NCBI GenBank assembly: GCA_003598025.1
Contig: QZKH01000006.1
Span: forward strand, 172,035-236,034
Direction: 5' to 3'
DNA length: 64,000 nt
DNA from: Candidatus Omnitrophota bacterium
Lineage (GTDB): Bacteria; Omnitrophota; Gorgyraeia; Gygaellales; Profunditerraquicolaceae
Shown: one piece after another, positions 1-64,000 of the stretch
Layout: the number at the start of each line of letters is the position of its first letter
Numbering within the stretch: the stretch's first letter is position 1
Made by a program: the position numbers and the translations under genes
The notes under the pieces: model-generated
The model's input: the letters and a program-made list of their open reading frames with translations, nothing else
Databases searched by the model: none
What the model was told of the DNA's origin: nothing

Positions 1-881
1 TCAAAATTGATTTTGCTGAGGTCATTAAGGCAGGCAAGGCACCCAAGCCCGTAATCATTACGCTCGTAGTGAACTGGTGTATAAAGCCATTTACCATGTT
101 TGCAATCGCATGGCTGTTCCTGGGATTATTGTTCAAAGGTTGGCTTCCGGGCATGGAAACTGTAAAAGGGGGCGCACAGGTAGAATTGTTTAGGTCCTAT
201 ATAGCTGGTTGTATTTTGCTCGGTATAGCGCCTTGTACGGCTATGGTTTTAATCTGGGGGCATCTGGCTAAAGGAAACGATGGGCATACTTTGGTGATGG
301 TTGCTGTTAATTCGCTGACTATGTTGTTTCTTTATGCTCCTTTGGGCGGATGGTTACTGGGTGTGAACAAAATGCCTATACCATGGCAGACAATAGTATT
401 ATCAGTGGTAATCTATGTCGGCTTGCCTTTATTGCTGGGTTATTATTCAAGAAAATGGTTAATTGCAAGGAGGGGATTTAAATGGTTTGAGGAGAGATTC
501 CTGCATTATTTGACTCCCGTATCAATATGCGCGCTGCTCCTTACGCTTATTTTGCTTTTTTCATTTAAAGGCGAATTGATTATCAACCAGCCGCAGATTA
601 TTATTTTGATTGCGATCCCGCTTTTTATCCAGACTTGCCTTATTTTCGGCATAACATACGCTATTGCAAGGTGGCTGAAATTATCTTATAGAGATGCAGC
701 CCCTTCTGCGCTTGTGGGTGCAAGCAACCATTTTGAAGTTGCTATTGCGACTTCCACGGTACTCTTCGGCTTATCTTCAGGGGCATCTTTGGCGACTGTA
801 GTCGGGGTTTTAATCGAAGTCCCGGTCATGCTTATGCTGGTAAAGATATGCCTGCGCACAAGGCATTTATTCGGTAAATGA
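1..881 (+). CDS. ACR3/BASS-superfamily transporter (arsenite efflux / bile-acid:Na+ symporter-like), 5'-truncated by window edge
   Basis: The reading frame is open from base 3 with no upstream stop, so the listed GTG at 69 is internal. About 10 predicted TM helices; G/L/P-rich helices resemble ACR3. Partial gene. Confidence 0.45.
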
Positions 882-952
882 TGATTTTCTTCCAGCGTTT
901 CTTTTATGCGGCTATTTTATTATATTTTATGGAATAAAAAATCGTTAGAAAA

Positions 953-2302
953 ATGATTAAGATAGCCTTCGTTTACTTTTATTACCCTTATGTGTTGAAT
1001 TGTCCTCCTTATGGCATTTTGAGCCTAGCCGCATACATGAAAGAAAAATTCCAGGACAAAATAGAAATCAAATTGTTTGATGTGCTTCCAGGGGCAGATA
1101 TCAGGCAAGCCATAGAAGCATTTTCTCCGGATCTGATAGGCATATCCAGTTTCACTTTTTCTATCTCAAGGGCTTACGAATTAGCAGATTATTTTATGAC
1201 TAAGCGGGGAATTAAAGTGATATTAGGCGGCCTGCATGCAAGCCTGTATCCTCAGGAGAGCTTAAGGCACGCAGATTACGTGGTTAGAGGAGAAGGGGAG
1301 CGTGGTTTAGTAGAATTATTCTCCGGCATTATGAAAGACAATAGTTATCACCCTAGGATTATAAACTCGGAACCTATTGCAGATTTGGATACTTTACCTT
1401 CTTTACCGTGGGGTTTGGTTGACAAAATATTTTATACTACTACTAGCGACCATGCATTAAAGAATTTGGGTATAAAAAAAGGCTGTAAGCACGTAGAATT
1501 AATGACTTCGCGATGGTGCAATTACAAGTGTGCTTACTGTTATAATAGCGGTTTTGAACACGGGGCAAGGTATTTTTCCGCCGAGAGAGTGATAGCTGAT
1601 ATCAGATACCTTTTGGAAGAATGGCAGGTAGATTATATTGGTTTTGTTGATGATGATTTTCTCTCCAGCCAACCCAGGTTATCCAGCATCTGCGGCTTAA
1701 TAAAGAAGCACAAGCTTAAATTCCAATGGTTTTGCCACGCGCATGTCAATTCGGTCAATCCCGATACATTGAGAATGATTAAGGACTCCGGTTGTGATTT
1801 TGTTGCTTATGGATTTGAGAGCGGTTCTCCTAAAATACTGAATTTCTTGAAAGGCAAAAGTGTAAGCGTAGTGAAAAATGCCAAGGCAGCAAAGATGACA
1901 AATAAGGCAGGTTTAAGAGTATTTGGTTATATCATGATGGGAACGCCTACTGAAACAATAATTGATTTGTTTAGAACAATACTATTTGTTCTCTTTAACC
2001 ATATAGATATAGTAGCTACCAATAAAACCACAGCTTATCCGGGAAGTGAATTATGGAAATATTGCATAGATAACCGGATATTTAATTGGGAAAATGATAA
2101 ATTTGAGAAACCATTTCAGTATATTTATCTTAACAGAAAATATATCCCGGCCGTTTTCTTTGAATTCATATGGTTTATCTATATAAAAGCACTACTACCG
2201 GTTAAGCAGCTATGCCAAAAGGCCGATTCCAACATAAGGATACTTGTTTTAAATAGCCGGGATTTTTTTAGAAAAGCATGTAGATTATTTCTTGGTATTT
2301 GA
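953..2302 (+). CDS. B12-binding domain radical SAM protein (class B)
   Basis: N-terminal cobalamin-binding-like segment (KVILGGLHASLYPQE...VVRGEGE). Canonical CX3CX2C (WCNYKCAYC) radical SAM cluster. Length 449 aa. Confidence 0.8.
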   Translation: MIKIAFVYFYYPYVLNCPPYGILSLAAYMKEKFQDKIEIKLFDVLPGADIRQAIEAFSPDLIGISSFTFSISRAYELADYFMTKRGIKVILGGLHASLYPQESLRHADYVVRGEGERGLVELFSGIMKDNSYHPRIINSEPIADLDTLPSLPWGLVDKIFYTTTSDHALKNLGIKKGCKHVELMTSRWCNYKCAYCYNSGFEHGARYFSAERVIADIRYLLEEWQVDYIGFVDDDFLSSQPRLSSICGLIKKHKLKFQWFCHAHVNSVNPDTLRMIKDSGCDFVAYGFESGSPKILNFLKGKSVSVVKNAKAAKMTNKAGLRVFGYIMMGTPTETIIDLFRTILFVLFNHIDIVATNKTTAYPGSELWKYCIDNRIFNWENDKFEKPFQYIYLNRKYIPAVFFEFIWFIYIKALLPVKQLCQKADSNIRILVLNSRDFFRKACRLFLGI

Positions 2303-2314
2303 TATAATTGTAAC

Positions 2315-2986
2315 ATGTATATTTTTTCAAAAGACAACAGCGTTTATTTATTCAGGATATTCCTTTTTTGTTTAGCCGGGTTGATTTTAATATCCGGTTG
2401 CTATTCGGCATCCACCTTGAAGAAAAACATACCTAAGGGTAAGGGCTTGATTATTTCTCCTGCCGAAGGCAATATAACTAAGATAATCAGGAATATAAAA
2501 ATAAATAAATCTTCCCACATAGAGCTGCATCACCTGGATAAGAATTGTTCTTTTGACGAGTTAGCCCCATATGCCAAAGACGGATCAAGCCTTGTAATAA
2601 TCTCAATGAAGCTTTACCATAAACATATTACACTCAGCCCTATAGCTGGGAAAGTTAGCAGGATATTTTATGTCCCGGGCGGATTCAGGAACGTGTTCTC
2701 GAAGGGTTCGTATGAAGAAAACGAGCACAATAGTATTATTATAGACGGCGATGTGGATTTAGCGGTGATCCAGATCGCCGGACTCATGGCAAGAAAAATA
2801 GTCTGTGGTGTCTTAGAGGGGCAGGAAATAAGCGCCGGCGATAAGCTTGGTCATATTAAGCTTGGGTCTGCGGTTGCGCTTTTTCTTCCTCCGGAATGCA
2901 AGATAGTTGTAAAGGAGGGCCAGAAAGTAGATGCTGCCAAAGATATTATTGCCCAATACCCCGTTATTGTTAATGATAATAAATAA
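2315..2986 (+). CDS. phosphatidylserine decarboxylase-related proenzyme (small archaeal/Asd-like type)
   Basis: N-terminal TM helix. C-terminal KLGSAV motif matches the LGS(T) self-cleavage/pyruvoyl site of PSD family. Size ~220 aa fits the short PSD-related family. Confidence 0.5.
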   Translation: MYIFSKDNSVYLFRIFLFCLAGLILISGCYSASTLKKNIPKGKGLIISPAEGNITKIIRNIKINKSSHIELHHLDKNCSFDELAPYAKDGSSLVIISMKLYHKHITLSPIAGKVSRIFYVPGGFRNVFSKGSYEENEHNSIIIDGDVDLAVIQIAGLMARKIVCGVLEGQEISAGDKLGHIKLGSAVALFLPPECKIVVKEGQKVDAAKDIIAQYPVIVNDNK

Positions 2987-3004
2987 TTTGCGGATCAGGA
3001 TTTA

Positions 3005-4327
3005 ATGAGAAAGAAAGCCGCATTTTTTCTTATTTTAGCGGTAATATTCCTATCGCGTTTTATCCTGGTAATAGCCGGCCAGGATTTAATGGGCGATGAC
3101 GGCTTTCAGTATTTAACACGCGCAGAAAATTATTTAAAATACGGGATTCTTTCTCCTGACCGCGCAGATTCTTTCCGTAACCAATTCATAGACTCTCCGT
3201 TATACCCAATACTGCTTTCATGTTTCTTAAGAGTACTTAACAGCAAAATTGCAGCTGTCAGGTCTATATGCATGCTTAATTCCGTTTTTTTTATATTAGC
3301 AGCTTGCGCCGTATTCTTCCTGGCATATCGGCTTAGTAAAAAATACCTGGTAGCGCTGTTTTCTCTGGCAGTATTTGGCATGATGCCGGAAGGATTTGTA
3401 TATTCAATCCTTAATATGCCTGATAGTATGTTTCTGGCATTTTTTATATGGTCGAATTATTTTTTTGTCAGTTATTTTGGTTGTAACAGATGGAGGCGTT
3501 TAGCTTTAGCTTCATTCTTGCTTGGTATGAGCGTATTAATCAAGCCTATATCGCTTTTATTTATTTTAGTTTATGTTGTGTTGATAATTTCTTTTGATAA
3601 GAATGATTTCAGGCGCAGGGTAAAAATTGCAGTTTTATGCATTCTTGTGCAGATGTTTACCTTGTCACCCTGGTTAATAAGGAATTATCATGTATATAAA
3701 GAGATTTTCTTCAGCACGAAAAAAGACATCCATCTCTATTATTATGATTACCGTTTTATACTGGAAGATATCTATGGCAAGGAAGCAGCCGGCAGTATGA
3801 TAGAACAAAAAGCTAGGGAGATCTTCTCAAATATCGATGTAAATTCCAGGGATTCTGTTAAAGCTATACATGTTTTGGGTGGCTTTGCCAAAAAGGAGAT
3901 ATTCAGTAATTTCAGTTCCTACGCAACTCTCCTTATTAAAAGGCATCCGCGCCTTTATTTTGGCACAGGCACCGTTCAATTGCTGACTTTAACCGGAGAC
4001 GCAAGCGGCGCTCAGGCTTTGTATGAGTTTGGAAGGCAGCCGGCGCTAAGCATGCTTCGAAGACTTCCGGTGTATGTTATGACTTTGCAGCTTTTTTCAT
4101 GGATACTGCTCTTTTTAATTTATTTGTTATCGATTGCAGGATTAATGCGCATTATAGTTAAAAGAAAATGGGAAACACTTGTCCTTTTATCATTAAGCTT
4201 TTTATATTTTGTCATACTTGTCGGTCCGGCAACTCACACACGGTATAGGTTTGATTTCTCTTATTTGTTCGCTATATTATGCGGGTTTGTATTATATGAA
4301 ATAAAATCTTCTTCCGAAAATATATGA
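3005..4327 (+). CDS. GT-C fold membrane glycosyltransferase (GT39/ArnT/PMT-like)
   Basis: 440 aa polytopic membrane protein. N-terminal TM followed by a loop with acidic DDG..Y motif typical of polyprenyl-phosphate-sugar dependent GT-C enzymes. Confidence 0.45.
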   Translation: MRKKAAFFLILAVIFLSRFILVIAGQDLMGDDGFQYLTRAENYLKYGILSPDRADSFRNQFIDSPLYPILLSCFLRVLNSKIAAVRSICMLNSVFFILAACAVFFLAYRLSKKYLVALFSLAVFGMMPEGFVYSILNMPDSMFLAFFIWSNYFFVSYFGCNRWRRLALASFLLGMSVLIKPISLLFILVYVVLIISFDKNDFRRRVKIAVLCILVQMFTLSPWLIRNYHVYKEIFFSTKKDIHLYYYDYRFILEDIYGKEAAGSMIEQKAREIFSNIDVNSRDSVKAIHVLGGFAKKEIFSNFSSYATLLIKRHPRLYFGTGTVQLLTLTGDASGAQALYEFGRQPALSMLRRLPVYVMTLQLFSWILLFLIYLLSIAGLMRIIVKRKWETLVLLSLSFLYFVILVGPATHTRYRFDFSYLFAILCGFVLYEIKSSSENI

Positions 4328-5736
4328 ACCTAATTTTAGTAAACCCATATTCACATTCGATATCCGGAGTAAACAAGGCGACTATTGAGCCTCCGGTTGG
4401 CCTGGCTTATATCGCGGCGTTATTGGAATCAAGAGGATACAATTGCCAGATTATTGATGCGCAGATTATGGGTTTATCTTCGCATGAGCTTTTACGCGAA
4501 ATAAGAATACAGCCTGATTTAATCGGGATATCATCAAGCATAGTTACTTATCCTGCCGCACTCGATACAGCCAAAGTATTAAAAGAGGCATTTAAAGGCA
4601 CTCCAGTTATTTTCGGAGGCCCGCACCCTTCGTCGATACCTGAGAAAGCCCTGCAGAATGATTGTGTGGATGCTGTTGCTGTCGGAGAGGCTGAAGCCAC
4701 TATGCTGGAAATCGCCCGGCGATTTAAGGACGGGGAGCATTTATTCTCCGGAATAGAAGGGGTAATATATAAAAATAATGGTGAAGTTGTTACAAACAGC
4801 CCTAGGAAACTTATCGAAGATTTAGATGCATTGCCTTTTCCGGCGTACCATCTTTTACCCGGATTTAAATTGTATAAAAGCAGGGCAAGAAAATCCCCGG
4901 TTGCTCCGCTATTGACTAACAGGGGATGCCCTTACCAGTGTACTTTTTGTAATAAGGATATATTTCAGAGGCGTATCCGTTCAAGGAGCCCGGAAAACGT
5001 TATCAAAGAGATTGACTGGTTGGTAAATAAATTCTCAGTAAAGCAGATAGATATTTTGGATGACAACTTTAATTTTGATTTGAACCATGCAAAGCAGATT
5101 CTAGACTTGATCATTGATAGGGATTATAGCTTGGCTATAAATATGCAAAATGGAATACGGGCAGATAATGTTGATCCCCAGCTTCTTGATAAAATGAAAA
5201 AAGCCGGGGTTTTTAAGATAGGCTTCGGCATTGAAACCGCAGACCCGCAGGTACAAAGAAAAATAAAGAAGGTACTTGACTTGGATAAGATAATAGGCAT
5301 AACCAGGCAGGCGCAGGAAAAGGGTATTATTGTTTATGCAAATTTTATCATCGGCCTGGTCGGGGATAGCCAGGAATCAATGCAGAGGACTATTGATTAT
5401 GCCGTGAGGCTCTCTCCTGATATCGCAAATTTTATGATAGCTTTGCCTTTACCCGGGACCGAGCTTTATAAAGAGATAGAAGAGAAAGGGAAGTTCCTGG
5501 TCAATGTAGATGGCGGTGTTGAAAAGGGATTCTATGGCAATCAGGTATTTTATGAAATAGGTTCATTAAACAAAGATATGGTGTTAAAATATTACCGTAA
5601 GGCATACCGGGATTTTTATATAAGGCCTGGACGTTGGGCCCGGTTAATAAGAAGCATACGTTCGGTTAATGAATTGATATGGTTTAAAGACGCGATATTT
5701 GATCTTATAAAGAATATGCTAATCAGAAACAGGTGA
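4324..5736 (+). CDS. B12-binding domain radical SAM protein (class B)
   Basis: Cobalamin-binding-like N-terminus (VIFGGPHPS...AVAVGEAE). CX3CX2C (RGCPYQCTFC). Start overlaps upstream stop by 4 nt (ATGA). Confidence 0.8.
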   Translation: MNLILVNPYSHSISGVNKATIEPPVGLAYIAALLESRGYNCQIIDAQIMGLSSHELLREIRIQPDLIGISSSIVTYPAALDTAKVLKEAFKGTPVIFGGPHPSSIPEKALQNDCVDAVAVGEAEATMLEIARRFKDGEHLFSGIEGVIYKNNGEVVTNSPRKLIEDLDALPFPAYHLLPGFKLYKSRARKSPVAPLLTNRGCPYQCTFCNKDIFQRRIRSRSPENVIKEIDWLVNKFSVKQIDILDDNFNFDLNHAKQILDLIIDRDYSLAINMQNGIRADNVDPQLLDKMKKAGVFKIGFGIETADPQVQRKIKKVLDLDKIIGITRQAQEKGIIVYANFIIGLVGDSQESMQRTIDYAVRLSPDIANFMIALPLPGTELYKEIEEKGKFLVNVDGGVEKGFYGNQVFYEIGSLNKDMVLKYYRKAYRDFYIRPGRWARLIRSIRSVNELIWFKDAIFDLIKNMLIRNR

Positions 5737-5742
5737 TTTGCT

Positions 5743-6471
5743 ATGAAAACAGTAAGCGTATTGATACCGGCAAAGAATGAATCAGAGACAATAGCCCCGC
5801 TTATCGGACAGATAAAAAATACATTCGCAGGGATAGATAAATATAACCTTGAGATTGTGGTTATCGCCGATCACTGCAACGACCAAACCGGTCGGATTGC
5901 GTTAGAAAACGGCGCCGTTGTATATCAGAATATCTATAAGCCGGGCAAAGGTAACTCCTTAAGGTTCGGTTTTGGGGTTTGTAAGGGTGATATTATAGTT
6001 ATGCTTGATGCCGATGGTTCGCATCAGCCGCAGGATATCCCGCACTTTATCGAGGCCATAGAAAAAGGTTCCGGGCTTGCAATAGGCTCAAGGGCAAAGG
6101 GCGGAAGCGATGAATACGAGATTATTAGGCTATTCGGGAATGCTGTTTTTACATTCCTTGTTGACATATTATTCTCTCTGGATCTTACAGATTCATTGAA
6201 TGGTTATAAAGCGTTCAGGCAGGACATAATAAATAGCCATAAGTTTAATTCCAGATGGTTTGATATTGAAATAGAGTTAATTTTTGCTGCGTTAATAAAA
6301 GGTTACAGGATAACAGAGGTATCAAGCCATGAGCTGGCTCGGCAGGGCGGCAGGATGAAATCAAGCACCTTTCTTGACGGCTTAAGGTTTTTATTTGCAA
6401 TATTCAAATGGGGGTTTAAATACAGGGTTATTAAAATATTAAGCATTCGCAAAAAGGATAGTGACAGATGA
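5743..6471 (+). CDS. GT2 glycosyltransferase, dolichyl/polyprenyl-phosphate sugar synthase-like (Dpm1/ArnC-like)
   Basis: N-terminal VLIPAKNE...IVVIADHCND and central MLDADGS (DxD) motifs characteristic of GT2 polyprenyl-phosphate glycosyltransferases. Confidence 0.75.
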   Translation: MKTVSVLIPAKNESETIAPLIGQIKNTFAGIDKYNLEIVVIADHCNDQTGRIALENGAVVYQNIYKPGKGNSLRFGFGVCKGDIIVMLDADGSHQPQDIPHFIEAIEKGSGLAIGSRAKGGSDEYEIIRLFGNAVFTFLVDILFSLDLTDSLNGYKAFRQDIINSHKFNSRWFDIEIELIFAALIKGYRITEVSSHELARQGGRMKSSTFLDGLRFLFAIFKWGFKYRVIKILSIRKKDSDR

Positions 6472-8363
6472 CCGCAAGCATAAACTATAACGAATTTTGG
6501 GTAAGCCTTTTTGATACAATGGATGATATTATTTTTATTGTTGATAAGGAATGTAATATAAAAAAGGCAAATAGCGCCTTTTTGCTGGCTATGAACAGTG
6601 AGGAAAAGAACTTTATTGATAAGAAATGCTATGATGTTCTTGGCAGTTGCTGTTGCGGTGTTAACTCTTGCCCGCATAAGGAGACCGTAAATGCGGCTAA
6701 GCTTACGACATCCGAATATTATGATGACAGGCTTAATAAGTGGTTTCACTTACGCAGCGCTCCGTTATTTGACAAGAATAATGCTGTATGCGGCTCTATA
6801 TGCGTGCTGATCGATATTACTGAGCATAAGGCTAAAGACGAGGAATTAGAGGAATTAAGCCAGGCTGTCGAGTTAAGCCCGACTTGTGTTATGATTACTG
6901 ATGCCGATGCCAATATTGAGTATGTTAATAAAAAATTCCTTCAGTTAACAGGATACGCCCTTGAGGAGGTTATTGGCAAAAACCCGCGAATATTAAATTC
7001 AGGAGAGCAAGATAAGGAATTCTACAAAAAGCTATGGGATACCATACTCTCCGGTGAAGAATGGAGAGGCCAGTTCCATAACCGGAAAAAAAACGGGCAA
7101 TTATACTGGGAGTCTGCCTTAATTTCATCAGTCAAGAATAAAGACGGTAAGATTATTCATTTCATAGCCGTAAAAGAAGATATTACCGAACGTAAAAAGA
7201 TGGAGGAAAGCCTGCTTGCTGCAAATGAAAGGTTAAAGGAGTTAGACAAGTTGAAGTCAGAATTTGTCGCTACTGTCTCTCATGAGTTAAGGACGCCTTT
7301 GTCAATTATGAAGGAGGGGGTTTCATTAGTTATAGATAAGGTTACAGGGCCTTTGAACGGGCGGCAGGAAAAAACCCTGGAAACAGTTTTTTCTAATATA
7401 GACCGGTTGACTCAGCTCATCAATGATTTATTGGATATATCAAGGATAGAGTCCGGTAAACTTCGCCTAAAGAAGAGTTTTATAAATGTTTCTGCACTTT
7501 TAGATGATACATGTTCTAAAATGAGGATACAGAGTGACTCTAAGCACCAGCAGCTACTTTGCTATATCCCGGATAAACCTGAATATCTGTTTGTTGACCA
7601 GGATAAATTTATACAGATCCTTACGAACATAATCTCAAATGCTGTCAAATATACCCCTGAAAACGGGATTATAACAGTAAGCTTGCAGGGTAAGGATGAA
7701 TCCGTTGAGTTTAGAGTGATTGATAACGGTTCGGGTATATCCCGTGAGGACCTGCCGAAGTTATTCGGAAAATTCGCGCAATTCGGGCGCAGCCCCGGTG
7801 CCGGGCCTAAAGGCACAGGTTTAGGCCTTGCAATAACCAAAGAGCTTGTTAATATGCATAAGGGCAGTATTTGGGTGGAGAGTGATTTGGGTAAAGGGAG
7901 TAAATTCGTCATTTCTTTGCCAAGAATTGAATGTATCGATATTTTTAAGGAGTCTGCAGGCAAGCTTATTGATGATGCCTTAAAAGAAGACAAGCCGATT
8001 ACTTTTATCTTATTGCAAATAGACAATTCTAACGAAATTATCAGTAAATATGGTTTCGCAGAATTTAACCTGGTATTGAGGAATATCGAAAGCGAAATAA
8101 ATAAAGCCTTAAGAGGCAAGGAAGATGTTGTGCAGGTTGGTAAGAATGAAATTATTATTTCGTTATTCGGCGTTGGTAAAGATACTTCCGGGATTGTTTA
8201 TGGCAGGATTGAAAACATTATAAGAGAGTATATTTTAAAATCAGGCTTACAATCAGCAAAGGAGCTTAAGACAAAAGCCGTCTTTATAAGCTATCCCGAG
8301 GAAACTAAGAACATAGAGGAGCTGTTAGCAAAGGTAAGTTGTTCTTCAGTTAAGAATGAATAG
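6468..8363 (+). CDS. PAS-domain sensor histidine kinase with C-terminal GGDEF-like (degenerate) domain
   Basis: Two PAS-like blocks. HisKA H-box ATVSHELRTPL. HATPase_c G-boxes (GTGLGLAITKELV, GKGSKF). An extra ~170 aa C-terminus resembles an inactive diguanylate-cyclase fold. Cys-rich GSCCCGVNSCPHKE near the N-terminus. Confidence 0.8.
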   Translation: MTASINYNEFWVSLFDTMDDIIFIVDKECNIKKANSAFLLAMNSEEKNFIDKKCYDVLGSCCCGVNSCPHKETVNAAKLTTSEYYDDRLNKWFHLRSAPLFDKNNAVCGSICVLIDITEHKAKDEELEELSQAVELSPTCVMITDADANIEYVNKKFLQLTGYALEEVIGKNPRILNSGEQDKEFYKKLWDTILSGEEWRGQFHNRKKNGQLYWESALISSVKNKDGKIIHFIAVKEDITERKKMEESLLAANERLKELDKLKSEFVATVSHELRTPLSIMKEGVSLVIDKVTGPLNGRQEKTLETVFSNIDRLTQLINDLLDISRIESGKLRLKKSFINVSALLDDTCSKMRIQSDSKHQQLLCYIPDKPEYLFVDQDKFIQILTNIISNAVKYTPENGIITVSLQGKDESVEFRVIDNGSGISREDLPKLFGKFAQFGRSPGAGPKGTGLGLAITKELVNMHKGSIWVESDLGKGSKFVISLPRIECIDIFKESAGKLIDDALKEDKPITFILLQIDNSNEIISKYGFAEFNLVLRNIESEINKALRGKEDVVQVGKNEIIISLFGVGKDTSGIVYGRIENIIREYILKSGLQSAKELKTKAVFISYPEETKNIEELLAKVSCSSVKNE

Positions 8364-8371
8364 TCTTGATG

Positions 8372-8434
8372 GTTAGTTCATAGTTCATGGTTCATAGTTT
8401 ATGGATTATCTATAACCATCAATCATGAACTAAT
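8372..8434. repeat. GTTCAT-heptad palindromic intergenic element (copy 1) between convergent genes
   Basis: Tandem GTTCATR heptads (TTAGTTCATAGTTCATGGTTCATAGTTTATGG) bounded by inverted termini GTTAGTTCAT ... ATGAACTAAT. Lies between the convergent kinase (+) and DJ-1 (-) genes. Confidence 0.5.
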
Positions 8435-8439
8435 AAATG

Positions 8440-9000
8440 TTATTCGAAATCCTCAAACACTATATCTTTTGCGATTCCCCTTGATTTTTCTCTGCCTTTA
8501 AGCGTGCTGACGATTTCTAAGGCAAAAGGTATGGATGTCGCGGCCGCCTGGCTGGTTATAATATTGGCATCGGCTACAACTTTATCTTTTGAATGGATAG
8601 TATCTGCGTGAAATAATTCTTCCATGCCCGGATAACATGTTGCTTTCTTGTTTTTAAGAAGCCCAAGTGGGGCAAGGACTATTGCCGGAGACGCGCATAT
8701 AGCAGCTATAAGCTTGTTTTCTTTACTAGCTTTTAATAATATTTTTCCGACCGTTTTTGATGCAGCCAGATTCTTTGCTCCCCTTGACCCGCCGGGTAGT
8801 ATATAAGCATCAAAACTCTCTTGCAGCCTGTTTATGCGCTCTTCGGCAAGCAGAAACATGCCCCTTGAACTCCTCACCTTAAGGCCGTCAATAGAGCTTA
8901 TGATGACATCAATATCAGCCCTTCTTAATATATCAATACATGATACCGCTTCAATCTCTTCAAATCCGTCAGCCAATAAGACCAGAGCCTTTTTTTTCAT
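8440..9000 (-). CDS. DJ-1/PfpI family protein (ThiJ-like)
   Basis: Conserved nucleophile elbow AICASPAIVL. ~186 aa, typical DJ-1 size and motif order. Confidence 0.8.
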   Translation of the reverse strand: MKKKALVLLADGFEEIEAVSCIDILRRADIDVIISSIDGLKVRSSRGMFLLAEERINRLQESFDAYILPGGSRGAKNLAASKTVGKILLKASKENKLIAAICASPAIVLAPLGLLKNKKATCYPGMEELFHADTIHSKDKVVADANIITSQAAATSIPFALEIVSTLKGREKSRGIAKDIVFEDFE

Positions 9001-9151
9001 AATCCCTCCTTGATTAACTTTGGATATTTATTATACTATCAATACCATAATAATCTTGCAAATAGAATTTTCATGAAGTAAAATAAGCTTGCCTATGACT
9101 TGCCTTTAAGCTAAAGGCAAGTGATTATAAATTAAAAAAAGGAGGAGGAAG

Positions 9152-9586
9152 ATGCATAAGAGAGTTAATTTCTTGGTCTTAGTTCTTGCAGCAGCATTAT
9201 TATCCGCGGGTTGTGAAACTGCAGGACAGAATACAACAGGTGGGGCTGTAGGCGGAGGATTACTTGGGGCTGCAGTCGGAGGTATAGTCGGGCATCAAAG
9301 CGGCCATGGCCTGGAGGGCGCGGCAATAGGGGCGGCTACAGGAGCTGTTGCCGGAGGATTAATCGGCAACCAGATGGATAAGAAAGCTATGGCAGTCAAC
9401 CCAAACCATATCCCAATAACAAAGATCGCAGAAATGGCATCCCAGGGCTTGCCCGATGCCGTAATAATAGACGAGATACAGAGGACAAAGTCTAAGTATA
9501 ACCTTAATTCTGAGCTTATAACCTATTTAAAGCAGAATAAAGTAAGCGATAGGGTTATTGATTATATGTTGTCTACAGGGAAATAA
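9152..9586 (+). CDS. lipoprotein with glycine-zipper (2TM/Gly-zipper) region
   Basis: Lipobox LLSAGC. Extended GxxxG glycine-zipper stretch (GGAVGGGLLGAAVGGIVG...). Strong SD AAAGGAGGAGG upstream. Confidence 0.55.
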   Translation: MHKRVNFLVLVLAAALLSAGCETAGQNTTGGAVGGGLLGAAVGGIVGHQSGHGLEGAAIGAATGAVAGGLIGNQMDKKAMAVNPNHIPITKIAEMASQGLPDAVIIDEIQRTKSKYNLNSELITYLKQNKVSDRVIDYMLSTGK

Positions 9587-9605
9587 ATTCATCATTTTAT
9601 AGCCC

Positions 9606-9645
9606 TCTCTGCCTGTTTAACAGGCAGAGAGGGGCGTTTTTGTTA
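9606..9645 (+). terminator. Rho-independent terminator
   Basis: Perfect 13-bp stem CCCTCTCTGCCTG / CAGGCAGAGAGGG with 6-nt loop, followed by GCGTTTTTGTT U-tract. Lies immediately after the 9152..9586 stop. Confidence 0.65.
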
Positions 9646-9653
9646 AAGTACCT

Positions 9654-10052
9654 ATGCTACGAAAATTGATATTCTTAATAGGCCTTTGCTTCATTTTAAG
9701 CGGCTGCTGCAGCATCTTAAATAACAGGGTATGCTTATTAAAGAGATTTTCAGCTAACAGGTCAGGGATCGAGAGCCTGTTGAACAGGCAGGAAGACGGT
9801 TTTTACCGCCTTCGTGACGATATAAAGAATAACAAATTAAAAACAGGGTTAAGTAAAAATAAAATAATCTCAGAATATTATTCCCCGGTTTTTTCGTATT
9901 TAAGGGATAAAGACAAAAATATCACTAAAGTACTGGTATACAGGCATCCTACTGAATACTTTTCCTCGGAGTTAATATATCTTTTCTTTGACAGGCGCAA
10001 CAGGCTTACCGCATGGCAGCTATTCGAACCGCCAGACTTAAGCGTATTATAA
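9654..10052 (+). CDS. small lipoprotein, unknown function
   Basis: Signal peptide with lipobox ILSGCC. No recognisable domain. Confidence 0.4.
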   Translation: MLRKLIFLIGLCFILSGCCSILNNRVCLLKRFSANRSGIESLLNRQEDGFYRLRDDIKNNKLKTGLSKNKIISEYYSPVFSYLRDKDKNITKVLVYRHPTEYFSSELIYLFFDRRNRLTAWQLFEPPDLSVL

Positions 10053-10067
10053 ACCCTTTAATTAAAA

Positions 10068-12026
10068 TTATGAGCGATTTTGTTTCTGGATGGTCTTTAT
10101 AAAAGCAAGCAGCCTGTTCTTTATTTCCGGGTTCATTCCGACGAATTCAATGCCGGTTTTGAACCTGTTTTTATGCTCATCCGAATTTTTTATCCATCTT
10201 ACCTTGCCGTTTAGCTTGAGGCGTTGCTTATTTATTAACTCGAAGTTCATGCTGATCGAAGAATCAGTATCAAGCCTGCTTTGTGTTTCAATGCACATTC
10301 CTCCCCTGGAGATGTCTATTGCCTGTGTTAGCTCGGGCTTTTTTTCTGATAGTATTTCTATTTCGGCTTTATAATTTATTCTTTTAGCTCTTCTTAACTC
10401 CGAGCCTATAAGGATCTTTTTTATCATTATATTAGCGGCGACCTTTTCCTGTGAATGAGGTTGATTTTCTGCGGGATAGGAAATCACCCCTATATTTATG
10501 AATACATTTTCAACCTTATTCCTGGAGAAATAATCTTTTATCCTGGATTTTAATGATTCGCAAAGCTGGTTTACTTGTTTCTCGTTTTTTGTGGTATAAA
10601 CCAGCCCAAAAGTGCCTTCCCGGTAGTCTTTAAGTATTACCTCTGCAGCGGCATGCGCGCCGGCTGATTTTTTTATTACATCCAACAGCAGTATATCCAG
10701 GTCCCTGAATAATCTCTTTGGTTCGGTTTTTACCCTGTTTTTGAATTTCCTGAAATTTATAATGTTAAGATTCACAAGATAAGCCTTCTCTCCGCTTTGG
10801 ATAACGGCATTTATCTTTTCTTTAACCTTAGGGCTGATTTCGGCAGTAGTATATATGCCCGATAAAGTAAAGAAGAACTTGCTTCCTATTCCGGGTCTTG
10901 ATTCACACCATATTTCTCCGCCGTGCCTTTCTACCAGCTCTTTGGTAATGGAGAGGCCCAGGCCCAATCCTTTTATTTGCTGGGCTATATTTTTTGATAC
11001 CTGAACAAATTTATTAAATAATTTGGGAATATCGTCTTTTGAAATGCCTATGCCGTCATCAATTACGCCTATCCTTATTTTATCCTCAAGTATCTTTACC
11101 TCGATTTTAATGTGGCCGTTTTCTTGGGTAAACTTGATGGCATTAGATAAAAGATTCGAAATGCATTGGTATATCCTTTCCGGATCAATAAAAATGTTTA
11201 TCTGCTTTTTAGGCAGGTCAAAGGAAACCCGGATTTGTTTTTGGGCAGCCAAATTCAAAAAGTCCTGATAAGATTGCAGGAGGAGATCGTTAAAGTTCAC
11301 AAGAGAGAAATTGACCCTAAGTGTCCCTTTTTCTATCCTGGAGATATCAAGGAGGTCTTCGATTATTTTTCTGAGCCTCTCCGTATTATTCCTGGCTTTA
11401 TATAACAGTTCCTTTTGCTTTTCATTAAGCGGCCCGGTTATTTCATCATGAAGCAGGAGTATTATTTCTTTGATTATTGACAAAGGGGTTCTTAATTCAT
11501 GGGAAACAATTGAAACAAAATCGGATTTCAGTTTGTTTAAATCTTTTTCAATCTCCAATTTTTTTTCAAGCATGCCTTTTTCGTTCTTGAGATAATCCAG
11601 CTGCATGCGGTGGGTGATATCCCTGGTTATGCCCATAAGGCCGATTATTTTGCCTTCTTTATCGAACCTCGGTATTTTTGTTGTGCTGACATAATTATCT
11701 ATGCCGTCAGGCCGGGTTGCCCTTTCGATTTTATCGATTATGGGATTCCCGGTCCGGATAACGAATTTATCGTCTTCAGCCATTTTTTTTGCGCGGTCTT
11801 TGGGAAAAATGTCAAAATCAGTTTTTCCAATGACCTGCTTGGGTTTTAAGCCTAAGCCTTTGGCGTGTGCTTCATTTACGAGTAGCAATTTGCCTTTTTT
11901 ATCCTTAAAGTATATTACATCGGGGATGTGGTTTATGAGGTCGGAGAGTAATTCGTATTTATTTTGTATATTGTTTCGGGAGCCCGGGTCGCTAATAAGG
12001 GGGTTAATGATTCTTTTTCTTGTCAT
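10068..12026 (-). CDS. PAS sensor histidine kinase with C-terminal GGDEF-like region and PilZ domain
   Basis: H-box SIVSHELRTPLSI. HATPase_c (GLGLGLSITKELVERHGGEIW, GIGSKF). C-terminus has PilZ signature motifs RRAKRINYK (RxxxR) and DISRGGMCIE (DxSxGG). Paralog of 6468..8363. Confidence 0.8.
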   Translation of the reverse strand: MTRKRIINPLISDPGSRNNIQNKYELLSDLINHIPDVIYFKDKKGKLLLVNEAHAKGLGLKPKQVIGKTDFDIFPKDRAKKMAEDDKFVIRTGNPIIDKIERATRPDGIDNYVSTTKIPRFDKEGKIIGLMGITRDITHRMQLDYLKNEKGMLEKKLEIEKDLNKLKSDFVSIVSHELRTPLSIIKEIILLLHDEITGPLNEKQKELLYKARNNTERLRKIIEDLLDISRIEKGTLRVNFSLVNFNDLLLQSYQDFLNLAAQKQIRVSFDLPKKQINIFIDPERIYQCISNLLSNAIKFTQENGHIKIEVKILEDKIRIGVIDDGIGISKDDIPKLFNKFVQVSKNIAQQIKGLGLGLSITKELVERHGGEIWCESRPGIGSKFFFTLSGIYTTAEISPKVKEKINAVIQSGEKAYLVNLNIINFRKFKNRVKTEPKRLFRDLDILLLDVIKKSAGAHAAAEVILKDYREGTFGLVYTTKNEKQVNQLCESLKSRIKDYFSRNKVENVFINIGVISYPAENQPHSQEKVAANIMIKKILIGSELRRAKRINYKAEIEILSEKKPELTQAIDISRGGMCIETQSRLDTDSSISMNFELINKQRLKLNGKVRWIKNSDEHKNRFKTGIEFVGMNPEIKNRLLAFIKTIQKQNRS

Positions 12027-12153
12027 TTTTTTACTATTTTTGCCGGTATTGATCCTATACTAATCATACTACCCAAAGGCGCGTAAGTCAACAATTGTTA
12101 GTTGTTATTTCGTATATTCATTTCTAAATAAACCCTGTATTTTCAATGTGTTA

Positions 12154-12181
12154 TTGTAAAAAAAGGCGATTATGTTATAAT
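12154..12181 (+). promoter_or_regulatory. sigma70-like promoter (TTGTAA-16-TATAAT) for receiver gene operon
   Basis: Hexamers read directly in the divergent intergenic region between the histidine kinase (-) and the receiver gene (+). Consensus-like -10. Confidence 0.3.
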
Positions 12182-12256
12182 CATAAACAGGCAAAATTAT
12201 TGTTGATTAATATGTTTTGTATGTTATTTTATGTATTATAGGCAAAGGAGGGCAAA

Positions 12257-12643
12257 ATGCCTAAGAAAAAGATTTTAGTCGTTGACGATGAGGCCCATTT
12301 CTTAGAATTGATTAAGATGAGGCTGGAGGCAAATGGTTACGAAGTTGTAACTGCTAATTCCGGTAGAGAGGCAATTAATATCCTTAATGAAAAAAAACCT
12401 GATGCGGTCCTGTTGGATATAATTATGCCGGATATTGACGGGATCAAGGTTTTAGAAGAAATCAGGAAGAAATATAAGAAGTTGCCGGTATTTATGATTA
12501 CCGGTTTTTCGGGAGATGAGCGTTTTAAACTTGCTAACACCTTTGAGGCATCCGGTTTTATAGTAAAGACCAAAGATTTGAATGAAGAGATAAAGAATAT
12601 TACCGGGGTTCTCAATATGGCGGATAGATATAAGAAAAGCTGA
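12257..12643 (+). CDS. single-domain response regulator receiver (CheY/PilH-like)
   Basis: ILVVDDE, phospho-acceptor region LLDIIMPDIDG, conserved T/K positions. 128 aa. SD GGAGGG. Confidence 0.85.
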   Translation: MPKKKILVVDDEAHFLELIKMRLEANGYEVVTANSGREAINILNEKKPDAVLLDIIMPDIDGIKVLEEIRKKYKKLPVFMITGFSGDERFKLANTFEASGFIVKTKDLNEEIKNITGVLNMADRYKKS

Positions 12644-12668
12644 TAACTAAAATATGAGGGGATAGGTC

Positions 12669-13037
12669 ATGGAGCAGAAAAAAATTCTTATTGTTGACGA
12701 TGAGCCGGAATTAGTAGAAGTGCTCAGGCTGAGGCTGGAGGCAAATGGATATACCGTAATGGAGGCATCTAACGGCCAGGAGGGTTTTGATATGGCCAGG
12801 GGCCTGAAACCGGATTTGATTATCCTGGACTTAATGCTCCCTAAAATAGACGGGTATAAAATTTGCCGTATGCTTAAATTCGACGAAAAATATAAACATA
12901 TCCCTATTATTCTGTTTACCGCCCGTGCCCAAGACCAGGATTTAAAAACCGGCATGGAGGTGGGAGCTGATGCCTATATTACCAAGCCGTTTGAACCACA
13001 AGTATTATTATCTAAAATAAAAGAGTTAATCAAGTAG
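12669..13037 (+). CDS. single-domain response regulator receiver (CheY/PilG-like)
   Basis: ILIVDDEPE, ILDLMLPKIDG. 122 aa. Tandem paralog of the preceding receiver. Confidence 0.85.
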   Translation: MEQKKILIVDDEPELVEVLRLRLEANGYTVMEASNGQEGFDMARGLKPDLIILDLMLPKIDGYKICRMLKFDEKYKHIPIILFTARAQDQDLKTGMEVGADAYITKPFEPQVLLSKIKELIK

Positions 13038-13040
13038 GCC

Positions 13041-14699
13041 TTGAATATGGAAACCGTGGATTTACTTTTAAAACAAGGGCTCATAACACAGGAGCAGATT
13101 AATAAGGCAAAGGATGAGTCTGCCAGGACCGGGCTTCGTTTAGAAAAAGCGCTGGAGAAATTGGGATTTATCAGTGAAGAGGATGTTGCCAAGGTCAAGG
13201 CGGACCACCTGGGTGTCCCGTATATGGACCTGGCTGACTATATCGTTGATGCGCAGGTAGCAAAAATCATACCTGAAGAGGTCCTCAAAAAACACAGAGC
13301 AGTGCCGATCTTTAAAATAGCTGATTGTATTACTGTAGCTATGGTCAATCCTAATGATATCAGGGTCCTGGATGAGATGAGGAAGATAAGCGGCATAGAT
13401 AATGTTGAACCTGTCCTGGTTTCAGATAGCGGCATACAACGGGTCCTTGATTCGCTGCATGGATCGGCAAAAAGCGTAGAAGAGTTTGTCAAGATTATAG
13501 AAAAGGACGAGAAAAATACAGAAGGCGATGTAAAAAGCGCCGATAGCGAATCCCCTGTAATAAAACTGGTTAATACTTTGATTTCCGAAGGTATAAGAGA
13601 CAGGGCTTCTGATATACATATCGAGCCAGAGCAGGATGTGCTTCGGGTCAGGTATAGAATAGACGGCATATTGCATGAAACGCATACCCTTCCGACAAAG
13701 TTAAATAATGCGATTGTTTCCCGTATCAAAATAATGTCTAACCTGGATATCGCCGAAAGCAGGAAGCCCCAGGATGGCAAGGTGCGTTTAAAACTTGAAA
13801 ATAAAAGCATAGACATACGTGTATCTACATTTCCTACTGTCTACGGCGAGAACGTTGTTTTAAGGCTCCTGGATAAAGCATCCATACTGCTTAGCCTTAA
13901 AGACCTTGGATTTTCAAATGATAATTTTGCTATGTTTGATAAGATTATCCGCAGGCCAAACGGGATAATCCTTGTTACCGGCCCAACGGGAAGCGGTAAG
14001 ACCACTACTCTTTATGCCGCATTAACGAATATAAGTTCTATGGAAAAAAATATAATAACTATTGAGGACCCGGTTGAGTATGAAATCCCATTAATAAGGC
14101 AGACGCAGGTAAATCCTAAGGCCGGCATAACCTTTGCAAACGGCTTACGTTCAATATTGAGGCAGGACCCTGATGTGGTTATGGTCGGAGAGATACGGGA
14201 CAAAGAAACAGCCGAGATCGCCATACAGGCATCTCTTACTGGGCATCTGGTGTTTTCTACACTGCATACAAATGATGCCCCTTCGGCTTTAACCAGGCTT
14301 ATAGATATGGGCATAGAGCCTTTTCTGATCTCCAGCTCAATTATAGGCGTACTTGCCCAGAGGCTGGTAAGAAAGATATGCGACAAATGTAAAGAAAAAT
14401 ACACGCCCTCCGATAAATTGCCTGAAGGCTTGGGTTTTGAGGGGAGTGTTGAATTATACAGAGGAGAAGGATGCCCTGCCTGCAGGAATACCGGCTTTAT
14501 CGGCAGGATCGGTATTTTTGAATTATTGATTATAGATGAAAATATACGCAGGATGGTCGAAGAAAAGAGCCCGGCCGATAAGATAAAGAAAAGAGCGATT
14601 GAATCAGGGTTAAAGACCTTGCTGTTTGATGGTGTTGACAAAGCCAGGTCGGGCCTGACTACAATCGATGAAGTGTTAAGGGTAACCGAAACACAATAA
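13041..14699 (+). CDS. pilB: type IV pilus assembly ATPase PilB (GspE family)
   Basis: N-terminal GSPII_E_N domain. Walker A GPTGSGKTT, Walker B/Asp box, His box. C-terminal tetracysteine CDKC...CPAC zinc motif. Confidence 0.9.
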   Translation: MNMETVDLLLKQGLITQEQINKAKDESARTGLRLEKALEKLGFISEEDVAKVKADHLGVPYMDLADYIVDAQVAKIIPEEVLKKHRAVPIFKIADCITVAMVNPNDIRVLDEMRKISGIDNVEPVLVSDSGIQRVLDSLHGSAKSVEEFVKIIEKDEKNTEGDVKSADSESPVIKLVNTLISEGIRDRASDIHIEPEQDVLRVRYRIDGILHETHTLPTKLNNAIVSRIKIMSNLDIAESRKPQDGKVRLKLENKSIDIRVSTFPTVYGENVVLRLLDKASILLSLKDLGFSNDNFAMFDKIIRRPNGIILVTGPTGSGKTTTLYAALTNISSMEKNIITIEDPVEYEIPLIRQTQVNPKAGITFANGLRSILRQDPDVVMVGEIRDKETAEIAIQASLTGHLVFSTLHTNDAPSALTRLIDMGIEPFLISSSIIGVLAQRLVRKICDKCKEKYTPSDKLPEGLGFEGSVELYRGEGCPACRNTGFIGRIGIFELLIIDENIRRMVEEKSPADKIKKRAIESGLKTLLFDGVDKARSGLTTIDEVLRVTETQ

Positions 14700-14700
14700 T

Positions 14701-15918
14701 ATGCAGTCCTATAGATATAAAGCAAGGGATAATTTCGGCAAGCTTGTAGATAATATTATGACTGCTGATTCTGAGCTGGCAGTAGCTAAAAAGCTTAATC
14801 AGCTGGGATATATTCCTATCTCTATCCACCCAATCCATGAAAATAATGAGTTTTTTGCCAGGCTTTTCGGAAGATTTGGTAATGTTTCAATAGGGGACAT
14901 TGCCATGTTTACCAGGCAGTTTTCTGCTTTGCAGAAAGCCGGTATCCCTATCAGGGTAAGCCTCAATGCATTAAGGGAGCAAGCTACAAACAAGACCCTT
15001 AAGAGGACCATTGATTCTGTCATTAAAGATATAGAGGCCGGTATGCTTCTATCCGGTGCTATGGCTAAACATCCCAAGGTTTTTAGCGAGTTGTATATTA
15101 ATATGATCACTGCAGGTGAGGCCAGCGGTTTATTGGATGAGGCGCTTGACAGGCTCGCTGTTCTTTCAGAGCATGACGAGTCAATAAGGCTTAAAATTAA
15201 GGCAGCAACACGATACCCCGTAATTGTTGTTATAGCGATAGTCCTTGGTTTCCTGGTGCTTACTACGATGGTCGTACCCAGATTTGCAAAAATATACAGT
15301 CAGTTTACGGTACAACTTCCATTTCCAACGCGGGTATTAATAGGCATTAATTATGCTGTTACCAAATTCTGGTGGCTGATTATTTTGCTAGGAGGTATTT
15401 TTGCCTATTTGTTCAAGAGGGTAATAAAAACCGATTCAGGGAGGATCTGGTGGGATACGATCAAACTTAAAGTCCCTATTTTTGGCCCTTTAGTTTTGAA
15501 GCTGACCATGTCCAGGTTTGCGCGTATAAGCGGTACATTGTTGAAAGCAGGCGTGCCGATTTTGAATGTTTTGGATCTTTCAACCAAGGCCACGGGAAAT
15601 GTTGTGGTCTCCAGAGTGATTGAAAATATAAGGGTTAATGTCAGTGAGGGCAAAGGGATGACTGAACCGATGAAAATCAGCGGCATGTTCCCGCCGGTAG
15701 TAATACAAATGGTTTCAGTAGGCGAGAGCACGGGTAAATTGGATGAGTTATTAATGCATGTTTCCAATTATTATGACTCGCAGGTCGATTACACAATAAG
15801 CAATCTGACCACGCTCATTGAACCGATATTAATATTTGTCCTGGGGTGCATTGTTTTGTTTATGGCGCTTGGTATATTTCTACCGGTATGGAACTTGATG
15901 AATGTGTTTAAGAGATAA
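14701..15918 (+). CDS. pilC: type IV pilus platform protein PilC (GspF family)
   Basis: Duplicated T2SSF domains, three TM segments, ~405 aa. Immediately downstream of pilB. Confidence 0.9.
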   Translation: MQSYRYKARDNFGKLVDNIMTADSELAVAKKLNQLGYIPISIHPIHENNEFFARLFGRFGNVSIGDIAMFTRQFSALQKAGIPIRVSLNALREQATNKTLKRTIDSVIKDIEAGMLLSGAMAKHPKVFSELYINMITAGEASGLLDEALDRLAVLSEHDESIRLKIKAATRYPVIVVIAIVLGFLVLTTMVVPRFAKIYSQFTVQLPFPTRVLIGINYAVTKFWWLIILLGGIFAYLFKRVIKTDSGRIWWDTIKLKVPIFGPLVLKLTMSRFARISGTLLKAGVPILNVLDLSTKATGNVVVSRVIENIRVNVSEGKGMTEPMKISGMFPPVVIQMVSVGESTGKLDELLMHVSNYYDSQVDYTISNLTTLIEPILIFVLGCIVLFMALGIFLPVWNLMNVFKR

Positions 15919-15926
15919 AGGCAGGA

Positions 15927-16071
15927 TAGTTCATGGAGCGTAGTTCACAGATTACAGATATAGCTACATGGAGACACAAAGACACCAGGTCACCTGCCTA
16001 CCGGCAGGCAGGCAAAGTCACAGTTTTTCTTGTGTCTCATAGCTGTGAACTGTGAACCGTGCACTGTGCGC
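15927..16071. repeat. large nested palindromic element (GTTCA-motif family, copy 2)
   Basis: Nested inverted repeats AGTTCACAG/CTGTGAACT, GAGACACAA/TTGTGTCTC and CCTGCC/GGCAGG around a centre near 16000. Shares a TGTGAACCGTGC 12-mer with copy 3. Confidence 0.5.
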
Positions 16072-16101
16072 TAATATAATCTCCTTGCAAATAATATCGC
16101 T

Positions 16102-16497
16102 ATGATATATAATCGCTCTAAAGTTGGTTTTACGTTCTTTGAAGCAGTCATATCCTTGACAATAATAGCAGTATTTATCTCGGTTTTTTTTATTTTCTAT
16201 CACCAGGCATCCATATTAGCAAAAGAAAAGGTACTGCAGGTGGAATTAAAAGGCCTTAGGATGTCGCTTTCTTTATATAAAGCAACGCAGGGGCATTATC
16301 CGCAAGACTTGAGGGAATTGATATCGGCAAATTATAAGATGGCAACACTTGCCGACGTTTTATTTAAAAGCGAATATTTATCTACAATATCAACGGATAA
16401 AGAAGGGTTCCCTGTGGATGTCTTTGGAAATAGATACCATTATGATCCTTATCGGGGCGATGTTGCTTCGGCTACGAGGGATTATCAAAACTGGTAA
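16102..16497 (+). CDS. prepilin-type N-terminal cleavage/methylation domain protein (pseudopilin)
   Basis: Leader MIYNRSKVG then FTFFEAVISLTIIAVFISV (GFTxxE prepilin motif with E5). Confidence 0.65.
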   Translation: MIYNRSKVGFTFFEAVISLTIIAVFISVFFIFYHQASILAKEKVLQVELKGLRMSLSLYKATQGHYPQDLRELISANYKMATLADVLFKSEYLSTISTDKEGFPVDVFGNRYHYDPYRGDVASATRDYQNW

Positions 16498-16525
16498 GTC
16501 TTGAAAAATCGAAAGGAGGAGTAGC

Positions 16526-16906
16526 ATGATCAACAGAAAAGGTTTCACGCTTATTGAGCTTGTCATGATCATCGTCATACTCGGTATACTTGCAGCAGTC
16601 GCAATACCCAATTTTTATAACCTTCAGAGCGATGCAAAGACTTCAGCCGAAAAGGGTGTTGTCGGCGGAGTAAGGGCAGGCATTGCCACTTATTATGCAA
16701 ACCAATGCGCAAGCGGTACATGCGCATACCCGGCTGCGCTTGATGCAGCAACAACCGGTGCTTGCACTGCATCAAATGCCTGTTTTGATAATGTCCTTTC
16801 TCAAGGTGGTATAACCTCTGACTGGACAAAGGCATCAGCTACTACTTATACCGGTCCTGCAGGCACTACTTATACTTATACTGCCGCCACAGGGTCTTTC
16901 CAATAA
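16526..16906 (+). CDS. pilA: type IVa major pilin (PilA-like)
   Basis: Short leader MINRKG followed by FTLIELVMIIVILGILAAVAIP. C-terminal Cys pairs for a disulfide-bonded D-region. Strong SD GAAAGGAGGAG. Confidence 0.8.
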   Translation: MINRKGFTLIELVMIIVILGILAAVAIPNFYNLQSDAKTSAEKGVVGGVRAGIATYYANQCASGTCAYPAALDAATTGACTASNACFDNVLSQGGITSDWTKASATTYTGPAGTTYTYTAATGSFQ

Positions 16907-16917
16907 TCTTATTTAAT

Positions 16918-16963
16918 GAGGCGGCTGGTAATCCGTTGTTCATAGCGTATTACCGGCTGCCTC
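16918..16963 (+). terminator. stable stem-loop downstream of pilA (terminator/attenuator-like, no U-tract)
   Basis: 15-bp stem GAGGCGGCTGGTAAT/ATTACCGGCTGCCTC (two G-U pairs). 16-nt loop containing GTTGTTCATAGCG. Confidence 0.4.
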
Positions 16964-16987
16964 AAGTTACTCACTTCCTTAGAGGAG

Positions 16988-17761
16988 ATGCATATCAATA
17001 AAAAAGGCATCACCCTAATTGCCTCAGTTTTCCTGATAGTATTAGCTTCCATACTGATTTTAAGCCTTTCATTCTTTATTGTCCAAAGGCTCTCCCAGGG
17101 CCAGACAGAGATCATTAAAACAAAAACAATTTATTCGGCTAATGCAGGGATAAACAGCTCTGCATATTGGTTCAGGTTCCATGATTTAACCGCAAACGGG
17201 TATTTTACCTTAGGGCAGACAAATACCGGTTCCCAGGATTATTTTGTCTTAGGCGGAGATGCCGCAGATCTATTGATGCTTAATACCATCAATTCATTCC
17301 TTGCTTCTTCTAACAGGAATTTAGAAGGGCTTACTATGCAAAATGCCACTAATTCAAGCAGTATTACGATCGACCGGATGATTGTTACCTGGAATAATAA
17401 TAGGAGGCTGCGAGTGATAGGAATAAACGGCAGCAATGTTTGGACCGGGAATTCAGCCTCTCCTGCTGATTGTAACATATCAAACTTTACTCTTAATACC
17501 ACCCCAACAATATATAGTATAAATTATCTGCAATTTAACAACAGTATGACCGGAGCTACTATATCTATTCAGTTCGTCATGACTGACGGTTCAAGCAAGA
17601 CTTTGACAGCATATCCGGCTTCCAATAATTATAATTTCACGGTTAAATCTACAGGGAAGACTACAGGTTCAAGTTTTTACAGGACGGTACAGGCAGAATA
17701 TAACGCACTCACATCTAAATTTATTGATTATGATGAAATATATACACAGATTACACCATAA
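16988..17761 (+). CDS. PilX-like minor pilin / pilus-associated protein (N/S/T-rich)
   Basis: N-terminal KKGITLIASVFLIVLASILIL hydrophobic segment lacking E5, as in PilX. Rest is Asn/Ser/Thr-rich with many N-x-S/T sequons. Confidence 0.45.
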   Translation: MHINKKGITLIASVFLIVLASILILSLSFFIVQRLSQGQTEIIKTKTIYSANAGINSSAYWFRFHDLTANGYFTLGQTNTGSQDYFVLGGDAADLLMLNTINSFLASSNRNLEGLTMQNATNSSSITIDRMIVTWNNNRRLRVIGINGSNVWTGNSASPADCNISNFTLNTTPTIYSINYLQFNNSMTGATISIQFVMTDGSSKTLTAYPASNNYNFTVKSTGKTTGSSFYRTVQAEYNALTSKFIDYDEIYTQITP

Positions 17762-18137
17762 TAATGGTTTTACCTTGATTGAACTTATAATGACAATAGT
17801 AATTATTGGGGTTATCGCTATTCCTTTGTCCCTTACCATATTTGCCCAGGTTGAAAGTGCATTTTATAGCCAGGATTTAACAATAGCTCTGAACTTGGGG
17901 AGGCTTGAGATGGAGGGTGTTTATGCGAGTCCATATACTAACATAGTAAGTGCAACTTTTGGCAATTACCAGGGGTATGGTTATGATGTGGCCAGGGTCG
18001 TTACTTATGCGCAGGGGGACGGTTCATCAGCAGAGAGCCTTAAAAAAATAGAGGTAACCGTATCAAGAGCCGGATCGACTGATGTCTTGGTGTCATTTTC
18101 AACATATATTGCCAAGAATGTAAGCTATGGATTATGA
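17724..18137 (+). CDS. minor pilin (prepilin-type N-terminal domain)
   Basis: NNGFTLIELIMTIVIIGVIAIPL canonical class III signal with E5. Overlaps upstream gene. Confidence 0.7.
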   Translation: MIMMKYIHRLHHNNGFTLIELIMTIVIIGVIAIPLSLTIFAQVESAFYSQDLTIALNLGRLEMEGVYASPYTNIVSATFGNYQGYGYDVARVVTYAQGDGSSAESLKKIEVTVSRAGSTDVLVSFSTYIAKNVSYGL

Positions 18138-18741
18138 TAAATTAGGCATTAGACAGGGTAAAGATATGACGGGTAATCATAAGGCAGCTTTTACAATAAT
18201 TGAGTTTATAATGGTAATGGTGATTATCGGCGTATTGGTCTCAACCGGCGTTTTTATCATGTTGAACCTGACACAGAATTCTGTCTTTTTACCTAATAAG
18301 CTTAATGTAGAAATGGCAGGCCAGGATATTATGGATGATATTATTGATGGTTACCAGAGCCAGGGTTATTCCAGGGTAAAAGGTTTGAGGTTTTCAAGGC
18401 AAATCGTATCGGCCAATCCTGATGCGGTTAATTTTATTAATTCCGATGGCCAGAATGTTCAGTTCAGCTGGGATAACACAAATAAAATTATCAGCCGTTC
18501 TGTTGACGGCGGGCCTGTTCAGAAAATCCCATATTATTTTCCCAACAGTATGTCTATCGTTAAATCCGGGTCAAGCGATATCTTTATCTTTTATGATGCC
18601 AATTCAGCGGTGACAAGCACTGCCTCCGATGTGCGCAGCATAAAGATAACTTTCAGGGTACAAAGCGGTAGCGGAAACTTCCAGGATTGGCAGCATCAGG
18701 TTGATTTTCTTTCAGGCGTTGCGGTGAAAAAATTCCAGTAA
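18127..18741 (+). CDS. minor pilin (PilV/PilW-like)
   Basis: KAAFTIIEFIMVMVIIGVLVSTGVFIM prepilin motif. 204 aa. Confidence 0.65.
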   Translation: MDYDKLGIRQGKDMTGNHKAAFTIIEFIMVMVIIGVLVSTGVFIMLNLTQNSVFLPNKLNVEMAGQDIMDDIIDGYQSQGYSRVKGLRFSRQIVSANPDAVNFINSDGQNVQFSWDNTNKIISRSVDGGPVQKIPYYFPNSMSIVKSGSSDIFIFYDANSAVTSTASDVRSIKITFRVQSGSGNFQDWQHQVDFLSGVAVKKFQ

Positions 18742-18747
18742 AATGTA

Positions 18748-18776
18748 TTGATAATATAGTAAAAGGCAGATAGAAT
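18748..18776 (+). promoter_or_regulatory. sigma70-like promoter TTGATA-17-TAGAAT
   Basis: Hexamers read directly in the 64-bp gap upstream of 18806, followed by SD AAAGGAGAAG. Confidence 0.35.
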
Positions 18777-18805
18777 ATTAATAATTTTCCAAAAGGAGAA
18801 GTAAA

Positions 18806-19039
18806 ATGTTTTTCTTAATTTTTGCCGGGGTAGTTTCACTGGTTTTCGGGATACTATTCTTGTTTTTCCCTGTAGCATTGCGTAACCTTAATGATAAAGC
18901 AAACTTAATTATGACAAGGTCTTTGGCATCTCTTGATGAAAATATAATGAAAATGCGGCTGGGTGTCGGCATTTCTTTAATATTAGCTTCAATATTATCA
19001 TTTTTTGTAATCCTTTATATTATAAAAAGAAGTGGTTAA
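18806..19039 (+). CDS. small two-TM membrane protein, unknown function
   Basis: 77 aa, two hydrophobic helices, good SD. Sits between the pilin genes and pilM. Confidence 0.4.
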   Translation: MFFLIFAGVVSLVFGILFLFFPVALRNLNDKANLIMTRSLASLDENIMKMRLGVGISLILASILSFFVILYIIKRSG

Positions 19040-20729
19040 AAATAATCTACATTTTCCCGGTATGCCTGCAGATATTAAAGGCAAAATTTTGCGCTTATCC
19101 GCAAAAATCGATGCTTTTAGATCGGCTCTAGCCGATAAAAGTATCAGGAGGGTCATTGCTGCTGAGTTAGGCAAAAGGAGCCTTAAAATCTGCTACTTGG
19201 AACTGGCCGGCCAAAAAGTAAAAATCCTGAATTATAAAACCGAAGAAATTTTTCCCGGCGCCGATTACATAAGCAGCCTTAAAGCGCTTGTATTCAGTTT
19301 CTTAAGCCAATATGCGATTGAGGGCAGGGATGTTTATGTCAGCATATCGGATATCGGGATGTTTTCGTTTAAGCATATAATTATACCCGCAGTCCCCAAA
19401 AATGAAATCAGAGATGCGGTCCTATGGCAATTAAAAAGCGATCCGGACTTCAACGATGCCGCTATTTTTGATTGGCAGCTTATAAAGGAAGGCGTAGATA
19501 AAGATGGCGTAAAAAAGATTGAAATAATGGGAGTGTTTACAAAGTCCGAGACTATCAACAGTTATCTTGAGCCATTCAGTGAGCATGGGTTAATACCGGT
19601 ATATCTTTCCTGCACCCCGTTTGTTTATCAGGATATCCTTGGCGCTATCCCGAAGAAGCAGGATGCATTCATGGTATTGAATGTCGGCGAAAAGGAATCA
19701 TGGGTTGGGATTTACAATAACAATAAATTGAATTTCATCAGAGAGCTTGCCTTTTCGACTGAAAAGATTATACAGTCTTTGACCGGCGTTTTGGCTTTTG
19801 ACCAAGGTAAAGTTGAGATCACTCCTGGCAAGGCGGCATCGCTAAAAGATAAATACGGCATCCCTATGGATGAAGGTATTGTTTTAGATGGCGGCATAAA
19901 AGCCATTCATATTATATCTCTTATGCGTCCTGTATTGGAGGGGTTGGTTAAAGAACTAAACAGGTCGGTTGAGTACTATAGGAGCAGCTTAAATAATGAA
20001 CTCAAGCCTCCATCGTTATTTATAATGGGGGATTCTTCGGATTTGAATAATTTAGACTTGTTCTTGCGCAAAGAACTTAATATTGATGTCACTAAGCTGG
20101 AAAGCATCCCGCTTCTGGAATCGCCTGAGCCCGGTCAAAAACAGGCAGCTGGATTTAATATTAGACTATTCCCGGGATTGATAGGCACTGTTTTGAATAA
20201 AGGAACTAATATAAATCTTTTGCCATCGGCTTTCCGCACTAAAAAGCTGGAATTGCTTGAAAAGTCTGTTTTAAGGATAACCGGTGTTATATTATCGGTA
20301 GTTTTTATAACAGCTGTTCTTTTCTTCAATTTCCAGATAAAGAGCTATAGAAAGAGGATCGATGTAAGCAGGGCGCATCTAAATGCGGTTGCTCAAACCC
20401 AGATGCTGAAGCAGAGGATCGACGCAAGGCAGTCAGCTATGGATAAGATCAGGCAATACAGGGTCCCTGTATACGGGATATGTAAATTAATAAGTTCTGT
20501 TGTGCCAGACACGATAATTTTAACCGAAGTCAGCCTTGATCAGTCTAAGAATATCCTGGTTATCAAAGGCAATACCCCTGTAGCCGCTAATATGGCTGAA
20601 CCGGTGATACTTAACTTCGTCGAAGCAATGGAAAAATCTTCTTTTATAAGCGAGGCAAGTTTGGCGGCCTCAGAGAATAAAGACGGCATACAGGAATTTG
20701 AAATAAGGTGCATCCTTAATAACAAATAA
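19032..20729 (+). CDS. pilMN: PilM-PilN fusion protein (actin-like PilM N-terminal, TM + PilN C-terminal)
   Basis: ~350 aa cytoplasmic actin/FtsA-like region, then a single TM (ITGVILSVVFITAVLFF) and a coiled-coil periplasmic region typical of PilN. Confidence 0.65.
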   Translation: MVKNNLHFPGMPADIKGKILRLSAKIDAFRSALADKSIRRVIAAELGKRSLKICYLELAGQKVKILNYKTEEIFPGADYISSLKALVFSFLSQYAIEGRDVYVSISDIGMFSFKHIIIPAVPKNEIRDAVLWQLKSDPDFNDAAIFDWQLIKEGVDKDGVKKIEIMGVFTKSETINSYLEPFSEHGLIPVYLSCTPFVYQDILGAIPKKQDAFMVLNVGEKESWVGIYNNNKLNFIRELAFSTEKIIQSLTGVLAFDQGKVEITPGKAASLKDKYGIPMDEGIVLDGGIKAIHIISLMRPVLEGLVKELNRSVEYYRSSLNNELKPPSLFIMGDSSDLNNLDLFLRKELNIDVTKLESIPLLESPEPGQKQAAGFNIRLFPGLIGTVLNKGTNINLLPSAFRTKKLELLEKSVLRITGVILSVVFITAVLFFNFQIKSYRKRIDVSRAHLNAVAQTQMLKQRIDARQSAMDKIRQYRVPVYGICKLISSVVPDTIILTEVSLDQSKNILVIKGNTPVAANMAEPVILNFVEAMEKSSFISEASLAASENKDGIQEFEIRCILNNK

Positions 20730-20730
20730 C

Positions 20731-21330
20731 ATGAAGAACATTAATTTTAAGATAAAATGGCTAAGCCTTAACGAAGCGCAAAAGAAGATTGCTGTAGTGC
20801 TTATGGTTTTTATAATAATAATATTAGTATTATGGATAACGATTTACAGGCCATTAAGAATAAAGGAACTGAATTTAGGCTTGGAATTGAAAGCCCTTAA
20901 TGCTCAGATTGCGCAGATAGAAAGCATATTTGGCAGCGATGCATCAATAGATGAGGGTATGCTGAGGATAAAAAAGGCGTCTGAAGCTGCTTTGGATAAG
21001 TTGCCAGCAGATGAGAAAGATAGCATAAGGATGCTTTCTGATGTAGCCAGGAAACATAATATTGAAATAATCTCCATTAAGCCTCAGCCAAAATCCTTGG
21101 TTTTAGACAAAGACCGGAAAGAGATCCAGGCTGAAGGCAAAACATGCCATAGTATTTTTGTCTCAATAGATATGATTTCAAGCTTCTCGGATTTGGTAGC
21201 TTATCTGGCTGTATTGGAAAATGAATTTAAAACCTTTATTACAGTAGAAGAGCTTGCTATTAACAGGCTGGAGTTATCAGGGGCGAAATTACCGGTAATC
21301 TTAAGCATTAACCTATATTTACTCAGCTAA
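20731..21330 (+). CDS. pilO: PilO-like type IV pilus assembly protein
   Basis: N-terminal TM, coiled-coil, ~200 aa. Position directly after pilMN. Confidence 0.5.
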   Translation: MKNINFKIKWLSLNEAQKKIAVVLMVFIIIILVLWITIYRPLRIKELNLGLELKALNAQIAQIESIFGSDASIDEGMLRIKKASEAALDKLPADEKDSIRMLSDVARKHNIEIISIKPQPKSLVLDKDRKEIQAEGKTCHSIFVSIDMISSFSDLVAYLAVLENEFKTFITVEELAINRLELSGAKLPVILSINLYLLS

Positions 21331-21786
21331 ATGAAAGATAAAAAACAACTTGAGGCAATAATTACTGTTGTATTGATAGTCATTTTTATATTTACGCTTG
21401 TACGCGTATTCGGCAGGACCAAGAAGAATCTTACAGCTAACGAGAATGCAAAAACCGTCGTTGGCAGCTTTAATAAGATACAGGCTCAGGAAAAAGATAA
21501 AGATACGCCTAATAAAAGGCTATCCATCTGGCGAGAAGAGGCATTAAAGCTCCAGCTTAAGACTGATCCTTTCACCGGGGCGCGTATCAGCCCGGTTAAA
21601 ACTTCCGTCAGGCAATTGTCTCTTAACGGTATCCTTGCCGATGATAAAGGGATATTAGCAATTATTAATAATGAAATCGTCGGTGTCGGTGACAGGGTCG
21701 ATAACTACATTGTTATAAAAATAGAAAAAGATAAAGTTATATTGAATGATGGAGTAAATAATTTCGAGATCAGGCTTAATAGGTAA
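21331..21786 (+). CDS. PilP-like periplasmic protein (tentative)
   Basis: N-terminal TM/signal, ~150 aa, beta-rich C-terminus. Assigned by gene order only. Confidence 0.3.
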   Translation: MKDKKQLEAIITVVLIVIFIFTLVRVFGRTKKNLTANENAKTVVGSFNKIQAQEKDKDTPNKRLSIWREEALKLQLKTDPFTGARISPVKTSVRQLSLNGILADDKGILAIINNEIVGVGDRVDNYIVIKIEKDKVILNDGVNNFEIRLNR

Positions 21787-21834
21787 TCCGCTTTTTATAA
21801 CCCTGCGTTTTAAACCCTTAAACCCAAGAAGATC

Positions 21835-22806
21835 ATGTTTCAAAAATACAGCAAGATTATAAAATTCTGCATGCGTTATGGCTGGAAATTCTTTAAGCCC
21901 GGCAGGTTTACGCCTAAAAGATTACCCAATCTTTCTATTGAGGTAACAAATTATTGTAAATCAAGGTGTGTTTTTTGCGCCAACTCTATAATGAAAAGAC
22001 CAAGGGTTAATCTCGATATGGGTTTATTTGAAAAGGCAGTACAAGAATTTGCAGGGGCAGGAGGCGGATGCATTGATTTTAGTGTCTGTATAGGTGAGCC
22101 GTTATTGGATCCATACCTGCTTAAGAGGGTAAGATTTGTAAAAAGTTTTGATAATCTTAAAGGATTAGGTTTCGTTACAACTTTACAGGAATTAAATAGT
22201 TATGACCTGGCAGAATTTATTGACGCCGGTATTGACTGGCTTAATATCTCATCTGTTTTTTCTGGAAAACAAAAATATAAGGAGTTCTTTGGCACAGATA
22301 ATTACGAACAGACGCTTGATAATATAATAAATTTGTTAGAAGAGAACAAAAAGAGAGGCAATAAAATAAATATTAGTTTTGATATAAAGCCGACCGAAGA
22401 GACAATAAGTGAGATAAAAAGCAGCTCCGATTTTAAACTGATTGACAGGTTAACGGACGGACATTTGAGCAAGCGCGTTGATGCAATGTCTATATGTGTT
22501 GACGATTGGATTGGAAATGTGCAGCTGCCGGGTTATTTAAAGAAGAGAAAAAGGCCCCTTTATCCCAGGGTTTTCAGGCCTTGTTCGCTTTTTTATAACA
22601 AATTGATAGTCTATTCAAACGGTAAGATAGGGATATGTTCCTGTCGTGACTTTAACGCAGATAGCGAGATGATATTAGGTGATATAAGAGAAATTGGCAT
22701 TTTGGAAGCGTGGGCCAGCGAGAAAATAAATAATTTACGCAGGAATTGGAGGCTGAAAAATGTCATCCCTGAGATATGCCGAAAATGTTCTGCGTATTCT
22801 TATTAA
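21835..22806 (+). CDS. radical SAM protein with C-terminal SPASM/twitch-like Cys cluster
   Basis: TNYCKSRCVFC (CX3CX2C). C-terminal CSCRD...CRKCSAY cysteines. Confidence 0.7.
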   Translation: MFQKYSKIIKFCMRYGWKFFKPGRFTPKRLPNLSIEVTNYCKSRCVFCANSIMKRPRVNLDMGLFEKAVQEFAGAGGGCIDFSVCIGEPLLDPYLLKRVRFVKSFDNLKGLGFVTTLQELNSYDLAEFIDAGIDWLNISSVFSGKQKYKEFFGTDNYEQTLDNIINLLEENKKRGNKINISFDIKPTEETISEIKSSSDFKLIDRLTDGHLSKRVDAMSICVDDWIGNVQLPGYLKKRKRPLYPRVFRPCSLFYNKLIVYSNGKIGICSCRDFNADSEMILGDIREIGILEAWASEKINNLRRNWRLKNVIPEICRKCSAYSY

Positions 22807-22818
22807 TTACCTTAGGAG

Positions 22819-23100
22819 GTGACTGAAATGGACTGGAAAATATTCTTTGCTACATTTACCGCTGTTTTTCTGGCTGAGTTAGCGGACAAAACACAATTAG
22901 TCGGTATTGCTATGTCGGCAAAATCAAACAAGCCGTTATTTGTCTGGTTGGGTTCTGTGTCAGCCTATATGATTGTTACGGCGGTATCTGTTATCCTCGG
23001 GGTAAGCTTTGGAAAATATTTAAGGCCGGAGTTGATTAAGTATATCGGCGCGTCGTTATTTATAATTATAGGCTGTTTAATGTTTCTAGGAAAGATATAA
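22819..23100 (+). CDS. UPF0016/GDT1 (TMEM165) family single-repeat membrane protein
   Basis: ELADKTQL variant of the E-x-G-D-(K/R)-(T/S) motif. 93 aa, three TM. Confidence 0.5.
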   Translation: MTEMDWKIFFATFTAVFLAELADKTQLVGIAMSAKSNKPLFVWLGSVSAYMIVTAVSVILGVSFGKYLRPELIKYIGASLFIIIGCLMFLGKI

Positions 23101-23102
23101 TA

Positions 23103-24185
23103 CTAATCCAGGATTGTTTTAAGTTCTTTGGTTTTTTCGAAAAGTTTATTTATGAATTCCTGGATTATTTTACGGTTTTCGCTCCCCATCTGTAAAGAAC
23201 GGCAGATACTATCTGCTGTTTTAAGCAGGGAAAGGGCCTTATTAAAACAGTATTGCTGGGATTTTGATTTTCTTATCAGGTCCCTGAATGCCAATAGGTC
23301 CGAGTTCGTTTTCTTCTCTTTCTTTAAAATGCGCCTGATTGTTATCTTGTCGTTATTATTAAGTTTTTTATAAGCCTGCCATAGGAGAAGCGTTTTCTTA
23401 GACTCAACCAGGTCGCTTAATATAGGCTTGCCGATTGATTTTGAAGAAGAGAAGATGTCAAGCAGGTCATCCTGGATTTGGAAGGCAAGGCCGAGATTAA
23501 CGCCAAGCTTAGATAGTTTTTTAAGCTCTTTATCAGGCACGCCGTTTAGTATCCCCCCTAATAATAAAGGTGTCTCAAAAGTGTACTTTGCTGTTTTAAG
23601 CAGGTAATTCAGGTATATGCTTTTTTGCGAGATTTGTTCTATGTTCTTTGTGCTGTTTACCACATCAATAAATTCGCCGGCCCCTGTAAAAGCGGCGGTT
23701 TCAACCAGTTTCTTTAAAGCTAGTTGTTTTCTCGACAAGTTTTCATCAATCTGCAAAAAGGAATCAATAGCAAGGGCAAATATTATGTCTCCGGCTATTA
23801 TACTTAAGTGCTCTCCAAGTTGTGATTTTTTGCTGACCCCAAATTTATTATTAAACAGGATATGCAGCGTTGGCCTGCCTCTGCGTAGATAGGACTTATC
23901 GATCACATCATCATGGATAAGCATGAAATCGTGGAAAAGCTCAAGGGCCAAAGAAGAGCGTAATAATTTTGGGAAATTTATTTTCTTATTTTTTGCATAT
24001 CCGCAATAACTTACGATGTAGAGTATCGGCCTGATACGCTTGCCTTCCCTCTGCAGGAAATCTTTGATACACTGATAAAGGGCAGGTGATACAGAATTTA
24101 CCTTGTAGTTTTTTAAGGTATCGGCAAGGAATATGTCTATGCTTTTATTCAACCGCGCTTTAAGATAATTGACGTCTATTTTCAT
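23103..24185 (-). CDS. crtE: polyprenyl diphosphate synthase (GGPP synthase-like, CrtE/IdsA)
   Basis: First DDxxD (IHDDVIDKS) and second DDxxD (QIQDDLLD) aspartate-rich motifs. 360 aa. Confidence 0.85.
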   Translation of the reverse strand: MKIDVNYLKARLNKSIDIFLADTLKNYKVNSVSPALYQCIKDFLQREGKRIRPILYIVSYCGYAKNKKINFPKLLRSSLALELFHDFMLIHDDVIDKSYLRRGRPTLHILFNNKFGVSKKSQLGEHLSIIAGDIIFALAIDSFLQIDENLSRKQLALKKLVETAAFTGAGEFIDVVNSTKNIEQISQKSIYLNYLLKTAKYTFETPLLLGGILNGVPDKELKKLSKLGVNLGLAFQIQDDLLDIFSSSKSIGKPILSDLVESKKTLLLWQAYKKLNNNDKITIRRILKKEKKTNSDLLAFRDLIRKSKSQQYCFNKALSLLKTADSICRSLQMGSENRKIIQEFINKLFEKTKELKTILD

Positions 24186-24264
24186 GTGCCTATGTTAGCA
24201 TAAAGCAAATTTTATTACAATAAATTGTTGAATATTGGCCTCTTTGTTATAGTATAATAAACAT

Positions 24265-25167
24265 ATGGGACTAACGCTGCGCCAATTCATTTCAAGCCTG
24301 CGCCTTCCTTTTGTAAGTTCAAGCTTGATTCCTTTTATTTTCGGTTCGATCATTTTCCGGCAAGATTTTAAATGGTTTAATTTTATTTTCGGCATATTTG
24401 CTGTCCTGTTTGCGCATCTTGGCGCTAATGTCTTCAATGATTATTGTGACAGCAGGTCAGGTTGTGATTGGAAGGACCTTAATTCTTACGGATTCTTTGG
24501 GGGCTCAAAACTTATCCAGCAGGGAAAGCTCAGCGAACGGTATTATTTGTTTTCCGGATTGGTTTTTATGTTCCTTGCGTTAGTCTGCATGGCCTGTCTT
24601 TTTATCAAACTAAGAGATTATAAAATAATATATTTCGGGATTTTAATTGTTTTATTATCGGTCGGTTATTCGCTGCCGCCTTTAAAATTATCTTACCGGG
24701 GATGGGGAGAGATAGCTGTATTCATTTTATTCGGGCAGGCATTGGTTATGGGCGGATATTATTTACAGTCCGGGATATTCCCTGATTTCAGGTCTTTTAT
24801 GCTTTCGCTGCCGTTAGCCTTTTTAATTACCGCTATTTTATTCTGCAATGAGATACCCGATTTTGATACAGACAGGCTTAGTAATAAGAGGACATGGGTA
24901 GTAAGGGCAGGGCCGAAATATGCCTACTTTGTATATATTCTTATTAATATCTGTTCAGCTGCGGCAATATTTATAAATGTTTATTTTGGTTTTATGCCTA
25001 AACACGCGCTCCTTATTATTTTTATTTTTATTCTCCCCCTAAAGGCAACTTTTATTCTGCGAAAAAGTTATAATTCTAAGGAAAAATTGTTAGCAGCTTC
25101 AAGGTTAGCCATAATTACACACAATCTTAGCGGCATCGGATTAATATTAGCAACAGTTTTACGATGA
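24265..25167 (+). CDS. UbiA-family prenyltransferase (lycopene elongase/MenA-like)
   Basis: NVFNDYCDSRSGCD aspartate-rich UbiA motif. 8-9 TM, 300 aa. Located inside the carotenoid gene set. Confidence 0.7.
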   Translation: MGLTLRQFISSLRLPFVSSSLIPFIFGSIIFRQDFKWFNFIFGIFAVLFAHLGANVFNDYCDSRSGCDWKDLNSYGFFGGSKLIQQGKLSERYYLFSGLVFMFLALVCMACLFIKLRDYKIIYFGILIVLLSVGYSLPPLKLSYRGWGEIAVFILFGQALVMGGYYLQSGIFPDFRSFMLSLPLAFLITAILFCNEIPDFDTDRLSNKRTWVVRAGPKYAYFVYILINICSAAAIFINVYFGFMPKHALLIIFIFILPLKATFILRKSYNSKEKLLAASRLAIITHNLSGIGLILATVLR

Positions 25168-26306
25168 AGAAAAAAATACTAATAATCGGAGCAGGTTTTG
25201 CCGGATTACAGGCTGTTAATATTATCCGTTCAGGCTTAAAAAGGATAGTTGATTTTGAGCTGGCGGTTGTTGATAAAAAAGAGACTTTTGATTTTCTCCC
25301 CATGTTACCTGATATAATCTCCGGCAGAGTATGGCCAGGCAATGCCAGGTTGGACTTGAAGGAATATTTCTCCTCTTTAGGTGTTGATTACATACATGAC
25401 GAGGTTGTGGCATTACATTTGAAAGAAAAGTATGTTGTATTAGCTTCAGGCCGGATAATTGAATTCACATTTATATTGCTAGCTAGCGGTTCCGAAACAA
25501 ATTTCTACAATAAAGCGGATATCAAAGAAAGGTTTTTCAGGCTGGATTCCGCTTCTGATGCTTTAAAGCTTCATCTTGAAATAATGAAAGAGCCCGGCAG
25601 GAATATTTTGATAGTCGGAGCAGGATATACCGGAGTAGAAGCCGCAAGCAGCGTGCTTCAATTATTAAATAAGCTGAATGCAAAGAGCAGGGTTTATTTA
25701 ATAGAGATATCCAGTAATATTCTGTCTGTTTTGCCTGAATGGATGAAAAATTACATTGAAGATATGATGCGTAAGCAGAACGCCAGGATATTGACAGGGG
25801 TTTCTCTTGAAAATTTCGAAAATTCAAAAGCGCTGCTTTCAGACGGTACAATTATTGAGAATGCTTTAGTGGTTTGGGTGGCCGGAGTCAGGGCACCTGA
25901 TTTTATCAGCAAGGCAGGGATAAATCGCGATAGGCAGTCAAGAGTTATAGTAGATGGATATCTTTGTTTTGCTGAAGGCGCGTATGCTGCCGGAGATTGC
26001 GCAGCTTTTAATTATCGCGGCAAGGTGTTGCGCATGGCAGTGCAATTTTCTATTTTTGAAGCCAGGACGGCAGCCAATAACATCCTAAATGAAATACGGG
26101 GCAGGGAAAGAAGATTTTACCATCCTATAGATTTGGGATATATAGTCCCGTTGTCCAATGGTATTGGCTGTGGCCAGGTTCTTAATATAAGAGTGAAAGG
26201 CCGCATAGCCTGGTTTATGCATTGGATTATGTGTATATACCGGACGCCAAAAGCGGCAAGAAGGATCAAGTTGATTAAAAACCTAATATACGGCAAGGAG
26301 GAATAA
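25164..26306 (+). CDS. FAD/NAD(P)-binding oxidoreductase, NDH-2 (type II NADH:quinone oxidoreductase)-like
   Basis: Two Rossmann dinucleotide motifs (ILIIGAGFAGLQA and ILIVGAGYTGVEAA). Confidence 0.65.
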   Translation: MKKKILIIGAGFAGLQAVNIIRSGLKRIVDFELAVVDKKETFDFLPMLPDIISGRVWPGNARLDLKEYFSSLGVDYIHDEVVALHLKEKYVVLASGRIIEFTFILLASGSETNFYNKADIKERFFRLDSASDALKLHLEIMKEPGRNILIVGAGYTGVEAASSVLQLLNKLNAKSRVYLIEISSNILSVLPEWMKNYIEDMMRKQNARILTGVSLENFENSKALLSDGTIIENALVVWVAGVRAPDFISKAGINRDRQSRVIVDGYLCFAEGAYAAGDCAAFNYRGKVLRMAVQFSIFEARTAANNILNEIRGRERRFYHPIDLGYIVPLSNGIGCGQVLNIRVKGRIAWFMHWIMCIYRTPKAARRIKLIKNLIYGKEE

Positions 26307-26307
26307 A

Positions 26308-26679
26308 ATGGGGGCATATGTATTAGTACCTATCCGGCTGGTTATGGCGGTTATATTTTTGAAGGCAGGGCTTGGGAAAGCGTTTGGCTGGTTTGGGGGG
26401 AATGGAATTACTGCTTTTTCTGAATTTATCGGCGGCATAGGTTTTAAACCAGGATTATTTTGGGCAAATTTAGTTGCATATTCCGAAATTGTGTGCGCTC
26501 TTTTTATCCTTGTTGGTTTTTTAAGCAGGCTCTCTTCAGTTATACTTGCGGTGATAATGGCTGTTGCCATATTAAAAGTGCATTTAACTTCAGGTTATGA
26601 ATACCCTTTGCTGATTCTTGCCTGCTGCCTTGCAATAATCATCCAGGGGCCGGGAAAATTAGCAGTAAACAATTTATAA
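26308..26679 (+). CDS. DoxX-family membrane protein
   Basis: ~120 aa, 4 TM, typical DoxX size and hydrophobicity pattern. Confidence 0.5.
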   Translation: MGAYVLVPIRLVMAVIFLKAGLGKAFGWFGGNGITAFSEFIGGIGFKPGLFWANLVAYSEIVCALFILVGFLSRLSSVILAVIMAVAILKVHLTSGYEYPLLILACCLAIIIQGPGKLAVNNL

Positions 26680-26693
26680 TCTAAGTATATCTT

Positions 26694-28145
26694 ATGGGCA
26701 AAAAAATATCGATAGTCGGAGCTGGCATAGGTGGGCTTGCTTTAGCTGCGAGGCTGGCAAAGGATGGATATAATGTGGAAGTTTACGAGAAGCTATCTAG
26801 GTGCGGGGGGAGAAACAATATAATTGAAGATAGCGGATATAAATTTGATACCGGGCCTTCTTTTGTTTTGATGCCTGATTTCTTCGACGAACTTTTTTCT
26901 TATTGCGGCCAGGATATAAAAGATTATCTGGAGCTGAAAGCTTTAGATATCAGCTATAAAATATTCTATGCCGACGGCCAGGCAGTGACAGTTTATAGGG
27001 ATTCGGAAAAAACAAAAGAGAGCATAGAGAAGATTGAGCGAGGGGCTTCGAAGGCATTTGATGATTTTATCTTTCAGACAGAAAAAATATATAAGAGCGT
27101 AAGGCCGCTTTTATACAAAAGCTTCAGGCCGCAGGACATTTTGAATTTAGCTAATATAAAACTTATAGCGAAAATAAAGGCATTTGATACATACTGGAGC
27201 CTTGCCAAGAAATTCTTTAAAAGCGAGAAACTCTGCTATGCTTTTACTTTTGAGGCTATGTTTATGGGGGTTTCTCCTTTTGATGCTCCGGCTTTTTACA
27301 GCATAATAAGCTATACTGATCATAGGCAAAAGATTTTTCACCCTATGGGAGGCATGTATAAGATTCCCCTCGCATTAGAAGAGATGGCAACAAAATTCGG
27401 TGCAAATTTTAATTATAATTCAGAGGTCAGCAGTATTAGTAAATCTTCAAATGGTTCGGTCGAGCTAAAGATCGGGGAGGAACGCATTAATTCGGATATA
27501 GGCGTTATCAATGCAGATTACTCTTATGCTCAAGAAAGCCTTTTGAATAGGCGCCTGCCGGGTTATAAATATTCTTGTTCAGTATTGCTTTTCTACATCG
27601 GAGTAAGAAAAAAACTCAGCAATTTAACCCACCATAACCTGTTTCTTAGCGGAGATTTGAGAAAAAATCTGACGCAGATATTTAAAGATAAATCTGTGCC
27701 GGACGAGCCGTCATTTTATGTTCATGTCCCCACGGTAACTGATCATAGCTTAGCTCCAAAGGGTAGCGATATACTATATGTCTTAGTGCCCGTTTCTAAT
27801 CTTAGCGGTAAAGAAGGCAGGATTGACCAGAGCCAGGAGCAGAGGATAAAAGAGTTTGTATTCCAGAAGATAAACGAAGTATGCCGGGAAAAAATTGAAG
27901 ATTATATTGAAGTTGAGCTTAAATTTTATCCCGAAGATTTTATCGGCAGGTATAATATAAAATATGGCGCAACTTTTGGTCTCGCCCATAACTTCATGCA
28001 GAGCGCATTTTTCAGGCCCAATAATCATGATACAAGAATTAAAAACCTTTATTATGTCGGAGCCAGTACACAGCCGGGGGGAGGGCTGCCTGTTGTAATT
28101 GCCAGCTCAAAGATAGTTTCTGACCTTATTAAGTTACGCGGTTAA
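26694..28145 (+). CDS. crtI: phytoene desaturase family (CrtI-like)
   Basis: N-terminal FAD motif ISIVGAGIGGLALAARL. 483 aa. C-terminal GGGLPVV motif of CrtI/amine-oxidase family. Confidence 0.8.
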   Translation: MGKKISIVGAGIGGLALAARLAKDGYNVEVYEKLSRCGGRNNIIEDSGYKFDTGPSFVLMPDFFDELFSYCGQDIKDYLELKALDISYKIFYADGQAVTVYRDSEKTKESIEKIERGASKAFDDFIFQTEKIYKSVRPLLYKSFRPQDILNLANIKLIAKIKAFDTYWSLAKKFFKSEKLCYAFTFEAMFMGVSPFDAPAFYSIISYTDHRQKIFHPMGGMYKIPLALEEMATKFGANFNYNSEVSSISKSSNGSVELKIGEERINSDIGVINADYSYAQESLLNRRLPGYKYSCSVLLFYIGVRKKLSNLTHHNLFLSGDLRKNLTQIFKDKSVPDEPSFYVHVPTVTDHSLAPKGSDILYVLVPVSNLSGKEGRIDQSQEQRIKEFVFQKINEVCREKIEDYIEVELKFYPEDFIGRYNIKYGATFGLAHNFMQSAFFRPNNHDTRIKNLYYVGASTQPGGGLPVVIASSKIVSDLIKLRG

Positions 28146-29023
28146 CCCGATTTCTTTTTTGTGACCAGTTTAGTTATACACGAAACGACACTCTTGGTAG
28201 TATAATCAGGGGTGGATGCCCCTGCGGTAATCCCTACACTCTTCTTATTTTCAAACCAGCTTTTCTTGACATCTTTTCCGGATTGTACCCAGTATGTGTT
28301 CTTATTGATGGATCTAGAGATTTCGTATAGCCTTCTTGTATTTGCGCTGCGCCGGGAACCGATTATTATCATAACATCATTTTGAGCAGGCATTTCTTTG
28401 ATCTCAGCCTGTTTTATCCTGGTGGGGCGGCATATTGTATTAAAAAATTCTAGAGCAGGATTAATTTTTCTTAAATGATCTACCAAGGATAAGACTTTCT
28501 CTGAATTTTGCGTGGATTGCACAAGCACGCATAGTTTTTTATTCTTAAGCCTGTCAGCCCTGGTATTGTTTATGTTTTGGATTACCAGAGCTTTCCTTTT
28601 TAACTGGCCGATGATCCCGACGACTTCTTCGTGGTTTTTATCTCCTATCACAATAATATCACAACCCTCTTTTTCCTTTTCTTTCGCTATCTTATGGATT
28701 TCTTTAACCATCGGGCAAGTAGCATCGGCGATTTCATATCCGGATTTAATTGCTTCAAAAATGATTTTTTGCGGCGCGCCATGTGCACGGATCAATAATA
28801 TTTTATCTCTGCCTTTTCCCAGCTTGCTGATTTTTTGTACTCCAATTCTCTGGATATTGCGGGTGACATCTTCGTTATGTACGATATCACCTAGCATACA
28901 CACCGATTTTTTATTTCTGGCTGTTTCAAAAGCAATGCTAATCGCTCTTTTTACTCCTGAACAGAAACCGGCTGATTTAGCAATATTAATTCTCATTAAT
29001 AACCGCCTTTTAAGATTGTACAC
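28142..29023 (-). CDS. ispH: 4-hydroxy-3-methylbut-2-enyl diphosphate reductase IspH (LytB)
   Basis: MRINIAKSAGFCSGVKRAI N-terminus with first conserved Cys. Two further conserved Cys (ATCPMV, NTICRPT). Confidence 0.85.
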   Translation of the reverse strand: MYNLKRRLLMRINIAKSAGFCSGVKRAISIAFETARNKKSVCMLGDIVHNEDVTRNIQRIGVQKISKLGKGRDKILLIRAHGAPQKIIFEAIKSGYEIADATCPMVKEIHKIAKEKEKEGCDIIVIGDKNHEEVVGIIGQLKRKALVIQNINNTRADRLKNKKLCVLVQSTQNSEKVLSLVDHLRKINPALEFFNTICRPTRIKQAEIKEMPAQNDVMIIIGSRRSANTRRLYEISRSINKNTYWVQSGKDVKKSWFENKKSVGITAGASTPDYTTKSVVSCITKLVTKKKSG

Positions 29024-29844
29024 ACTATTATTTTGATTTTTTTGAAATTATTAACTTCAATTCTTTTATTAAGAACATCATAATCGTTATTTTCAATTTT
29101 TTCGAGTATTGAACTGTATAGATTTTTCATTATTGCGACAACCAGGCGCAGCCGTTTAAGGCGGATGATTTTTATGCCGCTGGAGCTTTCTGAGTAATAC
29201 TGCCGGGCGCGGCTTACCTGGAATTTAATCAATTCAATAAAGGCGTTGTCTACAATTCCATTACGGATATGCGATTCACTGACAGAAAAACGCTGCATCT
29301 CATCTTGAGGAATGTAGATTCTTGAATTGTTAAAATCCTCTTTTATATCTCTTACTATGTTAGTAAGCTGCATTGCTATGCCGAGTTTTACGGCGTGTAT
29401 CCTGGCACTACCATTATCATCGCCAAAAATCCTGAGCATGATCAATCCGATTACCCCGGCAGCTTTGTAGCAATAACCATATAGCTCTTCAAAATTCTCA
29501 TACCTGTTTTTACCTATGTCAATAGACATGCCCTCCAAAAGTAAGTCAAAATAACTTCTTGGTATATCATACCTCCGGATCGTTTCCCTGAATACATATA
29601 TCAGTGGGTCGTTAATCAAGCCATCCCCATAGGCAAGGTTAATTTTATCAGATATTAATTTTAATTCTTTGGCTGCAGTTTCACCATAATTAGAATCGAC
29701 TGATTCATCGCTTAGACGGCATATAGCATAAACTGCGTAACAGGCGTAGCGCATTCTCCCCGGAAGGAAGAGAGAGGCAAAGTAAAAGGTCCTGGCAAAT
29801 TTCTTTGTCAATTGTTTAGCGCATTTGTATCCCTGCTTTTTCAT
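28996..29844 (-). CDS. crtB: phytoene/squalene synthase family (CrtB)
   Basis: FYFASLFLP, YAICRLSDESVD (first Asp-rich) and NIVRDIKEDFNNSRIYIP (second Asp-rich) motifs. Overlaps ispH start. Confidence 0.85.
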   Translation of the reverse strand: MKKQGYKCAKQLTKKFARTFYFASLFLPGRMRYACYAVYAICRLSDESVDSNYGETAAKELKLISDKINLAYGDGLINDPLIYVFRETIRRYDIPRSYFDLLLEGMSIDIGKNRYENFEELYGYCYKAAGVIGLIMLRIFGDDNGSARIHAVKLGIAMQLTNIVRDIKEDFNNSRIYIPQDEMQRFSVSESHIRNGIVDNAFIELIKFQVSRARQYYSESSSGIKIIRLKRLRLVVAIMKNLYSSILEKIENNDYDVLNKRIEVNNFKKIKIIVCTILKGGY

Positions 29845-29890
29845 AGTTGTATTTTACAATATAATAAGTTAAATTAAAGATAAAAATTAC

Positions 29891-29968
29891 ATTAGTTCAT
29901 AGTTGATAGTTCATTGTTCATGGAAATGGCATTATCTGTGAACCGTGCTCTATGAACCATGAACTAAT
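29891..29968. repeat. GTTCAT-heptad palindromic intergenic element (copy 3) in divergent crtB / cyclase promoter region
   Basis: Perfect 10-bp terminal inverted repeat ATTAGTTCAT...ATGAACTAAT flanking GTTCAT/GTTGAT heptads and the shared TGTGAACCGTGC block. Confidence 0.5.
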
Positions 29969-30004
29969 TTATATTGATTAACTTTCTCTATGAAGTTAAA
30001 ATAA

Positions 30005-30331
30005 TTGATAGCCATGTCAAAATATCTGATTTTATTAATCCTGTCTTTAGCCGTTCCTTTTTTATTCAGTTTCTGGCCAGAATTGAGATTCTATAAGAAA
30101 GGAAACCTCAGGCGTTTATTTTTGTCTATCCTATTCATAGTCATAATATTTGGCGGCTGGGATATATTTGCTACCTGGAGAGGGCACTGGAGTTTTGATC
30201 CTGACGGTGTTCTTGGGGCCAGGATTATTAACCTTCCGCTGGAAGAAGTCTTATTTTTTGTAGTTATCCCATTTTGTTGTATTTTTACGTGGGAATCATT
30301 AAAATTGATTTCAAAGATGGGGGGCCGTTGA
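30005..30331 (+). CDS. lycopene cyclase domain protein (CrtYc/CrtYe-like subunit)
   Basis: 108 aa, 3 TM, PLEEVLFF motif typical of the small heterodimeric carotenoid cyclase subunits. Confidence 0.6.
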   Translation: MIAMSKYLILLILSLAVPFLFSFWPELRFYKKGNLRRLFLSILFIVIIFGGWDIFATWRGHWSFDPDGVLGARIINLPLEEVLFFVVIPFCCIFTWESLKLISKMGGR

Positions 30332-30624
30332 AAGAATACACGATTATTGCCTTAGTTTCGGTAGTTATTACTATCTTTACCGAATATAAGTTGAAAACCG
30401 GGATTTTTAAGAACAGGCTGTTTTATCGTTTTTTACTGATAATCCTGTTATTTAAACTTATGGTTAATGGGTATCTTACTTCCAGCCAAATAGTTAACTA
30501 TAACCCTGATTATTTTTTGGGCTTGCGGCTGATAAGCATACCTTTTGAAGATTTCTTGTTTGGTTTTAGCATGGTTACATTAACAATATGTTTTTGGGAG
30601 CATTTTGGTGAGCGTAATAATTAA
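30328..30624 (+). CDS. lycopene cyclase domain protein (CrtYd/CrtYf-like subunit)
   Basis: PFEDFLFGF motif. Probable TTG start at 30328 overlapping the upstream TGA (TTGA) with a GGGGGG SD. A longer ATG-initiated ORF from 30274 is also possible. Confidence 0.55.
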   Translation: MKEYTIIALVSVVITIFTEYKLKTGIFKNRLFYRFLLIILLFKLMVNGYLTSSQIVNYNPDYFLGLRLISIPFEDFLFGFSMVTLTICFWEHFGERNN

Positions 30625-31489
30625 GGCAGCTATCTTTATTATAATATTTTTCTTTATATCGCATGCGCAGGTTTTTCCTATGGATTGGAGGTCTCTGCAT
30701 GAAATGGCAGACAGCCTTACTCTGGAAGAAGCAGTGAAGAGATATGAATCTGACCCTTCTGCGGAAAATATATATATCTTGGGATTATGCAATCTTACTA
30801 ATCATCGCAATAAAGAAGCTATGAAAAATTTTGTCAGGCTAAGTGAGCTTAAGCCCGGTTCGGTTGAATCTGAATGGGGTATAGCCGAAGTCTTGCGGCG
30901 AGGACATGATTTGGCAAAAAGCAAAATAATTTTGTATAAGATAATAAAGGAAAACCCGGATTTTGCTCCCGCTTATTTAACCTTAGCTTATGTAGAATAC
31001 TTAAATAGGAATTTTGAAGAGACTGTAAAACTTGCATTTAAGGTAGTTAAAATGGGAAGAGCTGATATAGATGTCAGCAGCTATGCAAGAGCATATTTAT
31101 TGGTGGCAGCAGGCAAGGGAATGATCGCTCATTTTGGCGGGCCTATTTCTAAGGCGATAAACGGGACTGCAGTCATGTCCAACATAAAAAAGGCACAGAG
31201 TTTACAGCCTGATTCCGCAGGGCTGATGTTCAGCCTGGGCAGCTATTATCTTTTGGCACCGGCTTTAGCCGGAAAGGACATCGATGAAGCAGAAAAGTAT
31301 TTAAAAATGGCTATTGAGCGTGATCGTTTCCTGGCTGATGCTTATGTAAGACTGGCTCAAGTCTATAAAATTAAAAGAAAGGTTGATTTATATAATTCCT
31401 TTCTTAATAAGGCGCTAGAAATAGACCCGGGCAATGAGCTGGCCAAGGATATTAAAAGCCTTAAATGCAATTTTATATGTCCTGATTAG
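30605..31489 (+). CDS. TPR-repeat protein with signal peptide
   Basis: Hydrophobic N-terminus, repeated A/Y/L-rich 34-residue helical-repeat pattern. Confidence 0.45.
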   Translation: MVSVIIKAAIFIIIFFFISHAQVFPMDWRSLHEMADSLTLEEAVKRYESDPSAENIYILGLCNLTNHRNKEAMKNFVRLSELKPGSVESEWGIAEVLRRGHDLAKSKIILYKIIKENPDFAPAYLTLAYVEYLNRNFEETVKLAFKVVKMGRADIDVSSYARAYLLVAAGKGMIAHFGGPISKAINGTAVMSNIKKAQSLQPDSAGLMFSLGSYYLLAPALAGKDIDEAEKYLKMAIERDRFLADAYVRLAQVYKIKRKVDLYNSFLNKALEIDPGNELAKDIKSLKCNFICPD

Positions 31490-31552
31490 GCAGGATAGCA
31501 CTATTTTAAGTTTTCCTTGACACTTTAAAAATGTCATGTTAACTTATTAGAA

Positions 31553-32149
31553 ATGAATAAGATACAAAGCCAAGATAAAAGAAGAGACTTGCGCCTTAGG
31601 GCTTATCATTTGGTTAAATATAAAGTAATTTCAGATGCAGCCCAAAAGGATGCCCCTATGCTTATGGCTGCTATTGTCGATATTGGTGCCGGTGGGGTGC
31701 GTTTAAGTTGCGATGAGCCTATAGCTCCGGCTTCCATTATTGAAATAAAAATCAATTTTCCTTCCTGGGGTATCCCTATATTCAGTTTGGCTAAGGTAGT
31801 ATGGATCAGAAAAAGAGGCAAAAGCAATAGATTTTTGGCCGGCTTGCAATTCTTGGAAGTCAATCAGGCAATGCGTAATTTAATAAGCGAAGAGGTCAAT
31901 CTTGTAAATAACAAACTAAAACTTAAAAAGTATAGATTTTTATTTACGAAAGGAGATGGGACGATGAAAAACTTTTCTAAGATCCTTATAATCCTGGCAG
32001 TCATATGCGTTCTAGTTGCCCTTTCATTAAAGGTGACTACGATGGGAAAGCTATTGCCTGGTCCGTTACCGATAAACTGGGCTAAATTAGCCGATACCTT
32101 TCTTTTGTTCGCTATAGCCGTTTCTTTGCTTAACAAAGACGTAAGATAG
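31553..32149 (+). CDS. PilZ-domain protein with C-terminal TM anchor
   Basis: RRDLRLRAY (RxxxR) and DIGAGGVRL (DxSxGG-like) motifs. C-terminal two TM helices. Confidence 0.55.
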   Translation: MNKIQSQDKRRDLRLRAYHLVKYKVISDAAQKDAPMLMAAIVDIGAGGVRLSCDEPIAPASIIEIKINFPSWGIPIFSLAKVVWIRKRGKSNRFLAGLQFLEVNQAMRNLISEEVNLVNNKLKLKKYRFLFTKGDGTMKNFSKILIILAVICVLVALSLKVTTMGKLLPGPLPINWAKLADTFLLFAIAVSLLNKDVR

Positions 32150-32202
32150 CTTTACGTAAGCGCATTTATAAACCCAGAGGCTTACTTCTTTGTTTCAAAA
32201 AT

Positions 32203-33549
32203 ATGGCTAGTAAATTCATTCCCATTATAATATCATTAACTTTTTTGCCAGCTTTATCCGGAATAGGGCTGGCGCAGGAATTTAACCTTACTCCCAGAGA
32301 CAATACTATTTTTGTTACGCTCAACCAGCTGCAACAGAGAGAAGAGGCAATAAGGGATGCAATGAGGGATGCCCAGTTAAGGCTGGTTGAAAGTGATTAC
32401 GCCGTAACAAAAAGCAGCGCAGGCAAAATCAGCGATAGAAAGTTGTTCCGCGAGAAAATATTTTCAATAAAAGGCCATCCTTATGTTGATATAACTAATA
32501 CTTTTAACGATAATATCGATAACACCAGGCATAAAAAGTCAGCTATCATTAATACCGTTTCTCCCGGATTCAAGCTTAACCTGATTGGAAGAAAGAAATC
32601 CGTATATTTAGATACTTATCTTTCTGCGCTTTATTATAATAACCGTTCCAGGGAGAATATCTGGGAGGCGGGCACCTCTGTTTTAGGAAACATTAGTTTC
32701 GGTAAATTCTTAGCTTCGGTTTACGACAATTATAATGATAACCGTATTGGTGGCAGTGATGTAGGGGTTAAATTAAATACGGCTGATTATTATTGGTCTA
32801 ATAAGTTCAATACGAGCTTTAGCGGGAATTTCAACCGTTACGGATTTGATTTGGGATATACGAGGAACGATATTGAGTATAATGAAGGTTATGACCCGGA
32901 TTCGCTTACCGATGATGATGAGGACAGCGTTAATGCAAGCCATTTTGAAGAGATTTTTAATTTTAATCAATATCTGAGGCTTGCTACAAAGACCCGCCTT
33001 ATATTTGAATATTCATATGGGAATGTCACTTATACTACGAAACTTACTCCTTCGGAGGATAACTTTTATAATATTATGGGTATTGGCGTTTCCGGAGTAT
33101 TGTCGCCCAAAACAACATTTTTGACTAAATTAAATTATACCGACACTGATTTTAAAGAAAAGGATGATACTTCAGACTTATTGTTCGGAGTTAATATTGG
33201 TTACCGTCTTTCGGATAGGGCGGATTTAGCATTTTCTCCCAGTTATCTTGTGCATAGCACTGCCAGTACAAGCCAGAGGTATAACAAAGTGACGATGGAT
33301 ATAAGCGGTAACCACCGTTTTGCTTTTAATCCAAGACTTAAGGCGTCCCTTGGGTATAAGCAGGAATTCTTTGATTACGGCAAAAGGGACGGCACTGAAA
33401 CAGTCAATACTTATTCTTTTGGGCTTGCATACGCTTTTAAGAGATGGCTTGATTTCAGCCTGGGATATGTCTACAAAGAGCGCAATTCCAATGTTAATGA
33501 AGAATACTACGGTAATACATTTACATTTAAGACACAAGCTAAATTTTAA
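32203..33549 (+). CDS. outer-membrane beta-barrel protein (polysaccharide-export associated?)
   Basis: Signal peptide ending LAQE. Alternating amphipathic beta-strand pattern. C-terminal ...TQAKF aromatic terminal residue typical of OMPs. Confidence 0.45.
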   Translation: MASKFIPIIISLTFLPALSGIGLAQEFNLTPRDNTIFVTLNQLQQREEAIRDAMRDAQLRLVESDYAVTKSSAGKISDRKLFREKIFSIKGHPYVDITNTFNDNIDNTRHKKSAIINTVSPGFKLNLIGRKKSVYLDTYLSALYYNNRSRENIWEAGTSVLGNISFGKFLASVYDNYNDNRIGGSDVGVKLNTADYYWSNKFNTSFSGNFNRYGFDLGYTRNDIEYNEGYDPDSLTDDDEDSVNASHFEEIFNFNQYLRLATKTRLIFEYSYGNVTYTTKLTPSEDNFYNIMGIGVSGVLSPKTTFLTKLNYTDTDFKEKDDTSDLLFGVNIGYRLSDRADLAFSPSYLVHSTASTSQRYNKVTMDISGNHRFAFNPRLKASLGYKQEFFDYGKRDGTETVNTYSFGLAYAFKRWLDFSLGYVYKERNSNVNEEYYGNTFTFKTQAKF

Positions 33550-33576
33550 TATTTTTCTTATTAGGAGGATGAATAT

Positions 33577-34407
33577 ATGCGTATAAAAAATGTTTTTATA
33601 ACTTTATTCGTTTTGTCATTGTCTTTTATATTTAACTGTAACTCCCTTGCTCAAGAGAGGGAATATAAAATACAGCCCAATGATGTCATACAGATAACTG
33701 TATTCGGGGAAGAGGACCTGTCGATTACTGCAAAAGTATCTCAAGACGGCACGATTTCTTATCCTCTGCTTGGAGTTATTAAGGTCGCCGGATATACCGA
33801 GCGTAATTTAGCTAAGAACATGACTGAGTGGCTGGGCGAAGATTATTTAGTTATGCCTCAGGTTAGTGTTTTTGTTAAGCAGTATTCGAGGGTCTCCGTA
33901 TTGGGCCAGGTGCGTCTGCCGGGATCATATGAAATAAAAGAGAATCTTACGCTGACCCAGGCAATTGCTTTAGCAGGCGGCTTTACCGAACAAGCAGATA
34001 TTTCGGCAGTAAAGATAATCCATGGTGAGCCGAGTGACGGAGAAAATAATAACAAATTGATTAATGTAAATAAAATTATTGATAAGTCAGCCCCTGATAT
34101 TGAGATCAGCGCCAACGATACCATTGTGGTTGAAGAATACGGCAGGATCTCTATTATCGGCCAGGTTAACAGGCCGGGTATGTACGCGTTAAAAAGAGAC
34201 CTTACGGTTGTCGAAGCCATAGGCCTTGCCGGAGGTTTCACCCCTACTGCTTCTCAAAATGGCACAAGGATAATCAGGGTAGAAGAGAACAACAAGAAGC
34301 AGGTTATAAGCGTCCCTGTTGCAAGCATAATCAGAAGCGGAGATACTTCCAGAGACCAGATATTGCAACCCGGAGACACAATCGTTGTCCCGGAGTCTTT
34401 CTTCTAA
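33577..34407 (+). CDS. wza: polysaccharide export protein Wza-like (Poly_export + SLBB)
   Basis: YKIQPNDVIQITVFG...DGTISYPLLGVIKVAGYT Poly_export motif, then two SLBB repeats (GQVRLPGSYE, GQVNRPGMYA). Confidence 0.85.
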   Translation: MRIKNVFITLFVLSLSFIFNCNSLAQEREYKIQPNDVIQITVFGEEDLSITAKVSQDGTISYPLLGVIKVAGYTERNLAKNMTEWLGEDYLVMPQVSVFVKQYSRVSVLGQVRLPGSYEIKENLTLTQAIALAGGFTEQADISAVKIIHGEPSDGENNNKLINVNKIIDKSAPDIEISANDTIVVEEYGRISIIGQVNRPGMYALKRDLTVVEAIGLAGGFTPTASQNGTRIIRVEENNKKQVISVPVASIIRSGDTSRDQILQPGDTIVVPESFF

Positions 34408-34527
34408 TCTGGCAACCCTTCCTGTATCACTATAACTCTTATATAATAAAAAGGTTATGAGTTTTTAATAATGTGCAAATAACCTATTTATTAAGAGCTT
34501 TTCATGATAAAAAGTTATACAAAACAA

Positions 34528-34556
34528 TTGACTTCATTAATTATTTCTGTTATAAA
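34528..34556 (+). promoter_or_regulatory. sigma70-like promoter TTGACT-17-TATAAA upstream of wzc
   Basis: Hexamers and spacing read directly in the 196-bp AT-rich gap. Confidence 0.35.
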
Positions 34557-34603
34557 TTATATAAATATCAATAGTATTTTCTATTGAAAAGAAAGGGCAG
34601 GCG

Positions 34604-36454
34604 ATGCTACCCACCCCACAGTTTAGGGATGTAACCATAAAAGATTATGCTATTGTTCTAAAAAGAAGGGTTTGGTTGATTCTCGCTTGTTTTATCATTT
34701 CTACCACCTGGTCAGCTATAAAAACATTCCAAAAAACCCCGCTATATAAAACTTCTTGTAAGGTCCTGATGGGCACATCCCGTCCTGATATAGTGCCAGT
34801 AAAAGAAACTAATTTAGACCGTTCCTGGGTTGGTTACATGGAATATGTAAACAGCCAGATTAAGATACTATATTCCCGGACTTTAGCAAGTAAGGTAGTC
34901 GAGTATCTTTCGTCTATAGGGGATAAGACTTTTGCGGATGCACAGGACCCTGAAAGTGCCTTTTTATCAGGTGTCAGCGTTGATTTTGTGCCCGGTACAC
35001 AGGTACTTAATATAGGTTATATAAGCAGCGACCCGGTAAAAGCAGCAAGGTTTGCCAACGCTTTAACTACAACTTATATAAAAGCGGATTTAAGCAAAAC
35101 TTCTCAAGTCAGCAGCTATGCTTCTGATTGGCTTACGCAGCAATTGGATGAGATCAAAAAGAAGCTTGAGGTTTCAGAGAAACAACTTAACGATTTTATC
35201 CAGGAAAATCAGATAATCTCGTTGCCTGATATAGAGAGAAAATCCCAAGTCATACTTGATGGGCTTAAATCCGAGAGGTTAAGGGTTGAGAATGAAATGG
35301 CCGCGTTAGCAACAAGGTATAGGCCGAAGCATCCCTCAATGCTAAGCCTAAAAACAAAATTAGATTCGATAGATAAAAGCATCCAGGATGAGACAAATAA
35401 GTTATTGGCTTTAAACCAGAAGATGATTACTTATAACTCATTAAAGAGAGAAGTAGATACAAATATCTCCTTATATGACGCTTTATTAAGAAGGACAAAG
35501 GAGACAGAGGTTACCAAACAATTAGAGACTACAAATATCAGTATTATTGATTCCGCGGATGTGCCTAAGTACGCCTTTAGCCCGAACCGGAAGAGGGAAA
35601 TAAGCTTAGGCGCCTTTTTGGGTTTTTTTGCCGGAATAATCCTAGCCTTCTTTCTTGAATATCTTGATTCTACAGTTAAGACCGCAGAAGATATAGAAAC
35701 TTATGTAAGGCTTCCTTTCCTGGGGTATATTCCGTCAGCCAAGCATGAGATTAAACTAGGCAAAGATATTGATATTGCTTCAAACAAATTACCGCATTCA
35801 AGGATCTCCGAGGCATACAGGTCTATCCGTACCTCTATAATATTCTCTACACCGGAAGACAGGCCGCTAAAAACCTTGCTTATTACAAGCGCTTCTCCCC
35901 AGGAAGGTAAAACTACAGTTGCAATAAATTTGGCTATAGTCTTTGCTAAATCTAATGAGAAGGTCCTTCTTATCGAAGCAGACATGCGCAGGCCGAGGAT
36001 TTCCGAAAGTCTGGGAGTAAAAGCGCAGTCAGGGTTAAGCAATCTTTTAACGGGTAATAAAGGCGTAGATGATGTAGTGAATCAAACATCCGTTCCAAAC
36101 CTTTATTTTATTTCTAGCGGCCCAAAGCCGCCTAATCCTGCTGAGCTTCTTACTTCAGTTAAAACGCGCAACCTTTTAAATGAGCTTAGGGAGCGGTTTG
36201 ACAGGATTATTATAGATTCTCCTCCGGTAATTTCTGTTGCCGATACTGCCATTTTAGCAAATATCGTTGATGGAGTAATAGATGTTATCCGCGCCGGATT
36301 CCTGAATATTGAGCTTATTTTGAGAGGAAGGCAGAGGCTGTATGAAGCCAAGGCGCGTATAATAGGCGTTATCCTGAATAATGTAAATGTAAAGAGCGAA
36401 GACTCTTACTATTATTACCACTATTATTACGCTGACGATAAAGCAAAAAAATAA
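34604..36454 (+). CDS. wzc: Wzc-like polysaccharide co-polymerase / BY-family tyrosine autokinase
   Basis: Two TM flanking a periplasmic coiled-coil (Wzz/GNVR). Walker A SASPQEGKTTVAINLA. C-terminal Tyr cluster DSYYYYHYYYADD. Confidence 0.85.
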   Translation: MLPTPQFRDVTIKDYAIVLKRRVWLILACFIISTTWSAIKTFQKTPLYKTSCKVLMGTSRPDIVPVKETNLDRSWVGYMEYVNSQIKILYSRTLASKVVEYLSSIGDKTFADAQDPESAFLSGVSVDFVPGTQVLNIGYISSDPVKAARFANALTTTYIKADLSKTSQVSSYASDWLTQQLDEIKKKLEVSEKQLNDFIQENQIISLPDIERKSQVILDGLKSERLRVENEMAALATRYRPKHPSMLSLKTKLDSIDKSIQDETNKLLALNQKMITYNSLKREVDTNISLYDALLRRTKETEVTKQLETTNISIIDSADVPKYAFSPNRKREISLGAFLGFFAGIILAFFLEYLDSTVKTAEDIETYVRLPFLGYIPSAKHEIKLGKDIDIASNKLPHSRISEAYRSIRTSIIFSTPEDRPLKTLLITSASPQEGKTTVAINLAIVFAKSNEKVLLIEADMRRPRISESLGVKAQSGLSNLLTGNKGVDDVVNQTSVPNLYFISSGPKPPNPAELLTSVKTRNLLNELRERFDRIIIDSPPVISVADTAILANIVDGVIDVIRAGFLNIELILRGRQRLYEAKARIIGVILNNVNVKSEDSYYYYHYYYADDKAKK

Positions 36455-36463
36455 TCGTAATAA

Positions 36464-37807
36464 ATGCCAAATCGTATCTTTCTTGCCTGTCTTTTCCTTC
36501 TTGTCATCTTTAGTTGTCTTACCTATGGCGGAGTAACACCTTTATATTCTATGATAATTAATGTGGCGGCCTTATCATTAAGCTGCTGCTGGTTGATTAC
36601 TGCCATTTCTAAAAAAGAGACCTATTTTGTCAAAACCGGTTTAGCCATTCCTGTTTCTTTATTCAGTTTGATTATCTTACTGCAGTTGACGCCTATCCCT
36701 GCCGGCGTGTTAAAAATCTTTTCATATAATATGTACAGAATATATATAATGGCTTTTCCGGAAGCAGGAGAAGGATTATTATTACCCCTGAGCGTTAATC
36801 CGGATTCAACTATCCAAGAATTATTGAATTATGTTGTCCTCATTGTACTTTTTTTTATGACTATCAACATTGTGGATACCAAAAAAGAATTCAACTTTTT
36901 ATTCAATGGGATAATATTTTTCGGGCTTGCAATAAGCATCTTTGGGATAATCCAGAAATATTCTTATTCGTATAAAGTATATTGGTTTGATTCCCCGCAA
37001 ACTGCCACTTCCCCTTTTGGGCCGTTTGTTTACCGCAATAATTTTGCCGGCTATATTAATATGATAATCCCTTTGGCTATCGGTTATTTCTTCCTGGATA
37101 TGCCTTTATCAAAAAGGCTAATTTATGGCTTTTGTATCGGAATAATGGCGTTGGCATTATTCTTGACTTTCTCAAGGGCTGGGATCGCGGTATTTCTTAT
37201 TTGTATTTTGCTTTTATTGGCATTAGCACGGTTTAAAATAAAAACAGATGTAAAAATATTTAATCTTGTCAGTGCCATATTATTAGCCTTAATATCCGTA
37301 TTGTTCTTATTTTTTGTCGATTATAAGGCTCTTTTTATGAGAATAACAACTATATTCAGTGACCAGGCTTTTATTATTTTCGGGCACGGTTATTCTTGGA
37401 AAGATATTGTAAAGATCTGGGCTGATTTTCCTGTTTTCGGTACCGGTTTGGGTACTTTTGGCAGCATATCTTCAATGTATAAGACTACTTTCTCGCAGAA
37501 ATTATTTACTTATGCACACAATGATTTTCTACAGTTGCTATCGGAAGTGGGGATCGTCGGTTGTGCGTTAATCATTATTTTTTTCTTAAAGTATTTTTTG
37601 ACGGTAATAAAACTGTGGTTGAGCAGGCGGGACCCTTTTGTCATATATATTGTGATGGGCGGAATGGTTTCTGTTGCCGGGGTTTTGGTTTATTCATTGT
37701 TAGATTTTAATTTGCATATACCGGCAAATTCCGTACTTTTTTCCGTTTTATTGGGCTTAGTATACCGGCTGACAATTTCAAAATTTCATAATGAGTACAG
37801 CAAATAG
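36464..37807 (+). CDS. O-antigen ligase/Wzy-like polymerase family membrane protein
   Basis: About 10-12 TM with a large loop. Position directly after wzc. Confidence 0.55.
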   Translation: MPNRIFLACLFLLVIFSCLTYGGVTPLYSMIINVAALSLSCCWLITAISKKETYFVKTGLAIPVSLFSLIILLQLTPIPAGVLKIFSYNMYRIYIMAFPEAGEGLLLPLSVNPDSTIQELLNYVVLIVLFFMTINIVDTKKEFNFLFNGIIFFGLAISIFGIIQKYSYSYKVYWFDSPQTATSPFGPFVYRNNFAGYINMIIPLAIGYFFLDMPLSKRLIYGFCIGIMALALFLTFSRAGIAVFLICILLLLALARFKIKTDVKIFNLVSAILLALISVLFLFFVDYKALFMRITTIFSDQAFIIFGHGYSWKDIVKIWADFPVFGTGLGTFGSISSMYKTTFSQKLFTYAHNDFLQLLSEVGIVGCALIIIFFLKYFLTVIKLWLSRRDPFVIYIVMGGMVSVAGVLVYSLLDFNLHIPANSVLFSVLLGLVYRLTISKFHNEYSK

Positions 37808-38501
37808 CGAACATATTTTTGTGTTTAAGGCAGATAAATATCGGAAATATATAATTATTGCCCTGATAGTATTGCTTTTTTTGTTATTTGGCTCTCTCAG
37901 TATATCCAGATATATAGCTGCAGAAAGTTTTATGAAAGCAGAGGAGCTATTTAATAATGCCCAGGCAATAAGCGAAGATATTTTATTAGAAAAATCGTTT
38001 GCGTATCAAAAAACTATTAGATTATTAAATCGGGCAATTTCTCATAACAAATACAATGCCGATTATTACAGTTTCCTTTCAAGTTTATTATATACGGTAG
38101 TTGATAATCAGTCTCTTGCCGAACTCATTATGATCAATAATAAGGATTACTTTAAATCTCATAAGATATTGGATGCTGCCGAGTGGTATCAGGCGGAAGC
38201 TATTTTAAGGAATCCTGCCAATTACCTGTATTATTATAAGCTTGCTGAATTGTATATTAAATCCGGAGATACTATTAAGGCCGAAGAACAGCTGAAGAAG
38301 TCTATTCTATTTGATCCGCAGAATATAAATTTGAATCTTTCGCTGGCAAAGTTTTATTTAGACAGGGGAGATAGCGAGGAGTTTAAGAAATACCTCAAAG
38401 TTGCAATGGGCTTAGACAGGCTTGAATCAAAAGGCAAAGTATCTGAGAAGATGAATAATTTCCTAATAGGTATTGGGCAGGAGGGGGCTGTTACCGAATG
38501 A
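37791..38501 (+). CDS. TPR-repeat membrane-anchored protein
   Basis: N-terminal TM, TPR-like repeats. Confidence 0.4.
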   Translation: MSTANSEHIFVFKADKYRKYIIIALIVLLFLLFGSLSISRYIAAESFMKAEELFNNAQAISEDILLEKSFAYQKTIRLLNRAISHNKYNADYYSFLSSLLYTVVDNQSLAELIMINNKDYFKSHKILDAAEWYQAEAILRNPANYLYYYKLAELYIKSGDTIKAEEQLKKSILFDPQNINLNLSLAKFYLDRGDSEEFKKYLKVAMGLDRLESKGKVSEKMNNFLIGIGQEGAVTE

Positions 38502-39601
38502 AGATATTGGTCGTTGGTGCCGGGCCCGTAGGGTCTTATGTTTCCAGGCTTTTGCAAAAGAAGGGCAAAAACCTGGATATTACTGTCATTGAAGAACATC
38601 CTGAAGTCGGCAAGCCGGTGCATTGCGCCGGGCTTGTAAGCACTAAAGTATTTAGCGAAATAAGCCTGCCGTCTTTAAGTAAGAATCTCGTGCTTAACAA
38701 GATAGATGGGGCGGATTTTCATTTTGAGAATGAATCCTTCAGGATAAGAAGAAAGAACGCGGCTTTTGTAATAAACCGGAAGGATTTTGATATTTCTCTG
38801 GCAGAAGGCTTAAACATTGATTTTAATACTAAATTTGTCGGCATAGAGAAGAACCATAAATTTTTCATTGTTGAAACCGACAAAAGGGAATATGAGGCAG
38901 ATATAGTCATAGGCGCAGACGGTGCTAATTCTTTAGTAAGAAAGGTATTAAACCCCTCAAATAGCATACAATGTTTGCGGGGAGTGCAGTTCAGGATAGA
39001 ATCCCGCCAGCATGAAAGCAATTTTGTGCAGGTTTATTTAACTGACGAATCTTTTGCTTGGGTGATACCTGAGAATTATGGCATCGTAAGGGTAGGGATA
39101 TTGTCCGATAATCCTTATAAAGACTTAACTGATTTTATTGAAAAGGTGGGGATAAAAGGAGCGATACTTGAAAAATTCGCCGGATTAGTACCGATAGGCT
39201 CATGCCTTACCCAAAACCAGGGCCTGGTTTTGGTTGGGGATGCTGCTTGCCAGGTAAAGCCTTTAACACATGGAGGTATTTATTACGGAATGCGATGTGC
39301 TGAAGTGCTTGCTGATTGTATAATAAATTCTAAGATTAATGAGTATGAAAAGAGATGGAAAGCCAAATTTGATAGGGAGATACAGATCGGCCTTAAAGCC
39401 AGGAAATTTTATCAAAACTTAAGCCGTGATAATAAGAAGAGAATATTCAAATTACTTAAAAATAACGTTAAAATCCTGGAGAAATTTGGTGATTTCGAGA
39501 ACCATTCCAGGGTAATTTCTGCACTAATAAAAAATCCATCTTTACAAAGTTTTTTCGGTAAAGTATTTATAAGTTTTTTAAGAAACAATTCTATTCCTTA
39601 A
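38498..39601 (+). CDS. geranylgeranyl reductase family FAD-dependent oxidoreductase
   Basis: MKILVVGAGPVGSYVSRLL FAD motif. GDAACQVKPLTHGGIYYGM signature as in ChlP / digeranylgeranylglycerophospholipid reductases. Confidence 0.7.
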   Translation: MKILVVGAGPVGSYVSRLLQKKGKNLDITVIEEHPEVGKPVHCAGLVSTKVFSEISLPSLSKNLVLNKIDGADFHFENESFRIRRKNAAFVINRKDFDISLAEGLNIDFNTKFVGIEKNHKFFIVETDKREYEADIVIGADGANSLVRKVLNPSNSIQCLRGVQFRIESRQHESNFVQVYLTDESFAWVIPENYGIVRVGILSDNPYKDLTDFIEKVGIKGAILEKFAGLVPIGSCLTQNQGLVLVGDAACQVKPLTHGGIYYGMRCAEVLADCIINSKINEYEKRWKAKFDREIQIGLKARKFYQNLSRDNKKRIFKLLKNNVKILEKFGDFENHSRVISALIKNPSLQSFFGKVFISFLRNNSIP

Positions 39602-39624
39602 TTTTTTTATAATCATTAAAAGCG

Positions 39625-40623
39625 ATGAAAATTTTTCTAATAGGCACTTTTATGCCATCCAGTATTGAATATTCCTACCTTAGGGCCTTCCTGCGCCTGG
39701 GCCATACCGTAAAATGTTTTGATACCACACACAAGAACCTTTTTATTAAGATAATCAAAAAAAAATTAGACAACCGAATAATTTTTTCGGAAATAAAAAA
39801 TTTTAATCCTGATTTAATATTTGTAATCAAGGGATATGAAGTATTGCCGGAGACAATTGATAAGATCAGGGATATTTCACGGGCCAGAATATTCTGCTTT
39901 AATAGCGATGATCCTTTTGAGATAACCATCAAGGGCACCAGCAACAGCAATATCCTTGATTCCATACCTTTTTATGATCATTATTTTACTTGGTCAAAAG
40001 TACTGTTAAATATCCTTAAGCAAAAAGGCGGCGCCAGGAACGTAGGGTATCTGCCTTTTGGTTTTGATTCATTTTTTCATTATCCGCAGACTTTATCTAA
40101 ACATGAAGCCGATAAATATTTCAGTGAAATAACCTTCGTCGGCAGCTGGGATGAGGAGAGGGAAAAATGGCTTAAAGAGTTAAGTAGTTTTAATTTAGGG
40201 ATATGGGGTAATTCGGATTGGTTGTTTAAATGTTCAGATAGATGGTTGAGGGGCAGATGGAAGAAAAAAGAAATGTTTGCTCAGGATATGTCAAAGGTCG
40301 TCGGTTCATCGCATGTATCGCTGAATATCTTGCGGTTGCAAAATAAGGGCAGTCATAATATGCGTACATTTGAGGCCCATGCAAGCCAGGCTTTTGTAAT
40401 CTCAGAGAGAAGCCCTGAAATCTGCGAATTATTCAAGGAGGATAGCGAAGCGGTATACTTTTCAGATCCCAAAGAAATGAAAGACAAGGTCGCATATTAT
40501 TTAAAAGCAGATTTTTTACGAAAAAAGATTGCCTTTTCAGGGTACAAAAGATGCCTGAAAAGCAGTTATTCATATCTGGATAGGGCAAAACAAGTATTGA
40601 AAACCTATGAAGAACTCAAATAA
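39625..40623 (+). CDS. hypothetical protein, CgeB/DUF3880-like putative glycosyltransferase
   Basis: Weak resemblance only (GT-B like C-terminal half). No definitive motif. Confidence 0.3.
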   Translation: MKIFLIGTFMPSSIEYSYLRAFLRLGHTVKCFDTTHKNLFIKIIKKKLDNRIIFSEIKNFNPDLIFVIKGYEVLPETIDKIRDISRARIFCFNSDDPFEITIKGTSNSNILDSIPFYDHYFTWSKVLLNILKQKGGARNVGYLPFGFDSFFHYPQTLSKHEADKYFSEITFVGSWDEEREKWLKELSSFNLGIWGNSDWLFKCSDRWLRGRWKKKEMFAQDMSKVVGSSHVSLNILRLQNKGSHNMRTFEAHASQAFVISERSPEICELFKEDSEAVYFSDPKEMKDKVAYYLKADFLRKKIAFSGYKRCLKSSYSYLDRAKQVLKTYEELK

Positions 40624-41839
40624 TAATGAAAGAAAATCACGGATATTAAGCGTCTATAATTTTCTGGAAGAGAGAAGGGGCGCGCAGGTCACTTTTATAA
40701 ATTCAGCTATTTTTCTTAGAAATCAAGGGCATAAAGTAGATGTTCTAGTGCTGTCAATTTCTAAAAGTTTTAAGGATGAATTGGAGAGCCAAGGGATAAG
40801 CGTCTTTGACCTTAGGTTTAAACCCGGATTATTAAAAGTGTTGTTTTTAAATATGTTGATTAAGTTGTGTGTCAACCCCGTAGTCTTTATCAAATACAGG
40901 AATTTTGTCAAGAAACATGAGAGATGTTATGATCTTGCTTTAGTGCAGCATTCATATTTTACTCCGCTTATTTTACCCTCTTTGACTATACCCAGCGTAT
41001 ATTTCTGCCACGAGCCTCCCCGGGCGTTTTATGAGCCAAACGTCATTAATTATAATTCCGGGTTGAGTAAAATTATTAATTTTTTTATTATCTTCATAGA
41101 GAAGATTATTGATAAATGGTGTGTCAAGTCAAGTAGTTTGATATTAGCAAATAGTGAATATACAAGAGAGTTTATTTACAGGGTATATGGGTTATTTGCT
41201 GAGACTTGTTATCTTGGAGTTAATATCAATCATTTTAAGCCTACCAGTATAAACAAAGAAACAATGGTTCTTTCTGTGGGGGCATTAGAAAGGACAAAGG
41301 CGCATGATTTTATTTTACGCAGCTTATCGACTATCCCCGTAAATAAAAGGCCGTCTTTAACTATCGCCGGAAGCGGCCCTTTCAGGGAGAGGCAAAGGCT
41401 TTCAGATATGGCAAAAAGGACAGGAGTCAAACTTAATATTTTATCAGTCGATTCTGAAGGGATGGTTAGCTTGTATAACCAGGCAAAAGCTACTTTGATA
41501 GCCGGAATTATGGAACCTTTCGGTCTGGCTGCAATAGAATCTATGGCCTGTCAGACCCCAGTTGTAGCCGTAAAAGAGGCAGGTTTAAGAGAAACAATAG
41601 ATGAAAGTTGCGGTATCTTTACTAATAGAGACGAGCATGAGTTTGGCCGGGCAGTTATAGATATCATTGAAAATCCTCAATTGGCAAACATACTCGGCAG
41701 TAATGGCAGGAAAAGGGTAATTGAACGTTTTACCTGGTACGAATTGGCAGAAAATTTTGAGAAAAAAATAGAAAGTATTCTATTTAAGCATTTTGATTAT
41801 AAAAGAAATACGGAACCCAATATTATGGCAACAGGCTAA
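40607..41839 (+). CDS. GT4-family glycosyltransferase (GT-B)
   Basis: EPFGLAAIESMACQTPVVAV E-x7-E motif region. Confidence 0.8.
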   Translation: MKNSNNNERKSRILSVYNFLEERRGAQVTFINSAIFLRNQGHKVDVLVLSISKSFKDELESQGISVFDLRFKPGLLKVLFLNMLIKLCVNPVVFIKYRNFVKKHERCYDLALVQHSYFTPLILPSLTIPSVYFCHEPPRAFYEPNVINYNSGLSKIINFFIIFIEKIIDKWCVKSSSLILANSEYTREFIYRVYGLFAETCYLGVNINHFKPTSINKETMVLSVGALERTKAHDFILRSLSTIPVNKRPSLTIAGSGPFRERQRLSDMAKRTGVKLNILSVDSEGMVSLYNQAKATLIAGIMEPFGLAAIESMACQTPVVAVKEAGLRETIDESCGIFTNRDEHEFGRAVIDIIENPQLANILGSNGRKRVIERFTWYELAENFEKKIESILFKHFDYKRNTEPNIMATG

Positions 41840-41859
41840 AAGATGCCTAGGGGCTAATA

Positions 41860-42927
41860 ATGGTCTGCGAAATGAATACAGGTTTCATAAAGAAGATCTT
41901 AATTTTTTCTCCGAACTGGTTAGGGGACGCCGTTATGTCTATGCCTATGATTTATGCCTTGCGGGAATCTTTACCTGGTTGCGATATAACCATAGTCTCA
42001 AGGCCTGGCTTAGTCCCTCTATGGCAGCAGAATGATTACTCAAAAGAGATCATCCCTTTTGACATATTTGATAAAACTACCGGGGTCAGAGACTATTTAA
42101 GGCTTTTTACGAAATTAAGGGGAAAATCATTTGATTTAGCTATAATTTTGCCTTCTTGCCTGCAATGGAGTTTAATCAGTTTATGCGCCGGTATCCGCTA
42201 TAGAATAGGGTTCAGCAATAATACTGGCAGTTTACTGCTATCAAATAAACTAGCTAATGATAGAGACAGAAAAATCCACATAATTGCTAATTACATGCGC
42301 ATTGCCAGGGCTATCGGCATTGAGGGTAAAGAATATATGCCGCAGTTGATGATAAGCGATAGATACGTAAATTTTGCAAATGATTTTTTCAAGACCAATA
42401 ATATCGATAAACAAGACATAGTAATCGGCCTGGCTCCAGCAGCCGCATATGGGCCTGCTAAGAGGTGGCCGGAAGAATATTTTGCTGATTTAGCGGACAG
42501 ATTGATAGATTCTTATAAGGCTAAGGTCATAATTTTCGGAAGCCAATTTGAATCAGACATTGGCTGCAAGGTTTCCGGATTAATGCGCAATGCACACGTT
42601 AATCTTGTTTCTAAGACCGATCTTATGGAAGCCGCCGGCTTGATAAATAAATGCAGCCTATTTATTACCAATGATTCTGGTTTGATGCATATTGCATCCG
42701 CATTAGGTGTCCGGCTTATTGCAATTTTCGGCTCGACATCTCCCTTATGGACAGGCCCATGTTTAAAAAAATCAGTAATATTAAAGAAGGATTTACCTTG
42801 TTCTCCATGTTTTAGCAGGACCTGCCATTTTGGTTCATACAAGTGCTTAACATCTATAACGGTTGAAGAGGCCTTTGAAGCGGCGATAGCCCAATTGAAA
42901 AATAATTCACCTGTAGGATTACAATGA
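41860..42927 (+). CDS. GT9-family glycosyltransferase (ADP-heptose:LPS heptosyltransferase-like)
   Basis: LAPAAAYGPAKRWPEEYF and NDSGLMHIASALGVRLIAIFGSTSP motifs of WaaC/WaaF family. Confidence 0.8.
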   Translation: MVCEMNTGFIKKILIFSPNWLGDAVMSMPMIYALRESLPGCDITIVSRPGLVPLWQQNDYSKEIIPFDIFDKTTGVRDYLRLFTKLRGKSFDLAIILPSCLQWSLISLCAGIRYRIGFSNNTGSLLLSNKLANDRDRKIHIIANYMRIARAIGIEGKEYMPQLMISDRYVNFANDFFKTNNIDKQDIVIGLAPAAAYGPAKRWPEEYFADLADRLIDSYKAKVIIFGSQFESDIGCKVSGLMRNAHVNLVSKTDLMEAAGLINKCSLFITNDSGLMHIASALGVRLIAIFGSTSPLWTGPCLKKSVILKKDLPCSPCFSRTCHFGSYKCLTSITVEEAFEAAIAQLKNNSPVGLQ

Positions 42928-43700
42928 ATAAATTGTCAGCAAGTATAATTACATACAATGAGGAAAAAGATATCAGGGGTTGCCTTGAAGGCCTGTCTTG
43001 GGTTGATGAGATTGTTGTGTTAGATTCTTTCAGCAACGATAAAACTATAGAAATTTGTAAGGAGTTTAATAAAGTTAAAATATACCAGGTTGAATGGCAT
43101 GGGCATATAAAGCAGAAAAATATTGCGTTATCAAAAACCAGCCACGAATGGGTTATATCTCTGGACGCTGATGAACGGTTAGACCCGGAGCTTAAGCAGG
43201 AAATTGTGGAAATTATGCGAAAAGATGTATCCAAATTCAACGGTTATTGCATGCCGAGAATTTCTTATTATTTGGGAAGATGGATAAAACATTCTGGCTG
43301 GTATCCGAATTACCAGCTCAGGCTTTTTAGGAAAAGCCAGGCTTATTGGGGTGGGAGAGACCCCCATGATAAGATCATTTTAAATGGCGGGTGCGAGAAA
43401 CTTAAAGGCCATATCCTGCATTATCCCTATAAAGACCTAGATGAACATCTGCAAAAAATATCTAACTATACTTTCATCATGGCAAAAAGCGATTATGAGT
43501 GCGGAAAAAAACCTAATTTATTAAAGATTATTTTCTTGCCAGTTCTTAAATTTATTGATATGTACATTTTAAAAGCTGGTTTTCTTGATAGCACCCCTGG
43601 ATTAATAGCTGCATTTATGGGAGGGTATTATGTGTTTCTTAGGCACGCCAAGCTTTTAACTATGGATGTAAAGCTGGAGGATAATATTGTCGCCAAGTAA
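42924..43700 (+). CDS. GT2-family glycosyltransferase
   Basis: SIITYNEEKDI...VVLDSFSNDKT...SLDADERL (DxD) motifs. Confidence 0.8.
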   Translation: MNKLSASIITYNEEKDIRGCLEGLSWVDEIVVLDSFSNDKTIEICKEFNKVKIYQVEWHGHIKQKNIALSKTSHEWVISLDADERLDPELKQEIVEIMRKDVSKFNGYCMPRISYYLGRWIKHSGWYPNYQLRLFRKSQAYWGGRDPHDKIILNGGCEKLKGHILHYPYKDLDEHLQKISNYTFIMAKSDYECGKKPNLLKIIFLPVLKFIDMYILKAGFLDSTPGLIAAFMGGYYVFLRHAKLLTMDVKLEDNIVAK

Positions 43701-44787
43701 ATATCGGATTCTCCATATTAATTCAGAAGTTAATTGGTCGGGAGGAGAGGCTCAAACCCTGAATCTCTGTAAAGGTTTGTTAGAAAGAGGCCATAGGTGT
43801 ATTCTTGTGTGCCCGCAAAAAAGTATTTTGTCAGAGAGGGCCGGGAGGTCCGGCATCACTGTAAAGGATGTGGCGATGAGGAGTATCCTGGATTTAGCTT
43901 CAATAAAGCAATTAAACGCTATAATCAGAAAGAATAATATTGATATAGTGCATATGCATACTTATAAAGGGCATTTTCTGGGTGCAGTGGCTTCATATCT
44001 TTCTGGGGTAAAGGTTAAGCTTGTTACCAGAAGAATGGATTTTCCTATATCGAATAATGTGATGAATAGGCTTTTATATGGCGTGTTGGTTGACAAGGTT
44101 ATTTCAATTTCAGATTCAGTACGTAAAGAAGTTCAAAAGGTACTTCCCAAAGGAAAAGATTCTGAAGTTATTCATAGTTGCGTCGTTACAGTCGAATTTG
44201 ATCCTCTTGCCCGTAGAGAAAATATAAAGCTTAAGACTAAAAATAAAAATTTTGTTATAGGAACCGTTTCCAATTTGGTCAAAAGGAAAGGTATAAAGCA
44301 TCTCATTATTGCTTTTGGCAAAATGTTAAATGAATACCCTAATTTGAAGTTGCTTATTATCGGAGACGGGCCATTAAGAACAGATTTAGAATTGCTTGTA
44401 AGAGAGCTTAATCTCGCTAGTCATGTGAAGTTTAAAGGATTCGTAGAAGATGTAAAATCATATTTGCTTGATATGGATATTTTTGTTTTGCCTTCCTTAG
44501 AAGAAGCTCTTGGTCTTGCAATTATTGAAGCAATGGCTATGTCTTTGCCGGTCGTAGCATCAAAAATAGGCGGTATTCCTGAAGTAGTTGAGGATGGTAC
44601 CACGGGCCTGCTTGTAGATCCGGGTAATCCTGAGGAGCTGTCTTGCGCTATGAGATATTTATTAAGTAATCCAGAATTATTAAGAGCTATGGGAGAGAAC
44701 GGCAGGAAAAGGTCAGAACAATGTTTTAATAATGATATTTTGATATCAAAATACGAGCAGGTTTATAGAGAATTAATAGATGGGTAA
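43687..44787 (+). CDS. GT4-family glycosyltransferase
   Basis: EEALGLAIIEAMAMSLPVVASKIGGIPEVV motif. Confidence 0.8.
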   Translation: MSPSKYRILHINSEVNWSGGEAQTLNLCKGLLERGHRCILVCPQKSILSERAGRSGITVKDVAMRSILDLASIKQLNAIIRKNNIDIVHMHTYKGHFLGAVASYLSGVKVKLVTRRMDFPISNNVMNRLLYGVLVDKVISISDSVRKEVQKVLPKGKDSEVIHSCVVTVEFDPLARRENIKLKTKNKNFVIGTVSNLVKRKGIKHLIIAFGKMLNEYPNLKLLIIGDGPLRTDLELLVRELNLASHVKFKGFVEDVKSYLLDMDIFVLPSLEEALGLAIIEAMAMSLPVVASKIGGIPEVVEDGTTGLLVDPGNPEELSCAMRYLLSNPELLRAMGENGRKRSEQCFNNDILISKYEQVYRELIDG

Positions 44788-45964
44788 TATACCAATCAAG
44801 ACACATACGCATAAGTTAGCAGGATGTTGTATAGATTTGATCCTGAGGGTTTTTTCATTAGGTATCAAGTTAATATTTCTACCAATGCTTGCCAAACCCA
44901 AGGACCCCTTATCTCTAACTGGGATAAAAAGGGTTTTGATTTATGGCACTGTCGGGATAGGGAATATGGTCCTTTTTTCTTCAGTAATCAAGGCCATGAG
45001 AAAAAGCTTACCTCAAGCAGAGATAATCTTACTTTTTTTGAATAAAGGAGAATCCAGGAATGTAGTTTATGAAAGTAGTATTGTAGACAAAATTATCGTT
45101 TGCGGAAGGCTAAATATACCAGAAAAATCCAGAATAGCTTTTAGGATCAGGAAGTGGAAGCCGGATTTAATAATAGCCAGATTTGATAATAGTATAAGTT
45201 ATGCGTTGATTACAGCCTTAAGCAATTCCCCTTATAGGTTGGGCCAACTTTCGCAGAGCGATAATAAGAATTATTTTAAATTTCTGTATAATATAAAAAT
45301 GACAATGAATCTGGATAATCACGAAATCGATGATTATTTTTATTTAGTAAATAAAATCGGTATCAGCGCATTCGGTAGGAATCCTTATTTTTACCTGAGA
45401 GATAAAGACCTGAAGGCTGCGGAGCATTTTTTATCTTGTAATGGGCTTGGGAATGCTGAAAAATTTATCACTATTCAGTGCGGCACAAGCGATCATGCTA
45501 ATTGGAAACGATGGGATACCGGAAACTTTGTCAGTCTTATAAAATTATTATTTAAGAGGGGCATAAAGCCTGTTCTTGTCGGTTCAAAGAATGAAAAAGG
45601 CATCGAAAAGATTATTTTTAATCAGTTAGATAATGATCCGCTTAGTGCAATCGGAGTCTTGTCGCTTAAAGAAACAGCAGCTTTGATTAAAAAAAGTAGC
45701 CTTCTTGTCTGCCATGATAGCGGGCTCATGCATATTGCTGCTGCTGTCGGAACCAAAACGATTGCAATCTTTGGCCCAACTTCAACAAAGCGTACTTCAC
45801 CTATAGGGCCTGGGCACATAATTATGACTAAAGAATTCCCATGCAGGCCTTGTTATCCATTGGATGGGATGAAGGCATTAAGCTGTAAAGATAGAGTGTG
45901 TCTGGAGTCTTTGACTCCGGAAGAGGTAATGGACAAGATTTCTCAAACAATGAGCACGACTTGA
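44780..45964 (+). CDS. GT9-family glycosyltransferase (heptosyltransferase-like)
   Basis: CHDSGLMHIAAAVGTKTIAIFGPTS motif. Confidence 0.75.
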   Translation: MGNIPIKTHTHKLAGCCIDLILRVFSLGIKLIFLPMLAKPKDPLSLTGIKRVLIYGTVGIGNMVLFSSVIKAMRKSLPQAEIILLFLNKGESRNVVYESSIVDKIIVCGRLNIPEKSRIAFRIRKWKPDLIIARFDNSISYALITALSNSPYRLGQLSQSDNKNYFKFLYNIKMTMNLDNHEIDDYFYLVNKIGISAFGRNPYFYLRDKDLKAAEHFLSCNGLGNAEKFITIQCGTSDHANWKRWDTGNFVSLIKLLFKRGIKPVLVGSKNEKGIEKIIFNQLDNDPLSAIGVLSLKETAALIKKSSLLVCHDSGLMHIAAAVGTKTIAIFGPTSTKRTSPIGPGHIIMTKEFPCRPCYPLDGMKALSCKDRVCLESLTPEEVMDKISQTMSTT

Positions 45965-45977
45965 GAGCGCAAAGATA

Positions 45978-47900
45978 ATGGGCATAGTAAACAAAAAAGA
46001 AATAACCGCAAAAAAATTGATTATAAGCTATATCCCCATGTCGGGATCTATGTTTGAGTTCAGGTTTAAAGCCATATTAAAGAAAAAGTATCAAGATTGT
46101 TCTTTTGTTTGCCTTGACCTGCGCTCTCGCAGGATAATGGACGAAATCGGTTTGAAGTATAGCAAAACAGACAATTATCTGGATGAGAACAAAGCAGAGT
46201 TGTTTTTGAAAAGCTTTACAACCTTTTTTGACTTTTCTGAAAGCTCATTAAATATAAGCGCACTGTTGACTTCTGGCAGGTTAACCCTGAATTCCTATCT
46301 GAACATAATTAAATATGATTATTTGACCAAAGCCGGTCCTGCTTTTTTTATGGAATTTATTATCCGGGAGATTATATATAAAGAATCTCCTGATGAGGTG
46401 ATTATAATATTTGAAAGGGGGATTTTTCGTAAAGTTGCTTTAAATGTTTTAAAAGAAGCAGGGATAAAGCACGGCGCCGTTAATACCGCTATTGACGGAT
46501 TTATACTAAGGCCCATAGTGGCACTATTAAAAATCAAATCAGTGCTAAAGTCATTTTATCTGTATTGCTACGATGTCTTGCGATTAATAAAGAGACGTTC
46601 TTTTATATCAGCCAAGGTTTTTCAAAATAAAATCCTGTTTTCGGACCCAAGGATTCTTCCGGATAGAAGAGTAGTTGTCGCCGGCTATAATTTCGGTACG
46701 GAAATGACGCTTTCAATGGGAATACTTGATCGGCTTAGGCAAAACGGATGGCATGTGGATTTTATCAGTAGCTGTTTCAAAAACTTTACCATCCGGATGA
46801 TGACAACAAACAAAATAAATGTTTTTATTCTCAATTCTATGGTCCGAATTAAAGACGGAAAAATAATAAATCAATCGCTTAAGACTATACTTAATGAAAT
46901 AAGATTGAACGCTAACTCCGGCAAAGGATTATTTTATAAGCATAGCAATCTGGATTTTCTTGCTATTGATAACAAACTTCGCAGATATTTCTTTTCCTCC
47001 CGCGCAATAAAAGATATCCTGATTTATATTTTTGGGCTTCAGAAGTACATACATTTATATAAGCCAGAATTGTTAATTATTAATTCTGACGCGTCTTCTT
47101 TTGGTTATCTAGCGGTAAAGATAGCCAAAGAAAGCAATGTTGCTTCAGTTTCCTGCCCTGGTTTGTTCCAGCAATTTTTTAACAAATTTATGCCGTCTTT
47201 TGACCGAGGGTTATGCGATAAGCTGCTGGTATCGGGAGAACGGATAAAAGAACATTTAGTCAAAAATGGTTCGGCCCAAAACAGAGTGATAGCAATAGGT
47301 GTGCCTAACTGGGAGGCGGAGCTTAAAAAAAGAAGAAAATTAAATTATAAGGATTTTTGTAATAGCTTAAAGGTTTCTTCTGAAAAAGATATAATCCTTT
47401 TTACTTCGCAGGGTCTTGAGGAGGATGCTGAAATTATAAGGATGTTGATTAATTTGATGCGGGCTAATCCCGACAAACAATTAATATTTAAACTCCATCC
47501 ATGTGAAAATGGCGGAGCTAAGGCGCTAAGAATAAGGCTTTCTGGGCTGAAGAATATAAAAGTAGTAGACCGGTATAATTTATGGGAATTGATCGATGCT
47601 TGCAGGATACTTATAACTTGCACATCGGTTACCGTGCTTCAGGCTATGATATTGGATAAACCAAGTATAGTTATTAAACAGGGTTTCAGGCCTTATCTCT
47701 CCGATTTTATTAAAGAGGGGGGGGTTGTTATGGCGGAAGGCCCGAAATCTCTCGATTCTACCGTTAATAGGTTAGTGAAAGACGTGCAGTTCAGACAAAT
47801 GGTGATATCAAAAGGCAGAGATTTTATCGAAAAATACTGTAAAGCGCCTGTAGATACTTTGGATTATTTGACCGAAGCATTGATACGCACAGCCGGATGA
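45978..47900 (+). CDS. TagF/KpsS-like (CDP-glycerol glycerophosphotransferase / Capsule_synth clan) protein, tentative
   Basis: C-terminal KLHP...ILITCTSVTVLQAMILDKPSIV pattern resembles GT-B Glyphos_transf/Capsule_synth families. 640 aa. Confidence 0.3.
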   Translation: MGIVNKKEITAKKLIISYIPMSGSMFEFRFKAILKKKYQDCSFVCLDLRSRRIMDEIGLKYSKTDNYLDENKAELFLKSFTTFFDFSESSLNISALLTSGRLTLNSYLNIIKYDYLTKAGPAFFMEFIIREIIYKESPDEVIIIFERGIFRKVALNVLKEAGIKHGAVNTAIDGFILRPIVALLKIKSVLKSFYLYCYDVLRLIKRRSFISAKVFQNKILFSDPRILPDRRVVVAGYNFGTEMTLSMGILDRLRQNGWHVDFISSCFKNFTIRMMTTNKINVFILNSMVRIKDGKIINQSLKTILNEIRLNANSGKGLFYKHSNLDFLAIDNKLRRYFFSSRAIKDILIYIFGLQKYIHLYKPELLIINSDASSFGYLAVKIAKESNVASVSCPGLFQQFFNKFMPSFDRGLCDKLLVSGERIKEHLVKNGSAQNRVIAIGVPNWEAELKKRRKLNYKDFCNSLKVSSEKDIILFTSQGLEEDAEIIRMLINLMRANPDKQLIFKLHPCENGGAKALRIRLSGLKNIKVVDRYNLWELIDACRILITCTSVTVLQAMILDKPSIVIKQGFRPYLSDFIKEGGVVMAEGPKSLDSTVNRLVKDVQFRQMVISKGRDFIEKYCKAPVDTLDYLTEALIRTAG

Positions 47901-47980
47901 TTAAAGAATAACCGGTATTTAAATAACATCCTTATGATTATCTGATATGCGCATAATCATTTTTATACAAGAGGCATAAT

Positions 47981-49042
47981 TTGGGCAACATAAAAGAATA
48001 TAAAACTGAAGACAAAAATAGAATCTTTGAACTTTTAAGCAGGACGTATAATCCACAGCTGGTAAAGATTTATGAGTCTATCTGGGAATGGTTATTTACT
48101 AATAATCCATTTTTGCCCGGAGATTCAGGTTGCGTATCAATTATGGAAGAAGGTAATGATTTAGCAGGGGTAGTCTGCAGTATTTTTGCGGATGTAAAAT
48201 TAAATAATTGTATCCGTAAATGCCGCTGGGCAAGTTTCTTTATTATCGATCAGCGGTACCGAGGGTCTGGAATTGAATTAGCCACGTCTGTTATGAATTC
48301 CAAATACCACCCTATGTTCGGTTTCCCGAATCCCAAAGCATCCGTCTTTGAGAAAAACTTAGGCTTTAGGCATATAGGCAATATTAAAAGTAGAATCCGT
48401 ATATTTAACATTTCGTCTTTTTTTAGAAGAATCCGGATTGATGTGCCTATTCTTAGTAAGACTGCAGATATATCCACAGCCTCCGACAAAGAGCTGGATT
48501 ATGATGATAATGGATTAAATATACGGAGAATATTTGATTTTGATGATACCTTTGATGATTTTTGGGAAATGGCTGCGTCAGGATATGATTATATAGTCGT
48601 CAGGAGCAGGTCATACCTGCATTGGAGATTTGTCGATTCGCCAATCAAGTATATGATTTATAAAGCTATCGGTAAGGATAATAGTCTAAAAGGGTATATC
48701 GTGCTCAGGATTCTTAAAAATAAAATAATGACTAAAGGCTATATCGTGGATATTTTTGCAAGGCAGGATGATTTTAAATCCATTAATTCATTAGTCAAGT
48801 TTTCCGTGTGTTTATTTAAGAAGGAAAAATGCGATCTTGCAGAATGCCTTATTTCTACCTCAAGGAGCGCTTACAATAGAGCATTATATCTTAACGGCTT
48901 TATCATAAACAGGCCTAAAGTAGAATTTTTGTTTTTTTCAGGCTTAGAAAGTGATATGTCACAAATCAGCGTTTTAGGCAAATGGTTCATTACTGCAGCC
49001 GACCCGGATTTAGAGATGACTAATATTTTCCCGGGAAGTTAA
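47981..49042 (+). CDS. GNAT-family acyl-CoA N-acyltransferase (FemAB/BioF2-like), paralog A
   Basis: QRYRGSGIELA acetyl-CoA-binding R-G-x-G motif. TTG start. Paralog of 51013..52053. Confidence 0.5.
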   Translation: MGNIKEYKTEDKNRIFELLSRTYNPQLVKIYESIWEWLFTNNPFLPGDSGCVSIMEEGNDLAGVVCSIFADVKLNNCIRKCRWASFFIIDQRYRGSGIELATSVMNSKYHPMFGFPNPKASVFEKNLGFRHIGNIKSRIRIFNISSFFRRIRIDVPILSKTADISTASDKELDYDDNGLNIRRIFDFDDTFDDFWEMAASGYDYIVVRSRSYLHWRFVDSPIKYMIYKAIGKDNSLKGYIVLRILKNKIMTKGYIVDIFARQDDFKSINSLVKFSVCLFKKEKCDLAECLISTSRSAYNRALYLNGFIINRPKVEFLFFSGLESDMSQISVLGKWFITAADPDLEMTNIFPGS

Positions 49043-49077
49043 TTTAAGCAAATTTGAGCGATTAAGGGGTAAGAGTC

Positions 49078-50100
49078 ATGCTTCCTGAAGTATCCGTAAT
49101 TATACCGACTTATAATAGATGCCTTTCTCTGGAAAAATGCCTGTATTCTTTGCTAAATCAGAGTTTTGATAAGAATGCTTATCAAGTAGTAGTAGTTGAT
49201 GATGGCTCAACCGATAATACGCAAGAGGTGATAAATAAATTCCGTTTTGACAAAAACGAGAACCTTATTTACGTTAGGCAGGAGCATGGAGGCACTTCTT
49301 CTGCCTGTAATTGTGGGATAAAACAAGCGAGCTCAAATCTGCTTGCATTTACAGAAGATGACTGCATATTAAAAGCGGATTGGATTAGCCAGATCGTGGC
49401 ATTTAGTAGATTTTATCCGGATGCAGACGCCTGGGGGTGTATGGTAATTAACAATTTTTTTGATAAAAACCATGGCTATAACCTGCAATTTGAGGATCTG
49501 CAATTGGCCAAAAGGCGGAAATCACGCTCTATGCATAAAATTAATGTTTTTGGTTTTGTTAATGTTTTGGCAGGGAATTGCGCTATCAGAAAGAAAGTTT
49601 TCTCGGATTTGGGCGGTTTTGATACTAATTTTATTTATTGTGAGGACGCAGAGTTTACAATAAGGATGTTAAAATACAAATATAAGGTATTGATCAATAA
49701 TGATATGATTGCCCGGCACTACATTACGGCTAAATTGCCTATAAACGTAAAGAAAAATTTTAATTTCGGAGTAGGTAACAATCTTGCACTGAGAAAGCAT
49801 TTTGATAAAAAAGTCATTCTTCCTTTCTATGATCCAGAAAATAATAAGTTCTTACTCAGGTTTCCGGTTATGCTCTTTTTGCATTTTGGCCGCAAAGAAG
49901 TAATTCTGGCAGTCTTTATATTTTCTGCTGTATTATTTCCGCATGTTTGCGTTTTCTTGGTTGTCGGAGGGTTTTTATACTATTCTTTAGTTTTTAGAAA
50001 TATTAAAGCAGCAGCCTTCCATATGTTTTTCAATGCGGCTGTTTATCTTTCGGAGAGCATCGGATTTTTAACAGGCTATTTGCGGGTGTTTAAGCGATGA
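49078..50100 (+). CDS. GT2-family glycosyltransferase with C-terminal TM region
   Basis: VSVIIPTYNR...VVVVDDGSTDNT...FTEDDC motifs. Confidence 0.8.
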   Translation: MLPEVSVIIPTYNRCLSLEKCLYSLLNQSFDKNAYQVVVVDDGSTDNTQEVINKFRFDKNENLIYVRQEHGGTSSACNCGIKQASSNLLAFTEDDCILKADWISQIVAFSRFYPDADAWGCMVINNFFDKNHGYNLQFEDLQLAKRRKSRSMHKINVFGFVNVLAGNCAIRKKVFSDLGGFDTNFIYCEDAEFTIRMLKYKYKVLINNDMIARHYITAKLPINVKKNFNFGVGNNLALRKHFDKKVILPFYDPENNKFLLRFPVMLFLHFGRKEVILAVFIFSAVLFPHVCVFLVVGGFLYYSLVFRNIKAAAFHMFFNAAVYLSESIGFLTGYLRVFKR

Positions 50101-50110
50101 GGGGGTTTCT

Positions 50111-51016
50111 ATGGCAGATTTAGGGGTTATAATACCTACCAGGAATAGGATAGGCCCTCTTTTTAAATGCCTGGAGTCATTAGTCAAGCAGGATTGTAGC
50201 AAGGATAAATTTGAAATATTCGTAGTTGAAGACGGCTGTAGTAGCAATATCAAGGGACTGGTTAACGATATCGCTGTTTGCGGAAATAACATAAGATATC
50301 TTAGCAACAATAAAAAAAGCGGTGCATCAGCTACTAGAAATTTAGGGTTAAAAATTTGTCACTCAGAAATCATTGCTTTTGTAGACGATGATTGCCGTTT
50401 GCCTGCGAATTGGGTAAGAAATATCTTATATTATCATAGCAAATATCCTGATGCCAAAGTTATCCAGGGTGAGGTTTTGGCCGACTCTTTAAAAAGTATA
50501 TTTGAAATCTCGGAATATCTGATCTACAGTGTTTTTTTTAAGAAAAGTATATATGAGCATAATGGTATTAAATCAATAGATATCCTTAATGCAGCGAATC
50601 TTTCATTAAAAAGGAGTATCATAGACGATAAAACGCTATTTTTTCGGGAAGATTTTAAATTCTCGGAAGATATTGATCTATCCAATAGGATCCTTTCCAA
50701 AGGAACGATTTTTTTCTACGTTGAGGATATTAAGGCCTATCATTCATACAGCAGCGATATATTTTCTTTTATAAGAAGAGGCATACGCGACGGCAGGGGG
50801 GAATATTTGATTAAGTGCTCTAAAGGTGCGCCTAAACAAGACAAAATTACAGGGATTCGGGGTATTAACTTTTTTAATTTTATGGTTAAGCTATATTTCA
50901 GGGAGTTTAGCATAGGCAAATCAATGGTTTTAACCCAACTGCATATATTAAGATGCTTATTGAGGCGTTTAGGTTTTGTATTTCAATTGGTTGTAATGGC
51001 TATTATTAAAACATGA
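50111..51016 (+). CDS. GT2-family glycosyltransferase
   Basis: LGVIIPTRNR...FVVEDGCS...FVDDDC motifs. Confidence 0.7.
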   Translation: MADLGVIIPTRNRIGPLFKCLESLVKQDCSKDKFEIFVVEDGCSSNIKGLVNDIAVCGNNIRYLSNNKKSGASATRNLGLKICHSEIIAFVDDDCRLPANWVRNILYYHSKYPDAKVIQGEVLADSLKSIFEISEYLIYSVFFKKSIYEHNGIKSIDILNAANLSLKRSIIDDKTLFFREDFKFSEDIDLSNRILSKGTIFFYVEDIKAYHSYSSDIFSFIRRGIRDGRGEYLIKCSKGAPKQDKITGIRGINFFNFMVKLYFREFSIGKSMVLTQLHILRCLLRRLGFVFQLVVMAIIKT

Positions 51017-52053
51017 TAAGAAGATTCAGAAAAGAAGATATTAAAGATTTGGCTGAATTGGCAAGTTCAGTTCTAGGGCCGACTTCAGAAAGACTTTTGC
51101 ACTGGCTGTTTATTGATAACCCTTTTTTACCTAAAGGCAAGACCAACCTTGTATTGGAGGAGGATTCTAAGATAGTCGGTATGGCTTTTAATGTCTATGT
51201 TAAATTGAAATTTTATGATAGGACACTTGATGCCAGATGGGCTTGTTTTTTTGTGACTAGCCCTGATTACAGGGGTTCAGGTATTGAGCTTGCAGAACAG
51301 TATATACAGATACCGTATTATCCTTTTTTGGCTTTTTCCACCAAGAAGCATTTTATGATGGAGTCAAGATTCGGTTTTAAAAAAATCTTTGATATATGCA
51401 GCTATATCAGCATAATCGATTTTAAAAAATTATTTAGATTTAAATTAGGAAAAAATCTTTTTCTTGAGCGCATCGGAGAATTTCTAAACCGATTACTCGG
51501 GTTAGGAAGCAAGATATGCGCTGAAAGAATGCCCAAAGGTTTGAATTTTGAGGAGATTACATATTTTGACGAAAGATTTAATGATTTATGGCGTAGGTGT
51601 TCGCCATATTACCAGATACTGGTTAAAAGGGATAAAGATTACCTGAATTGGAGGTTTACGCGTTCTCCATCGCAGTACAGGATTATTGCCTTAGTTGATG
51701 ATACCAAAGTTTACGGCTATATAGTTATCTCTGTGAACGAGAAGAATGGGCTTAAGAAAGGGGCTATCCTTGATTTGTTAGCAGCAAATGATAATAAAAC
51801 TGCTGTCATTGATGCGCTTTTGTCTGAAGCTTTAAGATATTTCAGGAAGGAAGGATGTTATTCTGCGGATTTTCTCATTCTTACCGCGAAAAAAGAATAC
51901 TTAAAGCCAATGCGCAAGCATGGTTTCTTATTTAAAAGACTGAGGTCTACCTTTGTGGTTTATAAAAAATGCGGGGGGGATATCAAGGGCTTAAGAAACT
52001 GGAAAAACTGGTTTGTCACGCGCTCTGACCCGGATTTAGAATTATGCGATTAA
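51013..52053 (+). CDS. GNAT-family acyltransferase, paralog B
   Basis: SPDYRGSGIELA motif. Conserved C-terminal RSDPDLEL (paralog A ends AADPDLEM). Confidence 0.5.
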   Translation: MIRRFRKEDIKDLAELASSVLGPTSERLLHWLFIDNPFLPKGKTNLVLEEDSKIVGMAFNVYVKLKFYDRTLDARWACFFVTSPDYRGSGIELAEQYIQIPYYPFLAFSTKKHFMMESRFGFKKIFDICSYISIIDFKKLFRFKLGKNLFLERIGEFLNRLLGLGSKICAERMPKGLNFEEITYFDERFNDLWRRCSPYYQILVKRDKDYLNWRFTRSPSQYRIIALVDDTKVYGYIVISVNEKNGLKKGAILDLLAANDNKTAVIDALLSEALRYFRKEGCYSADFLILTAKKEYLKPMRKHGFLFKRLRSTFVVYKKCGGDIKGLRNWKNWFVTRSDPDLELCD

Positions 52054-53120
52054 AATCTTATATTAAGCGTTTATCTTATTGTTCAAGCAGGGTTGTGTTC
52101 TATATTATGATATTTACACGTTTCCCGGCAGTAGCCTTGAATTATTATAGATATATTACCGGTGGCAAGAAAATAAGAGTCAGTCATTCTCCGTTGCTTG
52201 TAAATTTTTATATCACAAATAAGTGTAATTTTAATTGCCGGATGTGCCTTAGGAAAGAACAAGGATATGCCGATAGCGCCGGCATGAGAAAAGATATGGA
52301 TTTAGGCAAATTCAGCGAATTGCTTGCCAAATTCAATAAATGTATCTATGTGCAGTTTGCCGGTTTAGGGGAACCGCTTTTAAATAAAGATATTTTTAAA
52401 ATGATGTCTTTGGCAAGAGAAAGAAGGAAAGGGATAATTTTATATACAAATGCCGCTTTTCTCGATCAGCAGGCAGCGGTCAGGATATGTGATTTAGGGG
52501 TACATAGAGTTAACATTAGCCTGTATGGAGCAAACCCTGAAGAGTTTTTTGCTAACACTGGCAGCGACAGGCAAGATTATTATTCAGTCCTGGATAACAT
52601 CAGCCGTTTGGTAAGAATCAAGAAAAGTAGAAGCCCGAGGCTTATGGTGTCAATATTATATATCTGCTCAAAACGTAACATTGACGATTGCTTAAAGGTA
52701 ATTGATATAGGTAATTTACTCGGGGTCGACGAAATACACTTTAATAATTTCAATCATCAGCCTTTTGATGCGGAAGCCGGAAAGGATTGGTACTTATTTG
52801 AGGATGATATGGAAGTTGTTAAAACGGTGGCGAGAATGAGGAGCTATTACTCATATGCGCAAGTATTTGCTCCGGCTGTTTTAAAGATAAGCGCGCCTAA
52901 GAAAGCCTGTCCTTCTTACTACAAGTATATTAATATAGATTATGAAGGCAATGTTGCCGGATGCTGTAAATTTTCATACCCGGTTAAGGAGAACGGGAAC
53001 ATCTATTCTGATAAGGATATATTCAATACGGACCATTTTTTAAAGATGAGATCCATTTTTACCGGTAAGCACTGTGAATTGCCGCGGAATTGTAAGTTAT
53101 GCCAGGAGATCTACAAGTGA
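52044..53120 (+). CDS. radical SAM/SPASM-like protein
   Basis: FYITNKCNFNCRMC (CX3CX2C). C-terminal GCCKF...CKLCQ cysteines. Overlaps both neighbours. Confidence 0.7.
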   Translation: MRLKSYIKRLSYCSSRVVFYIMIFTRFPAVALNYYRYITGGKKIRVSHSPLLVNFYITNKCNFNCRMCLRKEQGYADSAGMRKDMDLGKFSELLAKFNKCIYVQFAGLGEPLLNKDIFKMMSLARERRKGIILYTNAAFLDQQAAVRICDLGVHRVNISLYGANPEEFFANTGSDRQDYYSVLDNISRLVRIKKSRSPRLMVSILYICSKRNIDDCLKVIDIGNLLGVDEIHFNNFNHQPFDAEAGKDWYLFEDDMEVVKTVARMRSYYSYAQVFAPAVLKISAPKKACPSYYKYINIDYEGNVAGCCKFSYPVKENGNIYSDKDIFNTDHFLKMRSIFTGKHCELPRNCKLCQEIYK

Positions 53121-54175
53121 TAGAGCCTACAGTAGCCCCTGAGCCAGGTAAGAACTTAAGAGTTCTATTTATTGAGCTTTGCCGATTAGGAGACGTAGTT
53201 TGCGCTTTGCCTGCGATAAGGATATTCAGGGGGCATTATGCAGAAGCTGAGATAACCGTGTTAACCGAGCCCGGTTACGAAGGGATAGTTGATGCAGCCG
53301 GATGTGGATGCAAGGCCATATCCTTTGTTGGGGAAAATAAGCTTTTAAGCACCTTAAGGACGCTTTCTTATCTAAGAAAAAACAGTTTTGACTTAGTCGT
53401 CTCACTTAGCCCTGCAAAAAGAAATTCCCTCGTCGCTTTTTTTTCTAAAGCAAAGATAAAATCAGGATATTTTACTTTATTTAGGAAGATATCCGGTTTA
53501 GATGAAAGCATTGTAAAGATCTTTGTAAAGCGCAGCGTAAAAAGGGCGGGGCAATTTAAAAGGAATGAGAATATTATCAAAAGGGCTCTAAAACCGTTAG
53601 TAGCATTGGGCTTAGATGTACGGGTATTGGGAAAAACGTTATTATTACCAAAAAGCGTGGAGACTGATGCGATTGATTTTTTAACCAGGGTAAAAAAGTA
53701 CAGGAAAACTATATCTGTGCAAGTTTGTTCTTCTTCAAGATTCCGGGATTGGCCAGAAGAAAACTTTATAAAATTGTTTAATTTGCTTAAGAACTACGAT
53801 ATATTAGTATTCGGTTCTGAGCAAGAAAGACAGAGAATTGATAGGGTTGTTAATGATTCTGATTGCAACATTATACCTGTTATCGGTTATCCGATTATTC
53901 AGGCCGCTGCCATGATAGCCAGGAGCGACCTGTTTATAGGTCTTGATTCAGGTTTGATGCATATTGCTGATTCTCTATGTGTTCCAATGGTGCTTATCTT
54001 CGGTCCATCTAACCCGGTTGTGACCGGCACCATCAATCGGACAGCTGCAATAATAAGCAAGAACTTTGAATGCAGCCCTTGCAGACAGGATATTTGCGCT
54101 AGGAAAATAAAATGCATGCGTTCTATAAATCCGGAAGAAGTCTTTAAAGAGGTCATTAAGAAAATTAACGTGTAG
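53099..54175 (+). CDS. GT9-family glycosyltransferase (heptosyltransferase-like)
   Basis: GLDSGLMHIADSLCVPMVLIFGPSNP motif. Confidence 0.8.
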   Translation: MPGDLQVIEPTVAPEPGKNLRVLFIELCRLGDVVCALPAIRIFRGHYAEAEITVLTEPGYEGIVDAAGCGCKAISFVGENKLLSTLRTLSYLRKNSFDLVVSLSPAKRNSLVAFFSKAKIKSGYFTLFRKISGLDESIVKIFVKRSVKRAGQFKRNENIIKRALKPLVALGLDVRVLGKTLLLPKSVETDAIDFLTRVKKYRKTISVQVCSSSRFRDWPEENFIKLFNLLKNYDILVFGSEQERQRIDRVVNDSDCNIIPVIGYPIIQAAAMIARSDLFIGLDSGLMHIADSLCVPMVLIFGPSNPVVTGTINRTAAIISKNFECSPCRQDICARKIKCMRSINPEEVFKEVIKKINV

Positions 54176-54186
54176 CAGAGTCCGCC

Positions 54187-54939
54187 ATGAAAAAGATATT
54201 CAAGAATAAGACGGTAATTATAAGCGGAGGCTCAACTGGTATAGGCAGGGCTGTAGCCTTACATTTAGCTCAGGCCGGTGCCAATATATCATTTAGCTAT
54301 TTTAAGAGTAAATATCAGGCAGAGGTATTAAGAAAAGAGCTATGCGCTCTAAAAATTAAAACAAAGGCTTATCATGTAGATATTAAGAGTTTTGAATCAG
54401 TAAGTAAATGGGTGCAAGCTTCTAAGCGTTATTTCGGTGAAATAGACGCAGTGATAAACAATGCAGGCATATTTGAGCCGTATGCCCTTGCTTTCACAAG
54501 TAAATACACGTGGAAAAAGGTTATTGATACTAATTTAGGCGGAGTATTTAACTTGAGCCAGTCGGTGATCACGGATTTTATGAAGAGGAAAAAAGGCGTG
54601 ATTATAAATATTGTCTCTCTTAATGCTATAATAGGCGGTTCGCCGACTAACTATGTTGCCTCAAAATCCGGGATAATTGGTTTTACTAAATCTTTGGCCA
54701 GGGAGGTGTCTAAGTATAACATAAGGGTCAACGCTATAGCTCCGGGGTATATAGATACAGAGATGATAAAACATTTCAACCAGGACCATAGAAGGGCGCT
54801 TATATCAAGTATCCCGCTTGGGAGATTGGGATATCCTGATGATGTAGCAAAACTGGTTAAATTTTTGGTTAGCAATGAATCTTCTTACATAACCGGGCAG
54901 ACCATTATAATTGACGGCGGATTTTCTATGGTACTTTAA
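54187..54939 (+). CDS. SDR-family 3-oxoacyl-ACP reductase (FabG/ApeQ-like ketoreductase)
   Basis: TGGSTGIGRAVAL cofactor motif. NAG, S...YVASKSGIIG catalytic triad YxxxK. Confidence 0.85.
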   Translation: MKKIFKNKTVIISGGSTGIGRAVALHLAQAGANISFSYFKSKYQAEVLRKELCALKIKTKAYHVDIKSFESVSKWVQASKRYFGEIDAVINNAGIFEPYALAFTSKYTWKKVIDTNLGGVFNLSQSVITDFMKRKKGVIINIVSLNAIIGGSPTNYVASKSGIIGFTKSLAREVSKYNIRVNAIAPGYIDTEMIKHFNQDHRRALISSIPLGRLGYPDDVAKLVKFLVSNESSYITGQTIIIDGGFSMVL

Positions 54940-54943
54940 AACA

Positions 54944-56161
54944 ATGAATAAAAGAATCGTAATATCAGGGATAGGCATTATTTCACCTTTAGGCACGAAC
55001 AAGGATGAATTCTGGAGAGCTCTTAGAAATGGAGTCTCAGGATTTAAAGCAGAAGGCCATGTTTCAGGCAGGTTTGGAGCTAGAAAAGCAGCTTTGATCA
55101 GGAACGAAACGATCAAACCGATGTTTAAGGGGGGGCAACTGGCACCCAATAGATGCTCAAATTTAGCTTATTTAGCCGCGAGGATGGCTTTAGTTGACTC
55201 AGGGTTAACTATAGATGAAAAGAACACAGATCTTTTTGGGGTATGCACAGCATCAACCTTGTCTAATTTGTCTTGTTTAGCTAAGCTGACAAGGCAAGCA
55301 CTTAAAGGCGGGATGCGGGATTTGGACCCGACTTTATTACCGCATTCATTGTTGAATTCAACCTCCAGTTATATCTCGATAAAACTTAATATCCAGGGTT
55401 TTAATACCACTATATCTAATGGCCAGACATCAAGCCTGGATGCGATTGATTATGCAGCTAATTTAATCAAGCTTGACAGGGTTGCTTGTGTTATCGTTAT
55501 AGGAGTCGAAGAAGTAGCCAAAGTGGTCCTGGATGCGTTTTCTAGCGAAGGGATGCTGGCAGGAAATAACGGCCGGCAGATATGTTGCCCGTTTGATAAG
55601 AGGAGAAATGGCCTGGTCCTTGGAGAAGGTGCGATCGGGCTGGTGATTGAAGATATACAACATGCGTTTTCCCGGGAAGCTAAAATCTATGCAGAGATCC
55701 TAGGATATGGAAATTATTTTTCCTGCCTGAAAGGCAGTAGATTCTCAGGGGTACAAAAAAGCATGGCTAAGTCTATAGAAAAGAGCAGATTGGATATAAG
55801 GCAGATAGATTACATAAGCGCAGCTGCAAATTCTGACCAGTTTTTAGATTTATCGGAAACCATAGCTGTAAAAAAACTATTTGGCAGCAATGCAAAAAGA
55901 ATACCTGTAAGCGCGATTAAATCCATGATCGGTGAGACGATAAGTGCGGCAGGACTTTTTCAGGTTGTTTCTGCCATCGGGATGATGCATAACAATTTTG
56001 TCGCACCCACAATAAATTACAGGGTAAGAGACCCTGGTTGTGACTTAGAATATATCCCAAATAAATCTATTGTAAAGAAGATTAATACCGCGTTGATAAA
56101 TAATATTGGTTTTACGGGCAGCAGCTCAACACTTATTATATCCAAGCCTCAGCCGAATTAA
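54944..56161 (+). CDS. beta-ketoacyl synthase family, chain-length-factor-like (KS-beta; active-site Cys replaced by Gln, His dyad absent)
   Basis: Thiolase-fold KS. At the position aligning with FabF ATACTSG the sequence is SNGQTSS. HGTxT is replaced by AAANSD and KSMIGH by KSMIGE. Probable start MNKRIVISGIG at 54944; an upstream ATG at 54911 is also in frame. Confidence 0.7.
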   Translation: MNKRIVISGIGIISPLGTNKDEFWRALRNGVSGFKAEGHVSGRFGARKAALIRNETIKPMFKGGQLAPNRCSNLAYLAARMALVDSGLTIDEKNTDLFGVCTASTLSNLSCLAKLTRQALKGGMRDLDPTLLPHSLLNSTSSYISIKLNIQGFNTTISNGQTSSLDAIDYAANLIKLDRVACVIVIGVEEVAKVVLDAFSSEGMLAGNNGRQICCPFDKRRNGLVLGEGAIGLVIEDIQHAFSREAKIYAEILGYGNYFSCLKGSRFSGVQKSMAKSIEKSRLDIRQIDYISAAANSDQFLDLSETIAVKKLFGSNAKRIPVSAIKSMIGETISAAGLFQVVSAIGMMHNNFVAPTINYRVRDPGCDLEYIPNKSIVKKINTALINNIGFTGSSSTLIISKPQPN

Positions 56162-56171
56162 AGGAGTCAGC

Positions 56172-56414
56172 ATGATTAAAGATCTTAATAAAGAAGTCAT
56201 AAAAATAATATCTAAGGTTATTGCTATAAAGCCTGATAGGATTACCCCTGATTCCGATCTTTTTAGGGATTTGGGCGCCGATTCTCTTAAGGCGATAGAG
56301 ATTGTTGCGGCAATTGAAAAAAAGTATAAACTCAAGCTGGAGATTAAAAGGATTGCCAAGATTAAAACTCCCGGACAAATAATCAATTTGATTGAAGATG
56401 CCTTTAAAAAATGA
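56172..56414 (+). CDS. acyl carrier protein
   Basis: DLGADSLKAIEIV phosphopantetheine-attachment DSL motif. 80 aa. SD AAGGAG 8 nt upstream. Confidence 0.85.
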   Translation: MIKDLNKEVIKIISKVIAIKPDRITPDSDLFRDLGADSLKAIEIVAAIEKKYKLKLEIKRIAKIKTPGQIINLIEDAFKK

Positions 56415-56967
56415 AGCTCCTCGGGATAAAGCCCGAGGTTTCTTAGAGCGGAATACCGAGCGTACACACTCCATCCGCACCTTGAAAGGTACGGTTTTGT
56501 TGCCGCGAACGCATAAAATAAGCAGGTCTTTAAATCCGGAAGACCTGCTTCCCCAAAAGCGCCCGTTTATTTTTGTAGATAAGATCCTGGGATATGAGAG
56601 ATCAAAGAAAATTGTCGCGCTCAAGCATCTCAGGAAAAACAGTTTTTTTCTAAAAGGCCACTTTCCAGGGAATCCAATTATGCCCGGGGCCTTGATTGTT
56701 GAGGCTATGGGCCAGGCAAGCATTATGCTTTTCTACTTAAGCAACCCAAGCTTTTCCCCCCACAGTTGTAATCACTATTTAGTAAAGGTTGAAGCCACGT
56801 TTTTGTTTCCTATTCGGCCTAAGGAAGATATTGTCTTGGAGTCAAAGATAACGCATAGTACAGGCGAGTCCGCTATATTTGATACTTGTGCGCGGGTGGG
56901 TTCAAAGATTGCCTCTACCGCAAAGATATATCTTGTAATCAAGAAAAAAAACCATGGCGCAAAATAG
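56392..56967 (+). CDS. FabZ/FabA-like 3-hydroxyacyl-ACP dehydratase (hotdog fold)
   Basis: LLPQKRPFIFVDKI and HFPGNPIMPGALIVEAMGQA motifs. 5' boundary uncertain (TTG 56392, ATG 56398, or internal TTG near 56492). Confidence 0.7.
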   Translation: MKMPLKNEAPRDKARGFLERNTERTHSIRTLKGTVLLPRTHKISRSLNPEDLLPQKRPFIFVDKILGYERSKKIVALKHLRKNSFFLKGHFPGNPIMPGALIVEAMGQASIMLFYLSNPSFSPHSCNHYLVKVEATFLFPIRPKEDIVLESKITHSTGESAIFDTCARVGSKIASTAKIYLVIKKKNHGAK

Positions 56968-58168
56968 AAGAGTAGCCGTAACTGGCTTAGGCGTTGTTTC
57001 GTCTGTTGGGATTGGTAAAGATCATTTTTGGAATTCGATTTCAAATGGAAAAAGCGGGATTACAAGAATAAAATCTTTTGACACCAGCGCTTTTGATTGC
57101 CATTACGGCGGTGAAGTCAAAGGTTTCTCTGTATTTGATTTTCTTGATGATAAAAACGTTGCTTTACTTGGCAGGAACTCTCAATTTGCAATAATTTCTT
57201 CTTTTTTGGCGCTTAAAGATTCCGGCTATAGATTGGATACATTAAAAAGAGAAAAAACGGGTGTAATCCTGGGGACAGTCTTTGGCGAAAAGGGAATGGA
57301 GCATTCTTTAGAGGTGGCAGCGCAAAGAAAACCTGATAAAATTACATACTCTCAGATAGCAAGCTCTTTACCTAATTGTATATCTTCAAATGTGGCAGCG
57401 TATTTTTCTTTATCAGGCAGGAATTCTGTGATCCCTGCTGCATGCGCAGCAGGCAATTATTCAATAAGCCACGCGTTTGATTTAATAAAATCCGGAGATT
57501 TGAATTGTGCCTTAGCCGGAGCTTCGGATTACTTCTCTAAAGCGGCTTTTTATTCATTTAACCGCTTGTATGCAATGGCGCCAAGAAAATGCCAGCCATT
57601 TGATAAAAACAGAAAAGGAATGCTTTTGGGTGAAGGCAGCGCCATCCTGTTTCTGGAGACAGTTGATTCTGCCTTAAAGAGAGGGGCGCATATTTATGCC
57701 GAGATACTTGGGTATGGGCTTTCTTGTGATGCTCGCCATTTAACAGCGCCCAGCCAGCAGGGTATTGAAAAATGTATCGTAAAGGCGCTTCGCTATTCAG
57801 GAATAGGGAACAGGCAGGTAGATTATATCAGCGCCCATGGCACAGGTACTTACTCTAATGACCGGACGGAATGCGCGGCGATCAAGAGGATATTCCCGGG
57901 TTACAAATCTATTCCGGTCAGTTCCATTAAATCAATGCTTGGGCATACATTAGGAGCTGCTTCCAGTATTGAAGCTGTTGCTTGTTGCCTCAGTCTGGAA
58001 AAAGGTATTATCCCGCCGACAATTAATTTCAGGACTACAGATAAGGAGTGCGACGTTGACTGCGTGCCGAATAAAGCGAGAAAGAAGAATATTAAGGTTG
58101 TTTTGAACAACGGATTTGCTTTCGGAGGCAATAATTGTTGCGTAGTTTTTAAAAAATGGGGTAAATGA
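56954..58168 (+). CDS. beta-ketoacyl-ACP synthase (canonical KS-alpha, FabF-like)
   Basis: PAACAAGN (active Cys), HGTGT and KSMLGHTLGAAS (both His) present. 404 aa. Confidence 0.85.
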   Translation: MAQNRRVAVTGLGVVSSVGIGKDHFWNSISNGKSGITRIKSFDTSAFDCHYGGEVKGFSVFDFLDDKNVALLGRNSQFAIISSFLALKDSGYRLDTLKREKTGVILGTVFGEKGMEHSLEVAAQRKPDKITYSQIASSLPNCISSNVAAYFSLSGRNSVIPAACAAGNYSISHAFDLIKSGDLNCALAGASDYFSKAAFYSFNRLYAMAPRKCQPFDKNRKGMLLGEGSAILFLETVDSALKRGAHIYAEILGYGLSCDARHLTAPSQQGIEKCIVKALRYSGIGNRQVDYISAHGTGTYSNDRTECAAIKRIFPGYKSIPVSSIKSMLGHTLGAASSIEAVACCLSLEKGIIPPTINFRTTDKECDVDCVPNKARKKNIKVVLNNGFAFGGNNCCVVFKKWGK

Positions 58169-58171
58169 TCA

Positions 58172-59641
58172 ATGACAGAGTATGATGCGATTATAATCGG
58201 TTCAGGGCTTGGCGGCCTTGGGAGTGCCGCAGTACTGGCAAAAGAAAAAAAGAATGTCCTAGTATTGGAGAAAAACCATTATTTCGGCGGGTATGCTGTT
58301 GTTTTCCAGAGAAAGGGATTTAAGTTTGATTTGTCTTGTCATAGTATTAACAGTTTTAAAGGTGTAACTCCCGATATACTTGACCGATGCGGTATTAAAG
58401 GCAAAATTAACCTGATTAAACCTAAATTCGCCTATCATTCGTTTTTCCCCGGTTATGATTTTACCTGTATGCAGTCCGGGCCAGATATGTTTAAACGAAT
58501 CTTATTTAGCTCTTTTCCCAAAGAAAGGCGTAATATTTCCAAGCTGATTAGTTTAATGTCGAATATCTATTACGGGTTTAAAAACTCATCCGGTCCTGAT
58601 TCAGGGTATATTTCACGTGATCTAATTAAATTTGCTAATTTGACCTGTTCTCAGGTAATCAATAGATTTCTCAAGGATAGAACGTTAAGGAGCATTTTTG
58701 GCCAATTATATTTTTTCTTCGGGTCTTCATTAAAGAAAACATCTTTTCTGAACTTTTGTAACATTTTTTTTGATTATCTTTGCAAAGGTTCATATTTGAT
58801 TGAGGGCGGATCTAATAAACTTGTAGATGAATTAGTAGCAGTTATCAGGAAGAATGGCGGCAGGCTAGTATTGGATTCTGAAGTCACAAAAATAATCATT
58901 GGAAAAAATAATGTAAGCGGGGTTGTTACTAAGGATGGAAAAGAATATCTTTGTAAAGATGTTATTTCCGATATTTCTCCGGATATTGTATTCCGGAAAC
59001 TTATTGACAGGCGCCATTTGGGCGATGGTCTAGATGCGCTTGATTCTTTAGAGCCTTCGATTTCGGCTTTTGCTGTTTTTGTCGGGACAAAATGTGATTA
59101 TAAAAGTTTGTTGCCTTTTGAATTCTTGATGTTTTTAAATACAGGTTCTAGCCTGGATAGGCAATTCCAGGCGGCGTTAAAGTGTGACTTTAAAAATACA
59201 ACCCTAGCCGTAACTTTATTTTCAAATATTGATTCAAGTTATGCCCCTTTAGGTAAATCGAGCCTCTCTATTATCAGCCTTTCCGGATACAATTTCTGGA
59301 AAGGGCTTAAAAACGATGAATATCTCTCAGTTAAAGAAAAGTGTGCGGATATACTGGTAAATAGAGCTAATGATATCCTGCCTGGGTTAACAGATTCCAT
59401 TGAAATAAGGAATATCGCTACGCCATTAACCATGGAAAGATACACAGGTAATTACCGTGGTGCTATATACGGAGCTGCGCGCCATACCCGAAGATTAAAC
59501 ATAGCAAGCCTGTTGCGTGAATCAAAAATTAATAATCTCTACTTTGCCGGGGCCTGGTCTTCGCGCGGTGGAGGATATCTTGGCTCATTGCAATCAGGAG
59601 TTATCGCTGCGGAGTCAGCCTTAGATAGAGGTATGCAATAA
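58172..59641 (+). CDS. FAD-dependent oxidoreductase, phytoene-desaturase (CrtI/amine oxidase) family
   Basis: YDAIIIGSGLGGLGSAAVLA FAD motif, ...EKNHYFGG. 489 aa. Confidence 0.7.
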   Translation: MTEYDAIIIGSGLGGLGSAAVLAKEKKNVLVLEKNHYFGGYAVVFQRKGFKFDLSCHSINSFKGVTPDILDRCGIKGKINLIKPKFAYHSFFPGYDFTCMQSGPDMFKRILFSSFPKERRNISKLISLMSNIYYGFKNSSGPDSGYISRDLIKFANLTCSQVINRFLKDRTLRSIFGQLYFFFGSSLKKTSFLNFCNIFFDYLCKGSYLIEGGSNKLVDELVAVIRKNGGRLVLDSEVTKIIIGKNNVSGVVTKDGKEYLCKDVISDISPDIVFRKLIDRRHLGDGLDALDSLEPSISAFAVFVGTKCDYKSLLPFEFLMFLNTGSSLDRQFQAALKCDFKNTTLAVTLFSNIDSSYAPLGKSSLSIISLSGYNFWKGLKNDEYLSVKEKCADILVNRANDILPGLTDSIEIRNIATPLTMERYTGNYRGAIYGAARHTRRLNIASLLRESKINNLYFAGAWSSRGGGYLGSLQSGVIAAESALDRGMQ

Positions 59642-61104
59642 TGAAGGTAATAATTTCTTATCCGCCCTTACAAGGGAAAGGTTTCCCCATGCTTCGCCAG
59701 GCACGTCAGTTTCAATGGGTCTCTATCCCGTCGCATATTTATCCTATTATATCTGCGTCTGCATTGACGCTTCTTAAAAAAGATGGTTTTGATGCTGTTT
59801 TTAATGATTGCCTTTTAGAGAAATGGCCTGAGCAGAAGTTTTTCGATTTTATCGATCTCCAACAACCCGATGTGATTGCCTTTGAAACTAAAACCCCGGT
59901 AATAAAATCTCACTGGAGGATAATAGACAGGATAAAAGAACGCAATCAGAAAGTTAAGGCCGTGCTTATGGGGGATCATGTGAGTGTTTTTCCCGAGGAA
60001 TCGCTTAATAATTGCAAGGTTGATTATGTGATTACGGGAGGAGATTACGACCTTGGCCTTTTGGGCCTGGCTAAGCACTTAAGAGAAGGGTCTCCTTTTC
60101 CTAAGGGGATATGGTGCAGGCAGGAGGCAGGGCTGTTTAACAGCGGCTCAGCTGAAACGAACGCAGACCTGAACAAACTGCCTTTTATTAATAGAGAGCT
60201 GACTCCGTGGAAGCTTTACGGCGAGAAATGGAAGAGGCGTTACCCGTTTGCCTATACTATGGCAGGCAGGGATTGTCCTTATGGCAGATGCAGTTTTTGT
60301 TCCTGGGCCAATATCTATCCGAATTTCAGGGTAAGAGAACCGGATAATTTTTTAGAGGAGATCGATATCCTTGTGAATAAATATGGCGCCAGGGAGATAT
60401 TTGATGACACAGGGACTTTTCCTCAAGGTGCCTGGCTTGAAAAGTTTTGTAATGGTATGGTCAAAAAAAAGTTTAATAAAAAAATTATTTTTTCTTGCAA
60501 CAGCCGGTTTGATTATTTGACAGAAGATAATGCCAGGCTGATGAAAATGGCTGGTTTCAGGAAATTGAAACTTGGCCTTGAGTCAGCCAGCCAAGAGACT
60601 TTAGACAGGATAAACAAAGGGATAACTATTGAACAGGTAAAAAATGGCTGCAGACTCGCTGCCAAAGTTGGATTAAATGTGCATCTTACGGTTATGTTTG
60701 GTTATCCTTGGGAAAAGAAAAGCGATGTGCTTAGGACGATAAATTTCGTAAGAGGCCTGCTGAATAAAGGCCATATAGAGATGCTGCAATCTACGCTCCT
60801 TGTGCCATATCCGGGGACTGCTTTATTCAATGACGGCTTAGCTAATGGCTGGTTTAGATTTGACCATAGAGAATACGAAAGATACGGTATGCAGGAGGCG
60901 GTCTTTAAAACTATGGATATCTCGAGCGAAGAATTGAAGGTTTTATGCAGGAAAACATATGGCTTATTTTTTTCACCGCCGTACATTCTTAAGAAAATCA
61001 TTAATAAGGATTTTATTGGCAACTTGAATTATTTCATTAAGGGTGCAGTGGCTATGGCTGGCCACTCTATTGATTTTTCCGGTGGTAGAGGCAAAAACAT
61101 ATGA
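59641..61104 (+). CDS. B12-binding domain radical SAM protein (class B), noncanonical CX4CX2C
   Basis: Cobalamin-binding-like N-terminus (AVLMGDHVS...YVITGGDYD). Cluster motif MAGRDCPYGRCSFC. TAATG overlap with upstream gene. Confidence 0.75.
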   Translation: MKVIISYPPLQGKGFPMLRQARQFQWVSIPSHIYPIISASALTLLKKDGFDAVFNDCLLEKWPEQKFFDFIDLQQPDVIAFETKTPVIKSHWRIIDRIKERNQKVKAVLMGDHVSVFPEESLNNCKVDYVITGGDYDLGLLGLAKHLREGSPFPKGIWCRQEAGLFNSGSAETNADLNKLPFINRELTPWKLYGEKWKRRYPFAYTMAGRDCPYGRCSFCSWANIYPNFRVREPDNFLEEIDILVNKYGAREIFDDTGTFPQGAWLEKFCNGMVKKKFNKKIIFSCNSRFDYLTEDNARLMKMAGFRKLKLGLESASQETLDRINKGITIEQVKNGCRLAAKVGLNVHLTVMFGYPWEKKSDVLRTINFVRGLLNKGHIEMLQSTLLVPYPGTALFNDGLANGWFRFDHREYERYGMQEAVFKTMDISSEELKVLCRKTYGLFFSPPYILKKIINKDFIGNLNYFIKGAVAMAGHSIDFSGGRGKNI

Positions 61105-61928
61105 AAAGAATATTACAATTTGCTGCTTTATCAGTAGTATATTTAATAAGTTTCATTATCTACTATTCCGGATTGTTTAAAGTCATAGTTTTTGTCAGAA
61201 AAAAAATACTTAAGAAAACAAGGGTTATCGTCCTTGCTTATCATAGTATTGCCGATTATTCGCCCGTCTACGCAAACAAGAAAGAGTTTATTACGCCTAT
61301 AAGGCAATTCAGAAGGCAGGTATCATACTTGAAAAATAATTTTCATATTGTGCCGTTTGAAGAATTTAAAAGCATTTTACAGAATGGCCGGGTAAATGAA
61401 GATATAGCTGTATTAACATTTGATGATGGGCACCGGGATGTTTTTTCTAACGCACTAAGCATAATATCGGAATTTAAGCTACCGGCAGTTTTTTTCTTAA
61501 CTACCGGATTTATCGGCAGAGAAAACTATCTTACCTGGGAGCAGGTCAATATGATGAGAGCAAGAGGGTTTGAATTCGGCTGTCATACTGTTACTCACCC
61601 TCATTTGGATAGAATAAGCAGTGATATGGTAAAAAGAGAAGTTATGGAATCAAAACTGGAGTTAGAGAAGAGAATCGGCAAAGAGATAAACTATTTTTCT
61701 TACCCCTACGGTGATTATAATGAAAGTGTTGTCAGCATTATTAAAGAATGCGGGTTCAGCGCTGCTGTAACGACCGAAGACTCAAATTGTGATCTATCCA
61801 GTACCGACCTTTTCAGGATAAACAGGAAAACAGTATTAAACAGGCCATTTTGTTTTTTTGTCCTTAAAATTGAAGGTTTATTTGAGGGCGGTTTTTGGGA
61901 ATATATAAGGAAAAAGATATTTTACTAG
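61101..61928 (+). CDS. polysaccharide deacetylase (NodB/CE4 family)
   Basis: FDDGHRD (Asp-Asp, His) and HTVTHPHL metal-binding motifs. N-terminal TM. Confidence 0.85.
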   Translation: MKRILQFAALSVVYLISFIIYYSGLFKVIVFVRKKILKKTRVIVLAYHSIADYSPVYANKKEFITPIRQFRRQVSYLKNNFHIVPFEEFKSILQNGRVNEDIAVLTFDDGHRDVFSNALSIISEFKLPAVFFLTTGFIGRENYLTWEQVNMMRARGFEFGCHTVTHPHLDRISSDMVKREVMESKLELEKRIGKEINYFSYPYGDYNESVVSIIKECGFSAAVTTEDSNCDLSSTDLFRINRKTVLNRPFCFFVLKIEGLFEGGFWEYIRKKIFY

Positions 61929-62674
61929 CTATGGCAGAGGCGATTGACTTTTTTGGAGTTAAAGTTTCTAAGTTCACCAAGCGCACCGCAGCCGATGAGA
62001 TTGTTAATCTTGGGGTAAGCGGCAAAAGCAAATTCATTACTTATCTTAATGCCCATTGTTTTAATTTATTCTGTTCCAATGAGGAGTATAGAAAATATAT
62101 TTTATCAGCTGATTGTATTTATGCAGACGGTCAATCCATAGTATGGGCCTCTAAACTATCGGGAGGACGTTTGCCAGAAAGAATCAATGCCTCAGATTTA
62201 ATCGAAGATATCTGCTTAAAAGCCAGAGCCGGTAACATGAAATTATTTATTTTATGCCATAGCAAAGAGACGTGCGAAAAAACAATAAGTAATTTAACCA
62301 GGGAATTTCCCGGTTTAAAAATCTCAGGTTGCTACGTCTCCGGAGACTCCGGTAGCGAAAATGACTTAGTAAATATAATTAATCAATATAAGCCGGATAT
62401 ATTGATGGTCGGCTTGGGGCCCCCCTACCAGGAAGGTTTTATTTACAGAAACAGAAATAGTCTCAATGTTAATTTATGTTGGGCAGTAGGTGGTTTGTTC
62501 GATTTATTATCGGGAAAATTTAAGAGGGCCCCTTTATGGATCAGAAAGTACGGGCTTGAATGGCTATTCAGGCTGTCCCAAGAACCCAAGAGGCTTTGGC
62601 GTAGGTATCTATTAGGCAATTTTATCTTTATTTTCAATATCATTAAATCCAGTGTTAGAATAAAAGCTTCTTGA
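61895..62674 (+). CDS. WecB/TagA/CpsF family glycosyltransferase (GT26)
   Basis: ~250 aa with conserved central ADG...GL...LCHS...GLGPPYQE pattern of GT26. Confidence 0.75.
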   Translation: MGIYKEKDILLAMAEAIDFFGVKVSKFTKRTAADEIVNLGVSGKSKFITYLNAHCFNLFCSNEEYRKYILSADCIYADGQSIVWASKLSGGRLPERINASDLIEDICLKARAGNMKLFILCHSKETCEKTISNLTREFPGLKISGCYVSGDSGSENDLVNIINQYKPDILMVGLGPPYQEGFIYRNRNSLNVNLCWAVGGLFDLLSGKFKRAPLWIRKYGLEWLFRLSQEPKRLWRRYLLGNFIFIFNIIKSSVRIKAS

Positions 62675-62709
62675 ATGCCTTATTTTTAGCTGCATAATAT
62701 TAAACATAT

Positions 62710-64000
62710 ATGTCATTAAACAACAGCATAAAATTCAGATATATTGTTTTTGCGGTGATTGTATTGTATTTCTTGCCTCTATTTATCCAGATTACAACGC
62801 AGCCAAAGCCGTTTTTAAGATTTTCTTTGCCGTATATTTTCACCCAGTTTGTTGATGAACATCAATATTTTATAATGTTAAACAGCATTTTAAAAGACGG
62901 AGACCTGGATTTAAAGAATAATTACCAGAATATAGCGTTCAACGGTTCTTCAGACGGCGGCATGCTTACCAGGGGCAGAATTGTTGAGAGGAATACATTT
63001 GTAGTCAATAAGCAGGGAATACGTGTTGCAGACGGCAATGACCCGTCTTATTACAGGGATGCTTTTATTAGCGGAGAGCTTAAAGCAGGGAACAACAGCT
63101 ATGAGCTTAGCCAGTTAAAGGAATACTCTCTTAGCTCTCCCGGATTGCCGATTTTGCTATCTTTTCTGCTTTTTCCGTTTAAATCGCTACCCGGCCTGGA
63201 GCCGGCAACAATATTCATCAGTACACTGGTTTCTTTGCTGGGGCTTTTTTTTCTGTTCAGATTATTAAGTTGCTTCACTGAAAACAAAAACGCAGCACTA
63301 TTCATTACCTTGTGTTTTGGGTTAGCTACGCCGGTATGGTATTATGCCGGGGTATTTGGGAAAGAGAGTTTTGTATTCTTTTTGTTAAGCCTGGCTTTAT
63401 ATTTATTATTTTGCAGGAAGCGCTATTTATTGGTCGGTTTGGTGATTGCCCTGGCAGCATATATAAGAAACCCTTTGTTTTTATCATCTTTTTTATTCTT
63501 TGTTTATGAATTAAAGCCCGCAAAGGTCAAGGAAAGGTTGCCGCTGATTATCCCCAGTATCTTGATGCTGCCTGTCGTCATCTTTACCCACAGGTACTAT
63601 TGGTATAATTGTTTTATGGAATTAATAATTTATTTATCAGGCAGCGGGCATTATCTAAAATTATTATTTCCTTTTTTAGCAGTTTCTTTTTTGATATCCA
63701 TGGCGGTATTGTCGGGTTATAGCCCGGTAAGTAAAAGATTGAAAATCTGGTTATACGCGGTATCTTTACCGGCATTCACATCTCTATTGTATATAGCTTT
63801 AAAGAACGCAGGAGTTTTGTTTGGTTTTATGTTTTCTTTGGAATACGGATTGCTTACCTTTACCCCGTTCATCATTTATTCTTTTTTTGGGCTGGCGCTT
63901 ATCTTTAAGAAAGACAAAAGATTATTTAGCTTTATACTGGTCAATACACTGCTGTTATTTCTGTATTACGCAAATTTCTGGGACCGTAGGGAACCCAATC
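62710..64000 (+). CDS. polytopic membrane protein (GT-C/PMT_2-like?), 3'-truncated by window edge
   Basis: ATG at 62710. Frame open to the last base with no stop. About 10 TM helices. Not in the ORF track because no stop codon lies within the window. Confidence 0.4.
   Translation, partial: MSLNNSIKFRYIVFAVIVLYFLPLFIQITTQPKPFLRFSLPYIFTQFVDEHQYFIMLNSILKDGDLDLKNNYQNIAFNGSSDGGMLTRGRIVERNTFVVNKQGIRVADGNDPSYYRDAFISGELKAGNNSYELSQLKEYSLSSPGLPILLSFLLFPFKSLPGLEPATIFISTLVSLLGLFFLFRLLSCFTENKNAALFITLCFGLATPVWYYAGVFGKESFVFFLLSLALYLLFCRKRYLLVGLVIALAAYIRNPLFLSSFLFFVYELKPAKVKERLPLIIPSILMLPVVIFTHRYYWYNCFMELIIYLSGSGHYLKLLFPFLAVSFLISMAVLSGYSPVSKRLKIWLYAVSLPAFTSLLYIALKNAGVLFGFMFSLEYGLLTFTPFIIYSFFGLALIFKKDKRLFSFILVNTLLLFLYYANFWDRREPN

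Follow-up and report, generated by a model that had tools for sequence, protein, structure and literature searches.

A 2026 preprint lists a polysaccharide cassette of Omnitrophota that contains Wzc, an O-antigen ligase, an LPS exporter and heptosyltransferase II, and that is described there as hypervariable. The Omnitrophota literature that we searched held no mention of lipid A. Further afield, a comparable FASII cluster of Kuenenia holds, besides its fatty-acid genes, a glycosyltransferase and a polysaccharide-deacetylase-like gene. What, then, might be made by a locus that combines export proteins, core-type glycosyltransferases and acyl-chain enzymes, and is it one product or two?

Extent of the array and its export genes

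The window (by which we mean the whole 64-kb stretch of DNA that was analysed) carries a co-directional array on the + strand that begins near 30.6 kb and extends past 64 kb; the stretch 33577-54175 picked out by the first-pass annotation is its middle. The DNA belongs to an uncultivated Candidatus Omnitrophota bacterium, the proteins identical to GT9#2 and GNAT being listed by NCBI under MAGs of that name. Profile and motif searches recovered every element which that annotation had named, each in its place and on the + strand, but its limits were too narrow, and the end at 54175 was arbitrary: the next gene begins 12 bases further on, and the co-directional run continues past 62.7 kb. Left outside were, on the upstream side, the genes for the PilZ protein and the EpsL-like barrel and, on the other side, the acyl-chain module, the deacetylase and WecG. 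Packing is operon-like, with 30 co-directional genes that overlap or are separated by at most 36 bases, except for gaps of 64, 54, 197 and 81 bases; G+C is 0.36 in the glycosyltransferase part, against 0.40-0.42. The array opens with the following genes.

30605..31489, +: TPR protein with an N-terminal hydrophobic segment, first gene of the array (Pfam TPR matches, hydropathy; weak PrsT-like match, 46 bits against a cut-off of 312)
31553..32149, +: PilZ-domain protein, probable c-di-GMP receptor (PF07238, 41.4 bits against 22.5)
32203..33549, +: outer-membrane beta-barrel, BBP2_2/EpsL-like (PF10082, 33.6 bits against 23.7; TIGR03016 and TIGR03014 under cut-off; signal-like N-terminus)
33577..34407, +: Wza-type outer-membrane polysaccharide export protein, OPX (Poly_export 81.2 bits, SLBB 88.8 bits; all NCBIfam equivalogs under cut-off)
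34604..36454, +: Wzc-type PCP-2a co-polymerase and tyrosine autokinase (Wzz, GNVR and AAA_31; TIGR01007 188.9 bits against 108; two TM segments, Walker A GKT, Tyr-rich C-terminal tail YYYYHYYY)
36464..37807, +: Wzy_C-family membrane protein, polymerase or ligase (PF04932, 67.9 bits against 31.7; at least nine hydrophobic segments; no sequence relative in PDB)
37791..38501, +: TPR protein with an N-terminal TM segment (profile search, hydropathy)
38498..39601, +: geranylgeranyl-reductase-family (GGR) flavoprotein (TIGR02032, 165.2 bits against 158.8; no homologue in the related loci compared)

Within the 64-kb window there is no Wzx flippase, initiating phosphoglycosyltransferase or ABC exporter, nor are there lpx (lipid A), Kdo, waaA, waaC or heptose-nucleotide genes. 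'Heptose-rich', the annotation's word for the glycan, is a conjecture at this stage.

Glycosyltransferases and the three GT9 proteins

The middle of the array is given over largely to sugar transfer.

39625..40623, +: Glyco_trans_1_2/DUF3880 glycosyltransferase-like protein (PF13524, 91.6 bits)
40607..41839, +: GT4 glycosyltransferase (PF00534, 86.2 bits)
41860..42927, +: GT9#1, WaaF-type heptosyltransferase II by sequence (PF01075 168.4 bits; TIGR02195 234.7 bits against 134.6)
42924..43700, +: GT2a (PF00535)
43687..44787, +: GT4b glycosyltransferase (PF00534, 160.2 bits)
44780..45964, +: GT9#2, of a divergent membrane-anchored GT9 clade, Asn for the catalytic Asp (PF01075 118.9 bits)
45978..47900, +: P640, 640 aa, with a C-terminal WecB/KpsC-like GT-B domain (weak matches, Epimerase_2 37.5 and Capsule_synth 24.8 bits)
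47981..49042, +: tandem-GNAT paralogue a (30% identical to paralogue b, E 3e-56; no family match of its own in Pfam or NCBIfam)
49078..50100, +: GT2b glycosyltransferase (PF00535, 108.1 bits)
50111..51016, +: GT2c glycosyltransferase (PF00535, 74.2 bits)
51013..52053, +: tandem-GNAT paralogue b, N-myristoyltransferase/Eis-like fold (PF00583, 28.7 bits against 20.7)
52044..53120, +: radical SAM/SPASM enzyme (PF04055 49.3 bits, PF13186 22.3 bits; no equivalog model passed)
53099..54175, +: GT9#3, Arg at the WaaC K192 position (PF01075 96.3 bits)

The three GT9 matches are genuine, as the first-pass annotation had supposed. Their PF01075 scores stand against a gathering score of 22, all three proteins keep the D(T/S)(G/A)xxH heptosyltransferase signature, and they match the solved structures of WaaF, WaaC and 3TOV, which together rule out artefacts of a bare GT-B fold. 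Their pairwise identities of only 26-30% mark them as old paralogues and not recent duplicates. GT9#1 passes the WaaF model by 100 bits, aligns with E. coli WaaF (1PSW, E 3.7e-39) and carries the GD, KRWP and DSGLMH motifs, and is on this sequence evidence a WaaF-type enzyme; some relatives in its clade carry, as a fusion, a GmhB heptose-bisphosphate phosphatase domain that scores just under the threshold (165 bits against 178). GT9#2, with its N-terminal hydrophobic segment, falls under every heptosyltransferase equivalog cut-off and shares a GIGN motif with its whole clade; since it is without the Asp conserved in all characterised heptosyltransferases, its predicted activity and donor are uncertain. 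GT9#3 is likewise under all equivalog cut-offs and, mapped on WaaC (2GT1), keeps D13, E222 and DSGLMH, with K192 replaced by R. The annotation's premise that GT9 enzymes are restricted to lipid A-core assembly proves too strong for the family as a whole: members of the GT9#2 clade adjoin Wzx and Wzy_C genes in other phyla (L037, L038), and GT9 homologues occur also in Ktedonobacteria and archaeal MAGs.

P640 scores under cut-off for BFO_1060 and TIGR04396; its profile finds UDP-GlcNAc 2-epimerase (4.5e-9) and KpsC (1.9e-4) in the PDB, and its predicted model has a pLDDT of 33.

The proposed acylation module

Downstream of GT9#3, the array continues as follows.

54187..54939, +: FabG-like 3-oxoacyl-ACP reductase, SDR (NF009466, 227.3 bits against 222)
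54911..56161, +: KAS1, CLF-like ketosynthase paralogue without the catalytic triad, Gln/Asn/Glu for Cys/His/His by alignment (likely start the ATG at 54944; under the FabF cut-offs)
56172..56414, +: acyl carrier protein, DSL motif (PF00550, 56.9 bits)
56392..56967, +: FabZ/FabA-like dehydratase (PF07977, 66.1 bits; its orthologue in L008 also matches ApeI-like)
56954..58168, +: KAS2, FabF-type ketosynthase (NF005589, 392.8 bits against 387; alignment)
58172..59641, +: amine-oxidase/CrtI-like flavoprotein (PF01593, 78.2 bits; all carotenoid equivalogs under cut-off)
59641..61104, +: B12-binding radical SAM enzyme (profile search; best match HpnJ, 152 bits against 577; ladderane-type TIGR04072, 86.7 bits against 360)
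61101..61928, +: NodB/PgaB-type polysaccharide deacetylase with an N-terminal TM segment (PF01522, 107.2 bits)
61895..62674, +: WecG/TagA/CpsF-family glycosyltransferase (PF03808 180.8 bits; TIGR00696 134.2 bits against 69)
62710..64000, +: multi-pass membrane ORF that extends past the window end (translation; no NCBIfam or PDB match)

KAS2 retains the Cys-His-His triad and is predicted from it to be active. What might the acyl chain be for? The confident AF2 model of tandem-GNAT b (pLDDT 87.4) has as its best Foldseek matches NMT, MAB_4324 and Eis-like proteins (E about 1e-11, with moderate TM scores of 0.52-0.61), and members of the tandem-GNAT family occur as fusions in which the partner is a type I PKS (whose ACP the GNAT part follows), KR-ACP, an ACP by itself, GT2, GT4 or a P640-like domain. 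Such fusions point to acyl-ACP-dependent acylation of a glycan, and we propose that tandem-GNAT b is an acyl-ACP:glycan acyltransferase. The annotation's idea of an acylated glycan thus gains independent support from these fusions and from the adjoining ACP/KS set.

Related loci and competing readings

The GT9/P640/GT2/tandem-GNAT set, and within it the group of P640, WaaF-type GT9 and GT2a, is conserved in seven related genomes. Six other genomes have a P640 homologue next to the WaaF-type gene, and GT2a is that gene's conserved partner, its orthologues (39-41% identical) lying directly 3' of it in L001/L002, L008/L009, L010 and L011; GT4b orthologues, 40-41% identical, are found in L003 and L004. 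One genome, represented by L008/L009, repeats the whole arrangement of Wza/Wzc, GT9 and acyl module in shuffled order at 26-59% protein identity (Wza, a Wzc-like protein, GT9_1 40%, GT2a 41%, GT9_2 44%, P640 29%, GNAT 35%, SDR 52%, KAS1 47%, ACP 47%, DH 39%, KAS2 59%), together with GT2b (32%), an amine oxidase and rSAM-SPASM (45%). In only two of the seven genomes does the GT9 core have Wza/Wzc genes no more than 10 kb away, and only two of the seven have the full KS/CLF set, the others having just the SDR, with or without FabH. The P640/GT9/GT2a set adjoins an MsbA-family ABC exporter in L001/L002 and in L008, where the exporter lies inside the syntenic cluster; in L039/L040 the genes that come after the set, such as those for a tRNA-binding protein and RNase T, are unrelated.

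The reading that we prefer, and to which we would give an even chance of being right, is a consolidated island for LPS core and a capsule or O-type polysaccharide, with a lipidation module. It builds on observed families, motifs, paralogy, synteny and fusions, from which we infer the sugar donors and acceptors, the pairing of lipid with cargo and whether there is one product or two. Its export and assembly head would comprise PilZ, the EpsL-like barrel, Wza, the Wzc autokinase and the Wzy_C polymerase or ligase; its lineage-conserved core, the WaaF-type GT9#1 with the other two ancient GT9 paralogues, GT2a, P640 and the GT4/GT2 enzymes; and its acylation module, the active KS, its CLF-like partner, ACP, ketoreductase, dehydratase, flavoprotein and B12-rSAM, with the two tandem-GNAT acyltransferases and the NodB-type deacetylase. 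At the cytoplasmic face, GT9#1 and GT2a would extend a lipid A-Kdo-type inner core, while WecG, the membrane-anchored GT9#2 and the GT4/GT2 enzymes would build a polyprenyl-linked unit for the Wzy_C protein to polymerise or ligate, and Wzc/Wza would transport it across the envelope under the control of c-di-GMP. Amino sugars may lose their N-acetyl groups, in whose place the tandem GNATs would put an acyl chain made on the dedicated ACP. The second of the annotation's alternatives, core-type enzymes beside capsule export genes, suits the WaaF-type GT9#1 well. Neither half of the model is complete in the window, given the genes missing from it. The scarcity of Wza/Wzc near the GT9 core elsewhere suggests that the two halves may be functionally separate, whereas the repetition of the whole in L008/L009 could mean one product and not two.

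Might everything instead serve a single LPS-independent pathway, in which a heptose-containing, acylated exopolysaccharide or capsule is built on a polyprenyl carrier, polymerised by Wzy_C and exported by Wzc/Wza? This is the reading that the first-pass annotation favoured. Tight co-directional packing and the reunion of the same families, in changed order, in L008/L009 speak for it, as do the Wzx and Wzy_C neighbours of the GT9#2 clade, the GT9 homologues of organisms without LPS and the substrate of WecG/TagA-family enzymes, which is polyprenyl-PP-GlcNAc. We nevertheless think it unlikely: the WaaF score of GT9#1 tells against it, in five genomes the GT9#1/P640/GT2a orthologues have no Wza/Wzc up to 10 kb away, their neighbours being unrelated genes or an MsbA-family exporter, and the window lacks Wzx and an initiating transferase. 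Quite unlikely, in our judgment, is a lipoglycan independent of lipid A, in which the tandem GNATs would place a special acyl chain, made by the private KS/CLF-ACP system, on a de-N-acetylated amino sugar (much as in Nod factor, with NodA/B/C/E/F, or in the anchors of the Vi antigen and of group 2 capsules), P640 and the GT9/GT2/GT4 enzymes would extend the glycolipid, an MsbA-family exporter would flip it and Wza/Wzc would export it. The Rosetta-stone fusions of tandem-GNAT, the grouping of deacetylase, ACP, KS and GT2 genes and the similar company in the Kuenenia cluster accord with it, and so does the weak resemblance of P640 to KpsC/KpsS; the MsbA-family gene that it calls for sits in the L008 cluster but is absent from the window. 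The GNAT acyl donor is moreover putative and the fold match moderate, the SDR with or without FabH found in most of the genomes suits short N-acyl groups over a membrane anchor, and GT9#1 favours a lipid A-Kdo acceptor.

That three unlinked operons (capsule export, LPS core, fatty-acid-type) simply came to lie side by side, by chance or island formation, we regard as improbable. The recurrence of Wza/Wzc, GT9_1, GT9_2, P640, GNAT and KS/CLF-ACP in L008/L009, so diverged and so shuffled, is difficult to account for unless selection favours their linkage; at the supposed borders start and stop codons overlap, and domain fusions tie the modules together. Such a juxtaposition does fit the five of seven genomes in which Wza/Wzc are missing from the 10 kb on either side of the GT9 core, as well as the G+C dip, seen also in mosaic polysaccharide islands, and the hypervariability described for an Omnitrophota polysaccharide cassette.

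Set beside known systems, the array is interesting but less odd than first thought. The meeting of Wzc with a heptosyltransferase, which had been taken for an oddity, is already on record, with an O-antigen ligase, in the Omnitrophota cassette, and the array's own combination of export, core-type and acyl-chain genes recurs in related genomes. In the acyl-chain set, the pattern in which KAS1 has replaced its triad is that of Kuste2805 and Kuste3606.

Gene content and extent of the array

The first-pass annotation had seen, at positions 33577-54175, a hybrid glycan locus in which Wza/Wzc/Wzy-like export machinery is followed by LPS-core-type enzymes, three GT9 proteins among them. An ORF listing together with Pfam and NCBIfam scans located every element that it named, all on the plus strand and where it had put them; they are listed here with the handles used in the rest of the text.

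Features of the glycan array (window coordinates, strand, description)
33577-34407, +, Wza (Pfam/NCBIfam)
34604-36454, +, Wzc, with two transmembrane segments, a Walker A GKT and a C-terminal SYYYYHYYY typical of BY-kinases
36464-37807, +, Wzy_C-family membrane protein
+, TPR protein, among the elements confirmed by the scans
38498-39601, +, geranylgeranyl-reductase-family flavoprotein (TIGR02032, 165.2 bits; cut-off 158.8)
+, a Glyco_trans_1_2 protein, two GT4 and three GT2 enzymes (Pfam); GT2a and GT2b are the GT2 genes at 42924 and 49078
starts 41860, 44780 and 53099, +, three GT9 proteins, GT9#1, GT9#2 and GT9#3 (PF01075, 168.4, 118.9 and 96.3 bits; gathering score 22)
45978-47900, +, P640, a 640-aa protein with weak Epimerase_2 and Capsule_synth matches
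47981-49042 and 51013-52053, +, tandem GNAT paralogues a and b
+, rSAM-SPASM enzyme (Pfam)
62710-64000, multi-pass membrane ORF running off the window end, GT-C-like by hydrophobic pattern alone

Where does such a locus end? Not at 54175, as had been supposed: the next gene begins 12 bases on, and a co-directional, mostly overlapping array continues through a FabG-like reductase, a ketosynthase paralogue (KAS1, 54911-56161), an ACP with a DSL motif, a FabZ/FabA-like dehydratase and a FabF-type ketosynthase (KAS2, 56954-58168), and then through a CrtI/amine-oxidase-like flavoprotein, a B12-rSAM protein, a membrane-anchored NodB/PgaB-type deacetylase and a WecG/TagA-family transferase. The membrane ORF at the window end has no NCBIfam match and no PDB sequence relative. 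At its other end, upstream of Wza, the array is headed (30605-33549) by a TPR protein, a PilZ protein and an EpsL-like outer-membrane barrel. Scans for promoters and terminators stayed within what shuffled sequence would give and are uninformative on operon limits, and no tRNA genes were found flanking the region. The G+C content is 0.36 in the glycosyltransferase part (36001-38000 and 44001-52000) but 0.40-0.42 both in its flanks and over the acyl module (54-58 kb), which fits a variable polysaccharide cassette of the kind described in an Omnitrophota preprint (bioRxiv 10.64898/2026.05.20.726742).

The array has neighbors of some interest in their own right. Isoprenoid genes lie upstream of it on both strands, at 23103-29844: polyprenyl synthase (-), UbiA prenyltransferase, Pyr_redox_2 and DoxX, with a CrtI/amine-oxidase-like protein, LytB/IspH (-) and squalene/phytoene synthase (-) in the same stretch; together with the geranylgeranyl-reductase-family enzyme at 38498-39601, they might make a carotenoid, a squalene-type lipid or a saturated polyprenyl lipid. 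A compact set at 953-6471 holds two B12-binding radical SAM proteins, phosphatidylserine decarboxylase, a PMT_2 GT-C glycosyltransferase and a small GT2; the window as a whole has three B12-rSAM and two rSAM-SPASM genes. There is also a c-di-GMP theme (6468-8363, 10068-12026 (-), 13041-14699 and 31553-32149), comprising a PAS histidine kinase-GGDEF fusion, a histidine kinase-PilZ fusion, an MshEN-domain T2SSE ATPase at the head of a T2SS/T4P-like operon (12.2-21.8 kb) and the stand-alone PilZ that heads the glycan array.

An OPX protein (Wza) and a full-length PCP-2a tyrosine autokinase, with its Walker A motif and Tyr-rich C-terminal tail, are both present, as is a protein of the Wzy_C family, a family that also holds the WaaL ligases; this protein, a putative polymerase or ligase, has no PDB sequence relative. 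Among all sizeable ORFs of the 64-kb window, we found no heptose-nucleotide enzyme and no lpx, kds or waaA gene, and no Wzx flippase, initiating phosphoglycosyltransferase or ABC exporter; the missing flippase and initiating enzyme may lie elsewhere in the genome. An XrtA/PEP-CTERM exopolysaccharide locus was considered and rejected, all of its equivalogs being below cut-off (pepcterm_export 151.1 vs 180, TyrKin 149.1 vs 230.65, ChnLen 113.6 vs 278.85, EpsL 26.6 vs 275 and TIGR03016 44 vs 90.85 bits) and the window having no exosortase.

Three GT9 proteins and the company they keep

Are the GT9 proteins really heptosyltransferase relatives? Their pairwise identity of 26-30%, taken with sequence matches to the solved WaaF, WaaC and 3TOV structures, indicates that all three are true members of the family and ancient paralogues of one another. 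In WaaC, the key residues are D13, K192, E222, D261 and H266; D13 and H266 are conserved in all characterised heptosyltransferases, the signature reads D261-(T/S)-(G/A)-x-x-H266, and Lys192, which contacts heptose O5/O6, is Lys in L,D-heptosyltransferases and Arg in some D,D-heptosyltransferases (Merino et al. 2013, PMC3559599). GT9#1, GT9#2 and GT9#3 all have the signature, as DSGLMH, and the equivalent of Glu222. At the Asp13 position, GT9#1 (WLGDAV) and GT9#3 (whose D32 aligns with WaaC D13) have Asp; at the Lys192 position, GT9#1 (AKRWP) and GT9#2 (WKRW) have Lys. GT9#3, then, keeps D13, E222 and the signature, has Arg (Arg216) at K192 and passes no equivalog model.

GT9#1 is the WaaF-type member of the trio. 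It scores 234.7 bits against TIGR02195, the WaaF equivalog (cut-off 134.6), which GT9#2 (96.6) and GT9#3 (87.9) do not reach; its orthologue in L008, a related locus in another genome, scores 218.9; and it matches E. coli WaaF with E 3.7e-39, the GD, AKRWP and DSGLMH motifs being kept. The WaaC model TIGR02193 (cut-off 185.3) is reached by none of them (70.5, 64.0 and 73.0 bits for GT9#1, GT9#2 and GT9#3), and none of the window's proteins was identified as a WaaC equivalent. Some proteins of the GT9#1 clade are fused to a HAD domain that falls just below the GmhB cut-offs (165 vs 178 and 137.6 vs 149.6 bits), with a GT9 part that passes the WaaF model, and these GmhB-like fusions indicate that relatives of GT9#1 handle heptose. 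An MsbA-family ABC gene adjoins the GT9#1 orthologues in the related loci L001/L002 and L008. For GT9#1 (41860-42927), JGI has a shorter public gene model, P0001 (326 aa), whose start lies 29 codons inside the ORF used here and would remove the conserved catalytic G-D motif near the N-terminus; alignments with homologues begin at about residue 10 of the longer ORF.

GT9#2 (44780-45964) is stranger. It falls below all of the heptosyltransferase equivalogs, it has an N-terminal hydrophobic segment, and it reads GIGN where every other GT9 has G-D, which is to say Asn in place of Asp13. The substitution is common to its whole clade (P0122-P0125, P0127, P0130, L008:10001-11218, L037:8442-9614 and L038:5738-6760), and most members share the hydrophobic extension. 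The member in L037 (8442-9614) adjoins a Wzx flippase, NeuB/PseF-like genes and a Capsule_synth-like protein, and the one in L038, an Elusimicrobiota contig, sits among a MurJ/Wzx-like flippase, a GT4 and a Wzy_C protein. A GT9 clade in which Asn replaces a universal catalytic Asp, found in Wzx/Wzy contexts, is a lead for enzymology.

GT9 proteins had also been said to be normally restricted to lipid A-core assembly. This holds for most characterised enzymes; it fails for the sequence family, because homologues are also present in Ktedonobacteria and in archaeal MAGs.

A second lead is P640, a GT-B protein that travels with WaaF-type genes. Its C-terminal ~280 residues form a GT-B nucleotide-sugar domain, which as a profile against the PDB finds UDP-GlcNAc 2-epimerase (4.5e-9), KpsC (1.9e-4 over ~90 residues) and WaaA (0.13); its match to PF05159 (Capsule_synth, 24.8 bits vs 20) covers only 84 residues. 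No relative is known for the N-terminal 360 residues, and a single-sequence AlphaFold model reached a pLDDT of only 33. A scan of genome contigs with the P640 sequence alone gave no match, and one with an alignment gave three distant loci only. In related loci (L001:4622-8134; L037:1750-3341 and 13448-14167), a P640-like gene stands beside NeuB-like/PseF-like nonulosonic-acid genes, a KdsC-like phosphatase and two rSAM-SPASM genes; these neighbors suggest that P640, whose sequence similarities are weak, is a CMP-ulosonic-acid transferase, and suggest an unusual ulosonic-acid sugar in the L001 and L037 lineages. GT2a, whose best PDB relatives are GmaR and SunS, may resemble the WaaE/LgtF-type core glucosyltransferases, a resemblance to be taken as a lead only.

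Tandem GNATs and the acyl-chain module

What might attach an acyl chain to a glycan? The two GNAT paralogues (353 and 346 aa) are 30% identical to each other (E 3e-56), and one of them reaches the PF00583 threshold (28.7 vs 20.7 bits). An AlphaFold model built from seven sequences (pLDDT 87.4, pTM 0.87) has two GNAT lobes, and the PDB folds that match it best are those of N-myristoyltransferases, the tandem GNAT MAB_4324 and Eis-like proteins (E ~1e-11, TM 0.52-0.61); both paralogues carry the pyrophosphate-binding motif (R/Q-x-x-G-x-G/A) as YRGSGIELA. The family is large, with 4441 cluster representatives at E <= 1e-3, and its members occur as fusions (P0290, P0309, P0375, P0391, P0346, P0364 and L004:6848-9844 (-)): at the C-terminus of a 4085-aa type I PKS, past its last ACP (P0290), with KR-ACP, with ACP alone, with GT2, with GT4 and, in L004:6848-9844 (-), with a P640-like (Capsule_synth-like) domain. 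Judged from these fusions, the tandem-GNAT domain looks like an uncharacterised off-loading or acyl-transfer domain. We infer that both window GNATs transfer an acyl chain from ACP to the glycan, in the simplest case to an amine that the neighboring deacetylase has freed, and the main basis for this proposal is that the fusions link acyl carriers with glycosyltransferases. Acyl-ACP-dependent glycan acylation, as the fusions suggest it, is a further lead for enzymology.

The genes past 54175 could furnish such a chain. In an alignment, KAS2 keeps the Cys-His-His triad and KAS1 has Gln, Asn and Glu at those positions; the orthologues in the related locus L009 have C/H/H (KAS2) and Phe/Asn/Glu (KAS1, L009:14756-15964). 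By sequence, the two are a KS/CLF-type pair. The pattern of KAS1 is the X163/Asn298/Glu333 substitution that Rattray et al. (PMC2649909) tabulated for Kuste2805 and Kuste3606. A ladderane-type B12-rSAM (TIGR04072) was rejected for the array, its B12-rSAM protein scoring 86.7 bits vs 360.

Related loci and possible readings

In seven genomes, the window's included, a P640 homologue is adjacent to a WaaF-type GT9 or no more than three genes away from it, and most of the seven also have GT2a, tandem-GNAT genes, an SDR, rSAM-SPASM or B12-rSAM enzymes and PIG-L/YdjC-type deacetylases. The set abuts an MsbA-family ABC exporter in L001/L002 and L008, an assignment that for the L001 and L008 genes is at family level only (292 and 433 bits vs 602). 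One locus, L039, has three GT9 genes, as the window does, and in L039/L040 the genes that come after the conserved set, among them those for a tRNA-binding protein and RNase T, are unrelated. Of the seven genomes, only the window's and that of L008/L009 have Wza/Wzc inside the 10-kb flanks. The L008/L009 loci (JGI contigs Ga0209514_10000245 and Ga0082335_1000043) repeat nearly the whole window arrangement, with 26-59% identity and the genes reordered: Wza, a Wzc-like ATPase, Wzz, GT9_1, GT2a, GT9_2, an ABC exporter, P640, GT2b and a GNAT, as well as an SDR, KAS1, ACP, dehydratase, KAS2, amine oxidase, a second GNAT, a GT2 and an rSAM-SPASM gene.

Omnitrophota are uncultivated, often ultra-small and possibly host-dependent, and we know of no account of their envelope chemistry; the Omnitrophota literature that we searched says nothing on LPS, lipid A or heptose. 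The window belongs to this phylum: sequences identical to GT9#2 and to the GNAT paralogue are recorded at NCBI as Candidatus Omnitrophota MAG proteins and at JGI on a 374-kb contig. The window locus and its relatives make up a lineage-conserved gene set that probably sets the appearance of the cell surface. The hybrid interpretation has fared unevenly: the GT9 proteins are genuine, and GT9#1 is WaaF-type, but the arrangement is not the anomaly that "hybrid" implied, since it recurs in Omnitrophota.

How, then, should the locus be read? The reading with the best support, over which the evidence leaves us evenly divided, is a consolidated envelope-glycan island. Its core-type glycosyltransferases, a set conserved across the lineage, would be centred on the WaaF orthologue; a polyprenyl-linked unit would be built by WecG, the GT4/GT2 enzymes and the GIGN-clade GT9; the Wzy_C protein would serve as polymerase or ligase; Wzc and Wza would carry out export, with c-di-GMP input through PilZ; and a private acyl-chain module would supply the tandem-GNAT acyltransferases. 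That the array is merely a set of unrelated operons that happen to be neighbors is very improbable, given that nearly the whole of it recurs in L008/L009, at 26-59% identity and in shuffled order, which argues against chance adjacency.

Two other readings keep the genes together and differ in what they would make. The product could be a single LPS-independent, heptose-containing, acylated exopolysaccharide, which we think unlikely; or it could be a lipoglycan independent of lipid A, with an amide-linked anchor resembling that of Nod factors, which seems to us quite unlikely. A more specific idea, with a slender chance of being right, is that Omnitrophota make an undescribed class of lipoglycan, in which a polyketide-like acyl anchor would pass from acyl-ACP to a de-N-acetylated sugar, in amide linkage, by way of a tandem GNAT, and the GT9 enzymes, the Asp-less clade included, would decorate this glycolipid and not lipid A; the gene set behind it comprises KS/CLF-ACP, the tandem GNATs, a NodB-type deacetylase, P640, WaaF-type and Asn-variant GT9 enzymes and an MsbA-family or Wza/Wzc exporter. 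To return to the envelope-glycan island, part of it is already known, in that Wzc, O-antigen ligase and heptosyltransferase II occur in one Omnitrophota cassette and GT9 beside Wzc is a recurrent trait of the phylum. The conserved parts that are uncharacterised are the GIGN GT9 clade, the tandem GNATs with their ACP, PKS and GT fusions, P640 and the KS/CLF module within a glycan array.

Comparison with known systems

That cassette, a hypervariable stretch of ~26 kb, carries Wzc, O-antigen ligase, an LPS exporter, glycosyltransferases and LPS heptosyltransferase II (bioRxiv 10.64898/2026.05.20.726742). It is like the window in its phylum and in its annotated mix, being known from annotation labels alone, and unlike it in listing an LPS exporter and AlgI/AlgJ and in making no mention of an ACP/KS module, tandem GNATs or multiple GT9 clades. 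With the enterobacterial waa heptosyltransferases WaaC and WaaF (CAZy GT9), all three of our proteins share PF01075, the signature and E222, and GT9#1 also shares D13, K192 and the WaaF model. They differ in that the window has no waaA, waaC, kds or gmh/hld nearby, in the Asn at D13 and membrane anchor of GT9#2, in the Arg at K192 of GT9#3 (as in D,D-heptosyltransferases) and in their partners, a 640-aa GT-B protein, tandem GNATs and rSAM enzymes, which are absent from known waa regions.

Wzy-dependent group 1 capsule and exopolysaccharide systems (E. coli K30, colanic acid) likewise have an OPX protein, a PCP-2a kinase and a Wzy_C-family membrane protein; unlike them, the window lacks Wzx, a Wzb phosphatase and a WbaP/WecA-type initiator, has an EpsL-like barrel and PilZ, and has GT9 enzymes that are not in the described systems. 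The likeness of P640 to KpsS/KpsC, the beta-Kdo transferases of group 2 capsules, and to WecB-type GT-B enzymes is weak, partial and confined to its C-terminal region, and the window has neither a KpsMT transporter nor CMP-sugar genes.

Nod-factor biosynthesis (NodA/B/C/E/F) is alike in its logic—a GT2 backbone, a NodB-type deacetylase, a private ACP and ketosynthase and acyl transfer to the freed amine—but the acyltransferase here would be a tandem GNAT and not NodA, and the NodB (52 bits vs 240) and NodC (47 vs 550) models are far below their cut-offs; this is analogy, not membership. The FASII clusters of Kuenenia stuttgartiensis and Desulfotalea psychrophila (PMC2649909) resemble the acyl module in gene content and residue pattern: an active FabF with a triad-less paralogue, ACP and dehydratase, together with an amine-oxidase/phytoene-desaturase-like protein, B12-rSAM, a polysaccharide-deacetylase-like gene and a glycosyltransferase. 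They differ from it in that the window's B12-rSAM is below the ladderane-type model and in that the module here is embedded among Wza/Wzc and GT9 glycan genes. Long unexplained, these sets of KS/CLF, flavoprotein and rSAM genes are tied here to glycan genes, and a set of this type inside a glycan array hints that the Kuenenia and Desulfotalea clusters may serve surface glycolipids and not bulk membrane lipids.

Follow-up and report, generated by a model that had tools for sequence, protein, structure and literature searches.

Between positions 54187 and 64000 of the window (the whole 64,000-nt stretch of Candidatus Omnitrophota DNA analysed here), genes of a fatty-acid or polyketide type are followed directly by genes for sugar-active enzymes. 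Does this block encode one pathway, and what would its acyl chain be for? The original prediction took the ten genes for an operon making a glycosylated polyene or acyl lipid, possibly alkylated or cyclised by its radical SAM enzyme. We propose a two-cassette composite, in which the lipid genes form a dedicated acyl-ACP supply, probably of short or medium chain length, for an acylated or lipid-anchored surface glycan; we rate the chances of this reading as about even.

Organization of the gene run

All ten plus-strand ORFs were confirmed, each with a significant profile match that bore out the predicted domains (Table 1). The genes are co-directional and tightly packed as predicted, with junctions across the block of +11, +4, +10, -14, +3, -1, -4, -34 and +35 nt. 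However, they are not a self-standing operon but the 3' part of a co-directional run starting at ~33.6 kb, in which no intergenic gap exceeds ~200 nt from 33577 or ~81 nt from 34604. This run encodes Wza-, Wzc- and Wzy-like proteins and ~12 glycosyltransferases. The hairpin within the block is a terminator-like site, which may serve as an attenuator or a processing site.

The block is two cassettes rather than a single pathway. Cassette 1 (54187-59641) contains the KR, inactive KS-β, ACP, FabZ, active KS-α and CrtI-like flavoprotein genes, and cassette 2 (59641-64000) contains those for the B12-radical SAM enzyme, CE4 deacetylase, GT26 and polytopic membrane protein. Glycan genes flank the lipid module on either side, with a junction of +11 nt at one end and an overlap (-1 nt) at the other.

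Table 1. Features of the lipid and glycan genes in the window, with the matches that identify them
Feature	Position	Strand	Evidence
Upstream part of the same exopolysaccharide/LPS-like locus	33577..54175	+	Co-directional with the block. First genes: Wza-like, Wzc-like, Wzy/O-antigen-ligase-like, TPR, geranylgeranyl-reductase-family flavoprotein; next: Glyco_trans_1_2 protein, two GT4, three GT9, three GT2; last: 640-aa surface-carbohydrate protein, two GNAT-like paralogues, radical SAM/SPASM protein
FabG-type 3-oxoacyl-ACP reductase (KR), SDR	54187-54939	+	adh_short_C2 E 3.5e-59; NF009466 FabG 227 bits (cutoff 222)
KS-β (KS1), non-catalytic, chain-length-factor-like	54944-56161	+	ketoacyl-synt N and C domains
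Dedicated ACP	56172-56414	+	PP-binding E 1.4e-15; TIGR00517 55.8 bits, below cutoff 70.45
GC-rich hairpin, then TTTCTT	56419..56438	+	Directly 3' of ACP stop; -17 kcal/mol, z -2.3
FabZ-like 3-hydroxyacyl-ACP dehydratase (DH), amxFabZ type	56497-56967 (mechanical ORF from 56392)	+	FabA domain E 3e-18
KS-α (KS2), catalytic	56954-58168	+	fabF TIGR03150 406 bits; NF005589 393 bits (cutoff 387)
CrtI/CrtISO/RetSat-like FAD flavoprotein (PDH)	58172-59641	+	Amino_oxidase E 1e-21
B12-binding radical SAM enzyme, glycan-locus family	59641-61104	+	Pfam B12-binding and Radical_SAM; CX4CX2C cluster motif
Membrane-anchored CE4 polysaccharide de-N-acetylase	61101-61928	+	Polysacc_deac_1 E 7e-31
GT26 (WecG/TagA/CpsF) glycosyltransferase	61895-62674	+	PF03808 E 2.5e-53; TIGR00696 134 bits (cutoff 69)
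Polytopic membrane protein, cut by window end	62710->64000	+	~9-11 hydrophobic segments

The acyl module

The profile matches confirmed a KS-α/chain-length-factor-like pair with its own ACP, KR, DH and CrtI-family flavoprotein. KS1 most likely starts at ATG 54944 rather than TTG 54911. Its active site has Gln in place of the catalytic Cys (ISNGQTSS), Lys at His303 and Ala at His340, in agreement with the predicted Cys-to-Gln change and lack of a His dyad, whereas KS2 keeps Cys/His/His intact. These columns were read against E. coli FabF, and the 9s5h alignment gives the same register. Among 119 non-self KS-β homologues, the Cys position was occupied by Tyr in 102, Phe in 16 and Cys in 1, and neither Gln at this position nor either His occurred in any of them. 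The Gln lies where type II PKS chain-length factors carry their conserved active-site Gln.

Among solved structures, chains B and C of 9s5h/9s5i came closest to the two KS proteins: 9s5h_B for KS2 (405 bits, 47.5% identity) and 9s5h_C for KS1 (263 bits, 37.7% identity), so that the ladderane comparison made at the outset was apt. We take these chains to be the anammox amxFabF2 (B) and amxFabFmut (C) heterodimer; chain C carries Val at the Cys position. In a neighbour-joining tree, KS2 fell into the KS-α clade with amxFabF2 and KS1 into the KS-β clade with amxFabFmut, and in both clades the window protein formed its own sister pair with that of another contig, L086.

The GADSL serine of the ACP is residue 38. 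TTG 56497, not 56392, is the most likely start of the dehydratase; GAAAGG lies 7 nt upstream of this TTG, and homologues are ~145 aa long. The dehydratase scored 93/90 bits against the FabZ models, below cutoff. Among solved structures its best matches were 7qv0 and 8ay*, with canonical FabZ not far behind (88 vs 79 bits). Two features define amxFabZ, a Gly-to-Ile tunnel signature and non-basic ACP-patch residues (PMC10139942). In the window protein, Ile69 replaces the conserved tunnel Gly, and both ACP-patch positions (96 and 115) are non-basic, so that the canonical basic ACP-binding residues are missing. Together with bulky residues in the KS-β tunnel, the Ile-for-Gly replacement suggests a short or medium chain of ~C4-C8 rather than a long polyene, although two or three residues are a weak basis for judging chain length. 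The flavoprotein fits isomerase/saturase models better than CrtI (carot_isom, 141 bits; crtI_fam, 101 bits, below the cutoff of 238). Its closest homologues (38-42%) lie directly after KS-α in L086-L089 and L030, and its identity to the anammox PDH is only 25-28%.

By homology, cassette 1 would be a self-priming variant of a type II fatty acid synthase of the anammox "Cluster I" kind. KS-α and the inactive KS-β would form a heterodimer that decarboxylates malonyl-ACP, starts the chain on the dedicated ACP and then elongates it, as has been shown for the anammox homologues. Decarboxylative priming and a C6-C8 preference have been found experimentally for the anammox heterodimer (bioRxiv 10.64898/2026.05.19.726425). 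The KR and the amxFabZ-type dehydratase would process the β-carbon, and the flavoprotein may isomerise, saturate or desaturate a C=C bond of the chain.

The radical SAM enzyme and its glycan neighbours

The B12-radical SAM enzyme belongs to a large family with 1758 homologues at E <= 1e-20; the motif CPYG[RK]C..C was present in 119 of the 120 best matches listed, a set that includes the window's own protein. All six orthologue contexts examined (51-63% identity) were polysaccharide loci without a KS or ACP gene, and in four of them a GT26 gene, the usual neighbour of this family, directly adjoins the orthologue. The enzyme scored 550-645 bits against the orthologues and 36-41 bits against the radical SAM proteins of anammox Cluster I, a likeness at the superfamily level only. 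The idea of a radical-SAM-alkylated or cyclised polyene therefore gains no specific support, and the enzyme, contrary to what had been supposed, does not belong to the conserved lipid module.

That idea, in which the block is one pathway to a polyene or polyunsaturated lipid of the aryl-polyene or ladderane kind, alkylated or cyclised by the B12-radical SAM enzyme and then glycosylated, seems improbable to us. It accounts for the parts shared with Cluster I (KS-α, KS-β, ACP, DH, flavoprotein and B12-radical SAM), for an enoyl reductase not being found in the ten-gene block by profile searches, and for the 1-nt overlap of the PDH and radical SAM genes. In the window, L086 and anammox Cluster I alike, the flavoprotein gene is followed by a B12-radical SAM gene, though these are not orthologous, so that a lipid-directed role for such enzymes is conceivable. 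However, these glycan loci in general often carry B12-radical SAM genes (three in the window and several each in L002, L004, L086 and L161), which makes adjacency to lipid genes weak evidence. The orthologue contexts, the low scores against Cluster I, the dehydratase tunnel and the leaning of the flavoprotein away from CrtI all count against a polyene. So do the missing aryl-polyene hallmarks. Among the window proteins scanned, a set without ORFs 21331-21786, 28142-29023 and 28996-29844 (each at least 150 aa) and all shorter ORFs, there was neither any of the proteins predicted to be missing (adenylating enzyme, ammonia-lyase, thioesterase, LolA) nor an MMPL protein, a cyclase or an enoyl reductase.

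The deacetylase, GT26 and membrane protein had been regarded as recruits for lipid tailoring; they are instead ordinary members of the surrounding exopolysaccharide locus, and cassette 2 is a recurrent glycan cassette, a unit separate from the lipid module. The deacetylase matched the PgaB, IcaB and NodB models at 52-68 bits and has an N-terminal TM segment and the metal and catalytic motifs (DD at 108, HTVTH at 162). The last protein gave only weak matches, to GT87 (E 0.009) and to the AZOBR_p60025 family (E 0.002), so that the label "GT-C-like" is plausible, given the hydrophobic segments, but no firmer. In L162, GT87 and PMT_2 proteins come after the orthologous radical SAM/GT26 pair, and the polytopic protein is a possible GT-C or polymerase-like candidate for glycan assembly. 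We suggest that the radical SAM enzyme would act on a sugar or carrier-linked sugar, the CE4 enzyme would take off an N-acetyl group, GT26 would extend an undecaprenyl-PP-linked acceptor, and the polytopic protein would assemble or polymerise the product.

Distribution and function of the lipid module

The KR/KS-β/ACP/DH/KS-α/flavoprotein module was found in 80 species-level genomes, in Omnitrophota and Thermodesulfovibrionia loci. The loci were retrieved from GTDB with KS-β patterns, and the module was present in 80 of 80, with a KR in 73 (42-56% identity to the window KR), a DH in 58 and the flavoprotein in 30 (24 of the 44 loci with enough flank). The gene order of the window module recurs in L087-L089 and L030. 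A 7TM histidine kinase accompanies the module in 42 of the 80 loci, many of which also have response regulators, an HD-GYP protein, an acyl-ACP/thioester reductase, a nitroreductase or a PlsC-type acyltransferase. In ~10 Omnitrophota loci, KS-β/KR/DH are flanked by the riboflavin operon plus nusB on one side and by ligA/xerC on the other. Since the module is mostly found beside sensor kinases, or in one Omnitrophota subgroup beside housekeeping genes, its ancestral role was not glycan-related.

This distribution best serves the view that lipid and sugar genes are juxtaposed without shared chemistry, the latter making an ordinary non-acylated exopolysaccharide and the former a lipid for membranes or signalling, or else serving the cell's own synthesis of fatty acids, as is presumably the case in the many genomes that have the module next to histidine kinases or housekeeping genes. 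The window's sugar genes were near the module in 0 of the 80 related loci, KR and KS2 narrowly exceed the NCBIfam FabG and FabF subfamily cutoffs, and we found no recognisable acyl-ACP:sugar acyltransferase or thioesterase. We nevertheless consider this view rather unlikely. The module sits mid-operon between glycan genes, joined by the 11-nt and overlapping junctions, and the scores of ACP and DH stay under the equivalog cutoffs for housekeeping AcpP and FabZ. In L086, moreover, KS-β/ACP/KS-α/flavoprotein genes are embedded in a syntenic polysaccharide locus despite a divergence that leaves 40-60% protein identity; shared with the upstream part of the window run are the geranylgeranyl-reductase-family flavoprotein (60%), the Glyco_trans_1_2 protein, GT4, GT2 and a GNAT-like gene. 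The linkage of lipid and glycan genes thus recurs, although these two are the only glycan-embedded examples found. The embedded KS proteins form a separate lineage in the tree, and the embedded modules have lost the kinase, reductase and third-KS partners; a response regulator gene, which likewise accompanies the module elsewhere, is also missing at the window locus. Because the L086 module has neither KR nor DH, the two embedded versions may carry out different chemistry.

The position within the operon and the same embedding in the divergent L086 are the grounds for concluding that lipid module and sugar genes probably contribute to a single product; the tie between them drawn by the original prediction thereby stands, but not as a glycosylated polyene pathway. 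In the acylated-glycan reading, both cassettes would be transcribed as the tail of one ~30-kb surface-polysaccharide operon, and the acyl-ACP would be the donor for glycan acylation or for building a lipid anchor. The CE4 enzyme might, for example, free an amine for N-acylation, perhaps by the GNAT-like proteins encoded 2-5 genes upstream. Pfam support for these candidates is weak (28.7 bits), they have no solved relative, and an AF2 model had a pLDDT of 45.9, too poor for use.

Comparison with known systems

The KS pair, the dedicated parts and the likeness to ladderane clusters hold from the original prediction, in contrast to its novelty, its radical SAM and sugar-gene roles and its polyene. 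The combination had been thought undescribed, yet cassette 1 is homologous to anammox "Cluster I", a suspected "ladderane" cluster on record since 2009 (PMC2649909), Omnitrophota have been reported to carry "ladderane-type" clusters (PMC9902471), and the module recurs in the genomes above. The parts list is that of Cluster I plus a KR (bioRxiv 10.64898/2026.05.19.726425), and the block differs from aryl-polyene loci in missing their classic accessories. The locus is thus a new version of a known cluster type, one without an established function. To our knowledge, the product of the module has been proven in no organism, anammox bacteria included.

In Rhizobium, the AcpXL/FabZXL/FabF1XL/FabF2XL system makes the very-long-chain fatty acid of lipid A, and it shares with the window module a dedicated ACP, a FabZ and two FabF-like genes. 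That the module likewise supplies a special chain to an LPS-like molecule, whose core would be built by the three GT9 heptosyltransferase-like enzymes (one encoded directly upstream of KR) and beside which a Wzy/O-antigen-ligase-like gene is present, merits little credence: the GT9 matches fall below equivalog cutoffs, the 64-kb window yielded neither an lpx gene nor an LpxXL-type acyltransferase, the tunnel residues suggest short rather than very long chains, and the L086 module has no GT9 gene nearby. The proposed N-acylation would have its parallel in NodF/NodE with NodB and NodA, or in LpxC/LpxD. The place of the module within the polysaccharide operon suggests a dedicated acyl chain that decorates or anchors a sugar polymer rather than an exotic polyene.

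The lipid module and its operon

Profile searches recovered all ten plus-strand ORFs of the original prediction, each with a family match (see the table). The described tight packing stood, with junctions of -34 to +35 nt; a dehydratase start at 56497 would leave as the one exception a spacer of 82 nt behind the ACP gene. All genes from 33577 onward lie on the plus strand up to the window end, with gaps of at most about 200 nt (at most about 81 nt from 34604), and the ten-gene block is the tail of a much larger operon. Profile searches showed that the upstream operon genes encode Wza-like, Wzc-like and Wzy/O-antigen-ligase-like proteins, as well as three GT9, three GT2 and two GT4 transferases, one further Glyco_trans_1_2-domain protein, a 640-aa surface-carbohydrate protein and a radical SAM/SPASM protein. 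The reductase gene starts 11 nt after the end of a GT9 gene, and the radical SAM and flavoprotein genes overlap by one base. The lipid genes thus have sugar genes on either side within the operon.

Features of the window, by position (empty cells, nothing assigned)
Feature	Position	Strand	Remark
B12-radical SAM gene	953-2302
Phosphatidylserine decarboxylase	2315-2986
PMT_2 GT-C	3005-4327
B12-radical SAM gene	4324-5736
GT2	5743-6471
PAS-histidine kinase-GGDEF	6468-8363
PAS-histidine kinase with C-terminal PilZ	10068-12026	-
Type II secretion/type IV pilus-like set	13041-21330
Radical SAM/SPASM gene	21835-22806
Polyprenyl synthase	23103-24185	-
UbiA prenyltransferase	24265-25167
Pyr_redox_2 flavoprotein	25164-26306
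Phytoene-desaturase-family gene	26694-28145
PilZ protein	31553-32149		just upstream of export genes
Geranylgeranyl-reductase-family flavoprotein	38498-39601	+
GNAT-like protein	47981-49042	+
GNAT-like protein	51013-52053	+
FabG-type reductase (KR)	54187-54939	+
Ketosynthase-fold protein (KS1, KS-beta)	54944-56161	+
ACP	56172-56414	+	80 aa, serine in GADSL
Hairpin	56419-56438
FabZ-like dehydratase (DH)	56392-56967	+	ORF; likeliest start 56497
FabF-like ketosynthase (KS2, KS-alpha)	56954-58168	+
Amino-oxidase/CrtI-superfamily flavoprotein	58172-59641	+
B12-binding radical SAM enzyme	59641-61104	+
Membrane-anchored CE4 deacetylase	61101-61928	+	DD and HTVTH motifs
GT26 (WecG/TagA/CpsF) transferase	61895-62674	+
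Polytopic membrane protein	62710 to window end	+	cut by window end

A GC-rich hairpin (7 bp, six of them GC; -17 kcal/mol, z -2.3), followed by TTTCTT, starts 5 nt past the ACP stop codon and lies within the mechanical 5' extension of the dehydratase ORF. This points to TTG 56497 as the dehydratase start, and the hairpin may act as an attenuator by which ACP output is raised over that of the downstream genes. A sigma-70 promoter scan of the window gave 59 matches against 56.9 +/- 7.9 in shuffled sequence and no operon boundaries, and an Rfam scan of the whole window gave no match. The geranylgeranyl-reductase-family flavoprotein in the polysaccharide locus (165 bits, cutoff 158.8) might saturate the polyprenyl carrier or another isoprenoid. 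Three c-di-GMP-related proteins are encoded around this locus. Elsewhere in the window, the secretion/pilus-like set contains a T2SSE ATPase, a T2SSF platform protein, a weak PilM-like protein and several ORFs with no family match, with the radical SAM/SPASM gene next to it. The first two B12-radical SAM genes are interleaved with the decarboxylase, PMT_2 and GT2 genes in what looks like another small glycan or lipid-headgroup cassette.

Both ketosynthases were aligned to an E. coli FabF sequence, anchored on the ACTSG, YHMTS and AHGTS motifs. The alignment bore out that KS1 has Gln in place of the active-site Cys and has lost both His (Gln/Lys/Ala for Cys/His/His), and that KS2 is a canonical KS-alpha in which all three residues are kept. 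Judging from these residues, KS1 is probably catalytically dead, unlike housekeeping FabF. The closest solved relatives of the two proteins are different chains of one PDB entry, 9s5h, whose sequences were taken from the HMMER alignment: chain B for KS2 (405 bits, 47.5% identity) and chain C for KS1 (263 bits, 37.7% identity), the latter with Val at the Cys position. ISNGQTSS of KS1 aligns with ATACTSG of FabF and ISNGVTSS of chain C. These best matches fit with a preprint on the anammox amxFabF2/amxFabFmut heterodimer, and we infer that 9s5h is the entry of that heterodimer (bioRxiv 10.64898/2026.05.19.726425). The same preprint describes the pair as a KS/chain-length-factor-like heterodimer that decarboxylates malonyl-ACP only as the heterodimer and favors C6-C8 probes, with residues Phe135 and Val139 of amxFabFmut shaping the chain-length preference. 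Leu occupies both of these positions in KS1 in the alignment to chain C. In a neighbor-joining tree without bootstrap, KS2 sits in a KS-alpha clade with amxFabF2 near its base, and KS1 sits in a KS-beta clade that also includes amxFabFmut. Both His are absent in all of the best 119 non-self relatives of KS1, and the Cys position is occupied by Tyr in 102, Phe in 16 and Cys in 1 of them. Because Gln occurs in none of the 119, it is a lineage-specific change of KS1.

The dehydratase carries the amxFabZ signature: its QASI has Ile at the conserved tunnel Gly, as in six anammox sequences, and the ACP-patch positions that are otherwise basic, 96 and 115, are Leu and Thr. The six anammox dehydratases have the tunnel Ile, Ser/Thr at 96 and Ile/Val at 115, and E. 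coli FabZ has Gly, Lys and Arg at the three positions. Ile for the tunnel Gly and non-basic residues at 96 and 115 are the features that define the amxFabZ type (PMC10139942). The few tunnel residues considered in the dehydratase and KS1 suggest that the module would make short or medium chains.

Against housekeeping fatty acid synthesis models, the reductase passed one FabG subfamily (227 vs. 222) and reached no equivalog, and KS2 passed NF005589 (393 vs. 387) but not TIGR03150 (406 vs. 494). The ACP (55.8 vs. 70.45) and dehydratase (93 vs. 113) were below the housekeeping equivalog cutoffs, and no FabD, FabH or FabI gene was found near the module. The top profile scores of the module flavoprotein were to carotenoid-isomerase models, and its homologs are named retinol saturase or prolycopene isomerase in databases. 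The window also contains a bona fide phytoene-desaturase-family gene, near the polyprenyl synthase, UbiA and Pyr_redox_2 genes, which scored 423 bits on crtI_fam (cutoff 238) compared with 101 bits for the module flavoprotein.

Related modules in other genomes and a proposed role

A pattern scan of one genome per species yielded 240 confirmed relatives, from which we selected the best 80 loci, labeled as 50 Omnitrophota, 17 Nitrospirota/Thermodesulfovibrionia, 7 Planctomycetia and 6 others. Their gene content was read by tblastn and ORF clustering with crude ORF calls. In these best 80 loci, KR, KS-beta, ACP, DH and KS-alpha form a recurrent module (KR in 73/80, DH in 58/80), which is frequently followed by a third ketosynthase (Cys/Lys/His) and a flavoprotein; the latter was found in 30 of the 80, or in 24 of the 44 with sufficient flank. 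A 7TM-receptor histidine kinase neighbors the module in 42/80 of these loci. Further usual neighbors are a PAS/GAF kinase, single-domain response regulators and an HD-GYP response regulator, and an NAD_binding_4 acyl reductase, a nitroreductase, a PlsC-type acyltransferase and an SRPBCC-NAD protein are also typical nearby. Examples of the kinase-flanked module among L006-L085 are L010 13100-21047 and L027 2730-9227. This arrangement resembles a lipid or signal pathway connected to two-component signaling. Homologs of the window's radical SAM, CE4, GT26, membrane and GT9 proteins were present in none of the best 80 loci. These kinase-linked clusters are probably the antiSMASH "ladderane" clusters of Omnitrophota and Thermodesulfovibrionia; clusters of this type, without an assigned function, are on record for Omnitrophota and other phyla (PMC9902471).

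The closest flavoprotein relatives (37-42% identity) occur in clusters with the exact gene order of the window: KR, KS-beta, ACP, DH, KS-alpha and flavoprotein. In the kinase-linked clusters L087-L089 and L030, which have these six core genes in this order, the identity to the window proteins is 41-56% for KR, KS-beta and KS-alpha, about 40% for DH and 37-41% for the flavoprotein. However, they also have their own third ketosynthase, 7TM and PAS/GAF kinases, response regulators, HD-GYP protein, acyl reductase, nitroreductase and PlsC-type acyltransferase, whereas all of these partners are missing from the window, where glycan genes flank the module. Furthermore, the Cys position of KS-beta is Tyr or Phe in the kinase-linked clusters, as opposed to Gln in the window.

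About ten Omnitrophota loci (L029, L049, L051-L053, L059, L060, L063, L065 and L072) have only KS-beta (Phe/Arg/Asn), KR and DH, located between ribBA-ribH-nusB-ribD-ribE and acylphosphatase-ligA-xerC-cca. Thus, an inactive ketosynthase is kept there among housekeeping genes without an adjacent catalytic partner. We rejected a lipid A link for the genes upstream of KS-beta in this subgroup; the genes are instead the riboflavin operon, nusB, a PHP-domain gene, ligA, xerC and cca.

Among the retrieved loci, the nearest relative of KS1 (49% identity) lies on L086, a 33.8-kb contig. The gene order of L086 is Wzc, a flavoprotein, a Glyco_trans_1_2 protein (43% identity), GT4 (44%), an ABC transporter, GT2, a GNAT-like protein, a second GT4, KS-beta, ACP, KS-alpha (60%), a flavoprotein (40%), a B12-radical SAM protein, a methyltransferase, an unknown protein and a second B12-radical SAM protein, and KR and DH are absent. 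The first flavoprotein (L086 393-1505) is 60% identical to the geranylgeranyl-reductase-family protein of the window, and the GNAT-like protein (L086 7597-8655), encoded two genes upstream of the ketosynthase genes, is 41% identical to window 51013-52053. In the neighbor-joining tree, which was built without bootstrap, the ketosynthases of the window and L086 pair as sisters in the KS-alpha and the KS-beta clade alike. Two divergent genomes therefore keep KS-beta, ACP, KS-alpha and the flavoprotein in a syntenic polysaccharide locus. A metagenome scan found no further glycan-embedded module; its best new matches, L090 (46% identity) and L091 (43%), were short contigs of the ordinary type. A literature search on fatty acid synthesis in Omnitrophota gave nothing useful.

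That this embedding recurs in the window and L086 is the strongest reason to assign the lipid and sugar genes to a common product. We tentatively propose, as a possibility short of an even chance, that the ketosynthase lineage of the window and L086 was recruited to provide a surface polysaccharide with its own supply of short-chain acyl-ACP; the product would be a previously undescribed acylated or lipid-anchored Omnitrophota glycan. In the likeliest mechanism, the KS-alpha/KS-beta heterodimer would prime by malonyl-ACP decarboxylation on the private ACP, as shown for homologs, and then elongate, and KR and the narrow-tunnel dehydratase would yield a short 3-hydroxy- or enoyl-ACP. A C=C bond would be isomerized, saturated or desaturated by the flavoprotein, which could stand in for an enoyl reductase, for which there is no gene. 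The acyl chain would then be moved onto the glycan or used as its anchor, and the CE4 deacetylase could expose an acceptor amine. The radical SAM, GT26 and membrane proteins would modify and assemble the carrier-linked sugar, presumably as in loci without lipid genes. For the transfer step, the only candidates, weakly supported, would be the two GNAT-like paralogs, which are about 350 aa long and 32% identical, with a weak N-terminal GNAT signal (at best 28.7 bits on Acetyltransf_1). A PDB sequence search found no solved relative of the GNAT-like protein. The secondary structure of an AF2 model from a two-sequence alignment, which was of poor quality (pLDDT 45.9), showed two GNAT-like halves.

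Alternatively, the lipid and sugar genes may only be juxtaposed, and the module may make a membrane or signaling lipid or serve general fatty acid synthesis. The kinase or housekeeping contexts in which the module usually occurs speak for this explanation, as does the fact that no transferase to the glycan was identified. We consider it rather doubtful, given that the module lies mid-operon among glycan genes and that the embedding is repeated in L086.

The radical SAM enzyme and the glycan cassette

The radical SAM enzyme has 1758 homologs at E <= 1e-20, more than 100 of them with at least 50% identity. We read six contexts of its orthologs (L001, L002/L003, L004, L005, L161 and L162; 51-63% identity). 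All six were polysaccharide loci with Wzx, Wzy, initiating transferases, GT2, GT4, GT87 and PMT_2, and none of them contained a ketosynthase or ACP gene. A GT26 gene directly adjoins the ortholog in four of the six (L001, L002, L161 and L162). The radical SAM enzyme of the window thus goes with the sugar genes. These four cassettes resemble that of the window in the orthologous radical SAM enzyme, its CX4CX2C motif and the WecG/TagA-family glycosyltransferase, whereas the window has CE4 between the two genes and the lipid module directly upstream.

The CX4CX2C motif (CPYG[RK]C..C, residue 212) was found in 119 of the 120 best listed matches, the window protein included; in the other two B12-radical SAM proteins of the window, the motif is the usual CX3CX2C. 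To our knowledge, no member of the CX4CX2C B12-radical SAM family has been characterized. The enzyme scored 69 bits on PF04055 and 31.6 bits on PF02310, just below the cutoff of 32.1. The CE4 protein (PF01522, 107 bits) has the polysaccharide deacetylase motifs, with DD at 108 and HTVTH at 162, and the GT26 protein scored 181 bits on PF03808 (cutoff 27.4) and 134 bits on TIGR00696 (cutoff 69). The membrane protein, truncated by the window end, has 9-11 hydrophobic segments and only 16 bits on GT87 (cutoff 25). An HpnJ-like ring contraction by the radical SAM, deacetylase and glycosyltransferase proteins was rejected: the radical SAM enzyme scored 152 bits on TIGR03471 (cutoff 577.6), the other B12-radical SAM proteins of the window scored equal or higher, and no hopanoid genes were seen.

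The original prediction was a glycosylated polyene or acyl lipid, possibly alkylated or cyclized by the radical SAM enzyme. B12-radical SAM genes are frequent in such loci (three in the window and several each in L002, L004, L086 and L161), so their adjacency to lipid genes has little weight alone. On TIGR04072 ("rSAM_ladder_B12", a lipid biosynthesis B12-binding/radical SAM model), the three B12-radical SAM proteins of the window scored 87-106 bits. However, the genuine anammox Cluster I enzyme of L100 (12698-14158) scored 88 bits against a cutoff of 360, and the model is therefore not representative of Cluster I radical SAM proteins. We compared the window enzyme directly with those of five anammox Cluster I loci instead: it scored 36-41 bits against them, compared with 792-985 bits among the anammox proteins themselves. 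Together with the orthologs in glycan loci without lipid genes, and with tunnel residues that suggest short or medium chains, these values make a radical-SAM-modified polyene improbable. Its sole support is that a non-orthologous B12-radical SAM gene follows the flavoprotein gene in the window, L086 and the anammox loci.

This site, right after the flavoprotein gene, is occupied at window 59641, L086 14368 and L100 12698 by genes that are mutually non-orthologous. The L086 radical SAM proteins, which are nearer window 4324-5736, scored 68 and 94-105 bits against the module-adjacent enzyme of the window and are not orthologs of it. The shared position may be a coincidence in radical-SAM-rich loci or a non-orthologous replacement, and it could mean that all three loci require radical chemistry on the acyl chain. 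Finally, a supply of lipid A-type acyl chains together with the GT9 core transferases is equally improbable, with no lpx gene or acyltransferase in support.

Comparison with known systems

The foremost candidate for ladderane biosynthesis is anammox Cluster I (KustE3603-3608), and we know of no proven product or pathway for it or for any member of the cluster type. It contains amxACP, amxFabZ, the two FabF homologs amxFabF2 and amxFabFmut, a phytoene-dehydrogenase-like (PDH-like) flavoprotein and a cobalamin (B12) radical SAM protein (bioRxiv 10.64898/2026.05.19.726425). The gene combination of the window had been taken as undescribed, but its core is already known from Cluster I, described in 2009 (PMC2649909), and from the Omnitrophota "ladderane" clusters (PMC9902471). 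A metagenome scan gave anammox-type loci with proteins 82-90% (L100) or, in the Scalindua-like loci L097-L116, 65-72% identical to the crystallized ones, and all of the retrieved loci have DH, KS-alpha, KS-beta, the flavoprotein and a B12-radical SAM gene in this order.

Cluster I shares with the window the same parts list minus KR, and its ketosynthase pair is the nearest solved relative. In both, a catalytic FabF2-type ketosynthase is encoded alongside a FabFmut-type one without Cys/His/His, and the dehydratase has Ile for Gly and no basic ACP-patch residues. The order KS-alpha, flavoprotein, B12-radical SAM is also that of the window, except that KS-beta lies between KS-alpha and the flavoprotein in Cluster I. 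The window flavoprotein belongs to the same Pfam family as KustE3607 and also follows the pair; it is 25-28% identical to the anammox proteins, as opposed to 37-42% to non-anammox module flavoproteins, and the DH identity is 32-38%. The orders differ upstream (KR, KS-beta, ACP, DH, KS-alpha in the window vs. DH, KS-alpha, KS-beta in Cluster I), with KR as an addition of the window. In addition, the Cys position of KS-beta is Gln in the window vs. Val or Thr in anammox, the window enzyme is not an ortholog of the Cluster I-type B12-radical SAM protein, and the module lies inside a polysaccharide operon. The host is an Omnitrophota bacterium rather than an anammox planctomycete, and no anammox marker genes were found among the scanned window proteins (Pfam, NCBIfam).

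A recent preprint called Cluster I unique to ladderane producers. Genes for the core, i.e., a KS/CLF-type heterodimer, ACP, narrow-tunnel dehydratase and flavoprotein, occur in at least 80 species-level genomes of two non-anammox lineages, which argues that the enzymes do a more general task. "Ladderane" calls from genome mining in Omnitrophota should not be taken as ladderane synthesis. New here are the glycan-embedded lineage, the Gln in KS-beta and the distinction between the radical SAM/GT26 cassette and the lipid module; amxFabZ- and amxFabFmut-type features, as predicted from sequence, are also newly found to be widespread outside anammox bacteria. The analysis also singles out a large B12-radical SAM family (>1700 homologs, CX4CX2C) that travels with GT26. 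The glycan-embedded module would point to a specific acyl destination, the polysaccharide or its anchor, and the six-gene set is compact and could be expressed without anammox genetics. If the proposed acyl-ACP supply for a polysaccharide is correct, the ancestral job of the "ladderane" Cluster I enzymes would be the synthesis of a short acyl unit, possibly unsaturated, rather than of cyclobutane rings.

Type II PKS KS/CLF pairs and ishigamide Iga11/Iga12 are similar in being a heterodimer-type pair with a predicted inactive partner. Type II PKS chain-length factors have Gln at the Cys position, as KS1 does, and the Iga11-type ketosynthase 6kxd is the second-best solved relative of KS2 (315 bits). 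However, no solved CLF is as close to KS1 as amxFabFmut and FabF are, with only 155 bits to the actinorhodin ketosynthase 1tqy_A, and no cyclase/aromatase or PKS tailoring protein (Polyketide_cyc, SnoaL, etc.) was found among the proteins scanned across the window. Aryl-polyene clusters likewise have a KS/CLF-like pair, ACP, KR and DH and no enoyl reductase, whereas the window ketosynthases are closest to the anammox pair. Their classic accessories (adenylating or aryl starter enzyme, thioesterase and LolA/MMPL exporter) were, as had been noted, absent among the proteins scanned in 30605-64000. Their methyltransferase and second DH subunit were not found either, and the single dehydratase is FabZ-like.

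In Nod-factor synthesis, the ACP NodF and the ketosynthase NodE make a special acyl chain, the CE4 enzyme NodB de-N-acetylates the sugar and NodA N-acylates it. The window CE4 scored 52 bits on the NodB model (cutoff 240), no NodA homolog or other identifiable acyl-ACP-dependent N-acyltransferase was found in the window, and the export genes are of the polymer type (Wza/Wzc/Wzy), as opposed to the oligosaccharide signal of the Nod system. The logic of the two loci is nevertheless alike, with a dedicated ACP and ketosynthase, CE4 and glycosyltransferases in one locus, and the Nod system is a precedent for a private acyl-ACP supply coupled to an amino sugar.
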